Shown: piece after piece, positions 1 through 32,000 of the stretch
How positions within the stretch are numbered: the stretch's first letter is position 1
How the letters are laid out: each line of letters opens with the position of its first letter
Assembly: GCF_000237865.1 (NCBI RefSeq)
Contig: NC_017459.1
Span: 570,001-602,000 of the forward strand
Length of the DNA: 32,000 bases
Source of the DNA: Haloquadratum walsbyi C23
GTDB taxonomy: Archaea > Halobacteriota > Halobacteria > Halobacteriales > Haloferacaceae
Reading direction: 5' to 3'
Notes under the pieces: model-generated
What the model was told of the DNA's origin: nothing
The model's database searches: none
Seen by the model: only the letters and a program-made list of their open reading frames with translations
Position numbers and translations under genes: made by a program

Positions 1-1609
1 CAAGTGATGATGGTCGTTCTTCGACGCGAAGCCACCCACTATCCGGTCCAGACACCTGTTCAATATTGAACCGACGGACATCTTGATATCCCAGTCGCTC
101 GCTGATATCGGTACTCCGCGTGACACGCTGGGTTGCAACAACCTGCCCGTATGTCACATCGCTTTGCCCGGCTTCTATGTCCGTCTCGTGGTCGACAGTC
201 ACTGTTGAGGATGTTGTTGTCTGTCCTGGCTCGGCAGCATCGATACTGACGTCAAGCCGCCGATCTCCTTCATCTGCAGTTGCACCAGCTGCCACCGAGA
301 CCTCAACACTCTGTGTTGATTGTGCTGAGATTGTGTCTGGTGCTGAGACAATATCTGCACGCAAACCGCTCCCGCTCACTGACGCATCGACATCCTGAAT
401 ATCCATTGGGAGATCACCACCATTTTCCACAGCGACACGAACAGTCTCACTGAATGACTCACGCTCTGCCTGCGGTTCGTCAAATGAAATAATCTTATTA
501 CTTGCCCCGACAGCACCGTAGTATGCTGGATATATAACCCGTGCATCAAATCTGAGATTCGCACTCACGCCGTCCGGATCTGCGGGTCGGAACGTAGCTA
601 TCCACTCAAGTTGCTCATATTGTTCAGCATCGTCACTTGCCTGAATTGACACACTTCCATCGTCAGACCCTCCTGCAGAGATTCGATTTGGCGGTGATAA
701 AGAAAGTGATCCATCCCCACTCCGGCGTGTGTAGTCGACATCAATATCTTCGACTGATTCATCACCACCCTCCTCTCTGAGTGTAAATGATTCTTCTGTC
801 GACTCGCCTATGAGAACATCACCAAGATCAATCGTTCGATCCGACGCCGAAAGAACTGGTGCCTTGATAATCGCAACATTAATTCCAAATGACTCTGAGC
901 TACCAGTTGAGTCAGAAACTATCACATCAATTGTGTATGTTCCTTCTGAGACCGAGTCTGAGGCGGTGATTTGCGCATTCACCGATTCACGAGAGCCCGC
1001 TCGAATCTCTCCAGGTGAAGTGAGATCAACACGAATCCCTGATGGGCTATTATCGACTGATGCTGAAATCCCTGTCATAACGCCATCACCCACATTTGGT
1101 ATCTCAACATCAACCGTGGCTGACTCAGTTGATCTACCCTTGAACTTAATTTCAGTGCGCTTTCCATCCACCGACCCAAAGCGTGGCTCTAACACATTGA
1201 CATCAACTGAGAGACTCTCAGAATATGATCCGCCACCACTGACATCAACCGTCGGTCTAAAGGAGTATGTTCTTTCGTCTGCACCACTTCGCGCTGTTGC
1301 TCTATATTCAATTGTGTACCGCTGTCCATTCCGAACGGTAAATGAGCTAGCACTCTGTAATTCAAATGTCACGTCACCACCTGCCTGGTCCTCACTCCGC
1401 GGTGTGACACTTGCCGTTCCATTTGCATTCGCGGTGAATGTATAGCTCAATCTCGTTGAATCGCTATCATTGTCTTCAGCTGATTGAATCTGTACCGTGC
1501 CACTTTCTGCGGCGGTTGCAACACCTCCCGCAGCAATCATCGATATAATGAGAAGAGCAATTACAGCTACCTGCAAAGTGGCACTTTGACATCGGCTCAA
1601 CTCACCCAC
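1..1609 (-). CDS. Predicted secreted / cell-surface protein with N-terminal signal-anchor and repeated acidic beta-rich modules. Only the 5' portion is present; the gene runs off the left edge of the window.
   Basis: Hand translation of the - strand shows the frame open from the in-frame stop at 1655-1657 down to position 1. It is open-ended, so it is absent from the ORF track. From GTG 1609 (or TTG 1600) it reads VGELSRCQSATLQVAVIALLIISMIAAGGVATAAESGTVQIQSAEDNDSDSTRLSYTFTANANG... That is a charged N-terminus, one hydrophobic helix, then D/E/T/S/V-rich sequence typical of halophile exported proteins (e.g. TYTIDVIVSDSTGSSESFGINV, SVEVSVAAGATADEGDRRLDVSI). GTG 1609 overlaps the stop (1602-1604) of the upstream gene. 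The + strand ORFs 120..398 and 810..1445 are antisense shadows of this frame. Confidence 0.6.
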   Translation of the reverse strand, partial: MGELSRCQSATLQVAVIALLIISMIAAGGVATAAESGTVQIQSAEDNDSDSTRLSYTFTANANGTASVTPRSEDQAGGDVTFELQSASSFTVRNGQRYTIEYRATARSGADERTYSFRPTVDVSGGGSYSESLSVDVNVLEPRFGSVDGKRTEIKFKGRSTESATVDVEIPNVGDGVMTGISASVDNSPSGIRVDLTSPGEIRAGSRESVNAQITASDSVSEGTYTIDVIVSDSTGSSESFGINVAIIKAPVLSASDRTIDLGDVLIGESTEESFTLREEGGDESVEDIDVDYTRRSGDGSLSLSPPNRISAGGSDDGSVSIQASDDAEQYEQLEWIATFRPADPDGVSANLRFDARVIYPAYYGAVGASNKIISFDEPQAERESFSETVRVAVENGGDLPMDIQDVDASVSGSGLRADIVSAPDTISAQSTQSVEVSVAAGATADEGDRRLDVSIDAAEPGQTTTSSTVTVDHETDIEAGQSDVTYGQVVATQRVTRSTDISERLGYQDVRRFNIEQVSGPDSGWLRVEERPSSL

Positions 1610-2798
1610 GGAGCATCGCCCCCAGAAGTAATGAATCGCCGCGCGTGGCAGCTGTCATATCACGTTGCCACAAGGCTACCCGCCAGCCGATGATTCCGAT
1701 GATAATCCCAGTAATAGTACTATACCCAAGAATAAGTGTCGTACTCGCGACTGCCAGTGTATCACGCCGTTGGGCAGCAGCTGATTGTGTTGACTGCACC
1801 GTTTCAAGACGCTCTGTCATCTCATGTTTTTCAGCGATTTCGGTTGCTTGGTCCGCGTCATCAACAGCTTCCGTGGCGGATCGATACTGCTCAAAAACTC
1901 CGGCACCGTACGCACTGATCGCGGTTCCTGCTCCATCGCAGTTTGAGCAGGCCGAAATAAATGTCTGCGCTGAAGCGACAGATGCGTTTAATTCGTCGCG
2001 ATCGCGCTGAAATGTCTGTTTAAGTCGGTCAACTCGAATAAGTATCTGCGCATATCGTTCTGTTGAACCTGCTCGTTGGTATGCTCGTGCAGCGTCTTCA
2101 AGTGCTTTAATCCGGGTCTCTGTTGCACTGACCGTCTCAGCTCGTGATTGCAATTCTTGGCCAGTATCTGCATAAAACCGATCAATCGAAACACCAGCTA
2201 AGGCAGCGTACTGTCCACCCCCAGCTGTTGAACGTAGTTTTTCACCGACAACTGTGGTATTTTCTGCAGCGCGTATCGCCGCCTCGTATTCACCTGCCTG
2301 TTGTCGGTCATATGCGGTTGCGAATGTCTGTAACAGATCTAAAACAAGCCGCATCCGTGCTTGTTCAGCAGCGGTGAAATCACCAATCTGTACGGCAAAC
2401 ACAGCCTGTGATCGAATCACTTCGAACTCGCTATAACTGGTGTACGCGTTGTTTTGCTCAAGTCTGCGGAATGCAGCAAGGTAAGCACCAGCCGATTGTG
2501 GACTATCGCTGGATACACTTACATTATCATCTGTCTGTGTTATTGGTGTCTGATCAAACGTGTTTTGCGTGACTTCATCTGATTGTCCATATCCAGACAG
2601 TGCTGTTTCTCTTACCGCTTCTACCGGTATCCTCGTCTGGGCCATCGCCGCTCTCCGTTCAACAGTAGGTGCTGTCTTTACAATATCTGATTGTGCCGTA
2701 TTGGTGCTCGTTGCCGTTCCAGCTCCTGGAACAATCCCGGTAAAGGCAAACGCAATAATAACCAGAATGATCGCATAGTTTCTCCAGCATGGTGTCAT
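1602..2798 (-). CDS. Membrane-anchored protein with N-terminal signal/TM helix, about 340 aa Ala/Gln/Glu-rich helical domain predicted to be extracytoplasmic, and C-terminal TM anchor. Function unknown.
   Basis: The ORF track gives 1602..2804 with a GTG start. An ATG at 2798 lies 6 nt downstream of a GAGGTG Shine-Dalgarno-like motif, so I prefer it. N-terminal hydrophobic segment NYAIILVIIAFAFTGIVPGAG. Long helical-looking middle (AAFRRLEQNNAYTSYSEFEVIRSQ, RIKALEDAARAYQRAGSTERYAQILIRVDRLKQTFQRDRDEL). C-terminal TM TTLILGYSTITGIIIGIIGWRVALW followed by a basic tail. I recognise no family. Confidence 0.6.
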   Translation of the reverse strand: MTPCWRNYAIILVIIAFAFTGIVPGAGTATSTNTAQSDIVKTAPTVERRAAMAQTRIPVEAVRETALSGYGQSDEVTQNTFDQTPITQTDDNVSVSSDSPQSAGAYLAAFRRLEQNNAYTSYSEFEVIRSQAVFAVQIGDFTAAEQARMRLVLDLLQTFATAYDRQQAGEYEAAIRAAENTTVVGEKLRSTAGGGQYAALAGVSIDRFYADTGQELQSRAETVSATETRIKALEDAARAYQRAGSTERYAQILIRVDRLKQTFQRDRDELNASVASAQTFISACSNCDGAGTAISAYGAGVFEQYRSATEAVDDADQATEIAEKHEMTERLETVQSTQSAAAQRRDTLAVASTTLILGYSTITGIIIGIIGWRVALWQRDMTAATRGDSLLLGAMLRG

Positions 2799-2921
2799 GC
2801 CCACACCTCGACGCGTTCATCGACCTCCGATTTCGTCCGCAGTTTCTCCGGTGCACACATATATCGATTCGGATTGTAACGCTGTACGTAATCGAAATTG
2901 ATATTCGTTTCTCTACTCATT

Positions 2922-5900
2922 CTAGTATACGGTTCGTTCCATTCGTTCTCGCAGAGGATCGTGTTCAAATAGCTCTTCAACAGCGTTCAGTAATGCTTCT
3001 GCGACAGCAACAAACGCTGCTGATTCTACCTGATCAGTCGTATTTTGATCTCTAACCATTGTTGTTACAGATTCAACCATTTCTCTGGCAGGTGCAACCT
3101 CGGCGACATCACCAACCGCCGATGAAACTGCTTCATCAACCTCTCCAATTTGTTCGTTCACCACACTTCGCTGCTGTCCGATATCCTCGCGAGCGAGCGA
3201 TGTAATTCGACTGATATCAACAGACCCACGCCATGTAACCGATACTTCAGCCATGTTCGAGCATGCTGAAAATAAATCGACGTTTCGCTTTGAGGTCATG
3301 ACTGATTCCACAGTGTCAGCACTCGTTTCGATGGCATCAAGTAACGACTCTGCAACTGCGTCAGGGCGGGCATTACCACCAGCCGTCAAGAGCTCATATC
3401 CACTCGATGGGATACGCTCAACCGAACGAAGTGCTTTTGCGAGAACACTTGCATAATACAGCGGAATTGCACTATCACGGCGCTCAATCGATCCTATTTC
3501 ATCAACACGGCGCTCGAGTTGGCGTCGACGGTTGCTAAGCTCAGATGGAAGTCGATAATCAAATGAAACTGGTAGTTCGATTTGCTCTGTCTCACCATCG
3601 ATAACTCTAATTTCTCGTTTACTCTCGGTAAATGCATTATCGTATTCTGAGAGATCCGGTTTGACAGTATATGACCCGACTGGAGTATTCTTGAATATGA
3701 CCGAGCCATTTGTATCCGGGTCAAGGACTGCTTTATTACCAGTTTCCTCTCGGATAGCGATAATAGGCACAGTCGAGACTGGTTCATCACCAATTGTGAT
3801 GGTTGCGTGAATCTCTCCAATGAGTTGCCGCATTTGGATATCAACCTGTGCTTGACCCTCTCCGACTGCTACTGTTTGGGTCGTTTTCTCATATTGATCA
3901 TGATCAGCAGTTATGTCAACTTCTGATACTGATAATGGCACTTGTTGTCGCCACTGACCGCGCTGATCCGTCTGTCCGCGATAGGATTGTTTTTGAGAGT
4001 TGTCAGTAACTTCAGCTGTTATCTTAGCTCCCGCAATTGGGCTCGGATCCTGAGAACCCGATTGATCAATCGTCTTCACCGCGAGTTGTTGCCCGTCAAA
4101 CCTGAGTGTGATACGACTTTCAGTACCGTCCACAGACGCTTTCGCCTGCTTTTGTTGCCCATTAACCACTGCTGTTGCTTGGACATGTCCCTGCCGCATC
4201 GAGATTGTTTCACTTCCACCAGACACAGAAATTAATTTCGAGTTTGACGCTGAGGACGATTGTGGCTTGATTGTGACATCGACTTCTCGCTCGATTGGAG
4301 TACCCGTCGCATCACGTAACTGAATCCGTAATGTGCCTGTTTTGTAGGAGGAAGTAGTCGTCTGTCCTGCTGGCTCCGCTCCAGTTTCAACTGAAAGATA
4401 CGTGATAATCATACTGGAGGTGATAAGTCCATATACGAGCCCATATAATGAATTTTGAATATTACCCAGGTCAATGACTATCGCTGCGAGCGATATTATC
4501 AGCACTACGAGACAGCCCCCAATGATACTAAGCATTGCAGCACCGATATCATCCTCCGCAAGCGATGTCGTCCTCAGTTCGCCCCATCCAGCAGTAACAG
4601 CGACGCTGACGAGCAACGTCGTCAACACTGTCAGTACTAAAGAATCGTTGCTGTACGCCCACCAGCTGAATAGTAATATAAATACAACTGCGGCAATACC
4701 TACACCAATACTAGTCGCACGTGGGAGTGACTGTGTCCGACGCACCACGCTTGCACCACCGAGCACGACGACCCCAAGGACACCACTCAACACGAGTAAT
4801 ACCGGATTATCACCCCCGAGAATCGTTGCAATTAGCCCTTCTGAACTGTCGTCGGGTGATTGACCACCTGAGATCTGCGATGCGCCTTCGCCACTGGATC
4901 CAGACGCAATGTTGACATTCCAGATTGTCCCATCTTCATCAACAAGTAAGACGGATTCATTCTCCGGAATCGGATACCCACTTGCGTTAATACCCGATGA
5001 CATACTGGTCACGGAATACTGAGTATAGGAATCATTCTGCGCTATCCAAAGTGTTGCCTGCCCAGATACTTCAGATCCGCCATCCACTATAATCTGATCT
5101 GTACTAGTATTCCAGGTTGCCGTCTGTCTTTGTGACTGAATATTAATTACGTCGTTCGGGGATCCTCGTCCGTCATATACGATATTTCTGACTGCTCCAT
5201 TTTTCTGCTCAATTGTAATACTGAGTGTGTTTGCGAATCGAACTTGTCCAGGGACCGTGAGCGATTGAGTATCGGTAACTTCCTGTGTCTGTGTGTATGT
5301 CCCGTCTGGATTCTTTGTTTGGACAGTCAATGTATACTCTTTACCAGGTGTAATAAGTGGATGCGATATGCTCTGCTGTTGAGCGCTCTTACTACCGGTG
5401 ATTTCTGGACGAGGGTTCTGTTCTGTGGTAATCGTGTATTGTTGCGTTGACCCATCCGGCAGAACACGGACATCTATATTACTCGTGAGTGCGACGCCAG
5501 TATCGAGAAACGCTTTCTGTCGGACTACGATTGCACGCTCATCTGAACGATACTCGCCGATAATGGTTTGACTAAGACCGTTTTGAGAAATCTGAATCGG
5601 GACCTCTGCTTCTGGAACTCCAATCACTGTCGATGAGGGAATTTTGATACCATCAGATGTGATCTGTGGGGTACCATCCCCCTTTTTAACATAACGGAGG
5701 TCTGCGTTTGTCGATCCAGTCTTGTTCTGATTTACCACAGTCAATGTAATATTAGCAGATTTGAGATTGAGATTCCGATCATTGCTGATATTCCGTATGT
5801 TGAATGTAATTGATTGACTCTGATTGAACGAAGTCGGCTTGTTATCAATGACAGTCTGCCCAGCGACGGTGACATTAACTGGCTCTGTCCCGTTGATCTC

Positions 5901-6212
5901 AAATCCTGAGGGCGTGACAGTGACCTCTCCGCTGTTATTATTCACACTCACATCAATCGAGGCAGCCGAGGCAGTTCCGACCCAATCAAAAGCAACTCCG
6001 CCAACAGCAAACACACACACAGCAACAATAATTAAAATGCAGACCCGGCGAGCAATCATCCATACTTGAGTATCAGTATCATCCTCACGCTGTCTTGGGG
6101 GACCCGTCTGCATCTGCTGACCTGATTGTGATTGTGACTGTGGGCATGCTTGAGACGTTTCAGACGATTCGATTGATGCGTGTGGTCGTGTGTATGGATG
6201 CGATGTACTCAT
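2922..6212 (-). CDS. Giant polytopic membrane protein (about 1096 aa). It has a short cytoplasmic N-terminus, a TM helix, an extracytoplasmic beta-rich domain of about 480 aa, a bundle of about 5 TM helices, three cytoplasmic CarboxypepD_reg-like beta modules and a helical acidic tail.
   Basis: The ORF track gives 2922..6341, but its first 43 codons (MRRQTAVSQVRSIVLRERHSRRDDFDRSNRILRIIFRIILGEY) overlap the upstream gene by 125 nt and are basic and non-halophilic. ATG 6212 (MSTSHPYTRPH...) lies 4 nt after the upstream stop, with GGGTGA just upstream. TM1 is VCILIIVAVCVFAVGGVAFDWVG. The later TM bundle includes VLLVLSGVLGVVVLGGASVV, IGVGIAAVVFILLFSWWAY, LVLTVLTTLLVSVAVTAGWG, MLSIIGGCLVVLIISLAAIVI and LYGLVYGLITSSMIITYLSV. 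Beta modules are seen at e.g. IAGAKITAEVTDNSQKQSYRGQTDQRGQW and GSVIFKNTPVGSYTVKP. Confidence 0.7.
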   Translation of the reverse strand: MSTSHPYTRPHASIESSETSQACPQSQSQSGQQMQTGPPRQREDDTDTQVWMIARRVCILIIVAVCVFAVGGVAFDWVGTASAASIDVSVNNNSGEVTVTPSGFEINGTEPVNVTVAGQTVIDNKPTSFNQSQSITFNIRNISNDRNLNLKSANITLTVVNQNKTGSTNADLRYVKKGDGTPQITSDGIKIPSSTVIGVPEAEVPIQISQNGLSQTIIGEYRSDERAIVVRQKAFLDTGVALTSNIDVRVLPDGSTQQYTITTEQNPRPEITGSKSAQQQSISHPLITPGKEYTLTVQTKNPDGTYTQTQEVTDTQSLTVPGQVRFANTLSITIEQKNGAVRNIVYDGRGSPNDVINIQSQRQTATWNTSTDQIIVDGGSEVSGQATLWIAQNDSYTQYSVTSMSSGINASGYPIPENESVLLVDEDGTIWNVNIASGSSGEGASQISGGQSPDDSSEGLIATILGGDNPVLLVLSGVLGVVVLGGASVVRRTQSLPRATSIGVGIAAVVFILLFSWWAYSNDSLVLTVLTTLLVSVAVTAGWGELRTTSLAEDDIGAAMLSIIGGCLVVLIISLAAIVIDLGNIQNSLYGLVYGLITSSMIITYLSVETGAEPAGQTTTSSYKTGTLRIQLRDATGTPIEREVDVTIKPQSSSASNSKLISVSGGSETISMRQGHVQATAVVNGQQKQAKASVDGTESRITLRFDGQQLAVKTIDQSGSQDPSPIAGAKITAEVTDNSQKQSYRGQTDQRGQWRQQVPLSVSEVDITADHDQYEKTTQTVAVGEGQAQVDIQMRQLIGEIHATITIGDEPVSTVPIIAIREETGNKAVLDPDTNGSVIFKNTPVGSYTVKPDLSEYDNAFTESKREIRVIDGETEQIELPVSFDYRLPSELSNRRRQLERRVDEIGSIERRDSAIPLYYASVLAKALRSVERIPSSGYELLTAGGNARPDAVAESLLDAIETSADTVESVMTSKRNVDLFSACSNMAEVSVTWRGSVDISRITSLAREDIGQQRSVVNEQIGEVDEAVSSAVGDVAEVAPAREMVESVTTMVRDQNTTDQVESAAFVAVAEALLNAVEELFEHDPLRERMERTVY

Positions 6213-6216
6213 ATAC

Positions 6217-7449
6217 TCACCCAGAATTATCCGAAAGATAATCCTCAAGATTCTGTTTGATCTGTCGAAATCGTCGCGGCGGGAATGTCTCTCCCTCAAG
6301 ACTATCGACCTCACTTGAGAGACCGCTGTCTGTCGCCTCATCCATCATTCGTTCGAATTTTGACCATGAGACATCTAATAGTGGATCAAGATCGAACCCA
6401 CCGAATAATAACAGCACATCGATACTATCTCGACGAGACTGATGTGGTGTGAGCGTCGGCATCTGATGAACAACATTATCCATCCCATTGCTTGCAAGCC
6501 ACCGTTGGAGGCGACGTTCAAGACCAGCCTCTGAGTATTCACCACTATCGATTGCGTGTTGTGGGACCCGAACAATCGCGTACACAACTTTTGCGGTAGC
6601 CGGATCCATTGGTATAAAAAGATTATCTGCGGCTTTATCAAAAAGCAATTCTAACTCAAATATTGATGGCTGCTCCATGGCAGTCCCGGCAGTAAAATGA
6701 TATTCATCAAGCCGCCGTGGCCATGCAATAAGATCTCGAACGTCGACCACACTGTACGTCTCTCGACCAGCGCTAATCATCATATCAACTGCTTCAATCG
6801 CATTTCGATTAACCGTCTCATGACGACTTTCGTCATCCTCTCCAAGTTCTTCATCGTTTGAGACATGTGAGTTTGAGATTAATAATACCATCTCAGCGTT
6901 TTGACTCCCATCATACCATCGAAGTAACCGTGAAAGTCCGGAAACAGCATTAAAATGACGTTGCCCTCCCTCAAAATCATATGGCCATGCCGCGAGAGCA
7001 ACATGCGTGACATCGCGCATCGCATTTGTTGGTGGGTTATTTTTCAAACTATCAATAATATATGGCACTGAGCCATTCCCTGTCCCGCCGCCAAGAGTCG
7101 TCATATAGAGAAATGCATCTGCTTCATCAACCCCACCAGTGGTGATTGCCTCTGTAATTCGTGTTTCATCAACTGCAGCGCATTGCTCACCACCAGGGAA
7201 GTAATTTCCAACACCGTCGAGCGGACCGAACTCAAGCGTGTGATCAGCTCTAATATCCTGAATGTCGATTGTATTCTGTTCAATACGGTCAATTGTGTTT
7301 GCGATGTCTGCGCGATTCGTGTTCATGACTAATACCCGGTCATCGATTCCAGGATTCTCAGTGCGACTGAACAGTGTCGATGCCATCCGGCCACCCCCCT
7401 CACCCGATGCGAGAACGGCCCAGCGCGTGTACGTGTCTGATTGGGACAT
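6217..7449 (-). CDS. Tubulin/FtsZ-superfamily GTPase, divergent paralog (410 aa)
   Basis: The GTP-binding loops can be read directly. T1 is AVLASGEGGGRMAS. T3 is GVGNYFPGGEQ (compare tubulin GAGNNWA). T4 is the tubulin signature TTLGGGTGNGSVPYII. T5/H5 is WPYDFEGGQRHFNAVSGLSRL (compare the FtsZ PFxFEGxxR...A..G pattern). T6 is LLISNSH. A T7-like VVDVRD matches the xxDxxD pattern. The C-terminal region is acidic. Confidence 0.85.
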   Translation of the reverse strand: MSQSDTYTRWAVLASGEGGGRMASTLFSRTENPGIDDRVLVMNTNRADIANTIDRIEQNTIDIQDIRADHTLEFGPLDGVGNYFPGGEQCAAVDETRITEAITTGGVDEADAFLYMTTLGGGTGNGSVPYIIDSLKNNPPTNAMRDVTHVALAAWPYDFEGGQRHFNAVSGLSRLLRWYDGSQNAEMVLLISNSHVSNDEELGEDDESRHETVNRNAIEAVDMMISAGRETYSVVDVRDLIAWPRRLDEYHFTAGTAMEQPSIFELELLFDKAADNLFIPMDPATAKVVYAIVRVPQHAIDSGEYSEAGLERRLQRWLASNGMDNVVHQMPTLTPHQSRRDSIDVLLLFGGFDLDPLLDVSWSKFERMMDEATDSGLSSEVDSLEGETFPPRRFRQIKQNLEDYLSDNSG

Positions 7450-7480
7450 ATATATCGGTATACGTGCAGTGTGTAGTTGT

Positions 7481-7488
7481 ATTTATAT
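7481..7488 (-). promoter_or_regulatory. Candidate TATA box (ATATAAAT on - strand) for the 6217-7449 tubulin-like gene
   Basis: An AT-rich octamer lies 32-39 nt upstream of ATG 7449. This is compatible with a haloarchaeal promoter giving a very short leader. Based on position and sequence only. Confidence 0.25.
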
Positions 7489-7863
7489 GTGTGCTCGATG
7501 TCAACTGCGATTGCGTCTTAGTATCGTTGTTGGTTTGATTGCGTTTTTTATTTTGTCTGTGTTCTTGCTGCAGATGGATATCACAAAGCAAGGTTCAATA
7601 TCTCACATAATAGCCGATCCTGTCGGCATATCGATATCCAGAGTGGCTTCTTGAAGTAACCTACTGATGATACTGCTGTCTGGATTGCTACCGTGTCGGC
7701 TTACTTCCAAATAGTCATTATCCATATACACGATGATGAGTTAATCCGAATGGTATTCGCTGATATATATTTTCGATTCGTATCATCATATATACATTTT
7801 TAATTCAGTGCTAACTCATTGATGCATATAATTACATGCGAACGTGTATATGTAAGTCTAGTT

Positions 7864-8080
7864 GTGATTGACATCCTCCTCCACATAAACGCGGAGGAAT
7901 CCTGAGCGTGAGCATTAGAGATTTCAGGTTTGCAGTTCCACCGAACCCCGCATGGTGAGAATCCGTGTGGGGTTCACAAACTGTGACGGGGCGAGTGGGA
8001 CTGCTGGGAGTGCCACATCTCAGCGTGGCTATTGCAGCGTAGGATTCATCCTGTGGCTGAACCCGTAGGTATTCTCCTTG
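7864..8080 (-). repeat. Copy 1 of a noncoding repeat family (MITE-like or structured-RNA-like), read on the - strand
   Basis: The reverse complement shares ordered blocks with 23243-23420 (+): AAGGAG(A/T)AT, GAT(G/T)TGGCACTCCCA, CTGCA(AA)CCTGAAA(T/C)TC(T/C)C and GGATTCCTCCGCGTT(T/C)(A/G)TGGA(G/A)GAGGAT(G/A)TCAA(T/C). Spacing between the GGCACTCCCA and GGATTCCTCC blocks is similar (113 vs 121 nt). It contains a TCCTCC...GGAGGA hairpin. Boundaries are approximate. Confidence 0.55.
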
Positions 8081-8143
8081 ACCCTGTATAATAGAAATCA
8101 TGTGTGCATTTTTATGTTATTCTCAACGACAGTATGAAGTAGC

Positions 8144-10240
8144 TCATGATTCCTTTTTTTGCAGTTCTCCGTCAACTATCATACCGTCCTCATTATTTGT
8201 ATTGATGAGTGATTTTATTTCACTATCCGGAACTGGAGCTGAAAGGAATCGCTCTCTCAACCCATCAAGTGAAATTGTCTCACCCTTATCAAGATTGTAT
8301 GTGAGTACGTTTGTTAACTCCTGCCGCAGACGGTCACTATCGTACACGATAATCGTTCCATCGGTATTTTCGATTGCGGTGTGGTCAGCACGTTCAGCCC
8401 ATAACACGAGCAAGCATGGAACGTATGATTCATCAATTTGATATGACATTGTTGAACTCAGGTATGTTTTCTCATCAAACTGCGTCGAAAACCGTGATGC
8501 AAGATCATCAAGATACGCTGAGGCTTCCTCAATTATTCCATCACAGACCCGGTCTTGAAGTGTTATTGATGGTACTGATAGCGATATTTCAGTATCATCA
8601 CTCACAGAGATCTCCGTTTCAGCTGACCCGAAGTCATCAACAGCAGCTACTGCTGTAACTGTATATTCGCCGAATGGGACATCACTGAACGTTGCGGTCC
8701 CAACAAGTGGCGTCTCAACGGTCATTTCATCCGTATAGTCCGTACCGTCCAAAACGATTCGAATTTGACGATCAGAACCACCACGTTCGAACTGGACAGT
8801 CACTGTCACGGTGTATGTTTCAGTTCCCCCAACTCGTCTGAGACTTGGAACATCCATGTTGAGTGTCACATGATCGGGGTGTGACCGATAATACAGTCCT
8901 AAGAACTGAGTCTCATGATTTCGGACAGGAAGCTCCTCGCCGGTAATTTGCCCATCGCTCTGAAGCGCAGATTCAATCACCGGTTCAACTTGATTATATC
9001 CGCTGATGACAGCGACTTTTGGCTTGACCTTGTCAATTCCGTTCATCAGTGCATCAACTGCCGTAGCCCATCGCTGTTCAAACGTTTGAAGGGTATCACT
9101 ATCCTGCACTTTTCTGAGATAATCTGTCTCAACCGCTGCAGGTGGTGTATAATATCCATCTGGAATATCCGCATCAGCGAGCTCTGCATCCATTGAATTG
9201 AGCTCTGTGGTCAGCGCGTCAATGATCTCAGTGCACTCTGCTCGCGTTTTCTTTCGATGCATCGCAAGTGTTGAAAGATCGACAGCATCAGTAAGTTCGG
9301 CGACAGATCGCCTTCTCTGAGCGATGTCCGGTGCTGAGTCAGGAAGGTACTGCTCGATATTGTACTCATCAACTGTCTGTAGAAGCGACTGAAGTTGCTC
9401 TCGATTTGTCTTGAATGTGCTTTCACCCTTGGTTTTAATTGCATCGCGTGCACGGAGGAGTGCAGTCACTGCATCAATTATTTGATAACTGCTGGCTGCT
9501 TCCCGTGCCGTCTCAACCTCTGTTTCGATCGCTGTCGTCTCAATATCATCAGCACTCCGTGCAATGGATTGAATTGTCTCTGCGGCCGCATCAACCGTCT
9601 CTACTGCCTGCCCTCGAGCAGCCTCGAGTGACTCACCCGCAGCAGCAACTTCTGCACCTGCGGTTGTCGTTGTGACATCAATCGCACGTACAGCGTCTCC
9701 ACCATCCTCAATGAGTGCATCCAGTCGATCGAGCGACTCAGCGATCGTCTCAATGCGGTCTTCGACAGTCTCAGCGAACGCTGCTGGCAGTTCCTCCTCA
9801 ATATCATCGACCTGTCCTGATAATGAATTAATTGTTTCAAGATCTGAAACATTACCAACTGAAAACGCACCAGTTTCTGTGTCGACATCGATTCCTGCTG
9901 TTTGAAGATCACGCTGCAGTGAATCAATCCCAAGTCCAACTCCAGTATCAATGATAGCCGGATATGTTTGTTTCAATTGTTGGCGTGTCTGCCAGATATC
10001 ACTGAACGTCTCACCAACTTCTCGCGCACGTCGTCGAGTATACTGCGTTTGGTCCGTCCCGCTTGCGTCAACTCGTCGTTGAATCCAGACACCACCGCTG
10101 ATGAGTAACAACGGTACCATCCCAACTGCTGCATATACTGCCCACTGTGACCCAACAGCGACGAAAACACCTGCACTCACCGCTCCAGCAAACACAACGA
10201 GTCCAATAAGACCGGCGGCTGTCCGAGTTGATGATTTCAT
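8144..10240 (-). CDS. Membrane-anchored protein (about 698 aa) with two N-terminal TM helices, a long acidic Ala/Glu/Thr-rich helical (coiled-coil-like) region, a CarboxypepD_reg-like beta module and a C-terminal alpha/beta domain
   Basis: The ORF track gives 8144..10336, but its first 32 codons (MVCNFRSTRWWWRIDSCWDYYRCPQWNNRSNI) overlap the upstream gene and are Trp/Cys/Arg-rich. ATG 10240 (MKSSTRTAAGLIGLVVFAGAVSAGVFVAVGSQWAVYAAVGMVPLLLISGGVWIQRRVD) forms an ATGA overlap with the upstream stop. The helical region includes ETVDAAAETIQSIARSADDIETTAIETEVETAREAAS. The beta module reads TYTVTVTVQFERGG...TATFSDVPFGEYTVTAVAAVDDFG. Confidence 0.7.
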   Translation of the reverse strand: MKSSTRTAAGLIGLVVFAGAVSAGVFVAVGSQWAVYAAVGMVPLLLISGGVWIQRRVDASGTDQTQYTRRRAREVGETFSDIWQTRQQLKQTYPAIIDTGVGLGIDSLQRDLQTAGIDVDTETGAFSVGNVSDLETINSLSGQVDDIEEELPAAFAETVEDRIETIAESLDRLDALIEDGGDAVRAIDVTTTTAGAEVAAAGESLEAARGQAVETVDAAAETIQSIARSADDIETTAIETEVETAREAASSYQIIDAVTALLRARDAIKTKGESTFKTNREQLQSLLQTVDEYNIEQYLPDSAPDIAQRRRSVAELTDAVDLSTLAMHRKKTRAECTEIIDALTTELNSMDAELADADIPDGYYTPPAAVETDYLRKVQDSDTLQTFEQRWATAVDALMNGIDKVKPKVAVISGYNQVEPVIESALQSDGQITGEELPVRNHETQFLGLYYRSHPDHVTLNMDVPSLRRVGGTETYTVTVTVQFERGGSDRQIRIVLDGTDYTDEMTVETPLVGTATFSDVPFGEYTVTAVAAVDDFGSAETEISVSDDTEISLSVPSITLQDRVCDGIIEEASAYLDDLASRFSTQFDEKTYLSSTMSYQIDESYVPCLLVLWAERADHTAIENTDGTIIVYDSDRLRQELTNVLTYNLDKGETISLDGLRERFLSAPVPDSEIKSLINTNNEDGMIVDGELQKKES

Positions 10241-11358
10241 AATATTGCTCCTATTGTTCCACTGAGGACAGCGATAATAATCCCAGCAAGAATCAATGCG
10301 CCACCACCACCGAGTTGAGCGGAAATTGCAGACCACTCCAGTTGCCGACCAAAGTCGGCGAAATCCCTAGTTTTCCGTCCAAGTATGTGTGTCCGATAAC
10401 CAGCAATAACAGCTCCAAGTGCAATTCCTGGGACCGCACCAATCGCGAGATTACTTAACACGCTAATTCGCGCACGCTGCTCAACGGCTGCAAGTTTCGT
10501 TGCATACTGACTCATGGTTGCATTTACCGCCTGCGATTGGTTCTGTTGTTCTGCTGTAATTTCCTCAAATGCATTTAGATGAGGTTCTGAGCCGTCGCGC
10601 GCACGATTGAACAACTGCCTACGGAGTTCTGCTGCATCCGCGCGGGCAGCCGTTCGTGACGCGTTCAGTGTGTTGAGTGTCCGGTTGGCTTCCTGAAGTT
10701 TGCTTACAGTCATATCGACACGTTGTTCATTGGCTGTGAGTTCCTCAGTAGTCGTATTAAGTGAATTAAGTGATTCTGTTATTGATTCCGTGGCATTACG
10801 GTAATCCTGCTCATTGCCTCGGTATGCAGTAGCATTCGAAAATACAAGTGGCTCCTGTGCTAAATCTGATTTGACAGTCCCCTCACGCTGTGTCTGTATT
10901 CGTACTGTATTATCAACAGATGCGCTCAGGGTGGTGTCATCGAGCGTCACGACTGTACTATCGAAGCCGACCGTCGCTCGATATGTTCGCCCATTGGCAC
11001 TCGGTGAAATATCAACCAGATTTTCCGTATCAATATCCCATACTGTTGTCTCTCCTGGCTGAGGTCGCTCCGCACCGTTTGCTGTGCAGTACCCGATGTA
11101 TAATTCAGTTCCTGGATACACTGGTGTGTTAGCATCATATTGCTGATTATTTAGGAAGACAACAACTGTATCAGTCTCTCCCTGACACGCGCTCTCGACG
11201 GTCTCCTCAGCGGGTTGAACAGCAGCAACTCCGCCGGTTGCTACCGTGAGTGTCACACCAACATTAACAATTAATATAATGACAACGACTCCATATCGTA
11301 TCCACTGTCGGCATTGCATCGGCAATTCATGTTCTTGTGGACGGTTTGTATTCGTCAT
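10237..11358 (-). CDS. Membrane protein (373 aa) with N-terminal signal-anchor, extracytoplasmic beta-rich plus coiled-coil domain, and two C-terminal TM helices
   Basis: ATG 11358 overlaps the upstream stop (ATGA). N-terminal TM is VVVIILIVNVGVTLTVATGGVAAV. The beta-rich part includes TVVVFLNNQQYDANTPVYPGTELYIGYCTANG. The helical part includes LNSLNTTTEELTANEQRVDMTVSKLQEANRTLNTLNASRTAARADAAELRRQL. C-terminal TMs are LAIGAVPGIALGAVIAGY and GGGGALILAGIIIAVLSGTIGAIL. Confidence 0.7.
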   Translation of the reverse strand: MTNTNRPQEHELPMQCRQWIRYGVVVIILIVNVGVTLTVATGGVAAVQPAEETVESACQGETDTVVVFLNNQQYDANTPVYPGTELYIGYCTANGAERPQPGETTVWDIDTENLVDISPSANGRTYRATVGFDSTVVTLDDTTLSASVDNTVRIQTQREGTVKSDLAQEPLVFSNATAYRGNEQDYRNATESITESLNSLNTTTEELTANEQRVDMTVSKLQEANRTLNTLNASRTAARADAAELRRQLFNRARDGSEPHLNAFEEITAEQQNQSQAVNATMSQYATKLAAVEQRARISVLSNLAIGAVPGIALGAVIAGYRTHILGRKTRDFADFGRQLEWSAISAQLGGGGALILAGIIIAVLSGTIGAIL

Positions 11359-11627
11359 AGCTGATTATCCCAGTACAGAAACACACCAATACTCCCAAGA
11401 ATGCTCCCGATGCCTGCTCCGAGGAGTACACCAGCCCCAATATGTTGTATTGTTTGTTGGCTTGTCTTCACCGCTGCAAGCACTGATTCTGTCTGCATTT
11501 GCATGGTTGATGCGCTCGGTGGTGCTGCACCAGCAACAGGATCTGGTGTGAGAGCAATTATTACGCCTACACAAACAAATATACCAACAGTGACGACCAT
11601 CCCAATGGTAATCGGTTCACGTCTCAT
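11355..11627 (-). CDS. Small two-TM membrane protein (90 aa)
   Basis: Its ATG shares one nucleotide with the stop of the upstream tubulin-like gene (TGATG), and its own stop overlaps the next start (ATGA). Hydrophobic helices are ITIGMVVTVGIFVCVGVIIAL and GAGVLLGAGIGSILGSIGVFLYW. Coding status rests on the coupling and the TM pattern only. Confidence 0.55.
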   Translation of the reverse strand: MRREPITIGMVVTVGIFVCVGVIIALTPDPVAGAAPPSASTMQMQTESVLAAVKTSQQTIQHIGAGVLLGAGIGSILGSIGVFLYWDNQL

Positions 11628-12916
11628 CAGGCAATCACCGCGTCTGATTCCGTTTCATATTCTTCTGCAAGCGTCTCTAATTCAGTAAGTCGCTCAAGAT
11701 CCTCTCGTCGATATGTAAATAAAGTTGTGAATGAAACCAAACTTCGATTTGTCAATGTTGCACCAAGATTCACCTCATCACATCGGGCATGGAGAAATGA
11801 CCGCAACGTCGATGTCTGAATTTGGTAGTCTGTATCAGCAATATACGTCGAAGGTGCACGCAACAGTCCAATTGCCTTTCGTGCCTCCCGTGTATCGACG
11901 TCTGCAACAGTTTGTTTTAGTTCAGCGACTTGTGAGAGTGCTGTTGCATCAATCTCATTTTGTCCAATAAACGGCAATAGATATCCAGCGAGTGATTTCG
12001 TCATCTCCACCGACCGACCCATCGACGCGTATCCGGTTTCGGTATCCTCCCCCAGACCGAATGAAAGGCTCGTTACGATATCTTGAATATCAATAATTGG
12101 TGGATCAACATCATATTCGCTCCGATCAATCCGCTCAAGAACAGTCCCTGAAATGAGACTCACAATTGCAGAGGCGACGTATTCGTTTAGATCCGTGAAC
12201 TGTCCCTCTGCGGCTTCATGATATGAAAGCCGTTCATTATCAATGAGGATGATGCCATCTGCAACCTGCTCAATCTGATTGAGTCCATAGCGAGCATTCC
12301 AGGCTTGTCGACTCGGTGAAGCGCCCTCATCAGATTCATTATTGACCGTCCCAACCGGACCCTGAGTATTTGGAAGCACACAGACCGCGATTGTTTTGCA
12401 TGTTCCGCCGGTGTACTCATCAATCGCATCGATAATATGTGCAGTGATTCCACACCCTGTTCCGCCACCAAGTCCACAGAACACAAACGCAAACGGTACG
12501 TTCGTTTCCTCAGTTTCGACCACTGGGTCTGTCGCTGTTGTTCCGGTATCATCCTCTGAGCTATCACCAGTATTCACCGTCTCTTCTTCGAATTTAATCT
12601 GCTCTGTCAATTCATCATACAATGTATTATCAAGCGCTGCCCGGTTATTCGTGATTACCTCATCAGCTCGAACCGGATTGCGCCCGAATCCACCTGTCAC
12701 CTGCTCTTCGAATCCATCTGTCGTTCCCGGGACCAGTCCTGCACCTTCAGCAATTCCGTACCAACTATTTCGATCGATATTTGTGAGCTTCCGCAGGTCT
12801 CTGACTGTCGAATTGAAAACAAGATGTGTCGCAATCTCATCCATATTATTATGAGCGAATATCTCGTCCACAATAGAACTGCCAGCCTGTCCTGCACCCA
12901 CAAAAAGGTATGGCAT
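11627..12916 (-). CDS. Tubulin/FtsZ-superfamily GTPase, CetZ/tubulin-like divergent paralog (429 aa)
   Basis: T1 is MPYLFVGAGQAGSSIVDEIF (compare the tubulin/CetZ GQAG pattern). T3 is TGGFGRNPVRADEV. T4 is the tubulin signature FCGLGGGTGCGITAHII. T6 is IILIDNERL (compare tubulin DNEAL). A T7-like IIDIQD is present. An acidic Thr-rich insertion (EEETVNTGDSSEDDTGTTATDPVVETEETN) precedes T4. The C-terminal tail is acidic (LAEEYETESDAVIA). Confidence 0.9.
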   Translation of the reverse strand: MPYLFVGAGQAGSSIVDEIFAHNNMDEIATHLVFNSTVRDLRKLTNIDRNSWYGIAEGAGLVPGTTDGFEEQVTGGFGRNPVRADEVITNNRAALDNTLYDELTEQIKFEEETVNTGDSSEDDTGTTATDPVVETEETNVPFAFVFCGLGGGTGCGITAHIIDAIDEYTGGTCKTIAVCVLPNTQGPVGTVNNESDEGASPSRQAWNARYGLNQIEQVADGIILIDNERLSYHEAAEGQFTDLNEYVASAIVSLISGTVLERIDRSEYDVDPPIIDIQDIVTSLSFGLGEDTETGYASMGRSVEMTKSLAGYLLPFIGQNEIDATALSQVAELKQTVADVDTREARKAIGLLRAPSTYIADTDYQIQTSTLRSFLHARCDEVNLGATLTNRSLVSFTTLFTYRREDLERLTELETLAEEYETESDAVIA

Positions 12917-12942
12917 TATTGTATCTATGTTTAATCCACTCT

Positions 12943-12948
12943 GATAAA
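12943..12948 (-). promoter_or_regulatory. Candidate TATA box (TTTATC on - strand) for the 11627-12916 tubulin-like gene
   Basis: It lies 27-32 nt upstream of ATG 12916, inside the 108-bp gap after the preceding gene. The position fits a leaderless haloarchaeal transcript. Based on sequence and position only. Confidence 0.25.
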
Positions 12949-13024
12949 CATGTCTGCTCGCTCAGGATTATATCTGTTATGCGAGTACGTAACCAACTCT
13001 ACTGCGTTATGATGATCATCACGG

Positions 13025-14740
13025 TCACCCGCGTAACTGCTCGAGTAGCACACTGTATGCTTGACGCTCATATAGCTCCATCACCCAATCAAGTGTCTCA
13101 TCAGCGGCCTGTAAATACCCAATTGCTCGGTCGGTATTCCCTGCTGCTCGTGCATCATCAGCTGCTTCCTGCAGTGAGCTCACGAGTTCAAGAAAGTGAA
13201 TTGGGATGCTATGATCGTGTGTTGGATACTCAGAAGGATACTCTGTACGAAGGGTTGATCGCCGTGATTCAATCTCTTCAGCGAGTGTCTGAACGCTAAG
13301 CCCACTGGATTCTCCGGTCGGCGACTGTAGTTCTGGGCATAATGTTCGATCATAAAATCGTAATTCCTGTCGCGCTGCATATACACTTACACGATCTGCG
13401 GGTCCTGCTTGTGAGACAGTTGATTCAAGCTCAGCAGCGCGATCAGCCAATATTTTCCCAATTGCTGCATCGGTTTTTTGAAACTCAGTCACGAGTGACC
13501 CCGCTAACTCAGCGACAGAATCAGTCTCAACCCCCTCGAGCCGGTCTGCGGTAACAGCGGCTTCATCAATTACTGTCACAGCCGATTGCAGCGTCTCAGC
13601 GTACCTCGAAGCAGCAACATCATCTGCTCGGATCACATCAATCAAACTCTGACTTCGACTACTTTGTGGAGAAATTGCTGCCCGCTCAATGACAGTATTG
13701 ATGTCAGTCAGTGCCGTGGTAAAGGCGACTTCCTCATTCGTTAGCGCCGTGGTGATTTCGTCGAGCGCTAAATCGGGATTGGTGTTTGGATCAGCACTAA
13801 CTGACTCACCAGCCTGCTCACGAACAGCGTTGCATATTTTCTCAATGCTCGTAACCATTGACGCCTGTGTACTATGACACTCATCTCTGTCAGTAACGAC
13901 ATCTGCAAGTCGTTCGCCAATAATTGTGATTGCTGACCCAGCGTCTCCATCGATTTTGACCCCCTTTTGTTGCAGTGTTTGTGCTAATTGCTCTGGTTCA
14001 ACATGCGGTCGTACTGTTGACAGTGCTTGGTGTGTCTCAGCATCGCGCTCAATTCGTTCAACTGCTGTGGTAAGTGTATCGGTTAGTCGTCGTTCAGCAG
14101 TGTTATTTGTCGCTTCAAGATACCGAAGAAGTCGGTTCGCAGTGTCTGTCTGTGGGTCTGTCCGTGCTGACGCTGTTTCAGCTGCATTAGCTAATAACGC
14201 CGAGACTGTCTTGTTAGTTGTTTCTGTTCCTTCAGTCATCTTTGTGTGAGTATTTTCACCACTGGTAGTGTTCGTGTCACTCATCACAACACTCACATCA
14301 TCATGGCTTCCTGTCGTCTCCTGCCCTCCAGGCGACGCGTCGGAACCTGATGCAGTTGGTGGGATCAGCTTATTTTGATCTGCAGCGCGGAGGATTGCAG
14401 TCGCCTGCGTTGATGGATTTGCATTTTGATCAACGATTTCTCGTTCGATCAACCTGGCTTCAGCGACAATCTTATTGATAGCGTCGATGAAGACGGCAGG
14501 ATCGTGATTTATCTTACCTATTGATTCTGTTGCTTCTGTTGGTTCTATTGTTTCTGACCCTGAGTCACCTTGCGTGCGAATCCCGATAATAAATCCTATG
14601 ACTCCACCAAGAAATAAAGAAATCACCGCCGACCCAGCAAATAATGCTATATTCTCGACACCGAAATCATTGAGTATGTTGATAACGACTACCACACCCT
14701 TACCGGAAGCCACTCCTGCATCAACGAGTATATTCATCAT
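13025..14740 (-). CDS. Membrane-anchored long acidic helical protein (about 571 aa), function unknown
   Basis: The ORF track gives 13025..14860, but its first 40 codons (MRESLLSKAKIKKHRSYGKHGKQSSHCLIVLVEKIWGDWT) overlap the upstream gene by 113 nt and are very basic. ATGATG at 14740 lies 7 nt after the upstream stop, with GGGGTGA just upstream. TM is IALFAGSAVISLFLGGVIGFIIGI. The rest is Ala/Thr/Glu/Asp-rich and helical-looking (TVSALLANAAETASARTDPQTDTANRLLRYLEATNNTAERRLTDTLTTAVERIERDAE). Confidence 0.7.
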   Translation of the reverse strand: MMNILVDAGVASGKGVVVVINILNDFGVENIALFAGSAVISLFLGGVIGFIIGIRTQGDSGSETIEPTEATESIGKINHDPAVFIDAINKIVAEARLIEREIVDQNANPSTQATAILRAADQNKLIPPTASGSDASPGGQETTGSHDDVSVVMSDTNTTSGENTHTKMTEGTETTNKTVSALLANAAETASARTDPQTDTANRLLRYLEATNNTAERRLTDTLTTAVERIERDAETHQALSTVRPHVEPEQLAQTLQQKGVKIDGDAGSAITIIGERLADVVTDRDECHSTQASMVTSIEKICNAVREQAGESVSADPNTNPDLALDEITTALTNEEVAFTTALTDINTVIERAAISPQSSRSQSLIDVIRADDVAASRYAETLQSAVTVIDEAAVTADRLEGVETDSVAELAGSLVTEFQKTDAAIGKILADRAAELESTVSQAGPADRVSVYAARQELRFYDRTLCPELQSPTGESSGLSVQTLAEEIESRRSTLRTEYPSEYPTHDHSIPIHFLELVSSLQEAADDARAAGNTDRAIGYLQAADETLDWVMELYERQAYSVLLEQLRG

Positions 14741-14747
14741 TGTCCAA

Positions 14748-16634
14748 TCACCCCATATTTTCTCGACCAAGACAATCAAACAGTGGCTCGATTGTTTCCC
14801 ATGCTTCCCGTAGCTCCTGTGCTTCTTTATTTTCGCTTTGCTCAACAAGCTCTCGCGCATGTTTATACATTCGCTCTAGCGTCGGGAGGTTTGGATTCCA
14901 TATGAGCCCCCACAAATAGACATTGTCTACGTGTGGCACAACGAGCTGATTAACATAGATATCAACCGAACTAGGTCCATCATATTGCTCGCGTGCGAGA
15001 AAGTCTTGACCGCTTAGGATTGATGTCAATTCACCATCTTGCAGTAGTGGCTCAAGTTCCTCCATCTTCTCTGCTGGACCATACGCCATGAACGTGCCAC
15101 CCCATGCACTCTTTGGATCAAAATCAACGAGTTGCCCTTGCAGAAGCGTCGATCGTGCAAGTGTATCTAATCGCGCTCTATCGAATCGACTGGCACTTGT
15201 CGTTCCAATCACTGGCGCCATTACCACAGCGGGAGTGTATGCTCGCTCACTAGCGACGCTATATTTTCGTTGGACTGGGCGAAAACTGTCTGGAACATCA
15301 AACACCTCACCACTAATTCGTTCAGTCCCCGTAGTATCTGCTGACTGTGGTGTTGACGACATCGTAAACGCCTCAAGGAACGTCACCAATAGGCGATTTA
15401 CATCAGTGTACATTGGTGGATTATAATGCTCAAGTGCCGCCTGATCAATATCGACAGCAAAATCGGTTCGCTGTGCATCAAGTTTGCTATTATCGAATGG
15501 GATGATACCATCAACGTGTTTTGAGAGATATGCCATTCCAACTACCCCACGAACCATCTCTGATGCGCCAAATTCAGTCTCCGACGGAAGGACCACAGAA
15601 CTCAAAATTGGCTTCGAAAGTGTCGTTGCGTCTGCAACACCTGTTCCCTCACTCACGAGATTTCGAATATTCTTCGCTAAAACTGGAGTAGATCCACATC
15701 CAGTGCCCTTTGTAACGCTGTGGATCAACATCACAGCCTGTGATGCCTCTAAATCACGCTGGTCAACATCAAGCCGGTCCTTGATTGCATTTTTTTCATC
15801 CTCAAAATCTTTCTGCATGAGTGTTCGACCAACCTTCCAATTACGCCCTGCACCGCTGTAATTATGATGTCGGTAGCCAATCATCCCATTTGTAATGAGT
15901 TTTTCTCTTGAAAACGCTCGATCCTGCTGTGCATAAAATGTATTTCCTAACTCCGCAATATTGGTATTCAATCCTGCATAGTCTGCTAGCCCACCATCCC
16001 ATACTTGTGCAAGCGGACTATTTTGCTCACGCAGCGTCTCTCGACGGAGTAAAATAGCGTCAAGAATATGATTACCAGCCCCACCGACACCAATCATCTG
16101 CCATTTATTCCCTGTTGCGCCAACCAGCGGCGTTGACCCAGGGACACTCACACTGTTGTCGACACCCTCGTCACTGATTGCATTCACACTCTCACTCTCC
16201 AAGCGATTTTGTCCGGCGTCATCACGTATCTCGATAGTGTCGGTCGAATTCGACCCGTTCCCTCTATTTACACTTCGTGTCGACCCCGATGATCCTTGAT
16301 TAGTTGAATTCGATGTTGATTGTGTTAAATTATGTGCTCCTTCCGTATTTGAATTGGTATCACTACTTGCGCTGTCGTTATGATGTGATTCACTCTCATT
16401 TTGACTTCCAGTGCCTGACGTCGTAATATGTAGTGATGAGTCCTCATCATCGCTATCCGAGCTATCATCGCGATACTGCGGTCGCAACTCGCCATTGCTA
16501 TCAAAGATTGTATTATATCGGTCTGCGTATACCTCTTGAACGGATGCTGGTGTTCCTGCATGGTCAGCAGCGATGTGTTCTTCAATACTTTGCTCATCAA
16601 TTTCGCGCAGGCAGATTTTGCAATTGTCTGTCAT
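14748..16634 (-). CDS. Tubulin/FtsZ-superfamily GTPase paralog fused to an N-terminal C2H2-like zinc knuckle and a low-complexity linker of about 150 aa (628 aa)
   Basis: The N-terminus is MTDNCKICLREIDEQSIEEHIAADH (CxxC...HxxxxH). A S/D/N/T-rich linker follows (DDSSDSDDEDSS...NSTNQGSSGSTRSVNRGNGSNST). Tubulin-like loops are then visible. T1 is WQMIGVGGAGNHILDAI. T3 is YSGAGRNWKVG (compare tubulin GAGNNWAKG). T4 is degenerate, SVTKGTGCGSTPVLA. T6 is IIPFDNSKL. A T7-like VFDVPD is present. Confidence 0.85.
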   Translation of the reverse strand: MTDNCKICLREIDEQSIEEHIAADHAGTPASVQEVYADRYNTIFDSNGELRPQYRDDSSDSDDEDSSLHITTSGTGSQNESESHHNDSASSDTNSNTEGAHNLTQSTSNSTNQGSSGSTRSVNRGNGSNSTDTIEIRDDAGQNRLESESVNAISDEGVDNSVSVPGSTPLVGATGNKWQMIGVGGAGNHILDAILLRRETLREQNSPLAQVWDGGLADYAGLNTNIAELGNTFYAQQDRAFSREKLITNGMIGYRHHNYSGAGRNWKVGRTLMQKDFEDEKNAIKDRLDVDQRDLEASQAVMLIHSVTKGTGCGSTPVLAKNIRNLVSEGTGVADATTLSKPILSSVVLPSETEFGASEMVRGVVGMAYLSKHVDGIIPFDNSKLDAQRTDFAVDIDQAALEHYNPPMYTDVNRLLVTFLEAFTMSSTPQSADTTGTERISGEVFDVPDSFRPVQRKYSVASERAYTPAVVMAPVIGTTSASRFDRARLDTLARSTLLQGQLVDFDPKSAWGGTFMAYGPAEKMEELEPLLQDGELTSILSGQDFLAREQYDGPSSVDIYVNQLVVPHVDNVYLWGLIWNPNLPTLERMYKHARELVEQSENKEAQELREAWETIEPLFDCLGRENMG

Positions 16635-16640
16635 TGTCGG

Positions 16641-18569
16641 TTATGCGTATACTGATTGTAGTTGCTTCATTACTCGTCGTGGGCTCACTCCATCTGCGAC
16701 TTCAATAGAGAGGAATCCTGGTGGTGGATTCGATGGAACTGCTACGTGAACTACATCGCCTTGTCGCTCGGCGAATGATTTAATTTCATTAAGAACGGCT
16801 GATTTGATAAACTTCGCCGGGAGTTGCTCAGTTTGGAGTTCGACAGTGCTTTTTCCACGCTGAGATGCGGCATTCGCTTGCAGTTCACCAAGCACATACA
16901 GCACATCATCATGTGGTACCTCTGCATCTTGGGGGTTACCCCCGGTTAATGCTGCATGTTCACCTGTGCTATCTACCGTCCCACTATATTCTGCTCCGGT
17001 CGAATTGGTGGTGGCATCGCCTCCAGTAGACTCTGTTTCTGGATTGTTACTCTCTGTTATATTTAACACCCCCTCTGCAACCTCATATTCAATATAATAA
17101 CTCTGTTCAAATGGCACGCGTAATCTCTCAACAAGAGTAGCATCGATTGACGATGGGACAGGAATTGAACCGGATCCGTACTCAATCGTCGCTGTGACGC
17201 TTTGACCAAAGAACTCGGCAATTTGAACTATCTCTCTTGCCTCTGTCTCTGCTGCGTCAGCCGATTGTATTGCTGCATCAAATCGACATTCATGTAATGT
17301 TTTGAGTGCTTCCTCACGATAATCATCAACAGTTGGCTTTGTTGGCAGAGATTCACCAGTCGATGACTCCGGTGTCCGACCTTCGAGGAGATACGCCTCA
17401 AGTCGTTCTTGTGCCGGTCCCTCTAATTCATCAAGATTTGCTGTCGCCGTCTCGATTGCTCTCTGTGCTGCATCTAGTGATTCAGCAATAGATTCTTCAT
17501 GTGTCTGAAGTGTTTGCTCAATCGCATCAAGATGTGTATCAATTGTATCAATTGCCCCAGCAACAGCAGCAAGTCCATCCGGATCCGCTTCGATCGTTTC
17601 GGTAAGTCGAGTTGCTATTTCATGCTGCGATCCCCCAATCTGAATAGTTGGTTCATCAATTGTTGGTAATGAGACCGAGTTGTGCGTCCGCAGATTTCGG
17701 ATCGTATACTCACGACTGAATCGTGAAACATAGTGCACATCACTGTATCGTTCGTTAATTTTGTCTTCGACTTGTCGCTCTAATGTAGATATTACTCGCG
17801 TAGCAGTCTCCCCTGCAACATCATTGAGTTTCGCCGCATCAGCTTGCAGTTGTGCAGCTGTATCATGACGCTCACGACTCGATGTTGACCCATCGACAAC
17901 TGCATCCGCTTCATCCTGAACCGCTTGACACCGATCTCGAAACTCACTGCATTGTGATTCGAACGCTGTGACCGCCTCTGGTGCAATTGTCTTTAGTGAA
18001 GATTGTACCTGTTCGCCCACAACTCGCTCAATTTGACTGTTAAACGTTGTGAGCGCCTCCTGTGTGTCTTCGCGGGCAGTAGATAACGCCTTTGTAGCCT
18101 CTGAATCAAGTGTTATACTCCAATCAAAAACAAGCGATGCTGCCCAACTCATCGCTGCGGTTCCGATAGGGACAAACAAGAACCCAGCAGTTTGAATCGC
18201 TGGGAGCCCTGCGGAAGCAACTGGAAGATACACAAGCTCAAATAACACAAGAAATAGTGTCACAAATCCGGTTGCACCAAGCGTTATGACACGATGTCGA
18301 AGCGCAAATAATCCAACACCCTGTGCAGTCCATGCAAGTGCAATGAGGACAAATAATATAAAGACAATCGTCGAACTTGACCGGAAAATATTACCTGCGA
18401 CCCTAAACACAGAAATTGACCATAAAAACCGAGTAAGTGACCCGATCAAGGGAATTACTGTGACTGTCGTCTCAAGCAGCGCGACCGTTGCCTGCACGAA
18501 GGATGCAAGAATTGGCAACCCAGCGACAGCCCAACAGCCTGCCGCAATTCGCCGCCTGTTCTGCAACAT
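16641..18569 (-). CDS. Polytopic membrane protein (642 aa) with 4-6 N-terminal TM helices followed by a long acidic helical domain and a C-terminal alpha/beta domain. It is the first gene of the cluster.
   Basis: The N-terminus is basic (MLQNRRRIAAG). Hydrophobic helices follow: WAVAGLPILASFVQATVALL, IVFILFVLIALAWTAQGVGLFAL, GATGFVTLFLVLFELVYLPV, FLFVPIGTAAMSWAASLVF. The helical region includes IDTIDTHLDAIEQTLQTHEESIAESLDAAQRAIETATANLDELEG. Its stop lies 6 nt before the next ATG. Confidence 0.7.
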   Translation of the reverse strand: MLQNRRRIAAGCWAVAGLPILASFVQATVALLETTVTVIPLIGSLTRFLWSISVFRVAGNIFRSSSTIVFILFVLIALAWTAQGVGLFALRHRVITLGATGFVTLFLVLFELVYLPVASAGLPAIQTAGFLFVPIGTAAMSWAASLVFDWSITLDSEATKALSTAREDTQEALTTFNSQIERVVGEQVQSSLKTIAPEAVTAFESQCSEFRDRCQAVQDEADAVVDGSTSSRERHDTAAQLQADAAKLNDVAGETATRVISTLERQVEDKINERYSDVHYVSRFSREYTIRNLRTHNSVSLPTIDEPTIQIGGSQHEIATRLTETIEADPDGLAAVAGAIDTIDTHLDAIEQTLQTHEESIAESLDAAQRAIETATANLDELEGPAQERLEAYLLEGRTPESSTGESLPTKPTVDDYREEALKTLHECRFDAAIQSADAAETEAREIVQIAEFFGQSVTATIEYGSGSIPVPSSIDATLVERLRVPFEQSYYIEYEVAEGVLNITESNNPETESTGGDATTNSTGAEYSGTVDSTGEHAALTGGNPQDAEVPHDDVLYVLGELQANAASQRGKSTVELQTEQLPAKFIKSAVLNEIKSFAERQGDVVHVAVPSNPPPGFLSIEVADGVSPRRVMKQLQSVYA

Positions 18570-18594
18570 CTATACACAAACATGTTGACGGGGG

Positions 18595-18602
18595 ATAAAA
18601 TA
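18595..18602 (-). promoter_or_regulatory. Candidate TATA box (TATTTTAT on - strand) driving the cluster as a leaderless transcript
   Basis: It lies 26-33 nt upstream of ATG 18569, in the 414-bp gap after mutS. Haloarchaeal TATA boxes are centred near -27, and most of their mRNAs are leaderless. Confidence 0.3.
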
Positions 18603-18957
18603 CTTCGTGCATATGATTCTCATACACGTGATGTAGGCATGATTTGCTGTGAAACCCCCTCGAATATAACTGAAACCCTCCTGACCGTCCCGATGGAAAA
18701 AGTCGGCTGGAATTCACACCTGGACACTCCTTACGCCTTATCGGTAGAAGCAGATTATTATTTTCATATATAAATAAGCTGACCGTAACTCCTGTCTCAC
18801 CTGGCGTATAAACCGTTGGGAGGATGTACAGGCGGTTCGAAACGACTACTTCGGGGGTTGACCCAGAGTGAGTTCATGTCACTAGAATAGCAATCTTTAT
18901 ATCGGCTTTTCAGACCTGTAGGAGCCGTCTCAGAGTGTTTCGGAAACAACAATGGAT

Positions 18958-18962
18958 AAAAA
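18958..18962 (-). terminator. Possible oligo-T termination signal downstream of mutS
   Basis: A T5 run on the transcribed (-) strand (TAATTTTTATCC) lies about 22 nt after the mutS stop at 18984. Archaeal RNA polymerase terminates at oligo-T tracts. Weak evidence. Confidence 0.2.
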
Positions 18963-18983
18963 TTAGCTATTTGTCATTTCGCA

Positions 18984-21788
18984 TTATTCCTCACTATCAG
19001 CGTCTGTTAGCTGTTTCTGCCACTGCTCGACGGTTTGCAGGAGCGTCACCGGTGCTGTTGATTCAATATCGAGCGATTGGAGTTCATTGATTACTTCCTT
19101 TGTGTCTGAATCAACTCTGGCATGTTCAGGGTTTTCGGATGTAGCTCGATTATTCTTGAGTTTCCTGTTATCACTCGTAGGAGTCGTTTGGTTTTCTGTA
19201 TTTTCGCCTGCTTCAGCAACTCGAATGTCACCACTATTGACGTCAAAGACAACCTGTTGTGTTGTTTCTGCGCTCTTATCGCCTCCAGTCATATTCTCTT
19301 CTTGATCGCGTTTGGATGTATCAGCGTGATTTTGTGTCTCAACCTCGATTGCTTCATCAGCACGAAGTGTTGATAGTACGTCTCTTGCTCGTGTGAGGAC
19401 TGGATCCGGAACACCAGCAAGTTCTGCCACATGGATTCCATATGAACGGTCCGCTGGTCCTGATTCAACAGTGCGAAGAAACGTCACATCGCCATTACGC
19501 TCCTCTGCAGCGACATGGACATTTGAGACGCCTGTGATTCGATCTGCTAATGTTGTGAGTTCATGATAGTGTGTTGCAAAAAGAACGCGCGGTGATGGTG
19601 CTGTTGATTGCGCTGCTGAGAGATACTCTGTTGCAGCCCATGCAATTGATATTCCATCATACGTCGCTGTCCCTCGACCGACTTCATCAAGAATAACGAG
19701 CGACTCAGAGGATGCTGAGTGAAGAATCTTCGAAAGCTCCTGCATTTCAACCATGAATGTTGACCGACCCTGTGCAAGTTCATCTAATGCACCAACACGC
19801 GTGTAAATTCCATCAACAGCCCCAATTGTGGCGGCTGCTGCTGGGACAAAACTTCCAGCGTGTGCAAGAAGAGTAATAAGTGCCACCTGTCGAAGATACG
19901 TTGATTTCCCGCTCATATTTGGTCCTGTAACAAGCAGGAAATTCCGTTCATCTTCTAACTGGAGGTCATTTGGAACAAACTCTGTTGTCTGCTCGACAAC
20001 CGGGTGCCGACCGGCCTCAATATCAACTGTATGATCGGCGCGTAGCGTCGGACGTGTCCAGTCGTTTTCGACGGCATGTGTCGCGAGTGAGTGAAGTGCG
20101 TCTATCTCTGCAATAACTTGTCCGACTGTCTGTAACATCGCAGCGTAGTCAGCAATCTGCTCACGGAGTTCACAAAACAACTCATATTCCATCTCACCAC
20201 GTGATTCCTCTAATCGAAGGATGTCTCGCTCACGCTCAGCAAGTTCATCTGTTTTAAATCGCTTCGAGTTTTTGAGAGTTTTAATCTCACGATAGTGTTC
20301 TGGGACTTGATCCGCAACAGATTTGCCAACCTGTATATAATGACCATCAGTTTTGTTTCGATCGACACTGAGGTGATTTAGATTATGTGTCTCCGTCTCT
20401 CGCTGGGCTAGTTTGTCCATCCACTCCTGGGCAGTCTCATGACGTTCTCGAAGGGAATCAAGTTCAGCATCATATCCATATTGGAACAAGCCGCCGTCTC
20501 GAATTGTCTTTGGGGGCTCATCAACAAGCGCTGCTGTAAGTTCATCCCGAACAACTTTTACAGTATCCTCAGTTGGTCGAGTGACCACCTGCATCAAAGG
20601 CGATTCAGACAATATTGATTCTGTGATAACTTCATCGAGCGTTGGGAGTATCTCGAGCGTTTCTCGAATTCTAAGGAGATCAGTGGCATCAGCACGTTCA
20701 GAGATACACCGCGCAGCTAATCGTTCGAGATCATAGCTTCCATTCAGTGTTTCAGCGATTCGCTCACGAGCCAATGGTGCGTCTACAAGCGCCTCAATGC
20801 AGTCAAGTCGACGAGTTATCTCTGTTTGCACGCGCTGTGGTCGCATTATCCACTCTCGAAGTTGCCGGTGCCCCGCACTTGTTGCGGTATGGTCAATCGT
20901 CCCGAGAAGCGTTCCATCCCCACCGCGGTCGCCATGCATTGTCTCGGTCAATTCAAGATTACGTCGTGTCGTCGTATCCAGTGCGAGGTGAGTATCTGAA
21001 TCCAGCGGTTGTAATCTCGTTATTGCGGCGCGAACACCTGTGTCTGTTTCATCGATATACGTAAGTATTGCACCAGCAGCCTGTATCGCAACATCAGTCT
21101 CAATATTGAGACTATCAATTGCAGTTGTACCAAACTGCTCGCTAAGAATATGACGCGCACGTCCAAGAGCAAAGGCTGCTGTTTCAAATGAAGACACTGT
21201 CGCATCAGTGCCGTCACGAAGTCGCCGAATAAAGTCATCAGCATTCCTAACGGTTGGACCAGGGAGAATTTCAACTGGGTCAAATCGAGTGAGCTCTGCA
21301 TATGCAGTCTCAGCATCCGCAACGTCACCAATAAAAAACGAGCCGGTTGTTACTTCGGCAAACGCAATCCCAATAGTCGTCTCAGTTGTCTCAGTTGTCT
21401 CAGTCGCTGTGAGATCCCCAACAACGGCTGCGATATACCGCGCATCAGCATCATCAGTCGATAATAATGTTCCGGGCGTGACAACTCGACTGATGCGACG
21501 ATAATGATCTCCATCGTCGGCTTCATATTGGTCTGCGACAGCAACCCGATATCCACGCTCAACAAGCGATTTAAGATATGGAGTCAGGTCATCAACCGGC
21601 ACTCCAGCCATTGGATATGAGGACCCATGTGAGGATTTTTCTGAAACTGTGAGGTCGAGCTCCGCGGACACTAATTCAGCGTCTTCAGCAAAGAACTCAT
21701 AGAAATCACCACATTGCATCGTCAATAGATCCGCGTCTGTCTCAGCGCGAAGGGAGAAAAACTCGTCTACGATTCCCTGCGAGGTCAT
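18984..21788 (-). CDS. mutS: DNA mismatch repair protein MutS (934 aa)
   Basis: Domain I motifs are GDFYEFF and PMAGVP. Walker A is TGPNMSGKSTYLRQVA and Walker B is LVILDEVGRGTATYDG. FATHYHELT is also present. The protein carries an in-frame TETTETTETT insertion and a long acidic low-complexity C-terminal tail. Confidence 0.97.
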   Translation of the reverse strand: MTSQGIVDEFFSLRAETDADLLTMQCGDFYEFFAEDAELVSAELDLTVSEKSSHGSSYPMAGVPVDDLTPYLKSLVERGYRVAVADQYEADDGDHYRRISRVVTPGTLLSTDDADARYIAAVVGDLTATETTETTETTIGIAFAEVTTGSFFIGDVADAETAYAELTRFDPVEILPGPTVRNADDFIRRLRDGTDATVSSFETAAFALGRARHILSEQFGTTAIDSLNIETDVAIQAAGAILTYIDETDTGVRAAITRLQPLDSDTHLALDTTTRRNLELTETMHGDRGGDGTLLGTIDHTATSAGHRQLREWIMRPQRVQTEITRRLDCIEALVDAPLARERIAETLNGSYDLERLAARCISERADATDLLRIRETLEILPTLDEVITESILSESPLMQVVTRPTEDTVKVVRDELTAALVDEPPKTIRDGGLFQYGYDAELDSLRERHETAQEWMDKLAQRETETHNLNHLSVDRNKTDGHYIQVGKSVADQVPEHYREIKTLKNSKRFKTDELAERERDILRLEESRGEMEYELFCELREQIADYAAMLQTVGQVIAEIDALHSLATHAVENDWTRPTLRADHTVDIEAGRHPVVEQTTEFVPNDLQLEDERNFLLVTGPNMSGKSTYLRQVALITLLAHAGSFVPAAAATIGAVDGIYTRVGALDELAQGRSTFMVEMQELSKILHSASSESLVILDEVGRGTATYDGISIAWAATEYLSAAQSTAPSPRVLFATHYHELTTLADRITGVSNVHVAAEERNGDVTFLRTVESGPADRSYGIHVAELAGVPDPVLTRARDVLSTLRADEAIEVETQNHADTSKRDQEENMTGGDKSAETTQQVVFDVNSGDIRVAEAGENTENQTTPTSDNRKLKNNRATSENPEHARVDSDTKEVINELQSLDIESTAPVTLLQTVEQWQKQLTDADSEE
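21376..21402. repeat. Three tandem 9-bp units (GTCGTCTCA GTTGTCTCA GTTGTCTCA) inside mutS
   Basis: Read directly from the sequence. On the coding strand it encodes (TET)n within ...DLTATETTETTETTIGIAF... Confidence 0.8.
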
Positions 21789-22100
21789 ACCGCTTTATCC
21801 GCCGCCGATGCGATAAAACGCTATGGTGTTCGTCTCATGAAGACCACCCAACTTGTGAATTTTATCTGAGTAGCCGCTGTGGTCTCTATCTCTACAGATG
21901 TGTAAGACGGGTGTCTTTGTGATCGTTCAGATTCGTTTAATTACACCTGAATTTCTCTCATTTTTCATATGCAACGTTACGTTCTCAACCGGTCCATCGC
22001 GTGCTCCAGATTGAATACAGAGACTGGCTGAAAAATAATCAATGGAATAATACAATTACGCGTGGATGATCAATTGATATTTATTACTATCAGTAATGAA

Positions 22101-22847
22101 TCAGGCTTCCTGTAGCCGACCGCCGTCAATTGCAATATTCTGCCCAGAAATATATTCGGCTGCATCGGTACAGAAGAATAGTATCGGTGCGATCACATCA
22201 TTAAATCGAGCTGGGCGACCACGTGGATAACCACTGACATCAACAACAGTATTCTCAACTGCAAACGGTGAGACGGCATTAACCGTGATTCCATTATCCT
22301 GTGTATCATATGCAACTGTTCGTGTAAATAATAGAACAGCTTTTTTTGCTGCGAAATATGGAAAATTCATTGGAACAGCACGATCATCACGGGCATCAGC
22401 AACACCAAAATTAATGATCCGACCCCAGTGAGTATCACGCATTGTTGGTAGAACTGCTTGAGTACAGAGATACGTACCATAGAGACAGCCCTCGATTGTG
22501 CGACGCCACTCTGCAAGTGAAAGTTCATCCCATCGTCCTTGCGGAAGTGGTCCAACAGCATTCACCAATATATCAATCGTATCAAGTTCTGTCTCACACC
22601 TTGCAATCATTGTATCCACCTCATCGGGAACAGTGACATCTGCCTGCACAGTTGTCGCTGCGACATCATATTCACGTGCGGTCTCGGCGGTTGCCGCTGC
22701 CGCCTCGCCACTCTGGCGATAATGAACAGCAACATCAGCACCTGCGTCGGCAAGTGCAAGAAGTACCTCCCGCCCGACACGCTTTGCTGAGCCAGTTACC
22801 AATGCGGTTCGTCCATCTAATGTTGGCGTGAGATTGATGTCAGCCAT
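22101..22847 (-). CDS. Short-chain dehydrogenase/reductase (SDR) family oxidoreductase (about 248 aa)
   Basis: The Rossmann motif is TALVTGSAKRVGREV, followed by ILVNAVG and the catalytic YFAAK (YxxxK). The ORF track start at 23039 adds 64 non-halophilic residues (MESEPVRRQLYIRHIAQRCSETSGCDG...). ATG 22847 (MADINLTPTLDGRTALVTGS...) gives the normal SDR N-terminus. Confidence 0.85.
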   Translation of the reverse strand: MADINLTPTLDGRTALVTGSAKRVGREVLLALADAGADVAVHYRQSGEAAAATAETAREYDVAATTVQADVTVPDEVDTMIARCETELDTIDILVNAVGPLPQGRWDELSLAEWRRTIEGCLYGTYLCTQAVLPTMRDTHWGRIINFGVADARDDRAVPMNFPYFAAKKAVLLFTRTVAYDTQDNGITVNAVSPFAVENTVVDVSGYPRGRPARFNDVIAPILFFCTDAAEYISGQNIAIDGGRLQEA

Positions 22848-23174
22848 AGCAGTTATATTCGGGCTATGGATATCAGTTACCTGGCAGCGTGAAATGAATA
22901 TTTCTATAGTTATAGGTGATACAAACGCAATCCAATCATATTCAGACCATGGATACGCGCCGTCGCAGCCGGAGGTTTCCGAACATCTTTGTGCAATATG
23001 ACGTATGTATAATTGTCGGCGCACTGGCTCTGACTCCACTGTAGCCGAGCGCCCGAAAAGTGGTGGTTCGAGTGTTGGTGTCCGCCCACGCTAGAAACAG
23101 AGTGTGCCCCACGTGGGAAGCAAACAACAAGCACCGGGCGAGTGTCAACATAAATGACTCCGAATCTGGTGACA

Positions 23175-23195
23175 CCGACTACCGACTACCGACCA
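23175..23195. repeat. Three tandem heptamers CCGACTA CCGACTA CCGACCA in an intergenic region
   Basis: Read directly from the sequence. Confidence 0.7.
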
Positions 23196-23242
23196 CCAAT
23201 CCTGTAGGGAGACTGATACAGAAACGCGTTTTCGGCTGAGAA

Positions 23243-23420
23243 AAGGAGTATTGGGGACTAAGATTTGGCACTCCCAATTTAACGAGGCTGTCCCTTACCC
23301 GGCTATATACCGATTCGCACGGCGCGTGAGCTCGGCAATCTGTGAATCTGCACCTGAAACTCCCAACTCAGCGGTGTGGTGCCGTGGGATTCCTCCGCGT
23401 TCGTGGAAGAGGATATCAAC
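23243..23420 (+). repeat. Copy 2 of the noncoding repeat family seen at 7864-8080 (opposite orientation)
   Basis: It shares ordered blocks with the reverse complement of 7864-8080 (see that feature). It lies in the roughly 790-bp divergent intergenic region between the SDR and the AstE/AspA-family gene. The overlapping ORF 23251..23529 is basic with a TTG start and is not convincing as coding. Confidence 0.55.
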
Positions 23421-23638
23421 TCGCAGTTATAAACCAACTTACTATTTCTGTCGCGACAATTTTTATTCATGTCTGAACCTGATAGCTTTCAGCTCGCTAT
23501 CGTATAATGGCGCAGAGCTCACGCAGTAAGCACTCGGTCTTACCAAGAGATTAACAGACGTGTATTCTGCATTATGATCCATACACAACCACCTGCTGTG
23601 CTGTGTCGTTTTGTATGCTGACCACGTCATTATCATAT

Positions 23639-24460
23639 ATGCGAACTGAGATACTCGGTCCTGTGGATGTGGACGACGCACCTGATATCGCTGTAATCGG
23701 CGGGATTCACGGCGATGAGCCCTGTGGTGTGCAAGCGATCGAGCGATTCTGCTCAGGGGCATTGATAGACGCTATTCAGCGACCGGTTAAACTCATTATT
23801 GCGAATGAACGCGCGCTTGAAGCAAATATGCGGTATATTGAGGGCGATCTTAACAGATTATTCCCTGGTGACCCAGAAAGTGAACTGTATGAAGAACGCC
23901 TGGCATTTGATCTCTATCAGGAAATTAAAGATTGCACTACGCTTGGATTTCACTCAACAATCTCATTTGATGAGCCCTTTGGAACATTCGCAAACCTAAC
24001 GCCACAGAAGGCAACAATCATGCAGGCGTTGCCACTTGAGCATGCAGCTGACTTTTCTGGGCATGTCACAGGGCGAGGCGTGAATCTATCAGAATTTGTG
24101 AATGTCGAAGCGGGCTATCAAGGCTCTGAGGCTGCGGTTGAGAACGCCTATGCATGCTTGATTGCATATCTCCGTGTGATGGATGCCCTCCCAGCAGAAG
24201 CTGATATAACGCCAACAACGCACTATCAAGTTCAACATACGATAGAAAAGATCCCAAATGAAACATACGACGTACATGTAAATAACTTTGAGCAGGTATC
24301 TCCAGGAATGGAATATGCAACAACCGGAACAGGAAAATCACTTCTGGCTGACTCAGCATTTTGGCCAGTGCTCATGTCCTCTCACGGACACGATACACTT
24401 CTTGGATATGCAGCTAAGCGGACAGGCGAGATCAGTGCCACAGTGACTGATAGTGATTAA
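23639..24460 (+). CDS. Succinylglutamate desuccinylase / aspartoacylase (AstE/AspA, M14-like zinc hydrolase) family protein
   Basis: The motif IAVIGGIHGDEPCG (HGxE zinc ligands of this family) lies near the N-terminus. The ORF track start is GTG 23603. I prefer ATG 23639 (MRTEILGPVDV...), which has TTTTGTAT 24-31 nt upstream. The start is uncertain. Confidence 0.75.
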   Translation: MRTEILGPVDVDDAPDIAVIGGIHGDEPCGVQAIERFCSGALIDAIQRPVKLIIANERALEANMRYIEGDLNRLFPGDPESELYEERLAFDLYQEIKDCTTLGFHSTISFDEPFGTFANLTPQKATIMQALPLEHAADFSGHVTGRGVNLSEFVNVEAGYQGSEAAVENAYACLIAYLRVMDALPAEADITPTTHYQVQHTIEKIPNETYDVHVNNFEQVSPGMEYATTGTGKSLLADSAFWPVLMSSHGHDTLLGYAAKRTGEISATVTDSD

Positions 24461-24838
24461 GACGAATAGTTTCATCGACGGTATCGGAAGGTGCAGTTTC
24501 AGCAACTCCAGTCATTGATACGGATCGCCACGGTGGTAAAGACTCGAAGTAATCACCATGAGTAAGCTACACTAAGTTATCCTGCGGACTCGCTCGCTGA
24601 GGATACCGAATATGAACAGGAATTTCTCGAGCTATGTTGACTACATATTGCCTGTATCTCCTATCAGGGGCTTCTGAATTATCATCCCCTATACATTTAC
24701 TGCGTAATCCATATTCGCAATCACTACTCTTTCAGATTACTTACAGATATACATAAGCCGACACTCAATTCGCTGTAGTTCAACTTATGTATATATGGGT
24801 GGCTCTCGCAGTGCCGTTATCACATGTAGTGTCGATTT

Positions 24839-25738
24839 GTGCTCATGATTTCGGTTCCTATGTGGATTTTGACTGGTGTTATCGCTGTTTGCGCTCGAGC
24901 AGTCATGAGTCCGTATCAGAAGCGGTTGCTTGCTGACGCTTCGGAGTCAGAGGTATTGTTTGTTCGAGATACCGTTGCGCTTGGACTGTTTCTACCAGTA
25001 GTTGGATGGACCGCAATTAAATATGGATTTTCAGGGACGCCGCGGAGTGCTGTTGCAATGGTGCTGACAGGGGCATTGAATGTCATCGGTGCATTCATGA
25101 TATTTGCAGCATTGTCTCGAGAGGATGCATCCGTTGTTATCCCACTAACATCCCTATCACCAGTCATCACATCACTGGTTGAACCTCTTTTGCGTGACAC
25201 GGCTATCACACCACTTGTGATCGCTGGAGCTGTTCTAAGCGCTTGTGGGGCTGCAGTAGTGAATTCTGAACAAAATACCATCCAGAGTATTTTATACGGC
25301 TCAGATACGACAGCAGTCGCATTGGCAGTATCGGTTAACTTTGTTTTCGGCGTGACGTCCACGCTTGATGGCATCGCTACTGCAAGTATTAATCCATTAT
25401 ATGTCTCATCAATTATTGTATTATTCGTTGGAATCGGGAGTGCAGGTCGACTGTGGCGAGCTGGCGCTGTTCATGAGCCATCCCAGCGGAGACAACTTCT
25501 CGCGCTTTATAAGGGTGATAAAGGCATTCTTGGCATATTACAATTTGGCGGGCTTGCAGCAACCCTATTTACCTTTGGTGCAGCCCCGAGTGCTACACAA
25601 GCTTCGATTTTATTCCGGGCAAGTATTATTCTAGTTGTCATCATAAGCAGTGTTGGGCTGAACGAGGGTCATCTCCGACGACGCACTATTGGGGCAGTAC
25701 TCATCGCTCTTGGAGTAGGGCTTGGTGTCAGTGGCTGA
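24839..25738 (+). CDS. DMT/EamA-family transporter (about 10 TM helices)
   Basis: A 299-aa hydrophobic protein with ten evenly spaced helices in two five-helix halves. Examples are WILTGVIAVCARAVM, AMVLTGALNVIGAFMIFAAL, ILGILQFGGLAATLFTFGAA and IGAVLIALGVGLGVSG. The start is GTG 24839, or ATG 24845. Confidence 0.75.
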   Translation: MLMISVPMWILTGVIAVCARAVMSPYQKRLLADASESEVLFVRDTVALGLFLPVVGWTAIKYGFSGTPRSAVAMVLTGALNVIGAFMIFAALSREDASVVIPLTSLSPVITSLVEPLLRDTAITPLVIAGAVLSACGAAVVNSEQNTIQSILYGSDTTAVALAVSVNFVFGVTSTLDGIATASINPLYVSSIIVLFVGIGSAGRLWRAGAVHEPSQRRQLLALYKGDKGILGILQFGGLAATLFTFGAAPSATQASILFRASIILVVIISSVGLNEGHLRRRTIGAVLIALGVGLGVSG

Positions 25739-25780
25739 ATGCACAGTTCACTCTCGATATGATCGACATCTCATGTCATA

Positions 25781-25790
25781 ATATAAATTA
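25781..25790 (+). promoter_or_regulatory. Candidate TATA box (ATATAAATTA) for purT
   Basis: It is centred about 25 nt upstream of ATG 25811. This is consistent with a leaderless purT mRNA starting at that ATG. Confidence 0.3.
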
Positions 25791-25810
25791 CTTGATTAGA
25801 TTGATCCTCA

Positions 25811-27058
25811 ATGTCCAGGGAATTTTTACCATTGCTTTCCGAGTCATTGAGTATGCCACCTGCTCATGGGAATCGCCTGGGGACACCAGAAAGTCCAAAC
25901 GCTACGACACTGCTGTTACTTGGAAGCGGAGAACTTGGAAAAGAGGTCGTCCTTGCAGCCCAACGATTGGGGATAGAAACGGTTGCTGTCGACCGATATG
26001 AACATGCACCAGCGATGCAGGTCGCACATCGGGACTACATAATTGATATGACCGATGCAACTGCACTCCGAGAGGTCGTCCAGCAAGAGGATCCCACAAT
26101 TATTATTCCGGAAATCGAGGCTATTGCGACCGATGAGCTGAAACGATTAGAAACACAGGGCTACGATGTCGTACCGACGGCTCAGGCGACTCGACTGACG
26201 ATGGATCGTGAGTGGATCCGTGAATTTGCTGCTGAGGAAGTCGGTGTTACAACAAGTGAGTATGCCTTCGCTGATAATTATGACACATACCGCAAAGCGG
26301 TCGAGGATATCGGGATCCCAGTCGTTGTCAAGCCCACGATGTCATCATCAGGGAAAGGACAATCAATTGTGCGTGAAAGCGCCGAAATCAATGGCGCTTG
26401 GGAGACCGCCCGAGCAGGATCACGGTCGGATACCGGTCGTGTCATTATTGAAGAACTTGTTGAGTTTGACTCCGAGTTCACACTCCTCACAGTTCGTCAT
26501 GCCGACGGAACGACATTCTGTCCCCCCGTCGGACATACACAACAAGACGGTGATTATCGAACAAGTTGGCAGCCACATTCATTGACAACTGAACAACGAA
26601 CAACCGCGCAGCAGATGGCTCAGAAAGTAACAGATGGGCTCGGTGGATATGGCATTTTTGGCGTCGAATTCTTTGTGCAGGATGGAACAGTGATCTTCAG
26701 CGAACTCTCACCACGACCACACGACACCGGATTAGTAACACTAAGCTCTCAGCGATTAAGCCAGTTTGATCTCCATCTGCGCGCCATTCTCGGTCTCCCG
26801 ATACCTGACATCGATGTTGAGCGCCCAGGTGCAAGCGCAGCATTAGTCGTTGATGAACCACTTACCCGACCTGCGTTCACCGGAGTTGATGAGGCGTTAT
26901 CAATGTCTGACGTTGATATACGATTGTTCGGTAAGCCTGAGGCCTATCCTGGTCGACGAATGGGAGCTGCCGTTGCAACTGCTATCGATATTGAGATGGC
27001 ACAAGAGCGGGCTTCAGAAGCCGTTGATTGTATTCACGTTAGTGATGATAAGACGTGA
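25811..27058 (+). CDS. purT: Formate-dependent phosphoribosylglycinamide formyltransferase (GAR transformylase 2, PurT)
   Basis: It is collinear with the E. coli PurT sequence as I remember it. Matching blocks include LGTPESPNATTLLLLGSGELGKEV, VAVDRYEHAPAMQVAHR, IIPEIEAIATD, VVVKPTMSSSGKGQS, PVGHTQQDGDYRTSWQP, GVEFFV, SPRPHDTG and RLFGKP. An alternative start is ATG 25853 (MPPAHGN...). Confidence 0.95.
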   Translation: MSREFLPLLSESLSMPPAHGNRLGTPESPNATTLLLLGSGELGKEVVLAAQRLGIETVAVDRYEHAPAMQVAHRDYIIDMTDATALREVVQQEDPTIIIPEIEAIATDELKRLETQGYDVVPTAQATRLTMDREWIREFAAEEVGVTTSEYAFADNYDTYRKAVEDIGIPVVVKPTMSSSGKGQSIVRESAEINGAWETARAGSRSDTGRVIIEELVEFDSEFTLLTVRHADGTTFCPPVGHTQQDGDYRTSWQPHSLTTEQRTTAQQMAQKVTDGLGGYGIFGVEFFVQDGTVIFSELSPRPHDTGLVTLSSQRLSQFDLHLRAILGLPIPDIDVERPGASAALVVDEPLTRPAFTGVDEALSMSDVDIRLFGKPEAYPGRRMGAAVATAIDIEMAQERASEAVDCIHVSDDKT

Positions 27059-27178
27059 ATCGTCCGTGATTGCCTCCACAAAAATCGGCTTATTATATCT
27101 GAAATCTGTTGAATGAGAATTACCACCCAGATACCGAGCTTTATTATGGGTTTGTGGATCACCACTCATGATTGATGC

Positions 27179-28873
27179 TTACTCAGACATCAAATCAGAG
27201 GTATCAATATGTGAGATAAGTTGTTCATGAACCGAACCATTGCTTGCAAGTAATGGTGTTCGCTGGTCAGTCGCATTGAAGCTCAATTCATATGATGACC
27301 CATACTGATCCGTCGTTTTCCCACCAACCTCTCGGAGCAAACAGAGTCCAGCCGCAACATCCCACGGATGTGTGTCATGCTCCCAAACTGCATCGGCACT
27401 TCCAGACGCAACATATGCAAGATTGAGCGCAGCACTTCCTAATCGACGAACACCCTGTGTCTCATGATAAAACGCCTGCAAAAACTCACCGCTAGGGTCA
27501 TATCCAGAGAGTAACATGCTTTCATCAAGCTGACTTCTCGATGTTGGTTCTATTTTATGATCATTCTGGTATGCACCTCTTCCATCAATAGCATAAAACA
27601 TATCCGCGGGTTCTGGTGCGTATACAACACCGACAACCGGAATTCTATCCTTCAGCAGTGCAATTGAAATCGAGTAATTTGGGTTTCCATGAGCGAAATT
27701 TCCAGTCCCATCGAGCGGGTCGATAATCCATGCATAGCCCTCTGTAGGGACAGTTTGATCATTTTCCTCAGATTGTACAATGTGATCAGGAAATTCACTA
27801 TTGATGGCTGTTTCGATGATATCATTTGCTTGATAATCTGCTTCGGTGACGATATCTGACTTGTCAGTTTTATATTGAATATTCTCTACTTGTCCATGAA
27901 GTTCCTGAAGTGGCTCACCAGCAGACCGAGCAGCTTCTCTCGCGACGCGCGCAGCGCGCTCTTTGAAATCTGATGATGTAATATTGTCTTCAAGCGCTGA
28001 TCGGGGACCATCATTATCGACGGTTCGAAGACCCCAATCAAGTTTATCAACCATCGCAGTTATAAATGCATCATCATACGGTGTGCGGACAGTCTGAACC
28101 GGTTGATTTGCACCAGAGATATGCACAACAGTATCTGATTCGAGTCGCTCGAACTGCCGCCCTCCATCAATGTCTATGTCAAAGTCAGAATCGAGAACGA
28201 TATCGATCTCTGAATCTTGACTGACAACTATCGGGTCGACTGCCGCGCTGATTGTCTCATGCGGAATTATCTGCAGCGTTCGGTTGTTTTGCGGATAATG
28301 GACTGGACCACCGTTCGAGTATGCTCGCCCAGTGCTTCCTGTTGGGGTTGAAACAATCAGCCCGCTGCCGAAGTATTTACCAACATACTCCTTATCGACA
28401 AATACATGTAGTGATCCAACCTTCGTCCCATAGCGGTCTTCTGGCGGATGTTTTTGTAAAAACATCTCATTGATACCTGTTGTGTTGATATCTCCGGCAG
28501 TGACCTCATACTGCTGTCTTGCGTTAATTGATGCTCGCCCACGGTAGACAGCTGTTAATGCATCCTCAACGTCAAGTGGCTCAACACGAGCTAAAAATGC
28601 TAATGTGCCAGAGTTGATTCCCATCAGTGGGATCTGGAATGGAGCAAACGACCGAGCGGCTTCCAGAAACGTTCCATCACCACCAATTGAAATTCCAAGT
28701 GTTGTTTTCTCTCGTTCGATATGCTCATCAGTTATATCTTCACCGACGTCAAGAACGGTCAATCCAATGTCATTCGATTTCGCCCATGATTCGACCATAT
28801 CTATAATCTTCGCACTTTCTGGTGCTGCCAGTCCAACGATCTCATCGAGCGTAGCAAGGCGTCTCCCGTGCAT
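27179..28873 (-). CDS. Bifunctional fusion of an N-terminal NAD kinase and a C-terminal inositol-monophosphatase-family phosphatase (possible NADP phosphatase)
   Basis: NAD kinase motifs are ISIGGDGTFL, GINSGTLAFLA and LIVSTPTGSTGRAYSNGGP. IMPase-family motifs are IVQSEEN, WIIDPLDGTGNFAHG and HPWDVAAG. Confidence 0.9.
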   Translation of the reverse strand: MHGRRLATLDEIVGLAAPESAKIIDMVESWAKSNDIGLTVLDVGEDITDEHIEREKTTLGISIGGDGTFLEAARSFAPFQIPLMGINSGTLAFLARVEPLDVEDALTAVYRGRASINARQQYEVTAGDINTTGINEMFLQKHPPEDRYGTKVGSLHVFVDKEYVGKYFGSGLIVSTPTGSTGRAYSNGGPVHYPQNNRTLQIIPHETISAAVDPIVVSQDSEIDIVLDSDFDIDIDGGRQFERLESDTVVHISGANQPVQTVRTPYDDAFITAMVDKLDWGLRTVDNDGPRSALEDNITSSDFKERAARVAREAARSAGEPLQELHGQVENIQYKTDKSDIVTEADYQANDIIETAINSEFPDHIVQSEENDQTVPTEGYAWIIDPLDGTGNFAHGNPNYSISIALLKDRIPVVGVVYAPEPADMFYAIDGRGAYQNDHKIEPTSRSQLDESMLLSGYDPSGEFLQAFYHETQGVRRLGSAALNLAYVASGSADAVWEHDTHPWDVAAGLCLLREVGGKTTDQYGSSYELSFNATDQRTPLLASNGSVHEQLISHIDTSDLMSE

Positions 28874-28982
28874 AAAAATAATGACGGTTTATATCCCATT
28901 AACTTCATTGGATGTCTCCTACAATAATATGGACCTATACGAGAGCACTATGATATGCACATTGCGAACATACAGACCAGTA

Positions 28983-29048
28983 CAGTATCATATCCCACAT
29001 TCGATAATAGATTATCAACATGCAGTATAGTATCATAGCACATTCAAT
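28983..29048. promoter_or_regulatory. Imperfect direct repeat in a divergent promoter region; candidate regulator binding sites
   Basis: CAGTATCATATCCCACATTCGAT (28983-29005) and TAGTATCATAGCACATTCAAT (29028-29048) lie between the divergently oriented NAD kinase fusion and RidA-family genes. Confidence 0.25.
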
Positions 29049-29125
29049 CTTGATTCTGCCAAGCGCGATGAGTCATCTATACAGTTCAGGGCTACTCTCT
29101 TGTTGATGGCGCGTTCAACTGTAGT

Positions 29126-29527
29126 ATGGAGCGTCAGCGTGCCTCAACTGGCACAGAATGGGAAACACAGAATGGTTACTCACGAGCGCTTCGAGCCGGA
29201 AACACCATTTATATCGCTGGGACAACAGCAGTTGATCTAGACGGAAATGTTGTTGCCGAAGGAGACCCGTACGCTCAGACCCAACATATTCTAGATATCA
29301 TCGCGGATGCACTTGCGGACGTCGGTGCGAATCTTGACGATGTTGTGCGGACACGAATGTATATCACCGATATCGCTCATCAAGATGCTGTTGGGCGCGC
29401 ACATGGTGAGATTTTTGCAGATATCCGACCAGCTGCGACCATGCTACAAATTGAGGGACTCGCCAAACCAGAACTTCTTGTAGAAATTGAAGCCGAAGCA
29501 AAACTAGAGGACATAAACGGATCTTGA
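29126..29527 (+). CDS. RidA/YjgF/UK114 (Rid) family protein
   Basis: 133 aa. The family pattern is visible in GNTIYIAGTTAVDLDGNVV, DPYAQTQHILDIIADALADVGANLDDVVRTRMYITD and PAATMLQIEGLAKPELLVEIEAEA. Confidence 0.85.
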   Translation: MERQRASTGTEWETQNGYSRALRAGNTIYIAGTTAVDLDGNVVAEGDPYAQTQHILDIIADALADVGANLDDVVRTRMYITDIAHQDAVGRAHGEIFADIRPAATMLQIEGLAKPELLVEIEAEAKLEDINGS

Positions 29528-29887
29528 TATCCATCACATGACGTGAAAACCGTGTAGTCCATCAAATGAACCCTCTCACGGTGATCCGGTTTGTCCCGAT
29601 TCATAAGAACGAGAAATTGGATCTTCCTGACCAAATCGAAATAGAATCCCGGTGAGAATTGTCGTTTGCGTAAGAATGCAATTGTGCAATCGTAGGTGAT
29701 GATATCACTCCAGTATATCATGACTATCCGCACCGTGGTCGAATCGGATGAGAGAGGGTCGATATCACGGAAAACGGTATTTTAACACATTCGACCCTGT
29801 TAAAATATCATCAAATATCGCCCATCGAACCGATACCAACACCATCGCTGGTCACGAACCTATTGGTAATTGTTTTAGCTGAATACA

Positions 29888-30392
29888 GGCGCTAAGCCCC
29901 CTCCCTCAAGGAGCACCGCAGTCCGCGCGAGCGGACAAGGAGCGCAGTAGGGAGGGAAGGGGATACAGCGCCGTCATCATCTAGTTGTACACTGTGCGTC
30001 GGCAGACTCGCCTATGTAAGCAGTTATATTGTCGGACACCGGACAAGAAAAGTAAGACGGGTGTTCCGATCTGTCGGCTTCGATTCGCTCGTCGTTCCAT
30101 TCGGAACGACTCGCTCCGTGCGAGGCTGACGGACAGGGATAGCGTTCAAACGCGACAAGAAGCGTGCGTTGCCCCACGGAATCACCCCGTCGAGCAACTA
30201 GGAGTGGGACACCCCGAAGAAACGTCCCCAGAAATCGGAGATTTCTGGTTCTGGTGTGCGAACGGATCGCCCCGCGATTCGTCAACGCCTGTGGAGACTG
30301 CACTCCCTGTGGATACACCTGTATCTGCAAAGTATGTCGTAGAAGCAGGAAGCCCCGCCCTCAGCGAGGCCGTCAGGCCGAGCAGGGCGGGG
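29888..30392. other. GC-rich, hairpin-dense noncoding island. Candidate structured ncRNA or MITE remnant; strand unknown.
   Basis: The only ORFs here are basic, overlapping ones on both strands. Perfect stems can be read directly. A compound hairpin spans 29888-29972: outer GGCGCT/AGCGCC, middle CTCCCT/AGGGAG, inner GTCCGC-GCGA-GCGGAC with a GNRA loop. Other stems are GTCGTTCC-ATTC-GGAACGAC (30091-30110), CCAGAAATC-GGA-GATTTCTGG (30228-30248) and CCCCGCCCT...AGGGCGGGG (30353-30392). Confidence 0.3.
30353..30392 (-). terminator. GC-rich stem-loop immediately downstream of the MFS transporter stop codon
   Basis: A 9-bp perfect stem (CCCCGCCCT / AGGGCGGGG) with a 22-nt loop ends 5 nt from the stop at 30397-30399. 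No adjacent oligo-T tract is present, so a terminator role is uncertain. Confidence 0.25.
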
Positions 30393-30396
30393 TAGT

Positions 30397-31629
30397 TCAC
30401 GATGGTGCCATATCGATCCCAGATTCAGACATTCGCCAGACAGAGAATCCCCCTGCGACGCCAAGGCTGCCGGCAAACCAGAGTATTATTACATAACTAC
30501 CAGTGATTGCAACAAGTTCACCGGCGATGACAGGCGCGACAAATGACCCCAGCCAACCAGCAACACTCGCAATCGAGACGGCTGTGCCGGCAGCCTTTGG
30601 ATCAACAAATTCCTGTGCTGACTGGTACAGTAGTCCAATTTGAAGTTGAATGACTACTCCCGCCAAAATGAGCATCATGACCAATATGGTGACGCTGATT
30701 GTGTAAAAAAGAGCAACCGTGACCACGATAGCACCAACAAACGATGCGGCGAAGATAGGTCGTCGACGCTGATTCAATACAACATCCGAGACCCATCCAC
30801 CAACTGGTCGGGCAATAATACCAACAGCTGGGAATAAGGCAACAAATGTCCCGCTCTCCGCCAATGAAATATCAAACTGCTGGATAATATATGTAGGCAT
30901 CCATGAATTGAATACCATATATAATGAGTATGCAAGGACAGTAACAATAACAATAGACCAGATATTTCGATTAACAAACACCTGTCTGAATTCAGCAAAT
31001 GTAGGTGATTCAGCCGGCGTTTCAAACCGAGTGACATTCCCAACCGCAAAATAAAATACAACTGACGATACCAGAACCGCTGCGCCAAAGAGTGGAAACA
31101 CGCCTGGCCAGCCGACGATTTCGGCAACACGGGGGGCGCTAAATTGCCCGAGCGCGTATCCTGCTGGGTATCCAGAGATAATCACCGATGTTGCCGTTGC
31201 CCGTCGGGTTGGTGGAACAGTACTTGATGCAACATTGATACAAACAACCCATAAGACAAACATTCCAGCACCAGCGAACAGCCGCGAAGCAATGAGTAAC
31301 AGTATGTTTCCTGCGCCGCCGGCAAACCAATCACCCACACTCCCGATAAGAAGTACAACAGCAGCGGCAGGGACAACGCCACGAGTTTGGACACGGTCGA
31401 GGTATAGCCCGACTGGTATGCCAACAACTGTTGCTGTAACCTGTGGCATCGAGACAAGGGCTGCAGCCGTGGCTTCGGTGATATCGAGGTCGTTCATAAC
31501 TACTGTGAGAATACTCGCTGGAGTGATGAGATATGAGCCGACGAATAACAGCACCAGCCACCCAGTTGCGATGGTGACAACACGCCAGAATATTATACTT
31601 GTCTTCTCTGTCGACTCAAAAACCTCCAT
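30397..31629 (-). CDS. Major facilitator superfamily (MFS) transporter, about 12 TM helices
   Basis: A 410-aa hydrophobic protein with a 6+6 helix organisation and a central loop (TRFETPAESPTFAEFRQVFVNRN). An MFS-like loop 2-3 motif is GLYLDRVQTRG. Confidence 0.8.
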   Translation of the reverse strand: MEVFESTEKTSIIFWRVVTIATGWLVLLFVGSYLITPASILTVVMNDLDITEATAAALVSMPQVTATVVGIPVGLYLDRVQTRGVVPAAAVVLLIGSVGDWFAGGAGNILLLIASRLFAGAGMFVLWVVCINVASSTVPPTRRATATSVIISGYPAGYALGQFSAPRVAEIVGWPGVFPLFGAAVLVSSVVFYFAVGNVTRFETPAESPTFAEFRQVFVNRNIWSIVIVTVLAYSLYMVFNSWMPTYIIQQFDISLAESGTFVALFPAVGIIARPVGGWVSDVVLNQRRRPIFAASFVGAIVVTVALFYTISVTILVMMLILAGVVIQLQIGLLYQSAQEFVDPKAAGTAVSIASVAGWLGSFVAPVIAGELVAITGSYVIILWFAGSLGVAGGFSVWRMSESGIDMAPS

Positions 31630-32000
31630 ACTATTGTTGGATTGAGGTCTGAGGAAATTCTATCGATTCGGCGAATATACGGGGCAGTTGATGACTGGGA
31701 ACTGGGAACTGAAGCCACCCCATGACTATTAACAGAAAGTCGCCTGCTGGAGCGAGAGTTCGGATATATTATCGACAGTCATCAATCCCGCTCCAGCATA
31801 GAACGAATGTCAGTGGTTCTTTGATGTTCAAAGGTGATAAAGAATAATCCAGCCCTAGTCTCAGCCTCAGTCAACCACAAGATCATCCACCTCCACAGTA
31901 TCGGGACGTAACACAATATCTAGCCGTCTTTGCTATTTATGCTACGACACGGATTCAGACTCGAATTCGACACACATTATCCAAACTTTCCTGTGATATA

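Follow-up and report, generated by a model that had tools for sequence, protein, structure and literature searches.

A three-tubulin operon with membrane-anchored partners beside an ESCRT-like module in Haloquadratum walsbyi: a candidate membrane-remodelling or protein-sorting locus

What do three divergent tubulin/FtsZ-like genes do when they are interleaved with genes for membrane and surface proteins? The question is raised by the window analysed here, 32,000 nucleotides of Haloquadratum walsbyi C23 (contig NC_017459.1, forward-strand positions 570,001 to 602,000). An ORF check confirms the eleven genes of the preliminary description in window positions 1-18569, all in the same direction on the minus strand and with mostly tight junctions. 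Seven of the ten junctions overlap or are at most 7 nt wide, and the wider ones are g08/TubB (108 nt), g04/TubA (694 nt) and g02/g01 (123 nt). The products are three tubulin-like GTPases and eight proteins with hydrophobic anchors (Table 1). With a probability of roughly one half, we consider these genes to be the tubulin arm of an accessory locus found in Halobacteria that has about 16 genes, spans about 30 kb and acts in membrane remodelling or protein sorting.

Table 1. Features of the tubulin cluster, in window coordinates
Feature	Coordinates	Strand	Description
5' non-coding region, MutS to g10	18570..18983	-	TATA-like TTTTAT ~30 nt before g10 ATG
g10 (WP_014555347.1, "coiled-coil protein", 642 aa)	16641..18569	-	~5 N-terminal hydrophobic helices, long helical region, C-terminal domain
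TubC (WP_014555346.1, 628 aa)	14748..16634	-	tubulin/FtsZ GTPase; PF00091 50.2 bits, residues 180-385
g08 (WP_014555345.1, 571 aa)	13025..14740	-	N-terminal membrane anchor, long acidic helical protein; directly upstream of TubB
TubB (WP_014555344.1, 429 aa)	11627..12916	-	complete two-domain tubulin/FtsZ fold; PF00091 43.7 bits
g06 (90 aa)	11355..11627	-	small, two TM helices; start overlaps TubB stop
g05 (373 aa)	10237..11358	-	N-terminal TM, ~255-aa sequon-rich external domain with coiled coil, two C-terminal TM helices
g04 (698 aa)	8144..10240	-	TM hairpin, ~370 aa of long helices, beta-sandwich 458-556, C-terminal alpha/beta domain
Intergenic region, g04 to TubA	7450..8143	.	694 nt, unusually long; AT-rich and GC-rich parts
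TubA (WP_014555340.1, 410 aa)	6217..7449	-	tubulin/FtsZ GTPase; PF00091 40.9 bits
g02 (WP_014555339.1, 1096 aa)	2922..6212	-	N-terminal TM, ~380-aa sequon-rich, beta-rich external domain, four-TM block, cytoplasmic part
g01 (398 aa)	1602..2798	-	signal/anchor helix, ~320-aa external helical domain, C-terminal TM, basic tail
g00 (N-terminal 536 codons of 906 aa)	1..1609	-	signal/anchor, Ig-like beta modules

All eleven genes are real and under purifying selection. Relative to H. walsbyi J07HQW1, dN/dS is 0.026 for TubA, 0.063 for TubB and 0.09 for TubC, and 0.072 for the neighbouring MutS. It is 0.13-0.27 in seven partners (g10, 0.16; g08, 0.21; g01, 0.24) and 0.50 in the 90-aa g06, at whose position the Halobacterium, Halobaculum and Natrinema records carry an annotated ORF of 83-95 aa. 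Since MutS adjoins the cluster in Haloquadratum only, the cluster boundary lies between MutS and g10, the first gene of the operon. The TTTTAT in this region is likely the main promoter, giving a leaderless transcript. An internal promoter is likely in the long region between g04 and TubA, since the TubA ATG is preceded by the TATA-like TATAAATA. This region is conserved (71%) only in J07HQW1, and the g04-TubA spacing is about 0-70 nt in other genera; its folding z-scores are -1.9 and -2.8, and an Rfam search of it returned no match.

The assignment of the three GTPases to the tubulin/FtsZ superfamily is borne out by PF00091, whose gathering cut-off of 33 bits all three exceed. T1 GxGxxG and T7 DxxD are invariant or nearly so among 33-44 orthologs of TubA, TubB and TubC, and TubB combines T4 GGGTGCG and T7 DxxD with an acidic C-terminal helix. 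The three proteins keep T1, T4 and T7, as read earlier, but the TubC T4 loop is TKGTGCG rather than GGGTG in 33 of 35 orthologs. TubC consists, from its N-terminus, of a C2H2-like zinc finger (CxxC...HxxxxH, also conserved in 33/35 orthologs), a disordered linker of ~150 aa, the GTPase and a conserved extreme C-terminus, ...EPLFSCLGRENM. While pairwise BLASTP among the paralogs is not significant (E = 0.35, 0.022 and 0.005), profile-profile alignment with hhalign covers both domains at 97-98% probability (E = 1e-10 to 6e-14), so the three are old paralogs and not recent duplicates, as proposed.

The AF2 model of TubB (pLDDT 83, pTM 0.85) has CetZ structures as its top Foldseek matches (3ZID/4B46/4B45, E = 1e-19 to 1e-18), followed by TubZ and FtsZ; identity over these matches is 14-19%. 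In profile searches of the PDB, the best match of TubB is CetZ 3ZID (2e-11); TubA matches CetZ1 4B46 (3e-14) and CetZ2 (6e-12) and is the paralog closest to CetZ, and TubC gives marginal matches only. Automated annotation names the tubulin-like genes "cell division protein FtsZ", as would suit redundant or specialised FtsZ/CetZ division and shape paralogs with coincidental neighbours. However, TIGR00065 scores 28-30 bits on them against a cut-off of 295, and the best CetZ1 profile match reaches 56 bits over the N-domain only. The TubB family is isolated, since a search of 1.84 billion representatives with its profile retrieves only 218 proteins. By these scores, all three proteins fall outside the FtsZ and CetZ families. 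Profile searches revealed no SepF, FtsA or ZipA homolog, in agreement with the lack of division partners noted before.

The remaining eight products had been described as membrane-anchored or exported, and their hydrophobic segments match those descriptions. N-glycosylation sequons support the topologies of g02 and g05, whose predicted external parts hold 2.8-2.9 per 100 aa compared with 0.2-0.7 elsewhere (g05 external, 2.75; g02, 2.9 outside and 0.4 inside). Only g02 has large predicted domains on both sides of the membrane. Its cytoplasmic part contains CarboxypepD_reg-like beta-sandwiches and a helical C-terminal domain; the CarboxypepD_reg score is 27.6 bits, below the cut-off of 32.3, and reaches 63 bits in the Methanoperedens counterpart. 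The beta-sandwich of g04 is transthyretin/CnaB-like and is shared by g02 (hhalign 89%). The g04 gene lies upstream of TubA, and it is present in all complete loci and in Methanoperedens; in a Foldseek search of the PDB with its AF2 model (pLDDT 83, pTM 0.48), the beta-sandwich alone was matched (E = 3e-3 or weaker), which was not informative. For g10, whose orthologs occur in 31 loci, no Pfam family is above cut-off and the only matches are weak and of coiled-coil type; an odd number of TM helices would put its coiled coil outside. By hhalign, g10, g08 and g04 show no clear homology to one another. At the position of the g08 ortholog, Natrinema has bPH_2 and a zinc ribbon, and g05 has profile matches in most loci. 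The last protein, g00, was thought to be secreted. Its full length, read from 99%-identical H. walsbyi contigs (L048/L049/L051), continues beyond the window with a helical region of ~300 aa and a C-terminal TM anchor, so that it is not freely secreted; the Halobacterium ortholog has a weak Ig-like (HYDIN/VesB) match. The predicted topology agrees with GTPases in the cytoplasm that are linked to proteins whose large domains lie outside.

Co-conservation of the neighbourhood across Halobacteria was surveyed in matrices of tblastn and HMM matches that covered 42 genome loci as well as plasmids. Complete colinear sets are present in 31 loci besides C23, from about 16 genera. Since the GTPase genes and their membrane partners keep one fixed order in these loci, coincidental neighbours are excluded, and the reading of the three GTPases as FtsZ/CetZ division paralogs is largely refuted, the least probable of those considered here. 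Halobellus (L040) and Methanoperedens (L032/L041) carry a two-tubulin variant with TubB, g04, TubA, a g02-like gene and g01/g00-like genes, from which TubC, g10 and g08 are absent. TubB-g06-g05-g04-TubA-g02-g01-g00 may represent an ancient two-tubulin core, and g10-TubC-g08 an add-on module.

The locus is accessory: it is patchy, often lies on megaplasmids (Halobacterium, Halobaculum and Natrinema) and is present in Halobacterium salinarum R1, with no match on the NRC-1 plasmids pNRC200 and pNRC100. The copy in Natrinema SYSU A 869 has integrase, ArdC and recombinase genes on its flanks. Such copies would suit a mobile-element function, either TubZ/PhuZ-like segregation or positioning of a replicon or an apparatus for DNA or cell-contact transfer of a megaplasmid or island; good matches by structure and by profile include TubZ/RepX, and the zinc finger of TubC could bind DNA. 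On the other hand, the H. walsbyi cluster is chromosomal with housekeeping flanks, and large chromosomal scaffolds carry it elsewhere. Relaxase, VirB4/VirD4 and replication genes are not conserved alongside it, a PHROG search gave no matches, the matches in BFVD are to generic tubulin folds with 10-14% identity, and partition does not require eight conserved membrane proteins. We regard a mobile-element function as highly improbable. As the preliminary description stated, no TubR-like gene is conserved with the cluster, although the conserved zinc finger of TubC means that a nucleic-acid or protein adaptor module may still be encoded.

That description also noted that the last gene passes the window edge but missed what lies beyond it. 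Immediately to the left of the window and converging on the 3' end of g00, the operon h1-h2-h3-AAA-propeller encodes two winged-helix proteins, a weakly PspA/ESCRT-III-like protein (h3), an AAA ATPase and a propeller protein. The ATPase (WP_014555335.1) is single-domain and Vps4/Cdc48-like (PF00004, 1e-30; best PDB matches, VAT/Cdc48 D2; CdvC, 1.6e-29), and the "adaptin-like" propeller protein combines a cytoplasmic PQQ-propeller with an Ig-like part. The C23 accessions are consecutive (WP_014555334 and 335 through 340, 344 and 346 to 347), which places the ATPase five genes from TubA. The convergent operon follows g00 in Haloquadratum, Halobacterium, Halobaculum and Natrinema, the four genera in which adjacency could be checked because the remaining loci end inside g00. 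At its N-terminus, the Natrinema ATPase carries a region with homology to h3 (E = 2e-6); hmmscan of three h3 orthologs gave no Snf7 or PspA match, and the Methanoperedens variant has no AAA ATPase within 10 kb. Makarova 2024 (PMC11188069) predicted computationally, with the H. walsbyi locus as representative, a "Halo_adaptin" ESCRT-like system for protein sorting or vesicle formation. Its text lists this Vps4-like ATPase, an ESCRT-III-like protein (h3, described as having "weak similarity"), wH proteins and propeller/Ig "adaptin-like" proteins, and also counts one CetZ-like protein, Ig-like proteins and a membrane protein. The CetZ-like protein is most likely TubA.

We infer that the GTPases may form filaments and be coupled across the membrane. 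TubA, TubB and TubC would polymerise in a GTP-dependent manner on the cytoplasmic face of the membrane, where the membrane/coiled-coil proteins encoded just upstream may serve as tethers (g10 for TubC, g08 for TubB and g04 for TubA), a pairing taken from gene order alone. Together with the bitopic g00, g01 and g05, g02 may tie the filaments to a membrane-anchored Ig-like/coiled-coil layer outside. The Halo_adaptin module would be the other arm of the locus. Its propeller/Ig protein, together with the ESCRT-III-like protein and the Vps4-like ATPase, may act on the assembly or on the membrane by remodelling, severing or recycling it. The output would be local membrane remodelling, such as vesicle budding or surface-protein sorting, rather than division or shape.

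The same gene content and topology would equally serve a self-contained trans-envelope scaffold for cell shape, envelope patterning or surface architecture that is independent of the ESCRT-like neighbours, close to the role first suggested. The nearest solved relatives are the CetZ shape proteins, and the two arms are convergent operons and not a single transcript. However, the patchy cluster does not track shape, as its carriers include square Haloquadratum, rod-shaped Halobacterium and pleomorphic Halorubrum; unlike its sister strain R1, which carries the cluster, rod-shaped NRC-1 lacks a match on its two searched plasmids, and in Halolamina salina the cluster is in decay. This distribution makes a role in shape or division unlikely, and since the Vps4-like operon is kept adjacent in four genera, the likeliest role moves from a cell-shape or envelope scaffold towards membrane remodelling or sorting.

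The patchy distribution and seemingly horizontal spread also recall an anti-viral or competition island with surface Ig-like sensors and tubulin and AAA response modules. External domains evolve faster than cytoplasmic parts (dN/dS 0.24-0.27 across g01, g02 and g05), and weak NCBIfam/PADLOC matches to ZorA tails and the IteA ATPase were found. Nothing in PADLOC is above threshold, though, and the ZorA and JetC matches are coiled-coil matches of 14-19 bits. Nuclease, protease, toxin and NAD-depleting effector are all absent, and the flanks vary among genomes and are not defence genes. We consider defence or exclusion highly improbable.

The claim that the system is undescribed holds only in part. 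Halo_adaptin was described from the present locus of H. walsbyi itself, for which the text of PMC11188069 names a single CetZ-like protein; supplementary tables aside, that text does not take up TubB, TubC, g04, g05, g06, g08 or g10, nor how the three paralogs are arranged, the topologies of the membrane proteins or the core with two tubulins. Santana-Molina 2023 (PMC9871819) reported quasi-tandem "Halo.Tub" copies with coiled-coil neighbours, which by their description probably correspond to TubA/TubB/TubC. These and the "non-canonical TSF" of Brown & Duggin 2023 (PMC9856176) are likewise divergent Halobacteria tubulins outside FtsZ/CetZ; both studies are phylogenetic and leave the operon, its partners and the ATPase-module link undefined. 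Neither Santana-Molina 2023 nor the text of Makarova 2024 treats the three-paralog operon with its membrane/coiled-coil partners.

TubA and TubB share the two-domain fold and C-terminal helix of Haloferax volcanii CetZ1/CetZ2 (4B46, 4B45, 3ZID) at 15-18% identity, with profile scores of 47-56 bits chiefly over the GTPase domain, whereas TubC has no match to CetZ. The genomic context differs, as CetZ proteins are soluble and have no dedicated membrane-protein operons. FtsZ with FtsA, ZipA or SepF follows the same principle of a polymer held at the membrane by anchors, which often bind a conserved C-terminal peptide, and the extreme C-terminus of TubC is strongly conserved. In contrast to FtsZ, the tubulin locus can be dispensed with, as at least one pair of lineages shows (R1/NRC-1, by the plasmids searched), its tubulins are not FtsZ, and those three tethers have no homolog in the cluster. 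The FtsZl1-vWA operons (Makarova & Koonin 2010, PMC2875224) also join divergent FtsZ-like GTPases to membrane-associated partners, and membrane remodelling was predicted for them. FtsZl1 lacks the C-terminal domain, and its vWA, kinase, small GTPase and OmpA partners are all absent here; Pfam Tubulin_2 gives the cluster tubulins 15-19 bits against a cut-off of 27. In TubZRC/PhuZ systems, TubZ is a good structural match, but the cluster has neither TubR nor a centromere. No significant sequence relationship links the cluster tubulins to those of eukaryote type, and TubC has sequence matches only to BtubA, AtubA and gamma-tubulin, all of them marginal. Unlike beta-tubulin, all three paralogs keep the catalytic T7 DxxD. 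As with alpha/beta/gamma-tubulin, BtubA/B and Asgard AtubA/B, the co-encoded paralogs could co-polymerise or nucleate one another.

The three tubulin/FtsZ-like GTPases, TubA, TubB and TubC, and their eight partners form one minus-strand operon transcribed in the order g10, TubC, g08, TubB, g06, g05, g04, TubA, g02, g01, g00. The window products are identical to the database entries CCC39493-CCC39501 / WP_014555339-347. Seven of the ten gene junctions overlap or leave a gap of at most 7 nt, and the remaining three measure 108, 694 and 123 nt. Promoters are predicted ahead of g10, TubB and TubA. GC content is 45-51% across the window, and a compositional island is absent. MutS and then ordinary housekeeping genes follow on the right; since MutS adjoins the cluster in Haloquadratum only, g10 is considered the cluster boundary. 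Among the genes farther right is a two-part fusion, unrelated to the finding, that probably encodes a bifunctional enzyme of the NAD kinase / NADP phosphatase type.

The 694-nt region between g04 and TubA compares with about 0-70 nt in other genera. Its conservation (71%) extends to H. walsbyi J07HQW1 only, and its GC-rich part folds moderately well (z-scores of -1.9 and -2.8 for the minus and plus strands, respectively). A MITE or ncRNA origin was considered and set aside, with terminal repeats and an Rfam match both lacking and the folding z-scores modest. The region is possibly an insertion remnant, a regulatory region or a small RNA.

Positions and predicted architecture of the operon, its flanks and two of its partners
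Feature	Positions	Strand	Description
Tubulin operon	1-18569	minus	11 ORFs
TubA	6217-7449	minus	tubulin/FtsZ-like GTPase
TubB	11627-12916	minus	tubulin/FtsZ-like GTPase
TubC	14748-16634	minus	tubulin/FtsZ-like GTPase
g04-TubA intergenic region	7450-8143		694 nt
AT-rich part	7700-7850		29-30% GC
GC-rich part	7900-8050		56-57% GC
g02		minus	predicted N-terminal TM, ~380-aa external domain, four TM helices, ~515 cytoplasmic residues with CarboxypepD_reg-like beta-sandwiches
g04		minus	AF2 model (pLDDT 83): TM hairpin, ~370 aa of long helices, transthyretin-like beta-sandwich (common to g02), alpha/beta domain
MutS	18984-21788	minus	all five Pfam domains, the last ending at residue 808; then an acidic low-complexity C-terminal tail of ~125 aa
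Fusion protein	27179-28873	minus	564 aa; NAD kinase domains (55-263) and inositol-monophosphatase-family domain (307-558)
Convergent operon	left of window		h1, h2, h3; single-domain classic AAA ATPase; PQQ-propeller + CARDB protein of 900-1300 aa

The preliminary description had recognized GTP-binding loops in three old, mutually distant paralogs, a reading to be abandoned if tubulin/FtsZ profiles gave no significant hits. All three proteins exceed the curated gathering score of Pfam PF00091 (33 bits), with 40.9 bits for TubA, 43.7 for TubB and 50.2 for TubC. In alignments of 33-44 orthologs per paralog, T1 (GxGxxG) and the catalytic T7 (DxxD) show little or no variation in any of the three families. 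T4, with the consensus GGGTG[ST]G, reads GGGTG in TubA and TubB and TKGTGCG in TubC (33 of 35 orthologs). The AF2 model of TubB (pLDDT 83, pTM 0.85) predicts a complete two-domain tubulin/FtsZ fold, comprising the Rossmann-like GTPase domain, the H7 helix and the C-terminal activation domain. Compared with the PDB, this model matches CetZ best (E 1e-19 to 1e-18), followed by TubZ and FtsZ, in full-length alignments at 14-19% identity. TubA and TubC both align to TubB over both domains in hhalign, which points to the same fold in these two proteins.

BLASTP detects no similarity between the three paralogs, and hhalign connects them with 97-98% probability over both domains (E 1e-10 for TubA-TubC), indicating clear homology at great distance, as had been proposed. 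A search of 1.84 billion representatives with the TubB profile returned no more than 218 proteins at E<=1e-3, of which 34 reach E<=1e-30; distant full-length relatives come from Altiarchaeales, ANME-2/Methanosarcinales, Methanophagales and Undinarchaeales. Taken together, these profile, BLASTP, hhalign and search results define three small families that stand apart within the superfamily. Against the PDB sequences, the TubA profile finds CetZ1 (3e-14, 55.8 bits) over residues 10-231 only, the TubB profile finds CetZ 3ZID (2e-11, 46.8 bits), and the TubC profile yields marginal matches that do not include CetZ. Identity to CetZ1/CetZ2 is 15-18%, and the sequence comparison argues against a family-level relation over the whole protein. 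TubA, TubB and TubC are thus nearest to CetZ, yet outside it. They also score 28-30 bits with the FtsZ equivalog TIGR00065, far below its cut-off of 295.2.

TubC carries a conserved CxxC-x(11-15)-H-x4-H zinc finger at its N-terminus, followed by a disordered linker; a conserved SVExVYPD motif was also noticed immediately after the finger. Conservation across genera also covers its extreme C-terminus (...EPLFSCLGRENM[GAP]), which recalls the conserved C-terminal peptide of FtsZ that binds the FtsZ membrane anchors.

Hydrophobic anchor segments are present in all eight non-tubulin products. The proteins g00, g01 and g05 each start with a signal/anchor and close with C-terminal TM helices, with a large, predicted external domain in between. 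A metagenome scan with g01 as query reached beyond the left edge of the window, and the 99%-identical contigs that it recovered give a full-length g00 of 906 aa, whose C-terminal part is helical and carries a TM anchor. The predicted external parts of g02 and g05 have N-glycosylation sequons at 4-10 times the density seen in cytoplasmic parts. Comparison of the g04 model with the PDB gave generic matches for its beta-sandwich and no analogue for the other parts; the model was built on 13 sequences, since the homologue search, apparently swamped by acidic low-complexity words, yielded only 14 proteins, and the same 14 on an alignment-based repeat. No Pfam or NCBIfam family scores above threshold for any partner, and PADLOC and PHROGs returned coiled-coil noise only. 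The idea that g10, g08 and g04 are ZorA-like stators was rejected, as their matches are 14-19 bit coiled-coil tails and the MotA/ExbB/TolQ domain is absent in Pfam, NCBIfam and PADLOC searches. A triplicated anchor-plus-tubulin module found no support, since hhalign shows no clear homology among these three proteins (best 79%, over 74 coiled-coil columns).

Scanning one genome per GTDB species with the TubB alignment located 42 loci, and a plasmid search added five records. The membrane neighbours travel with the GTPases, as the preliminary description had anticipated: the complete colinear set was found in 31 loci by tblastn and then family HMMs. The genera concerned are Haloarcula, Halovenus, Halorussus, Halorubellus, Halopenitus, Halolamina, Halobaculum, Haloarchaeobius, Haloparvum, Natronomonas, Halobiforma, Halorubrum, Halanaeroarchaeum, Natrinema, Halobacterium and Haloquadratum. 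These are real genes under constraint, with dN/dS against H. walsbyi J07HQW1 of 0.026 for TubA, 0.063 for TubB and 0.090 for TubC (MutS, 0.072), while seven partners lie at 0.13-0.27 and the 90-aa g06 at 0.50.

Halobellus and Candidatus Methanoperedens possess a two-tubulin version without g10-TubC-g08, consisting of TubB, small TM proteins, g04, TubA and a g02-like gene plus g01/g00-like genes. In two Methanoperedens MAGs (loci L032 and L041) this version is rearranged, with TubB, two small membrane proteins, a g04-like, a TubA-like and a CarboxypepD_reg-rich g02-like gene on one strand and the g01/g00-like genes divergent from it. Nearby PQQ-propeller proteins there have a signal peptide, a TM helix and a cytoplasmic zinc ribbon, and neither TubC nor the AAA ATPase lies within 10 kb. 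The Halolamina salina cluster (L010) resembles a decaying copy, because g10, TubC and g08 are absent and both g04 and g02 are broken up into several ORFs. A Natrinema sp. SYSU A 869 plasmid (L047) carries the locus between integrase, ArdC and recombinase genes; its protein at the g08 position has bPH_2 and a zinc ribbon.

The whole cluster lies on pHS2 of Hbt. salinarum R1 (L045, positions 172619-189846 of the record). The R1 locus tags covering both arms are OE_RS12025-12075 and OE_RS12000-12020. It was not found on the NRC-1 plasmids pNRC200 (NC_002608) and pNRC100, either by tblastn with TubB or by megablast with the 17-kb R1 cluster. This plasmid difference makes the two laboratory strains a natural plus/minus pair for the locus; their chromosomes are near-identical (PMC7002104). 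The "cetZ5" gene VNG6260G of NRC-1 (Darnell 2020) was considered as a member and is no longer counted as one, as pNRC200 has no match to TubB or the R1 cluster.

In four genera, represented by Hbt. salinarum R1 pHS2, Halobaculum magnesiiphilum, Natrinema SYSU A 869 and H. walsbyi contigs, the genes after g00 form a convergent operon that codes for soluble proteins. Its ATPase matches PF00004 (1e-30) and weakly CDC48_2; the best PDB match is VAT/Cdc48 (D2), and CdvC scores 1.6e-29. The H. walsbyi ATPase falls in the 90% cluster of WP_014555335.1, and the C23 accessions are consecutive from 334/335 through 347. This protein, encoded outside the window, is a Vps4-like single-AAA ATPase with the VAT/Cdc48-type N domain of the "Halo_adaptin" ESCRT-like system. 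Upstream of it, h3 (WP_014555334.1) is conserved at the ESCRT-III/PspA-like position of that system, and hmmscan gave no Snf7 or PspA match to h3 at E up to 5. The Natrinema ATPase (L047:35386-37683) has 765 aa, and its residues 100-173 align to Halobacterium h3 (E 2e-6), suggesting a gene fusion of h3 and the ATPase. The protein downstream of the ATPase matches PQQ_2 (45.8 bits) and CARDB. Other parts of Halo_adaptin type are the Ig/beta-sandwiches of g00 and g02, the membrane protein g01 and the CetZ-like TubA.

Tandem divergent tubulins of this kind were grouped as "Halo.Tub" by Santana-Molina 2023 (PMC9871819), and Brown and Duggin 2023 (PMC9856176) list "non-canonical TSF" proteins. Makarova et al. 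2024 (PMC11188069) describes Halo_adaptin with H. walsbyi as representative and WP_014555335.1 as its Vps4-like ATPase, and predicts protein sorting or vesicle formation. Given the reports of Santana-Molina 2023 and Makarova 2024, the locus has been noticed twice before, from two directions. In the accessible text, neither treats the three tubulin genes and their eight membrane partners as one unit, and our literature searches found no published experimental study of the cluster. The cluster as first outlined is therefore confirmed and extended; its supposed novelty appears to hold for the three-paralog unit and gives way for the locus, already partly predicted as ESCRT-like. The proposed trans-envelope mechanism withstood the tests set for it and has to be recast as the tubulin arm of a larger ESCRT-like locus.

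In such a mechanism, putative GTP-dependent filaments would form at the membrane, where each tubulin would be anchored by the coiled-coil membrane protein whose gene precedes its own. By way of g02 and the bitopic proteins, the filaments would be linked to an Ig-like and coiled-coil layer on the outside, and the ESCRT-like/AAA module may remodel their assembly. We tentatively propose one machine, at a probability of roughly 0.3, in which a multi-paralog tubulin cytoskeleton would be joined physically to an ESCRT-III/Vps4-like scission module and to cargo binders of the propeller/Ig "adaptin-like" type. Two tubulins would form its core, possibly as a heteropolymer, the zinc-finger paralog would act as nucleator or regulator, and dedicated trans-membrane adaptors would serve vesicle budding or surface-protein sorting. 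Such a machine would unite two systems that only eukaryotic membrane trafficking otherwise brings together. To our knowledge, the archaeal tubulin-family proteins with an established role so far are FtsZ1/2 (division) and CetZ (shape, motility). A division or shape role is unlikely here, since the locus has a patchy distribution and is frequently carried on plasmids, one genome has a decaying copy, and R1 possesses it with no match on the NRC-1 plasmids.

Three mutually remote tubulin paralogs are locked in one operon with their own membrane adaptors, adjoining a Vps4-like/ESCRT-like module. If both arms cooperate, tubulin-type filaments and ESCRT-type remodelling would for the first time be seen together in a single prokaryotic machine, which would bear on archaeal vesicle formation, envelope-protein sorting and the evolutionary raw material for eukaryotic trafficking. 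The locus is open to direct test on pHS2 of the genetically tractable R1, and several cultivated species of Halorubrum, Natrinema and Halobaculum carry it as well. The analysis also corrects database annotation, in which the genes are labelled "cell division protein FtsZ" or "hypothetical protein".

A segregation system of the TubZRC / PhuZ type would call for a phage or plasmid replication context, and the H. walsbyi locus is chromosomal with no PHROG hits for the cluster. Pfam and NCBIfam detect no DNA-binding family, such as a TubR-type adaptor, among the partners, and the one intergenic region scanned lacks the direct repeats of a TubZRC-type centromere. These observations argue against such a system, with a little uncertainty left by the zinc finger of TubC. 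FtsZl1 operons (Makarova and Koonin 2010, PMC2875224) differ in gene content: vWA, PK and OmpA proteins are absent here, the PF13809 (Tubulin_2) scores of 15.3 and 18.9 bits stay below the cut-off of 27, and the C-terminal domain missing from FtsZl1 is present. Typical cetZ neighbourhoods contain nucleotide and cofactor biosynthesis genes, a sugar epimerase and pilB2/C2 (PMC9856176), whereas the neighbours here are membrane and coiled-coil proteins and the AAA operon.

Follow-up and report, generated by a model that had tools for sequence, protein, structure and literature searches.

Homologous transthyretin-like modules, predicted to be cytoplasmic, in two haloarchaeal membrane proteins whose genes flank a tubulin-like gene

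Two large membrane proteins of Haloquadratum walsbyi C23, P0006 and P0007, whose genes lie on either side of that for the divergent tubulin/FtsZ-family GTPase Tub3, were found to share homologous modules with a predicted transthyretin-like fold that are likely to be located in the cytoplasm. The reading we favor, with a probability of roughly 0.6, is that these modules form a rigid stalk, that the domains terminal to them are the likely contacts, and that the partner contacted is most probably Tub3. The window analyzed is a stretch of 32,000 nucleotides corresponding to positions 570001-602000 of the contig; the coordinates of a previously published neighborhood equal those of the window plus 570000. 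The limits of both module-bearing genes are sensible, and that of P0007 starts with an ATG at 10240 which overlaps the upstream stop (Table 1).

Table 1. Features of the locus in window coordinates; domain and helix limits are predicted
Feature	Residues	Position	Strand	Remarks
P0006	1096 aa	2922..6212	-	RefSeq HQRW_RS02570 (572922..576212), arCOG04500
P0006 C-terminal helical domain	887-1096	2925..3554	-	best-conserved part of P0006
P0006 module 3	797-886	3555..3824	-	holds FKNTPVGSYTV; 8bdw_A Z 10.5, 4v4c_B Z 9.8
Motif FKNTPVGSYTV		3663..3695	-	P0006 module 3; beta-hairpin, strands 837-844 and 846-852
P0006 module 2	708-796	3825..4091	-	PF13620-matching stretch; 5aq0_B Z 12.0, rmsd 1.7, 80 aligned
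P0006 module 1	623-707	4092..4346	-	transthyretin-like beta sandwich; 4yok Z 11.2, rmsd 1.8, 84 aligned
P0006 five-TM cluster	470-609	4386..4805	-	3 or 1 helices there in homologues
P0006 ectodomain	85-465	4818..5960	-	beta-rich, 11 N-x-S/T sequons, no Cys
P0006 N-terminal signal-anchor helix	47-69	6006..6074	-	ARR just before helix
Tub3 (P0003), divergent tubulin/FtsZ-family GTPase	410 aa	6217..7449	-	HQRW_RS02575
MITE-like repeat		7867..8024	.	inside 694-nt P0007-Tub3 gap
P0007	698 aa	8144..10240	-	
P0007 C-terminal alpha/beta region	559-698	8147..8566	-	
P0007 beta module, transthyretin-like	471-558	8567..8830	-	6hif_Y Z 10.6; 1qmu_A Z 8.9; 5aq0_B Z 8.1
Motif FSDVPFGEYTV		8657..8689	-	P0007 module; beta-hairpin, strands 513-522 and 524-532
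P0007 TM hairpin	4-59	10064..10231	-	outer loop 3-9 residues; K/R-rich on both flanks

The original prediction drew attention to a peptide pattern, F-[SK]-[DN]-[VT]-P-[FV]-G-[ES]-Y-T-V, in both proteins, and we verified both peptides in the respective translations; they occupy the equivalent hairpin of homologous modules of 85-90 residues. A direct BLASTP comparison of P0006 and P0007 is not significant (E 0.16), as might be expected of a chance resemblance between short peptides from beta-rich regions that are unrelated. However, hhalign comparisons of orthologue profiles matched the P0007 module to P0006 module 3 at 96.3 % (P 1.6e-9) and to module 2 at 90.9 %, whereas the same module profiles gave only 0.1-7.4 % against seven beta-rich ectodomain slices used as controls. 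Moreover, one and the same fold is predicted for the two regions, the motif falls in the equivalent hairpin of each, and both families match one Pfam clan. The hhalign results, structure matches and ectodomain controls together refute a chance match, which we consider extremely improbable, and bear out the claim of a common domain.

Profile searches likewise support the proposed relationship to the CarboxypepD_reg family: PF13620 was matched by 19 of the 21 P0006 homologues (best E 4.9e-15). The H. walsbyi P0006 itself falls below the Pfam gathering score of 32.3 bits (27.6 bits, E 3.8e-6), and its P0007 matches only SpaA (E 8e-4), with members of the P0007 family showing weak matches to SpaA, SdrD_B and PF13620. 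Distant orthologues of both proteins exceed the gathering score for PF13620, with 38.9 bits for the P0007 type and 39.3 bits for the other. In the AF2 models, whose module regions have pLDDT values of 80-95, the modules of both proteins superimpose on the beta sandwich of the carboxypeptidase D transthyretin-like domain. Against the transthyretin-like domains of carboxypeptidases D and N, VIA-align gave Z 12.0, 11.9 and 11.5 for P0006 (11.9 being the match to 1qmu_A) and Z 8.1-8.9 for P0007, where the matching region spans residues 476-560. On these models and profiles, the modules are predicted to be transthyretin-like domains (CarboxypepD_reg, PF13620; clan Transthyretin), one in P0007 and three in tandem in P0006, the latter in keeping with the earlier estimate of about three for the giant protein.

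The predicted architecture of P0006 comprises an N-terminal anchor, a glycosylated ectodomain, five TM helices, the three cytoplasmic beta modules, which follow directly upon these helices, and a helical C-terminal domain. P0007 is predicted to contain a TM hairpin, a cytoplasmic helical region, a single beta module and an alpha/beta C-terminus, whose final ~65 residues weakly resemble a winged helix. The helices in the AF2 models (47-69, 470-493, 496-521, 525-549, 556-581 and 588-609 in P0006; 4-28 and 32-59 in P0007) agree with the previously proposed counts of 1+5 and 2. Sequence and structure comparisons of the 210-residue C-terminal domain of P0006 recovered no known family. Among the relatives of P0006 the ectodomain varies in type (Ig-like, Big_2, PKD, repeats or none), and the modules and helical domain persist as a constant cassette despite this variation.

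Multiple lines of evidence agree with the earlier assignment of the modules to the cytoplasm. The TM hairpin of P0007 with its K/R-rich flanks is conserved in 15 orthologues, and its outer loop is neutral; because it is a two-helix hairpin, both ends of the protein would lie on one side of the membrane. Members of the P0006 family have 5, 3 or 1 TM helices separating the ectodomain from the modules, an odd number every time, and their first inner loop is rich in K/R. Sequons are 3.3-fold enriched in the ectodomains of this family (183 observed vs 55 expected) and only there, the C-terminal parts having 31 against an expected 25. The ectodomain lacks cysteines, those of the C-terminal part are conserved, and the homologues have signal-peptide-like N-termini. 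Relatives from non-halophiles begin with a signal peptide; next come an ectodomain that is sequon-rich or of the (ANVSP)n type, one TM helix, a KKDK or KGKRKK flank, and then the modules. Two soluble relatives (P0183 and P0186) begin with the PF13620 module and have neither a signal peptide nor a TM helix. One distant metagenomic protein, P0162, with three TM helices after an N-terminus lacking a signal peptide, does not fit this simple scheme, and may be a truncated gene call.

The reverse orientation, with the modules outside the cell and the N-terminal domain of P0006 inside, would accord with the mostly extracytoplasmic occurrence of PF13620-type domains. It would also be easier to entertain given the weak hydrophobicity of the last helix of the P0006 cluster (KD about 1.5) and the low confidence of the TM helices in the AF2 models (pLDDT under 50 in P0006). 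Nevertheless, it runs against the signal-peptide-like N-termini, the confinement of the sequon excess to the N-terminal domain, the odd helix parity with the K/R-rich first inner loop, the KKDK-type flanks of the single-TM relatives, the soluble relatives and the charge pattern of the P0007 hairpin, and we hold it to be very improbable. Thus, as judged from these sequence patterns, the predicted cytoplasmic placement of all four modules is well supported, an unusual position for the well-known transthyretin-like fold.

The original prediction went on to propose the beta modules themselves, by way of a surface formed by the shared F-x-[DN]-x-P-x-G-x-Y-T-V motif, as docking sites for tubulin-like filaments. 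Their cytoplasmic, membrane-proximal position, the flanking of Tub3 by their genes in each locus with all three, and conserved polar residues in the P0007 module would favor this. However, examination of the conservation patterns did not bear out a special shared site. The 11-residue identity pattern is limited to Haloquadratum and its close kin, with only [VL]-P-x-G-x-[YHW] persisting across genera. The hydrophobic-P-x-G-x-aromatic hairpin thus conserved in the P0007 module and P0006 module 3 is what we take, from the Pfam logo, to be the hallmark of the PF13620 family. The motif is the central, generic beta-hairpin of the transthyretin-like fold and no special site.

Further, conservation in the cytoplasmic part of P0006 is lowest in the modules: identity of 80 % or more is reached in 8-9 % of their columns, as against 25 % of those in the helical C-terminal domain, and the conserved columns are scaffold positions occupied by Gly, Pro, Asp or aromatic residues. 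This difference points to a spacer rather than a docking surface and, along with a module count that varies from 1 to 3 among relatives, makes docking through the modules themselves quite unlikely. The P0007 module, with 24 % of its columns conserved, is level with the rest of that protein; within its motif, at least 80 % of 15 orthologues retain F518, P522 and G524, and its conserved positions include the polar residues E474, R491, T507 and T510. Given this, the P0007 module may have a specific binding role.

The two genes had been assigned to separate second and third tubulin-led units. This division proved artefactual, having been created by a MITE-like insertion in Haloquadratum, a repeat matched at 40 or more further sites in the genome of H. 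walsbyi: in other genera P0007, Tub3 and P0006 are directly adjacent. The order P0007, Tub3, P0006 is held in every locus with all three genes, namely 10/10 haloarchaeal loci spanning them (7 genera) and three metagenomic contigs from non-halophiles (Tub3 E 1e-94 to 1e-119; one further contig is truncated within Tub3), the gaps being 0-10 nt or overlaps. Of 401 genomes sampled from the window's class, 39 have both module-bearing families; in those of the 39 that were compared, the two are encoded a few kb from each other on one contig.

Part of this locus has been published as the Halo_adaptin ESCRT-like system, a computational prediction (Makarova et al. 2024, mBio 15:e00335-24, PMC10936438) with a conserved neighborhood of the Vps4-like ATPase WP_014555335 and adaptin-like proteins. 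Its Table S2 lists HQRW_RS02570 (P0006) and HQRW_RS02575 (Tub3), and its H. walsbyi C23 entries give P0006 as WP_014555339, arCOG04500 'protein with Ig-like domain', Tub3 as arCOG02202, 'related to CetZ', and a neighboring membrane protein (PMC10936438). The published neighborhood ends at Tub3 and so contains P0006 and Tub3 but neither P0007, found just outside it, nor the other two tubulin-like genes (PMC10936438). That paper mentions neither the shared module nor the conserved C-terminal helical domain and has nothing on membrane topology (0 occurrences of 'signal peptide' in its main text) (PMC10936438).

This association raises the alternative that the cassette of modules and helical domain docks to the Halo_adaptin machinery, i.e. 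the Vps4-like ATPase, a PspA/ESCRT-III-like protein and the cytoplasmic propeller/Ig protein 'adaptin-1', with Tub3 acting in parallel. Besides the place of P0006 in the published neighborhood, adaptin-1 lacks a signal peptide and would accordingly share a compartment with the cassette. In one locus (L017) a relative is encoded two genes away from a Vps4-like AAA ATPase, and no gene of the tubulin-like kind lies within about 7 kb; hence the partner of the cassette may not be Tub3. Against this stands the invariant position of Tub3 between P0007 and P0006 in the haloarchaeal and non-halophile loci, a tighter linkage than that to the ESCRT-like genes, whose placement is divergent or convergent, and we regard docking to this machinery as unlikely, if less so than docking through the modules.

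Among known systems, the C-terminal domain of carboxypeptidases D, N and M (5aq0, 1qmu, 2nsm) is the same beta sandwich of ~80-90 residues with a central P-x-G-x-Y hairpin. Unlike it, the modules described here are predicted to be cytoplasmic, beside the membrane, with no catalytic partner domain, and what follows them is a novel helical domain in P0006 and an alpha/beta domain in P0007. The CnaB/SpaA pilins and the B. anthracis TIE protein (6fwv, 8bdw, 3phs) have the same fold in a tandem rod, and 247 residues of the three-module array of P0006 align with 6fwv_A (Z 11.4). The modules of these proteins are extracellular, sortase-linked and stabilized by intramolecular isopeptide or ester bonds (Lys-Asn/Asp with a catalytic Glu/Asp), whereas those of P0006 and P0007 are probably intracellular. 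The likeness observed is one of fold only; an LPXTG-type signal is not expected in a cytoplasmic archaeal segment. P0007 also resembles the tethers of FtsZ-family proteins (EzrA, ZipA, FtsA, SepF; haloarchaeal SepF and CdpA) in its N-terminal membrane anchor, long cytoplasmic helical region and gene position beside a tubulin-superfamily GTPase. Known tethers bind the GTPase directly, mostly at its C-terminal peptide. For P0007 this is a functional analogy alone: EzrA, ZipA, FtsA, SepF and CdpA have no transthyretin-like module, and neither sequence nor fold comparison yielded a Pfam or PDB match between them and P0006 or P0007.

In Gram-positive pilins, tandem beta-sandwich modules of the transthyretin-like fold make up rigid shafts outside the cell. 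We propose that the modules of P0006 and P0007 might similarly serve as a rigid cytoplasmic stalk or scaffold, keeping the conserved terminal domain of each protein at a fixed distance below the membrane. They look more like a spacer because the best-conserved cytoplasmic part is the C-terminal helical domain. The likely contacts for a conserved cytoplasmic partner would then be the terminal domains, helical in P0006 and alpha/beta with a winged-helix-like end in P0007, rather than the hairpin motif, and that partner would most probably be Tub3, whose C-terminus consists of a flexible Gly/Ser linker and a conserved helix. P0006 would thereby couple a variable, glycosylated surface domain to a cytoplasmic assembly, with P0007 as its purely cytoplasmic, hairpin-anchored counterpart.

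A bolder extension of this proposal, which we advance only tentatively and consider rather doubtful, is that P0006 and P0007 constitute a two-part transmembrane receptor for Tub3 filaments. Here, the stalks and terminal domains would capture the C-terminal helix of Tub3, and the glycosylated ectodomain of P0006 would provide a mechanical link from the filament to secreted propeller/Ig proteins outside the cell. If the extension were true, there would be a trans-envelope tubulin-based machine working together with an ESCRT-like system, conserved from haloarchaea to methanogen-like archaea.

The minus strand of the window, which covers 570001-602000 of the Haloquadratum walsbyi C23 chromosome, carries three divergent tubulin/FtsZ-family GTPase genes (Tub1, Tub2 and Tub3) that alternate with genes for membrane proteins, among them the two large proteins P0007 and P0006. 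A phmmer scan recovered the homologues of this cluster in a constant order in 10 haloarchaeal loci that span it (Haloquadratum, Haloarcula, three from Halorubrum, Halobiforma, Halanaeroarchaeum, two from Natrinema and Natronomonas): M16641, Tub1, M13025, Tub2, a small protein, P0004, P0007, Tub3, P0006, P0005 and "adaptin-2", where the small protein and P0004 went undetected in some of the loci and the Tub1 end lay outside the fetched flanks in most. The stop of P0007 is separated from the start of Tub3 by 1-7 nt in genera other than Haloquadratum. The H. walsbyi gap measures 694 nt, a size found only in Haloquadratum, and contains a MITE-like repeat of ~160 nt with at least 40 other matches (70-89% identity) in the H. 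walsbyi chromosome. Since the gap contains a repeat found throughout the chromosome and is nearly absent elsewhere, what the original prediction had treated as separate second and third tubulin-led units is better described as one unbroken string of genes, in which both module-encoding genes flank Tub3.

Features of the tubulin-led gene string and of its two module-bearing membrane proteins (window positions, or residues where so marked)
Feature	Position	Strand	Description
Tub1	14748-16634	-	divergent tubulin/FtsZ-family GTPase
Tub2	11627-12916	-	divergent tubulin/FtsZ-family GTPase
P0007	8144-10240	-	698 aa
P0007 beta sandwich	residues 471-558		single; AlphaFold2 model
P0007 core motif	8657-8689		FSDVPFGEYTV
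P0007-Tub3 gap	7450-8143		repeat core ~7867-8024
Tub3	6217-7449	-	divergent tubulin/FtsZ-family GTPase
Tub3 C-terminus	6217-6330	-	linker and helix; candidate partner-binding tail
P0006	2922-6212	-	1096 aa
P0006 beta sandwiches	residues 623-707, 708-796, 797-886		consecutive; AlphaFold2 model
P0006 core motif	3663-3695		FKNTPVGSYTV
P0006 C-terminal helical domain	2925-3554	-	residues 887-1096, 210 aa, well conserved

The two proteins had been proposed to share a peptide motif within modules of the CarboxypepD_reg type, about three of which were assigned to P0006. Both peptides are present in the translations, and a BLASTP comparison of P0007 with P0006 aligned exactly the motif regions with a non-significant e-value of 0.16; hence, the protein pair alone is insufficient as proof of homology. 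Using orthologue sets (13 sequences for P0007 and 21 for P0006, with more from 11 genome loci), an hhalign comparison of cut-out module profiles matched the P0007 module to the third P0006 module with 96.3% probability (P = 1.6e-9) and to the second with 90.9%. Within P0006, module 2 matched module 3 with a profile-profile probability of 90.9% and module 1 with 83%, and control comparisons of the module profiles with seven beta-rich slices of the P0006 ectodomain gave 0.1-7.4%. Values of 1-3% were obtained when the C-terminal domains of the two proteins, or the P0007 helical region and the P0006 C-terminal domain, were compared with hhalign. As judged from these profiles, the beta modules are the sole part common to P0007 and P0006.

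The Pfam CarboxypepD_reg model (PF13620) matched 19 of the 21 P0006-family members (best e-value 4.9e-15); H. walsbyi P0006 itself scored 27.6 bits, under the gathering score of 32.3. Several homologues already bear the NCBI name "carboxypeptidase regulatory-like domain-containing protein". The P0007 family weakly matches the same clan (SpaA in 9, SdrD_B in 6 and PF13620 in 5 of 13 members), and a distant orthologue from a metagenome locus (L015) exceeds the PF13620 gathering score with 38.9 bits. In the AlphaFold2 models (mean pLDDT 83 for P0007 and 71 for P0006, with 80-95 over residues 623-1096 of the latter) the motif of either protein folds into the same strand-Gly-strand hairpin. VIA-align superimposed P0006 module 2 on 5aq0_B, the human carboxypeptidase D transthyretin-like domain (80 residues, rmsd 1.7, Z 12.0), and residues 473-560 of P0007 on 6hif_Y, 1qmu_A and 5aq0_B (Z 10.6, 8.9 and 8.1). 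All three P0006 modules align together with the Bacillus anthracis TIE protein (6fwv_A; 247 residues, Z 11.4). Thus, Pfam matches, models and structural alignments agree on the predicted fold, which is in itself ordinary, and the count of three in P0006 stands.

The motif as such fared differently. When the four module types were aligned across all genera, the features common to them were reduced to [VL]-P-x-G-x-[YHW] and a preceding T-D-x-x-G; for instance, module 3 in Halorubrum and Natrinema can read E-V-P-I-G-Q-Y-R-I-E. Given so small a core, the likeness over 11 residues in H. walsbyi is accounted for by the hallmark hairpin of the fold together with some chance identities. On these alignments the motif is not a dedicated shared site, and the proposal that it constitutes a docking motif is not sustained as worded.

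To place the modules relative to the membrane we relied on inspection of alignments, the parity of TM helices and independent markers, as crude Kyte-Doolittle counts gave unstable results for the final, weak helix in the P0006 TM cluster. The two TM helices of P0007 are neighbors in the sequence, joined by a loop that is neutral and 3-9 residues long, and are flanked by K/R-rich segments, namely an N-terminal M-K-S-S-T-R-T and, after helix 2, R-R-V..Y-T-R-R-R-A-R. This hairpin and its flanks are kept in 15 orthologues, non-halophiles included. As the two ends of such a hairpin lie on the same side, the positive-inside rule places both in the cytoplasm. In the P0006 family the number of helices between the ectodomain and the modules varies and is always odd: five in Haloquadratum (also predicted by AlphaFold2 for H. 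walsbyi), Haloarcula and Halosimplex, three in Halorubrum, Natrinema, Halobiforma, Natronomonas and Halanaeroarchaeum, and one in a Halobaculum homologue. The loop after the first helix is K/R-rich (e.g. R-F-R-D-E-W-S-R-E-R-L-K). Across 17 homologues, N-x-S/T sequons were 3.3-fold enriched in the N-terminal domain relative to composition-matched shuffles (183 observed versus 55 expected) and showed no enrichment in the C-terminal part (31 versus 25); cysteine is absent from the former and conserved in the latter.

Distant non-halophile relatives display an unambiguous type-I layout, with a signal peptide, an ectodomain that is short and sequon-rich, Thr-rich or (A-N-V-S-P)n, one TM helix, a basic flank (R-L-K-K-D-K-E-P-R-R or K-G-K-R-K-K), PF13620 modules and the helical domain. 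Furthermore, two independent relatives, P0183 and P0186, start directly at a PF13620 module without a signal peptide or TM helix. Together, the P0007 hairpin, odd TM parity, sequon bias, single-TM relatives and soluble relatives make it very likely that all four modules are cytoplasmic, in line with the original prediction. In one short relative (L018:3309-4991, with a single TM helix and K-G-K-R-K-K) the ectodomain consists wholly of ~17 A-N-V-S-P repeats, i.e. N-glycosylation sequons. P0183 and P0186, both soluble and from metagenomic Logan assemblies, combine the PF13620 module and helical domain with an extra C-terminal part.

Within the P0006 family, alignment columns that reach 80% identity or more make up 3% of the ectodomain, 1% of the TM cluster, 8-9% of the three modules (Gly, Pro, Asp, Trp, Tyr and His) and 25% of the helical domain, which displays the motifs K-R-N-V-D-L-F-x-A-C, A-P-A-R-E-M and L-R-E-R-x-x-R-T-V. 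Searches with this domain gave a best PDB sequence-profile e-value of 3.4, a best Pfam e-value of 0.023 and nothing usable in the ESM Atlas; it was found in 168 clusters among 1.84 billion representatives. It occupies the extreme C-terminus in all but a few clusters, being internal in the soluble P0183, P0186 and P0187, and it follows PF13620 modules. The ectodomain, by contrast, is readily exchanged (Ig-like, Big_2, PKD, repeats or none). This pattern of conservation and domain swapping fits the modules as a structural stalk and the helical domain as the specific interface, making the latter, rather than the motif, the likelier point of contact. The P0007 module, whose conservation equals that of the remaining protein (24% of columns), may have a specific role of its own. 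With complete models as queries, the beta modules accounted for most Foldseek and VIA matches. The helical parts gave generic helical-bundle matches (VIA Z at most 10), and the last residues of P0007 (~634-698; 8147-8340, minus strand) are weakly winged-helix-like (Z 7.5-7.7 to 7cv2_A and 1t6s_B); neither outcome is evidence of a new fold.

As for the partner of the P0006 cassette, Tub3 orthologues from halophiles and non-halophiles alike end in a Gly/Ser-rich linker and a conserved helix (..L-x-R-I-x-x-N-L-E-x-Y..). A linker followed by a terminal helix is the usual layout of the partner-binding tail in the FtsZ family, and by analogy we infer that the Tub3 C-terminus is a candidate for such a tail. 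The cassette might instead serve ESCRT-like proteins, as P0006 belongs to the published predicted "Halo_adaptin" ESCRT-like neighborhood (PMC10936438), and the P0006-like gene of one locus (L017) is two genes away from a Vps4-like AAA ATPase and has no tubulin-like neighbor within ~7 kb. However, the adjacency of P0006 to Tub3 is tighter and invariant, and for this reason Tub3 appears the likelier partner. In this stretch (L017:7284-14889) the P0006-like protein combines Ig-like, Big_1 and PF13620 domains with the helical C-domain, and is followed by an ARM/SWIM protein and then by the AAA ATPase, which joins a Vps4_C domain and a DisA-type diadenylate cyclase (DAC) domain in one polypeptide.

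Among 401 sampled genomes of Halobacteria the P0007 family occurs in 40 (one a weak partial match), the P0006 C-domain in 41 and both together in 39; in those of the 39 that were compared, the two lie a few kb apart on one contig. The cluster is carried by ~10% of the genomes, in 20 of 91 genera. This patchy occurrence, along with a copy on a plasmid, suggests horizontal spread. The plasmid is the 742-kb p1 of Natrinema sp. 74, where the syntenic cluster runs from M13025 to adaptin-2 within the fetched stretch. The P0007/Tub3/P0006 trio is not confined to haloarchaea: three metagenome contigs of non-halophiles (L012, L015 and L016; Tub3 e-values ~1e-116 to 1e-119) carry it in full, L015 next to a Methanosarcinales-type S-layer gene, and L018 carries it with a split P0007-like gene (Tub3 e-value 5e-94). 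The contig of L014 ends inside Tub3, leaving Tub3 and then a P0006-like gene visible.

Makarova et al. 2024 (PMC10936438), the only literature found on the three-tubulin cluster, already reported the "Ig-like" domains of P0006 and its CetZ-like gene neighbor; its Table S2 gives RefSeq coordinates (window + 570000) and lists Tub3 as HQRW_RS02575 (576217..577449, arCOG02202). That account does not include P0007, its module's homology with the P0006 modules, the placement in the cytoplasm, the conserved helical C-domain or the trio. For the published adaptin appendage-like protein 2 of the locus (HQRW_RS02560, minus strand), the GTG at 1609, which overlaps the P0005 stop, is the probable start; the N-terminus so lengthened, at 1541-1609 and upstream of the annotated start, is hydrophobic. 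In all 11 orthologues the protein opens with a classic Sec-type signal peptide, and sequons come next, so that it is probably extracellular, which fits poorly with a reading as a cytoplasmic coat adaptor. HQRW_RS02555, the other adaptin-like protein, is encoded outside the window (L028, from G000:C1:564970) and has an N-terminus without a signal peptide or TM helix; hence, the locus seems to supply propeller/Ig proteins to either side of the membrane.

For a system so far predicted only computationally, these results offer a modest yet useful structural annotation, with constructs for a first biochemistry (P0006 620-1096 and 887-1096, P0007 60-698 and the Tub3 tail) and a topological map of the regions of P0007 and P0006, both conserved membrane proteins, that very likely face the cytoplasm, the home of the tubulin-like GTPases and ESCRT-like proteins.

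Follow-up and report, generated by a model that had tools for sequence, protein, structure and literature searches.

The gene examined here, g2, occupies positions 14748 to 16634 on the minus strand of the window, the whole stretch of 32,000 nucleotides of Haloquadratum walsbyi C23 DNA that was analyzed; all genes and features described below lie on the same strand. It codes for a 628-residue protein from an ATG located 6 nt past the stop of the upstream gene, g1, and its extent, as well as the finger, T1, T3, T4, and FDNSKL motifs quoted in a preliminary description of this DNA, are all borne out. By exact-sequence look-up, the product is identical to WP_014555346.1/CCC39500.1 of the same strain, which is named “FtsZ family protein, noncanonical” in the database. 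Given this annotation and its presence in a 2023 phylogeny (Santana-Molina et al., PMC9871819), the family is already known. Haloarchaeal homologues of g2 fall into 108 clusters. A literature search for “ftsZ5” of Halobacterium returned nothing relevant, and an Rfam scan of the whole window detected no RNA family.

On sequence grounds, g2 is the second gene of a conserved 10-gene operon, which combines three tubulin paralogs with seven predicted membrane proteins. Upstream of it, at a position conserved across loci, g1 (16641 to 18569) codes for a 642-residue membrane protein in which a TM scan marks about five N-terminal TM helices, along with a long coiled coil; its topology by the alignment-averaged positive-inside rule is ambiguous. 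Conserved downstream of g2 is g3 (13025 to 14740), a 571-residue, membrane-anchored acidic coiled-coil protein, the true start of which is at 14740, 7 nt past the g2 stop. The second tubulin-family paralog, g4 (11627 to 12916; 429 residues; PF00091, E = 4.8e-11), aligns with the g2 core at an hhalign E of 3e-14. The 90-residue g5 (11355 to 11627) has two TM helices and overlaps its neighbors at both ends (the stop of g4 and the start of g6); its position is taken by an 81-residue gene in Haloarcula and by an annotated 252-nt gene in Halobacterium salinarum. The 373-residue membrane protein g6 (10237 to 11358) has one N-terminal and two C-terminal TM helices and a coiled coil. In g7 (8144 to 10240; about 698 residues), a TM helix at the N-terminus and a coiled coil are accompanied by a weak prealbumin/SpaA-like match; its likely start at 10240, as judged from the sequence, overlaps the g6 stop. 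The third paralog, g8 (6217 to 7449; 410 residues; PF00091, E = 3.6e-10), aligns with the g2 core at an hhalign E of 4e-11 and has CetZ1 (4b46) as its closest solved relative (E = 7e-6). It is followed by g9 (2922 to 6212), a polytopic membrane protein of about 1096 residues with a CarboxypepD_reg-like domain, whose start at 6212 is deduced from the gene spacing in Haloarcula. The last gene of the cluster within the window is g10 (1602 to 2804), a protein of about 400 residues with N- and C-terminal hydrophobic segments, which is matched by position only to a gene at the equivalent place in H. salinarum PHS2.

The junctions between these genes are tight or overlapping, and 7 of the 10 products have TM segments in the TM scan. 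The g1-g10 order is conserved wherever the flanking sequence of a haloarchaeal locus is long enough; in tblastn searches of these loci, g6 was often too diverged to detect, and g9 was seen where the flank extends that far. The operon is found in at least 33 haloarchaeal species with a patchy distribution, being chromosomal in most genomes and carried on large plasmids in H. salinarum R1, Natrinema, and Halobaculum. We regard it as an unstudied membrane-associated cytoskeletal system. The preliminary description had missed this operon with its two further tubulin paralogs, the most informative fact about the locus. Matches of the neighbors in PADLOC and PHROGs (ZorA tail, JetC, LmuB) are weak and of the coiled-coil type, and we rejected them as compositional. 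A Halo_adaptin/ESCRT system with a CetZ-like gene has been described for Haloquadratum walsbyi (Makarova et al. 2024); g2 was considered as this gene and rejected, since neither a Vps4/AAA nor an ESCRT-III domain was found in the cluster proteins and the other large open reading frames scanned.

The assignment of g2 to the tubulin/FtsZ superfamily, as originally proposed, is upheld by a PF00091 match across residues 180 to 385 (50.2 bits against a Pfam cut-off of 33; E = 4.9e-13) and by the predicted structure, in which residues 177 to 628 adopt a complete two-domain tubulin/FtsZ fold. The whole-protein AlphaFold model has a mean pLDDT of 82.8, with most of the core above 90. In Foldseek searches with this model, CetZ2 (4b45) and CetZ1 (4b46) come out on top, followed by gamma-tubulin, FtsZ, and OdinTubulin (E = 1e-16 to 1e-13 over 409 to 505 columns; target-normalized TM-scores of 0.57 to 0.80). 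When the single g2 sequence is compared with solved structures, the best E is only 0.15; the family profile reaches FtsZ, CetZ, and BtubA. More specifically, g2 is a divergent archaeal relative of tubulin and FtsZ that belongs to the haloarchaeal “Halo.Tub” branch. Indeed, WP_014555346.1 itself ties with WP_092734419.1 for the top score in the Halo.Tub-C HMM output of PMC9871819, and both, along with WP_089806311.1 and ERG90714.1, are in the Halo.Tub C-terminal HMM list, including its top, or trees of that study. Hence, g2 is one of the sequences that define the clade.

The GTPase (nucleotide-binding) domain, delineated by PF00091, the invariant columns, and Foldseek, spans residues 177 to 400 (15435 to 16106) and includes the T1 (G182-V-G-G-A-G-N188; nt 16071 to 16091), T3 (G261-A-G-R-N-W-K-V-G269; nt 15828 to 15854), and T6-like (FDNSKL, residues 380 to 385; nt 15480 to 15497) loops. 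It is joined to a C-terminal (activation) domain with a conserved extension (residues 401 to 628; 14751 to 15434; 55% mean identity, pLDDT mostly above 85), in which W575, G576, N580, P581, M589, and W612 are conserved and which ends in a near-invariant tail, C-L-G-R-E-N-M. At the T7/H8 junction, F-D446-V-P-D449-S-F (15282 to 15302), the two aspartates directly follow a long helix of the model (407 to 427), and hhalign sets them opposite I-D-I-Q-D of g4. Going by position, we assign D446 and D449 as the putatively catalytic T7 acidic pair; the pair, like T1, T3, and T6, is invariant in the family alignment.

The T4 loop departs from the superfamily signature. The PROSITE tubulin signature, [SAG]-G-G-T-G-[SA]-G, allows no lysine at its second position. 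In g2, T308-K-G-T-G-C-G314 (15693 to 15713) replaces GGGTG[ST]G, failing even the wider pattern [SAG]-G-G-T-G-[SAT]-G; the paralogs in the operon retain the canonical form (GGGTGCG in g4 and GGGTGNG in g8). All 109 sequences of the family have K-G-T-G-x-G, with lysine in place of the second glycine and the G-T-G-x-G half kept (TKGTGCG in 101, VKGTGTG in 6, and SKGTGCG and TKGTGSG in 1 each). The reported departure from GGGTGxG is therefore real, and its fixation throughout the family points to a selected state. As read from the alignment, the change from G-G to T-K in the T4 phosphate loop belongs stably to the nucleotide pocket and is no sign of decay. The lysine could impair GTP binding. An active, polymerizing GTPase appears likelier than a dead capping subunit because of the invariant T7 acidic pair.

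The N-terminal module (residues 1 to 55; 16470 to 16634) consists of a finger followed by two short helices, which carry a conserved motif, S-V-x2-V-Y-P-D-x-Y-x2-L-F. The ligand set, C5-K-I-C8 and H20-I-A-A-D-H25 (nt 16560 to 16622), has a spacer of 11 residues between Cys8 and His20, not 13 as first given, and this spacer varies from about 10 to 14 residues in the orthologs. The family pattern, C-x2-C-x(10-14)-H-x(3-5)-H, is that expected of a C2H2 finger. In an alignment of 91 sequences, C5, C8, and H20 are invariant and H25 is conserved in at least 90%; a hydrophobic residue sits three positions ahead of the first His, and in the orthologs Leu, Ile, or Val prevails right after that His, with Trp or Ile eight residues ahead of it. 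Each of the 34 genomic loci in which the T4 region is present also encodes the finger in frame, with an ATG two to four codons ahead of it in 33 and a GTG one codon ahead in the other. The full CxxC...HxxxxH is absent from 17 database proteins, 13 of which keep the His pair and start at an ATG just past the CxxC, usually with Met directly after it (“CKIC-M...”). Since the DNA of 34/34 loci encodes the finger, these apparently finger-less entries are, by this sequence evidence, start-codon miscalls; in roughly one-seventh of the database entries, the start is called inside or past the finger. Exact-sequence look-up of two such proteins found no record.

The module is predicted with good confidence both in the full AlphaFold model (pLDDT 80 to 97) and when folded alone (87.6), where it forms a hairpin (residues 3 to 4 and 11 to 12) and a helix (17 to 24) at pLDDT 84 to 90, i.e., a predicted beta-beta-alpha topology with two additional helices. 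A Foldseek search with the 51-residue finger model gave a best E of 4.2, below significance; about 10 of the 13 structures listed are C2H2-type fingers, including U1-C-type versions, all without significance, and the best-fitting ones superpose at an rmsd of 2.2 to 2.8 Å across 26 to 30 columns. Pfam scans found no match in the N-terminus of g2 itself and at best sub-threshold matches in those of its orthologs (zf-Di19, 24.0 against 27.5; zf-C2H2, 11.3 against 25.2). In the reverse direction, a profile of the module recovered 245 proteins at E <= 1e-3. Among the 17 matches from outside the family that were checked against Pfam, 15 are zinc-finger proteins, mostly with multiple fingers, of the zf-C2H2, zf-C2H2_4, zf-H2C2_5, ROS_MUCR, zf-BED, or zf-Di19 families; the other 2 have no Pfam match. 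Taking conservation and model together, we conclude that the N-terminal finger is a genuine, family-wide domain of the C2H2 type, which probably binds zinc. The preliminary description had raised the possibilities that the Cys/His residues might not be conserved, that the true start might lie downstream of the finger, and that the C-terminal part might not be tubulin-like; we find the residues conserved, the start upstream, and the C-terminal part tubulin-like. Its remark that no zinc finger was known on a tubulin-family protein agrees with our literature search for such fusions to tubulin or FtsZ proteins, which found no paper describing one.

Between the finger and the core lies a linker rich in S, N, T, D, and G (residues 62 to 173; 16116 to 16451; S 23%, N 12%, T 11%, D 9%, and G 9%) that is predicted to be disordered (pLDDT below 50). 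Its disorder had been recognized before; its length is about 112 rather than about 150 residues, residues 1 to 55 being folded. Identity to the orthologs in this region is 13%, 64% of the g2 linker residues face gaps, and the length ranges from 21 to 148 residues across the family. Alignment and model thus suggest a disordered segment of unconserved sequence that behaves as a tether would.

Distant members of the family have two tandem copies of the finger and keep the g1-g2-g3 triad, with g1 recognized by its HMM at E = 1e-76 and the C-terminal region of g3 by blastp at 1.5e-9 and 2.9e-5; g4 to g9 are absent from the recovered contigs of 14 to 17 kb, and an FtsZl1-type gene of about 1145 residues adjoins the triad. 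That g1 and g3 strictly accompany g2 even in these distant lineages points to hetero-complexes. The mean net charge of the module is -7, and the helix positions that touch DNA in classical fingers are mostly Glu, Asp, Ser, or Thr; for these reasons, we favor a protein over a nucleic acid as the partner.

As a proposal, the g2 product most likely binds and hydrolyzes GTP and forms filaments, from which the finger domain would project on a flexible linker of variable length (about 20 to 150 residues). The finger would grip a protein partner and thereby link the filament with the membrane complex that the operon specifies, with the co-conserved membrane proteins g1 or g3 as the likeliest partners. 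The preliminary description had already raised a tether to a partner, and we likewise prefer it. We give an even chance to this reading, in which the finger serves as a cis-acting tether between the filament and a protein of that complex. The analysis establishes the identity, fold, domain architecture, conservation, and operon of g2; zinc binding, GTPase activity, and polymerization go beyond these data, and the tether with its presumed partner goes furthest beyond them. Several observations weigh against it: the membrane topology of g1 and g3 is ambiguous, which leaves a cytoplasmic surface of theirs facing the finger conjectural; outside the membrane, both consist of coiled coils with poor conservation, unexpected as a specific dock for a well-conserved finger; no Pfam zinc-finger model is above threshold for the module and no Foldseek match to it is significant; and g2 itself, for example at the invariant C-terminal tail or on a neighboring subunit, is an equally good target for the finger.

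This last option, that the finger acts inside the polymer by binding the g2 core or C-terminal tail in the same or an adjoining subunit, is an unlikely explanation, though the best placed of the alternatives. It might result in auto-inhibition, cross-linking or bundling of filaments, or a zinc- or redox-sensitive assembly switch. It would account for the strong conservation of both the finger and the C-terminal extension, each specific to the family, as well as for the poor conservation of g1 and g3 outside the membrane. Further, the pLDDT of the finger module is higher in the full-length model (93 to 97) than alone (84 to 90), which might reflect docking or merely a deeper alignment. Against this, a linker varying freely from 21 to 148 residues is better suited to reaching a distinct target than to holding a fixed contact within the molecule, and the strict association of g1 and g3 with g2 in distant lineages points to hetero-complexes.

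A less probable role, advanced in the preliminary description, is that of a regulator or capping subunit, i.e., a non-hydrolyzing or non-polymerizing protein that nucleates or caps filaments of g4 and g8. Three paralogs in one operon do invite a division of labor comparable to that of alpha-, beta-, and gamma-tubulin, and g2 is the only one of them to depart from GGGTGxG, with a lysine outside the PROSITE signature. This proposal is weakened by the invariance of T1, T3, T6, and the T7 acidic pair, the last of which would be dispensable to a pure cap at one end, and by the fixation of the T4 variant in 109/109 sequences. Moreover, the distant g2 versions occur with g1 and g3 and without g4 or g8 on their 14- to 17-kb contigs, and the g2 core is the best conserved among the cluster proteins (55% mean identity).

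C2H2 fingers are classically nucleic-acid binders, and a tether to nucleic acid had also been suggested at the outset. In such a scheme the finger would bind DNA or RNA, and the system would move or position that nucleic acid, for example a plasmid or a chromosomal locus, much as TubZ-TubR-tubC partition systems do. The matches of the module profile to ROS/MucR-type prokaryotic DNA-binding fingers and the plasmid-borne state of the operon in H. salinarum R1, Natrinema, and Halobaculum are in keeping with this, but we consider it highly improbable: the module is strongly acidic, with Glu, Asp, Ser, and Thr dominating the helix ahead of the first His; neither a TubR-like nor any other DNA-binding gene is present in the operon, and no repeats resembling a centromere were noticed; the seven membrane proteins, of which some match Ig-like domains (prealbumin/CarboxypepD_reg-like), are ill-suited to a partition cassette; and most genomes carry the operon on the chromosome. 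That g2 is simply the cell-division FtsZ, as the source annotation “cell division protein FtsZ” in many database records has it, is hardly credible, and the name is unsupported, given a score of 28.2 bits for the NCBIfam equivalog TIGR00065, whose cut-off is 295.2, 15 to 18% identity to solved FtsZ structures, the patchy distribution of a partly plasmid-borne operon, and the placement of Halo.Tub outside FtsZ1/FtsZ2 (PMC9871819).

Extending the tethering proposal to the whole operon, we tentatively suggest, as the less probable, broader form of the idea, that its products form a hitherto undescribed cytoskeletal machine spanning the membrane and composed of seven membrane proteins and three tubulin-family GTPases that diverged long ago. 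In this machine, g2 would be the founding filament, tethered in cis via its finger to the g1/g3 membrane module, and its T4 lysine would confer nucleotide handling unseen in characterized tubulin or FtsZ proteins. Tubulin-family filaments normally reach membranes or cargo via separate adaptor proteins or short terminal peptides. If the proposal holds, a folded zinc finger on a long flexible arm of the filament subunit would be a new kind of link between filament and membrane or cargo. The invariant lysine amounts to a natural experiment on a phosphate-binding loop motif deemed nearly immutable. Beyond the single gene, g2 points to a whole conserved operon with its three tubulin paralogs and seven membrane proteins across these haloarchaeal species, and the location of this operon on plasmid PHS2 of the genetically tractable H. 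salinarum R1 makes deletions, tagging, and cryo-tomography feasible. Two annotation fixes also follow, namely, of the division-protein name and of the start codons in about one-seventh of the database entries.

The earlier treatment of Halo.Tub placed the clade outside FtsZ1/FtsZ2 and apart from CetZ; it is purely phylogenetic and proposes no function, and its main text mentions neither zinc nor the T4 variant (PMC9871819). It is likewise silent on the disorder of the linker, on the conserved triad of g1, g2, and g3, and on the separation of the paralogs into three lineages. CetZ (4B45, 4B46), also from Halobacteria, provides the best structural matches of g2 (TM-scores of 0.76 to 0.80, normalized to the CetZ chain) and shares its FDN-type T6 motif. 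However, the identity is just 15 to 16%, the profile E for CetZ1 (1e-7) is no better than that for FtsZ (6e-8), and CetZ has the canonical GGGTGSG, neither a finger nor an N-terminal linker, and an unrelated gene context. FtsZl1 (PF13809, Tubulin_2) is another divergent group of the superfamily found in operons rich in membrane proteins, for which a role in membrane remodeling has been proposed (Makarova and Koonin 2010). In contrast to g2, whose PF13809 match is weak (18.9 bits against a cut-off of 27), FtsZl1 proteins have about 1000 residues, an internal coiled coil, and GGGTG(S/T)G, and their operons typically include vWA proteins; the 628-residue g2 is modeled without a coiled coil, and its operon has no vWA protein.

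With classical C2H2 fingers (the zf-C2H2 clan and ROS/MucR), the g2 finger has in common the ligand pattern, the hydrophobic position, the predicted hairpin and helix, and the reverse profile matches; it differs in being strongly acidic, in staying under every Pfam threshold, in its extension by two family-specific helices, and in its fusion to a cytoskeletal GTPase. FtsZ has a disordered C-terminal linker ending in a conserved peptide that binds FtsA, ZipA, or SepF. The parallel lies in a polymerizing core, a variable and unconserved disordered linker, and a small, conserved binding module as the link from filament to membrane proteins; in g2, the candidate tether sits at the N-terminus and is tipped by a folded zinc finger domain rather than a short peptide. 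In Haloferax volcanii, CdpC (HVO_0399), which comprises two zinc fingers separated by a 240-residue disordered linker, anchors FtsZ1 to the membrane, and its zinc ligands are essential for function (bioRxiv 10.64898/2026.07.16.738847). By analogy only, CdpC resembles g2 in that haloarchaeal zinc fingers and a long disordered linker might join a tubulin-family filament to the membrane; it differs in being a separate protein that acts in trans, with C3H and C4 zinc ribbons instead of a C2H2 beta-beta-alpha finger. The logic of the proposed g2 tether would thus be that of the FtsZ C-terminal linker and peptide shifted to the N-terminus, or that of CdpC operating in cis.

The gene under study, g2, is a 628-codon open reading frame on the minus strand at 14748..16634 of the window, exactly as in the preliminary description, with its ATG 6 nt past the TAA of the upstream gene and its TGA 7 nt ahead of the next gene's ATG. 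All of the motifs quoted for it are present: the putative C2H2 ligands (C5-K-I-C8 and H20-x4-H25), T1 (GVGGAGN, residues 182-188), T3 (GAGRNWKVG, residues 261-269), T4 (TKGTGCG, residues 308-314), and FDNSKL (residues 380-385). The CxxC...HxxxxH pattern stands with a different spacer, namely, 11 rather than 13 residues between Cys8 and His20. Likewise, the reported low-complexity stretch of about 150 residues is a disordered linker of smaller extent, with predicted disorder confined to residues 62-173, since a single folded module takes up the first ~55 residues. The product is identical in sequence to CCC39500.1/WP_014555346.1 of Haloquadratum walsbyi C23, which is named "FtsZ family protein, noncanonical" in UniProt (G0LK74) and "cell division protein FtsZ" or "FtsZ/tubulin family protein" at NCBI. 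The label "cell division protein FtsZ" is unjustified, because the NCBIfam FtsZ equivalog scores only 28 bits on g2 against a cutoff of 295. WP_014555346.1 ties for top in the Halo.Tub C-terminal HMM hit list in the supplementary files of Santana-Molina et al. 2023 (PMC9871819) and is also found in their trees; three other g2 homolog accessions likewise occur in those files, and the family has therefore been seen before. Halo.Tub was defined there as a tubulin-like clade specific to Halobacteria, with an unstable placement between CetZ and the tubulins; the word "zinc" appears nowhere in the main text of that paper. The g2 protein is a member of an already named clade; it is neither FtsZ proper nor FtsZl1 and probably not CetZ.

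That g2 belongs to the tubulin/FtsZ superfamily, as first surmised from its loops, is borne out by both profile and fold. Its PF00091 match exceeds Pfam's cutoff, and the AlphaFold model, built from a 91-sequence alignment, has a mean pLDDT of 82.8, with residues 177-628 mostly above 90. In a Foldseek search of the PDB, this model recovers CetZ2 (4B45; E = 3.6e-16) and CetZ1 (4B46; TM-score of 0.80 on the target), followed by gamma-tubulin, archaeal and bacterial FtsZ, and OdinTubulin. Spanning 409-505 columns, these alignments take in the C-terminal domain as well as the GTPase domain. At the sequence level, the family is about equidistant from all solved members of the superfamily, with 15-18% identity to them and profile matches to FtsZ (6e-8), CetZ1 (1e-7), and BtubA (2e-6).

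A word-indexed search recovered 108 clusters of g2 homologs, 450-710 aa in length, and those bearing an organism name are all haloarchaeal. Alignments of 33 and of 91 sequences show no or almost no variation at C5, C8, and H20 and at least 90% conservation of H25, with the exceptions having H-x3-H or H-x5-H. Across the family, the finger module retains a mean identity of 40% and the core one of 55% (3% and 0-2% of the g2 residues, respectively, lie opposite gaps), as against 13% and 64% for the linker. Seventeen database proteins of the family lack the full CxxC...HxxxxH pattern; 13 of these keep the His pair and start at an ATG just past the CxxC, usually at the Met directly following it, and therefore point to start codon miscalls. 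When read at the DNA level, the module is encoded in frame in all 34 loci containing the T4 region, including those with truncated annotated proteins (e.g., Haloarcula rubra F13 and Halorubellus), and an upstream start is available in each (ATG 2-4 codons away in 33 and GTG 1 codon away in 1), which places the start of g2 ahead of the finger. About 1 in 7 deposited or predicted proteins of the family have an annotated start within the finger or past it, frequently at the Met after CxxC (among them the database entries P0011, P0014, P0031, P0036, P0046, P0050, and P0053); such miscalls conceal the finger from domain architecture searches. In the most divergent members (30-35% identity), the module is duplicated in tandem.

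When modeled in isolation, the 51-residue module (pLDDT of 87.6) is predicted to form a beta-hairpin, a helix with both His residues, and two more short helices corresponding to a conserved S-V-x2-V-Y-P-D-x-Y-x2-L-F motif. The evidence for a C2H2 assignment is mixed and leans in its favor. None of the Pfam zinc finger models matches the module at threshold, and Foldseek returns no significant match for this very small domain, with about 10 of the 13 structures listed being C2H2-type fingers, including the U1-C type. The search in the opposite direction gives a clear result: a profile of the module run against 1.84 billion representative proteins gave 245 proteins at E <= 1e-3. The full-length matches are only tubulin family members of the g2 type or their fragments, and the others checked are mostly multifinger proteins with Pfam zf-C2H2, zf-C2H2_4, zf-H2C2_5, ROS_MUCR, zf-BED, or zf-Di19 domains; 2 of the 17 matches checked outside the family had no Pfam hit. 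We conclude that the module is a C2H2-class finger with a helical extension specific to the g2 family, to which the complete module is confined, and we infer that it binds zinc.

The T4 loop, first described as degenerate, reads TKGTGCG in 101 of 109 family members, VKGTGTG in the six most distant of these, and SKGTGCG and TKGTGSG in one each; two still more distant members have VKGTGSG and VKGTGTG. The Lys is present in every variant listed, and the altered loop is a family character. Possible roles for this Lys are contact with the phosphate, pairing with the acidic residues of the incoming T7, or a shift in nucleotide preference. T1, the Gly-x-Gly and Trp of T3, the FDN motif, and many more columns are invariant. 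So are both Asp residues of F-D446-V-P-D449-S-F, the stretch after the long helix of the core (residues 407-427 of the model). This stretch is the counterpart of the D-x-x-D found in FtsZ at the T7/H8 junction, and in the paralog g4 it aligns with I-D-I-Q-D. The preliminary description had suggested a regulator or capping subunit. Because the residues that activate hydrolysis in the neighboring subunit are retained, we consider g2 more likely to form filaments actively than to be an inactive cap.

Within a run of ten closely packed minus-strand genes (1602..18569), g2 comes second; the junctions in this run comprise 6- and 7-nt spacers and several ATGA overlaps. The first, g1, codes for ~5 transmembrane (TM) helices and a coiled coil, and g3 for a TM anchor with an acidic coiled coil. 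Two further tubulin family proteins, g4 (11627-12916, minus strand; PF00091, E = 4.8e-11) and g8 (6217-7449, minus strand; E = 3.6e-10), have the canonical signatures GGGTGCG and GGGTGNG, respectively. The remaining products are g5 (90 aa, two TM helices), g6 (three TM helices), g7 (an N-terminal TM helix, a coiled coil, and a weak prealbumin-like match), g9 (~1100 aa, polytopic, with a CarboxypepD_reg-like domain), and g10 (hydrophobic segments at both termini). The three tubulin homologs are mutually remote (hhalign E = 1e-11 to 1e-14) and are ancient lineages rather than recent duplicates. As called, g3, g7, and g9 extend upstream into the preceding genes (14741-14860, 10241-10336, and 6213-6341); their true starts are likely at 14740, 10240 (overlapping the stop of g6 in an ATGA), and 6212, giving spacers resembling those of Haloarcula. 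A gap of ~690 nt separates g7 from g8 (7450-8143) within the otherwise tight operon; the corresponding interval is 487 nt long in Haloquadratum J07HQW1 and spans 2 nt in Haloarcula, and the one in the window matches no Rfam family and holds no convincing ORF. The operon is immediately preceded, on its own strand, by a full-length MutS gene (18984-21788; domains I-V), an adjacency found only in Haloquadratum among the loci examined. Farther away, a minus-strand gene (27179-28873) codes for a 564-aa fusion of an NAD kinase (PF01513/PF20143) and an inositol monophosphatase family domain (PF00459), a combination known from the archaeal bifunctional NAD kinase/NADP phosphatases.

The operon order is conserved across haloarchaeal loci with sufficient flanking sequence, with g6 often being too diverged for tblastn and g9 being detected where the flank extends to it. 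The genera include Haloarcula, Halovenus, Halorussus, Halopenitus, Natrinema, Halorubrum, Halobaculum, Haloarchaeobius, and Natronomonas, and copies are also found on large plasmids in Halobacterium salinarum R1 (PHS2), Natrinema, and Halobaculum. Halobacterium salinarum R1 is a model haloarchaeon amenable to genetics, and its PHS2 (NC_010369.1, ~172.6-189.8 kb) carries the complete operon in identical order; the g2 ortholog (WP_049892685.1) has both the finger (MRCKIC...HILDKH) and TKGTGCG, and that of g8 is annotated only as a "hypothetical protein." The distant two-finger subfamily comes from metagenomic contigs with acidic proteomes. In the 14-17 kb recovered around these genes, g4-g9 are absent, and g1-g2-g3 still occur together (g1, HMM E = 1e-76; g3, blastp E = 1.5e-9 and 2.9e-5); the invariant unit is therefore g1-g2-g3. 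In two of these loci, an FtsZl1-type gene (~1145 aa; PF13809, Tubulin_2) adjoins this unit (L036, 1113-4550; L038, 10826-14269), which suggests a link between two poorly understood tubulin superfamily systems.

The preliminary description knew of no zinc finger on a tubulin/FtsZ superfamily protein, and we likewise found none described in the literature searched, the coverage of which is incomplete and hence not proof of absence. The conserved C2H2 finger and linker of these Halo.Tub proteins, the fixed Lys in their T4 signature, the splitting of "quasi-tandem copies" into three ancient paralog lineages in a 10-gene membrane protein operon, and the g1-g2-g3 core all appear to be unreported. 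For archaeal cell biology the system is of solid interest, and Halobacterium salinarum offers a host in which it can be tested directly.

By analogy with FtsZ and with the anchor CdpC (see below), we propose that the finger is a tether acting in cis, which would couple the filament to one of the proteins in the membrane complex specified by the operon. The best candidate partners would be g1 and g3, because only these always accompany g2; the soluble part of g1 is poorly conserved. A serious alternative is that the finger acts within the polymer, through self-binding, bundling, or a zinc/redox switch. Binding to nucleic acid, raised in the preliminary description, is argued against by the strongly acidic character of the finger, which has a mean net charge of -7 and mostly Glu, Asp, Ser, or Thr at the helix positions ahead of the first His. 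In this proposal, g2 is laid out as a small conserved domain that would do the binding, then a disordered linker free to vary in length, and then a core that would polymerize. FtsZ has the same layout, by which it reaches its membrane anchors, with the binding module and linker at the C terminus, whereas those of g2 are at the N terminus. A further parallel is offered by CdpC, the anchor of Haloferax FtsZ1, which consists of a zinc finger, a 240-residue disordered linker, and another zinc finger, and whose zinc ligands are essential (bioRxiv 10.64898/2026.07.16.738847).
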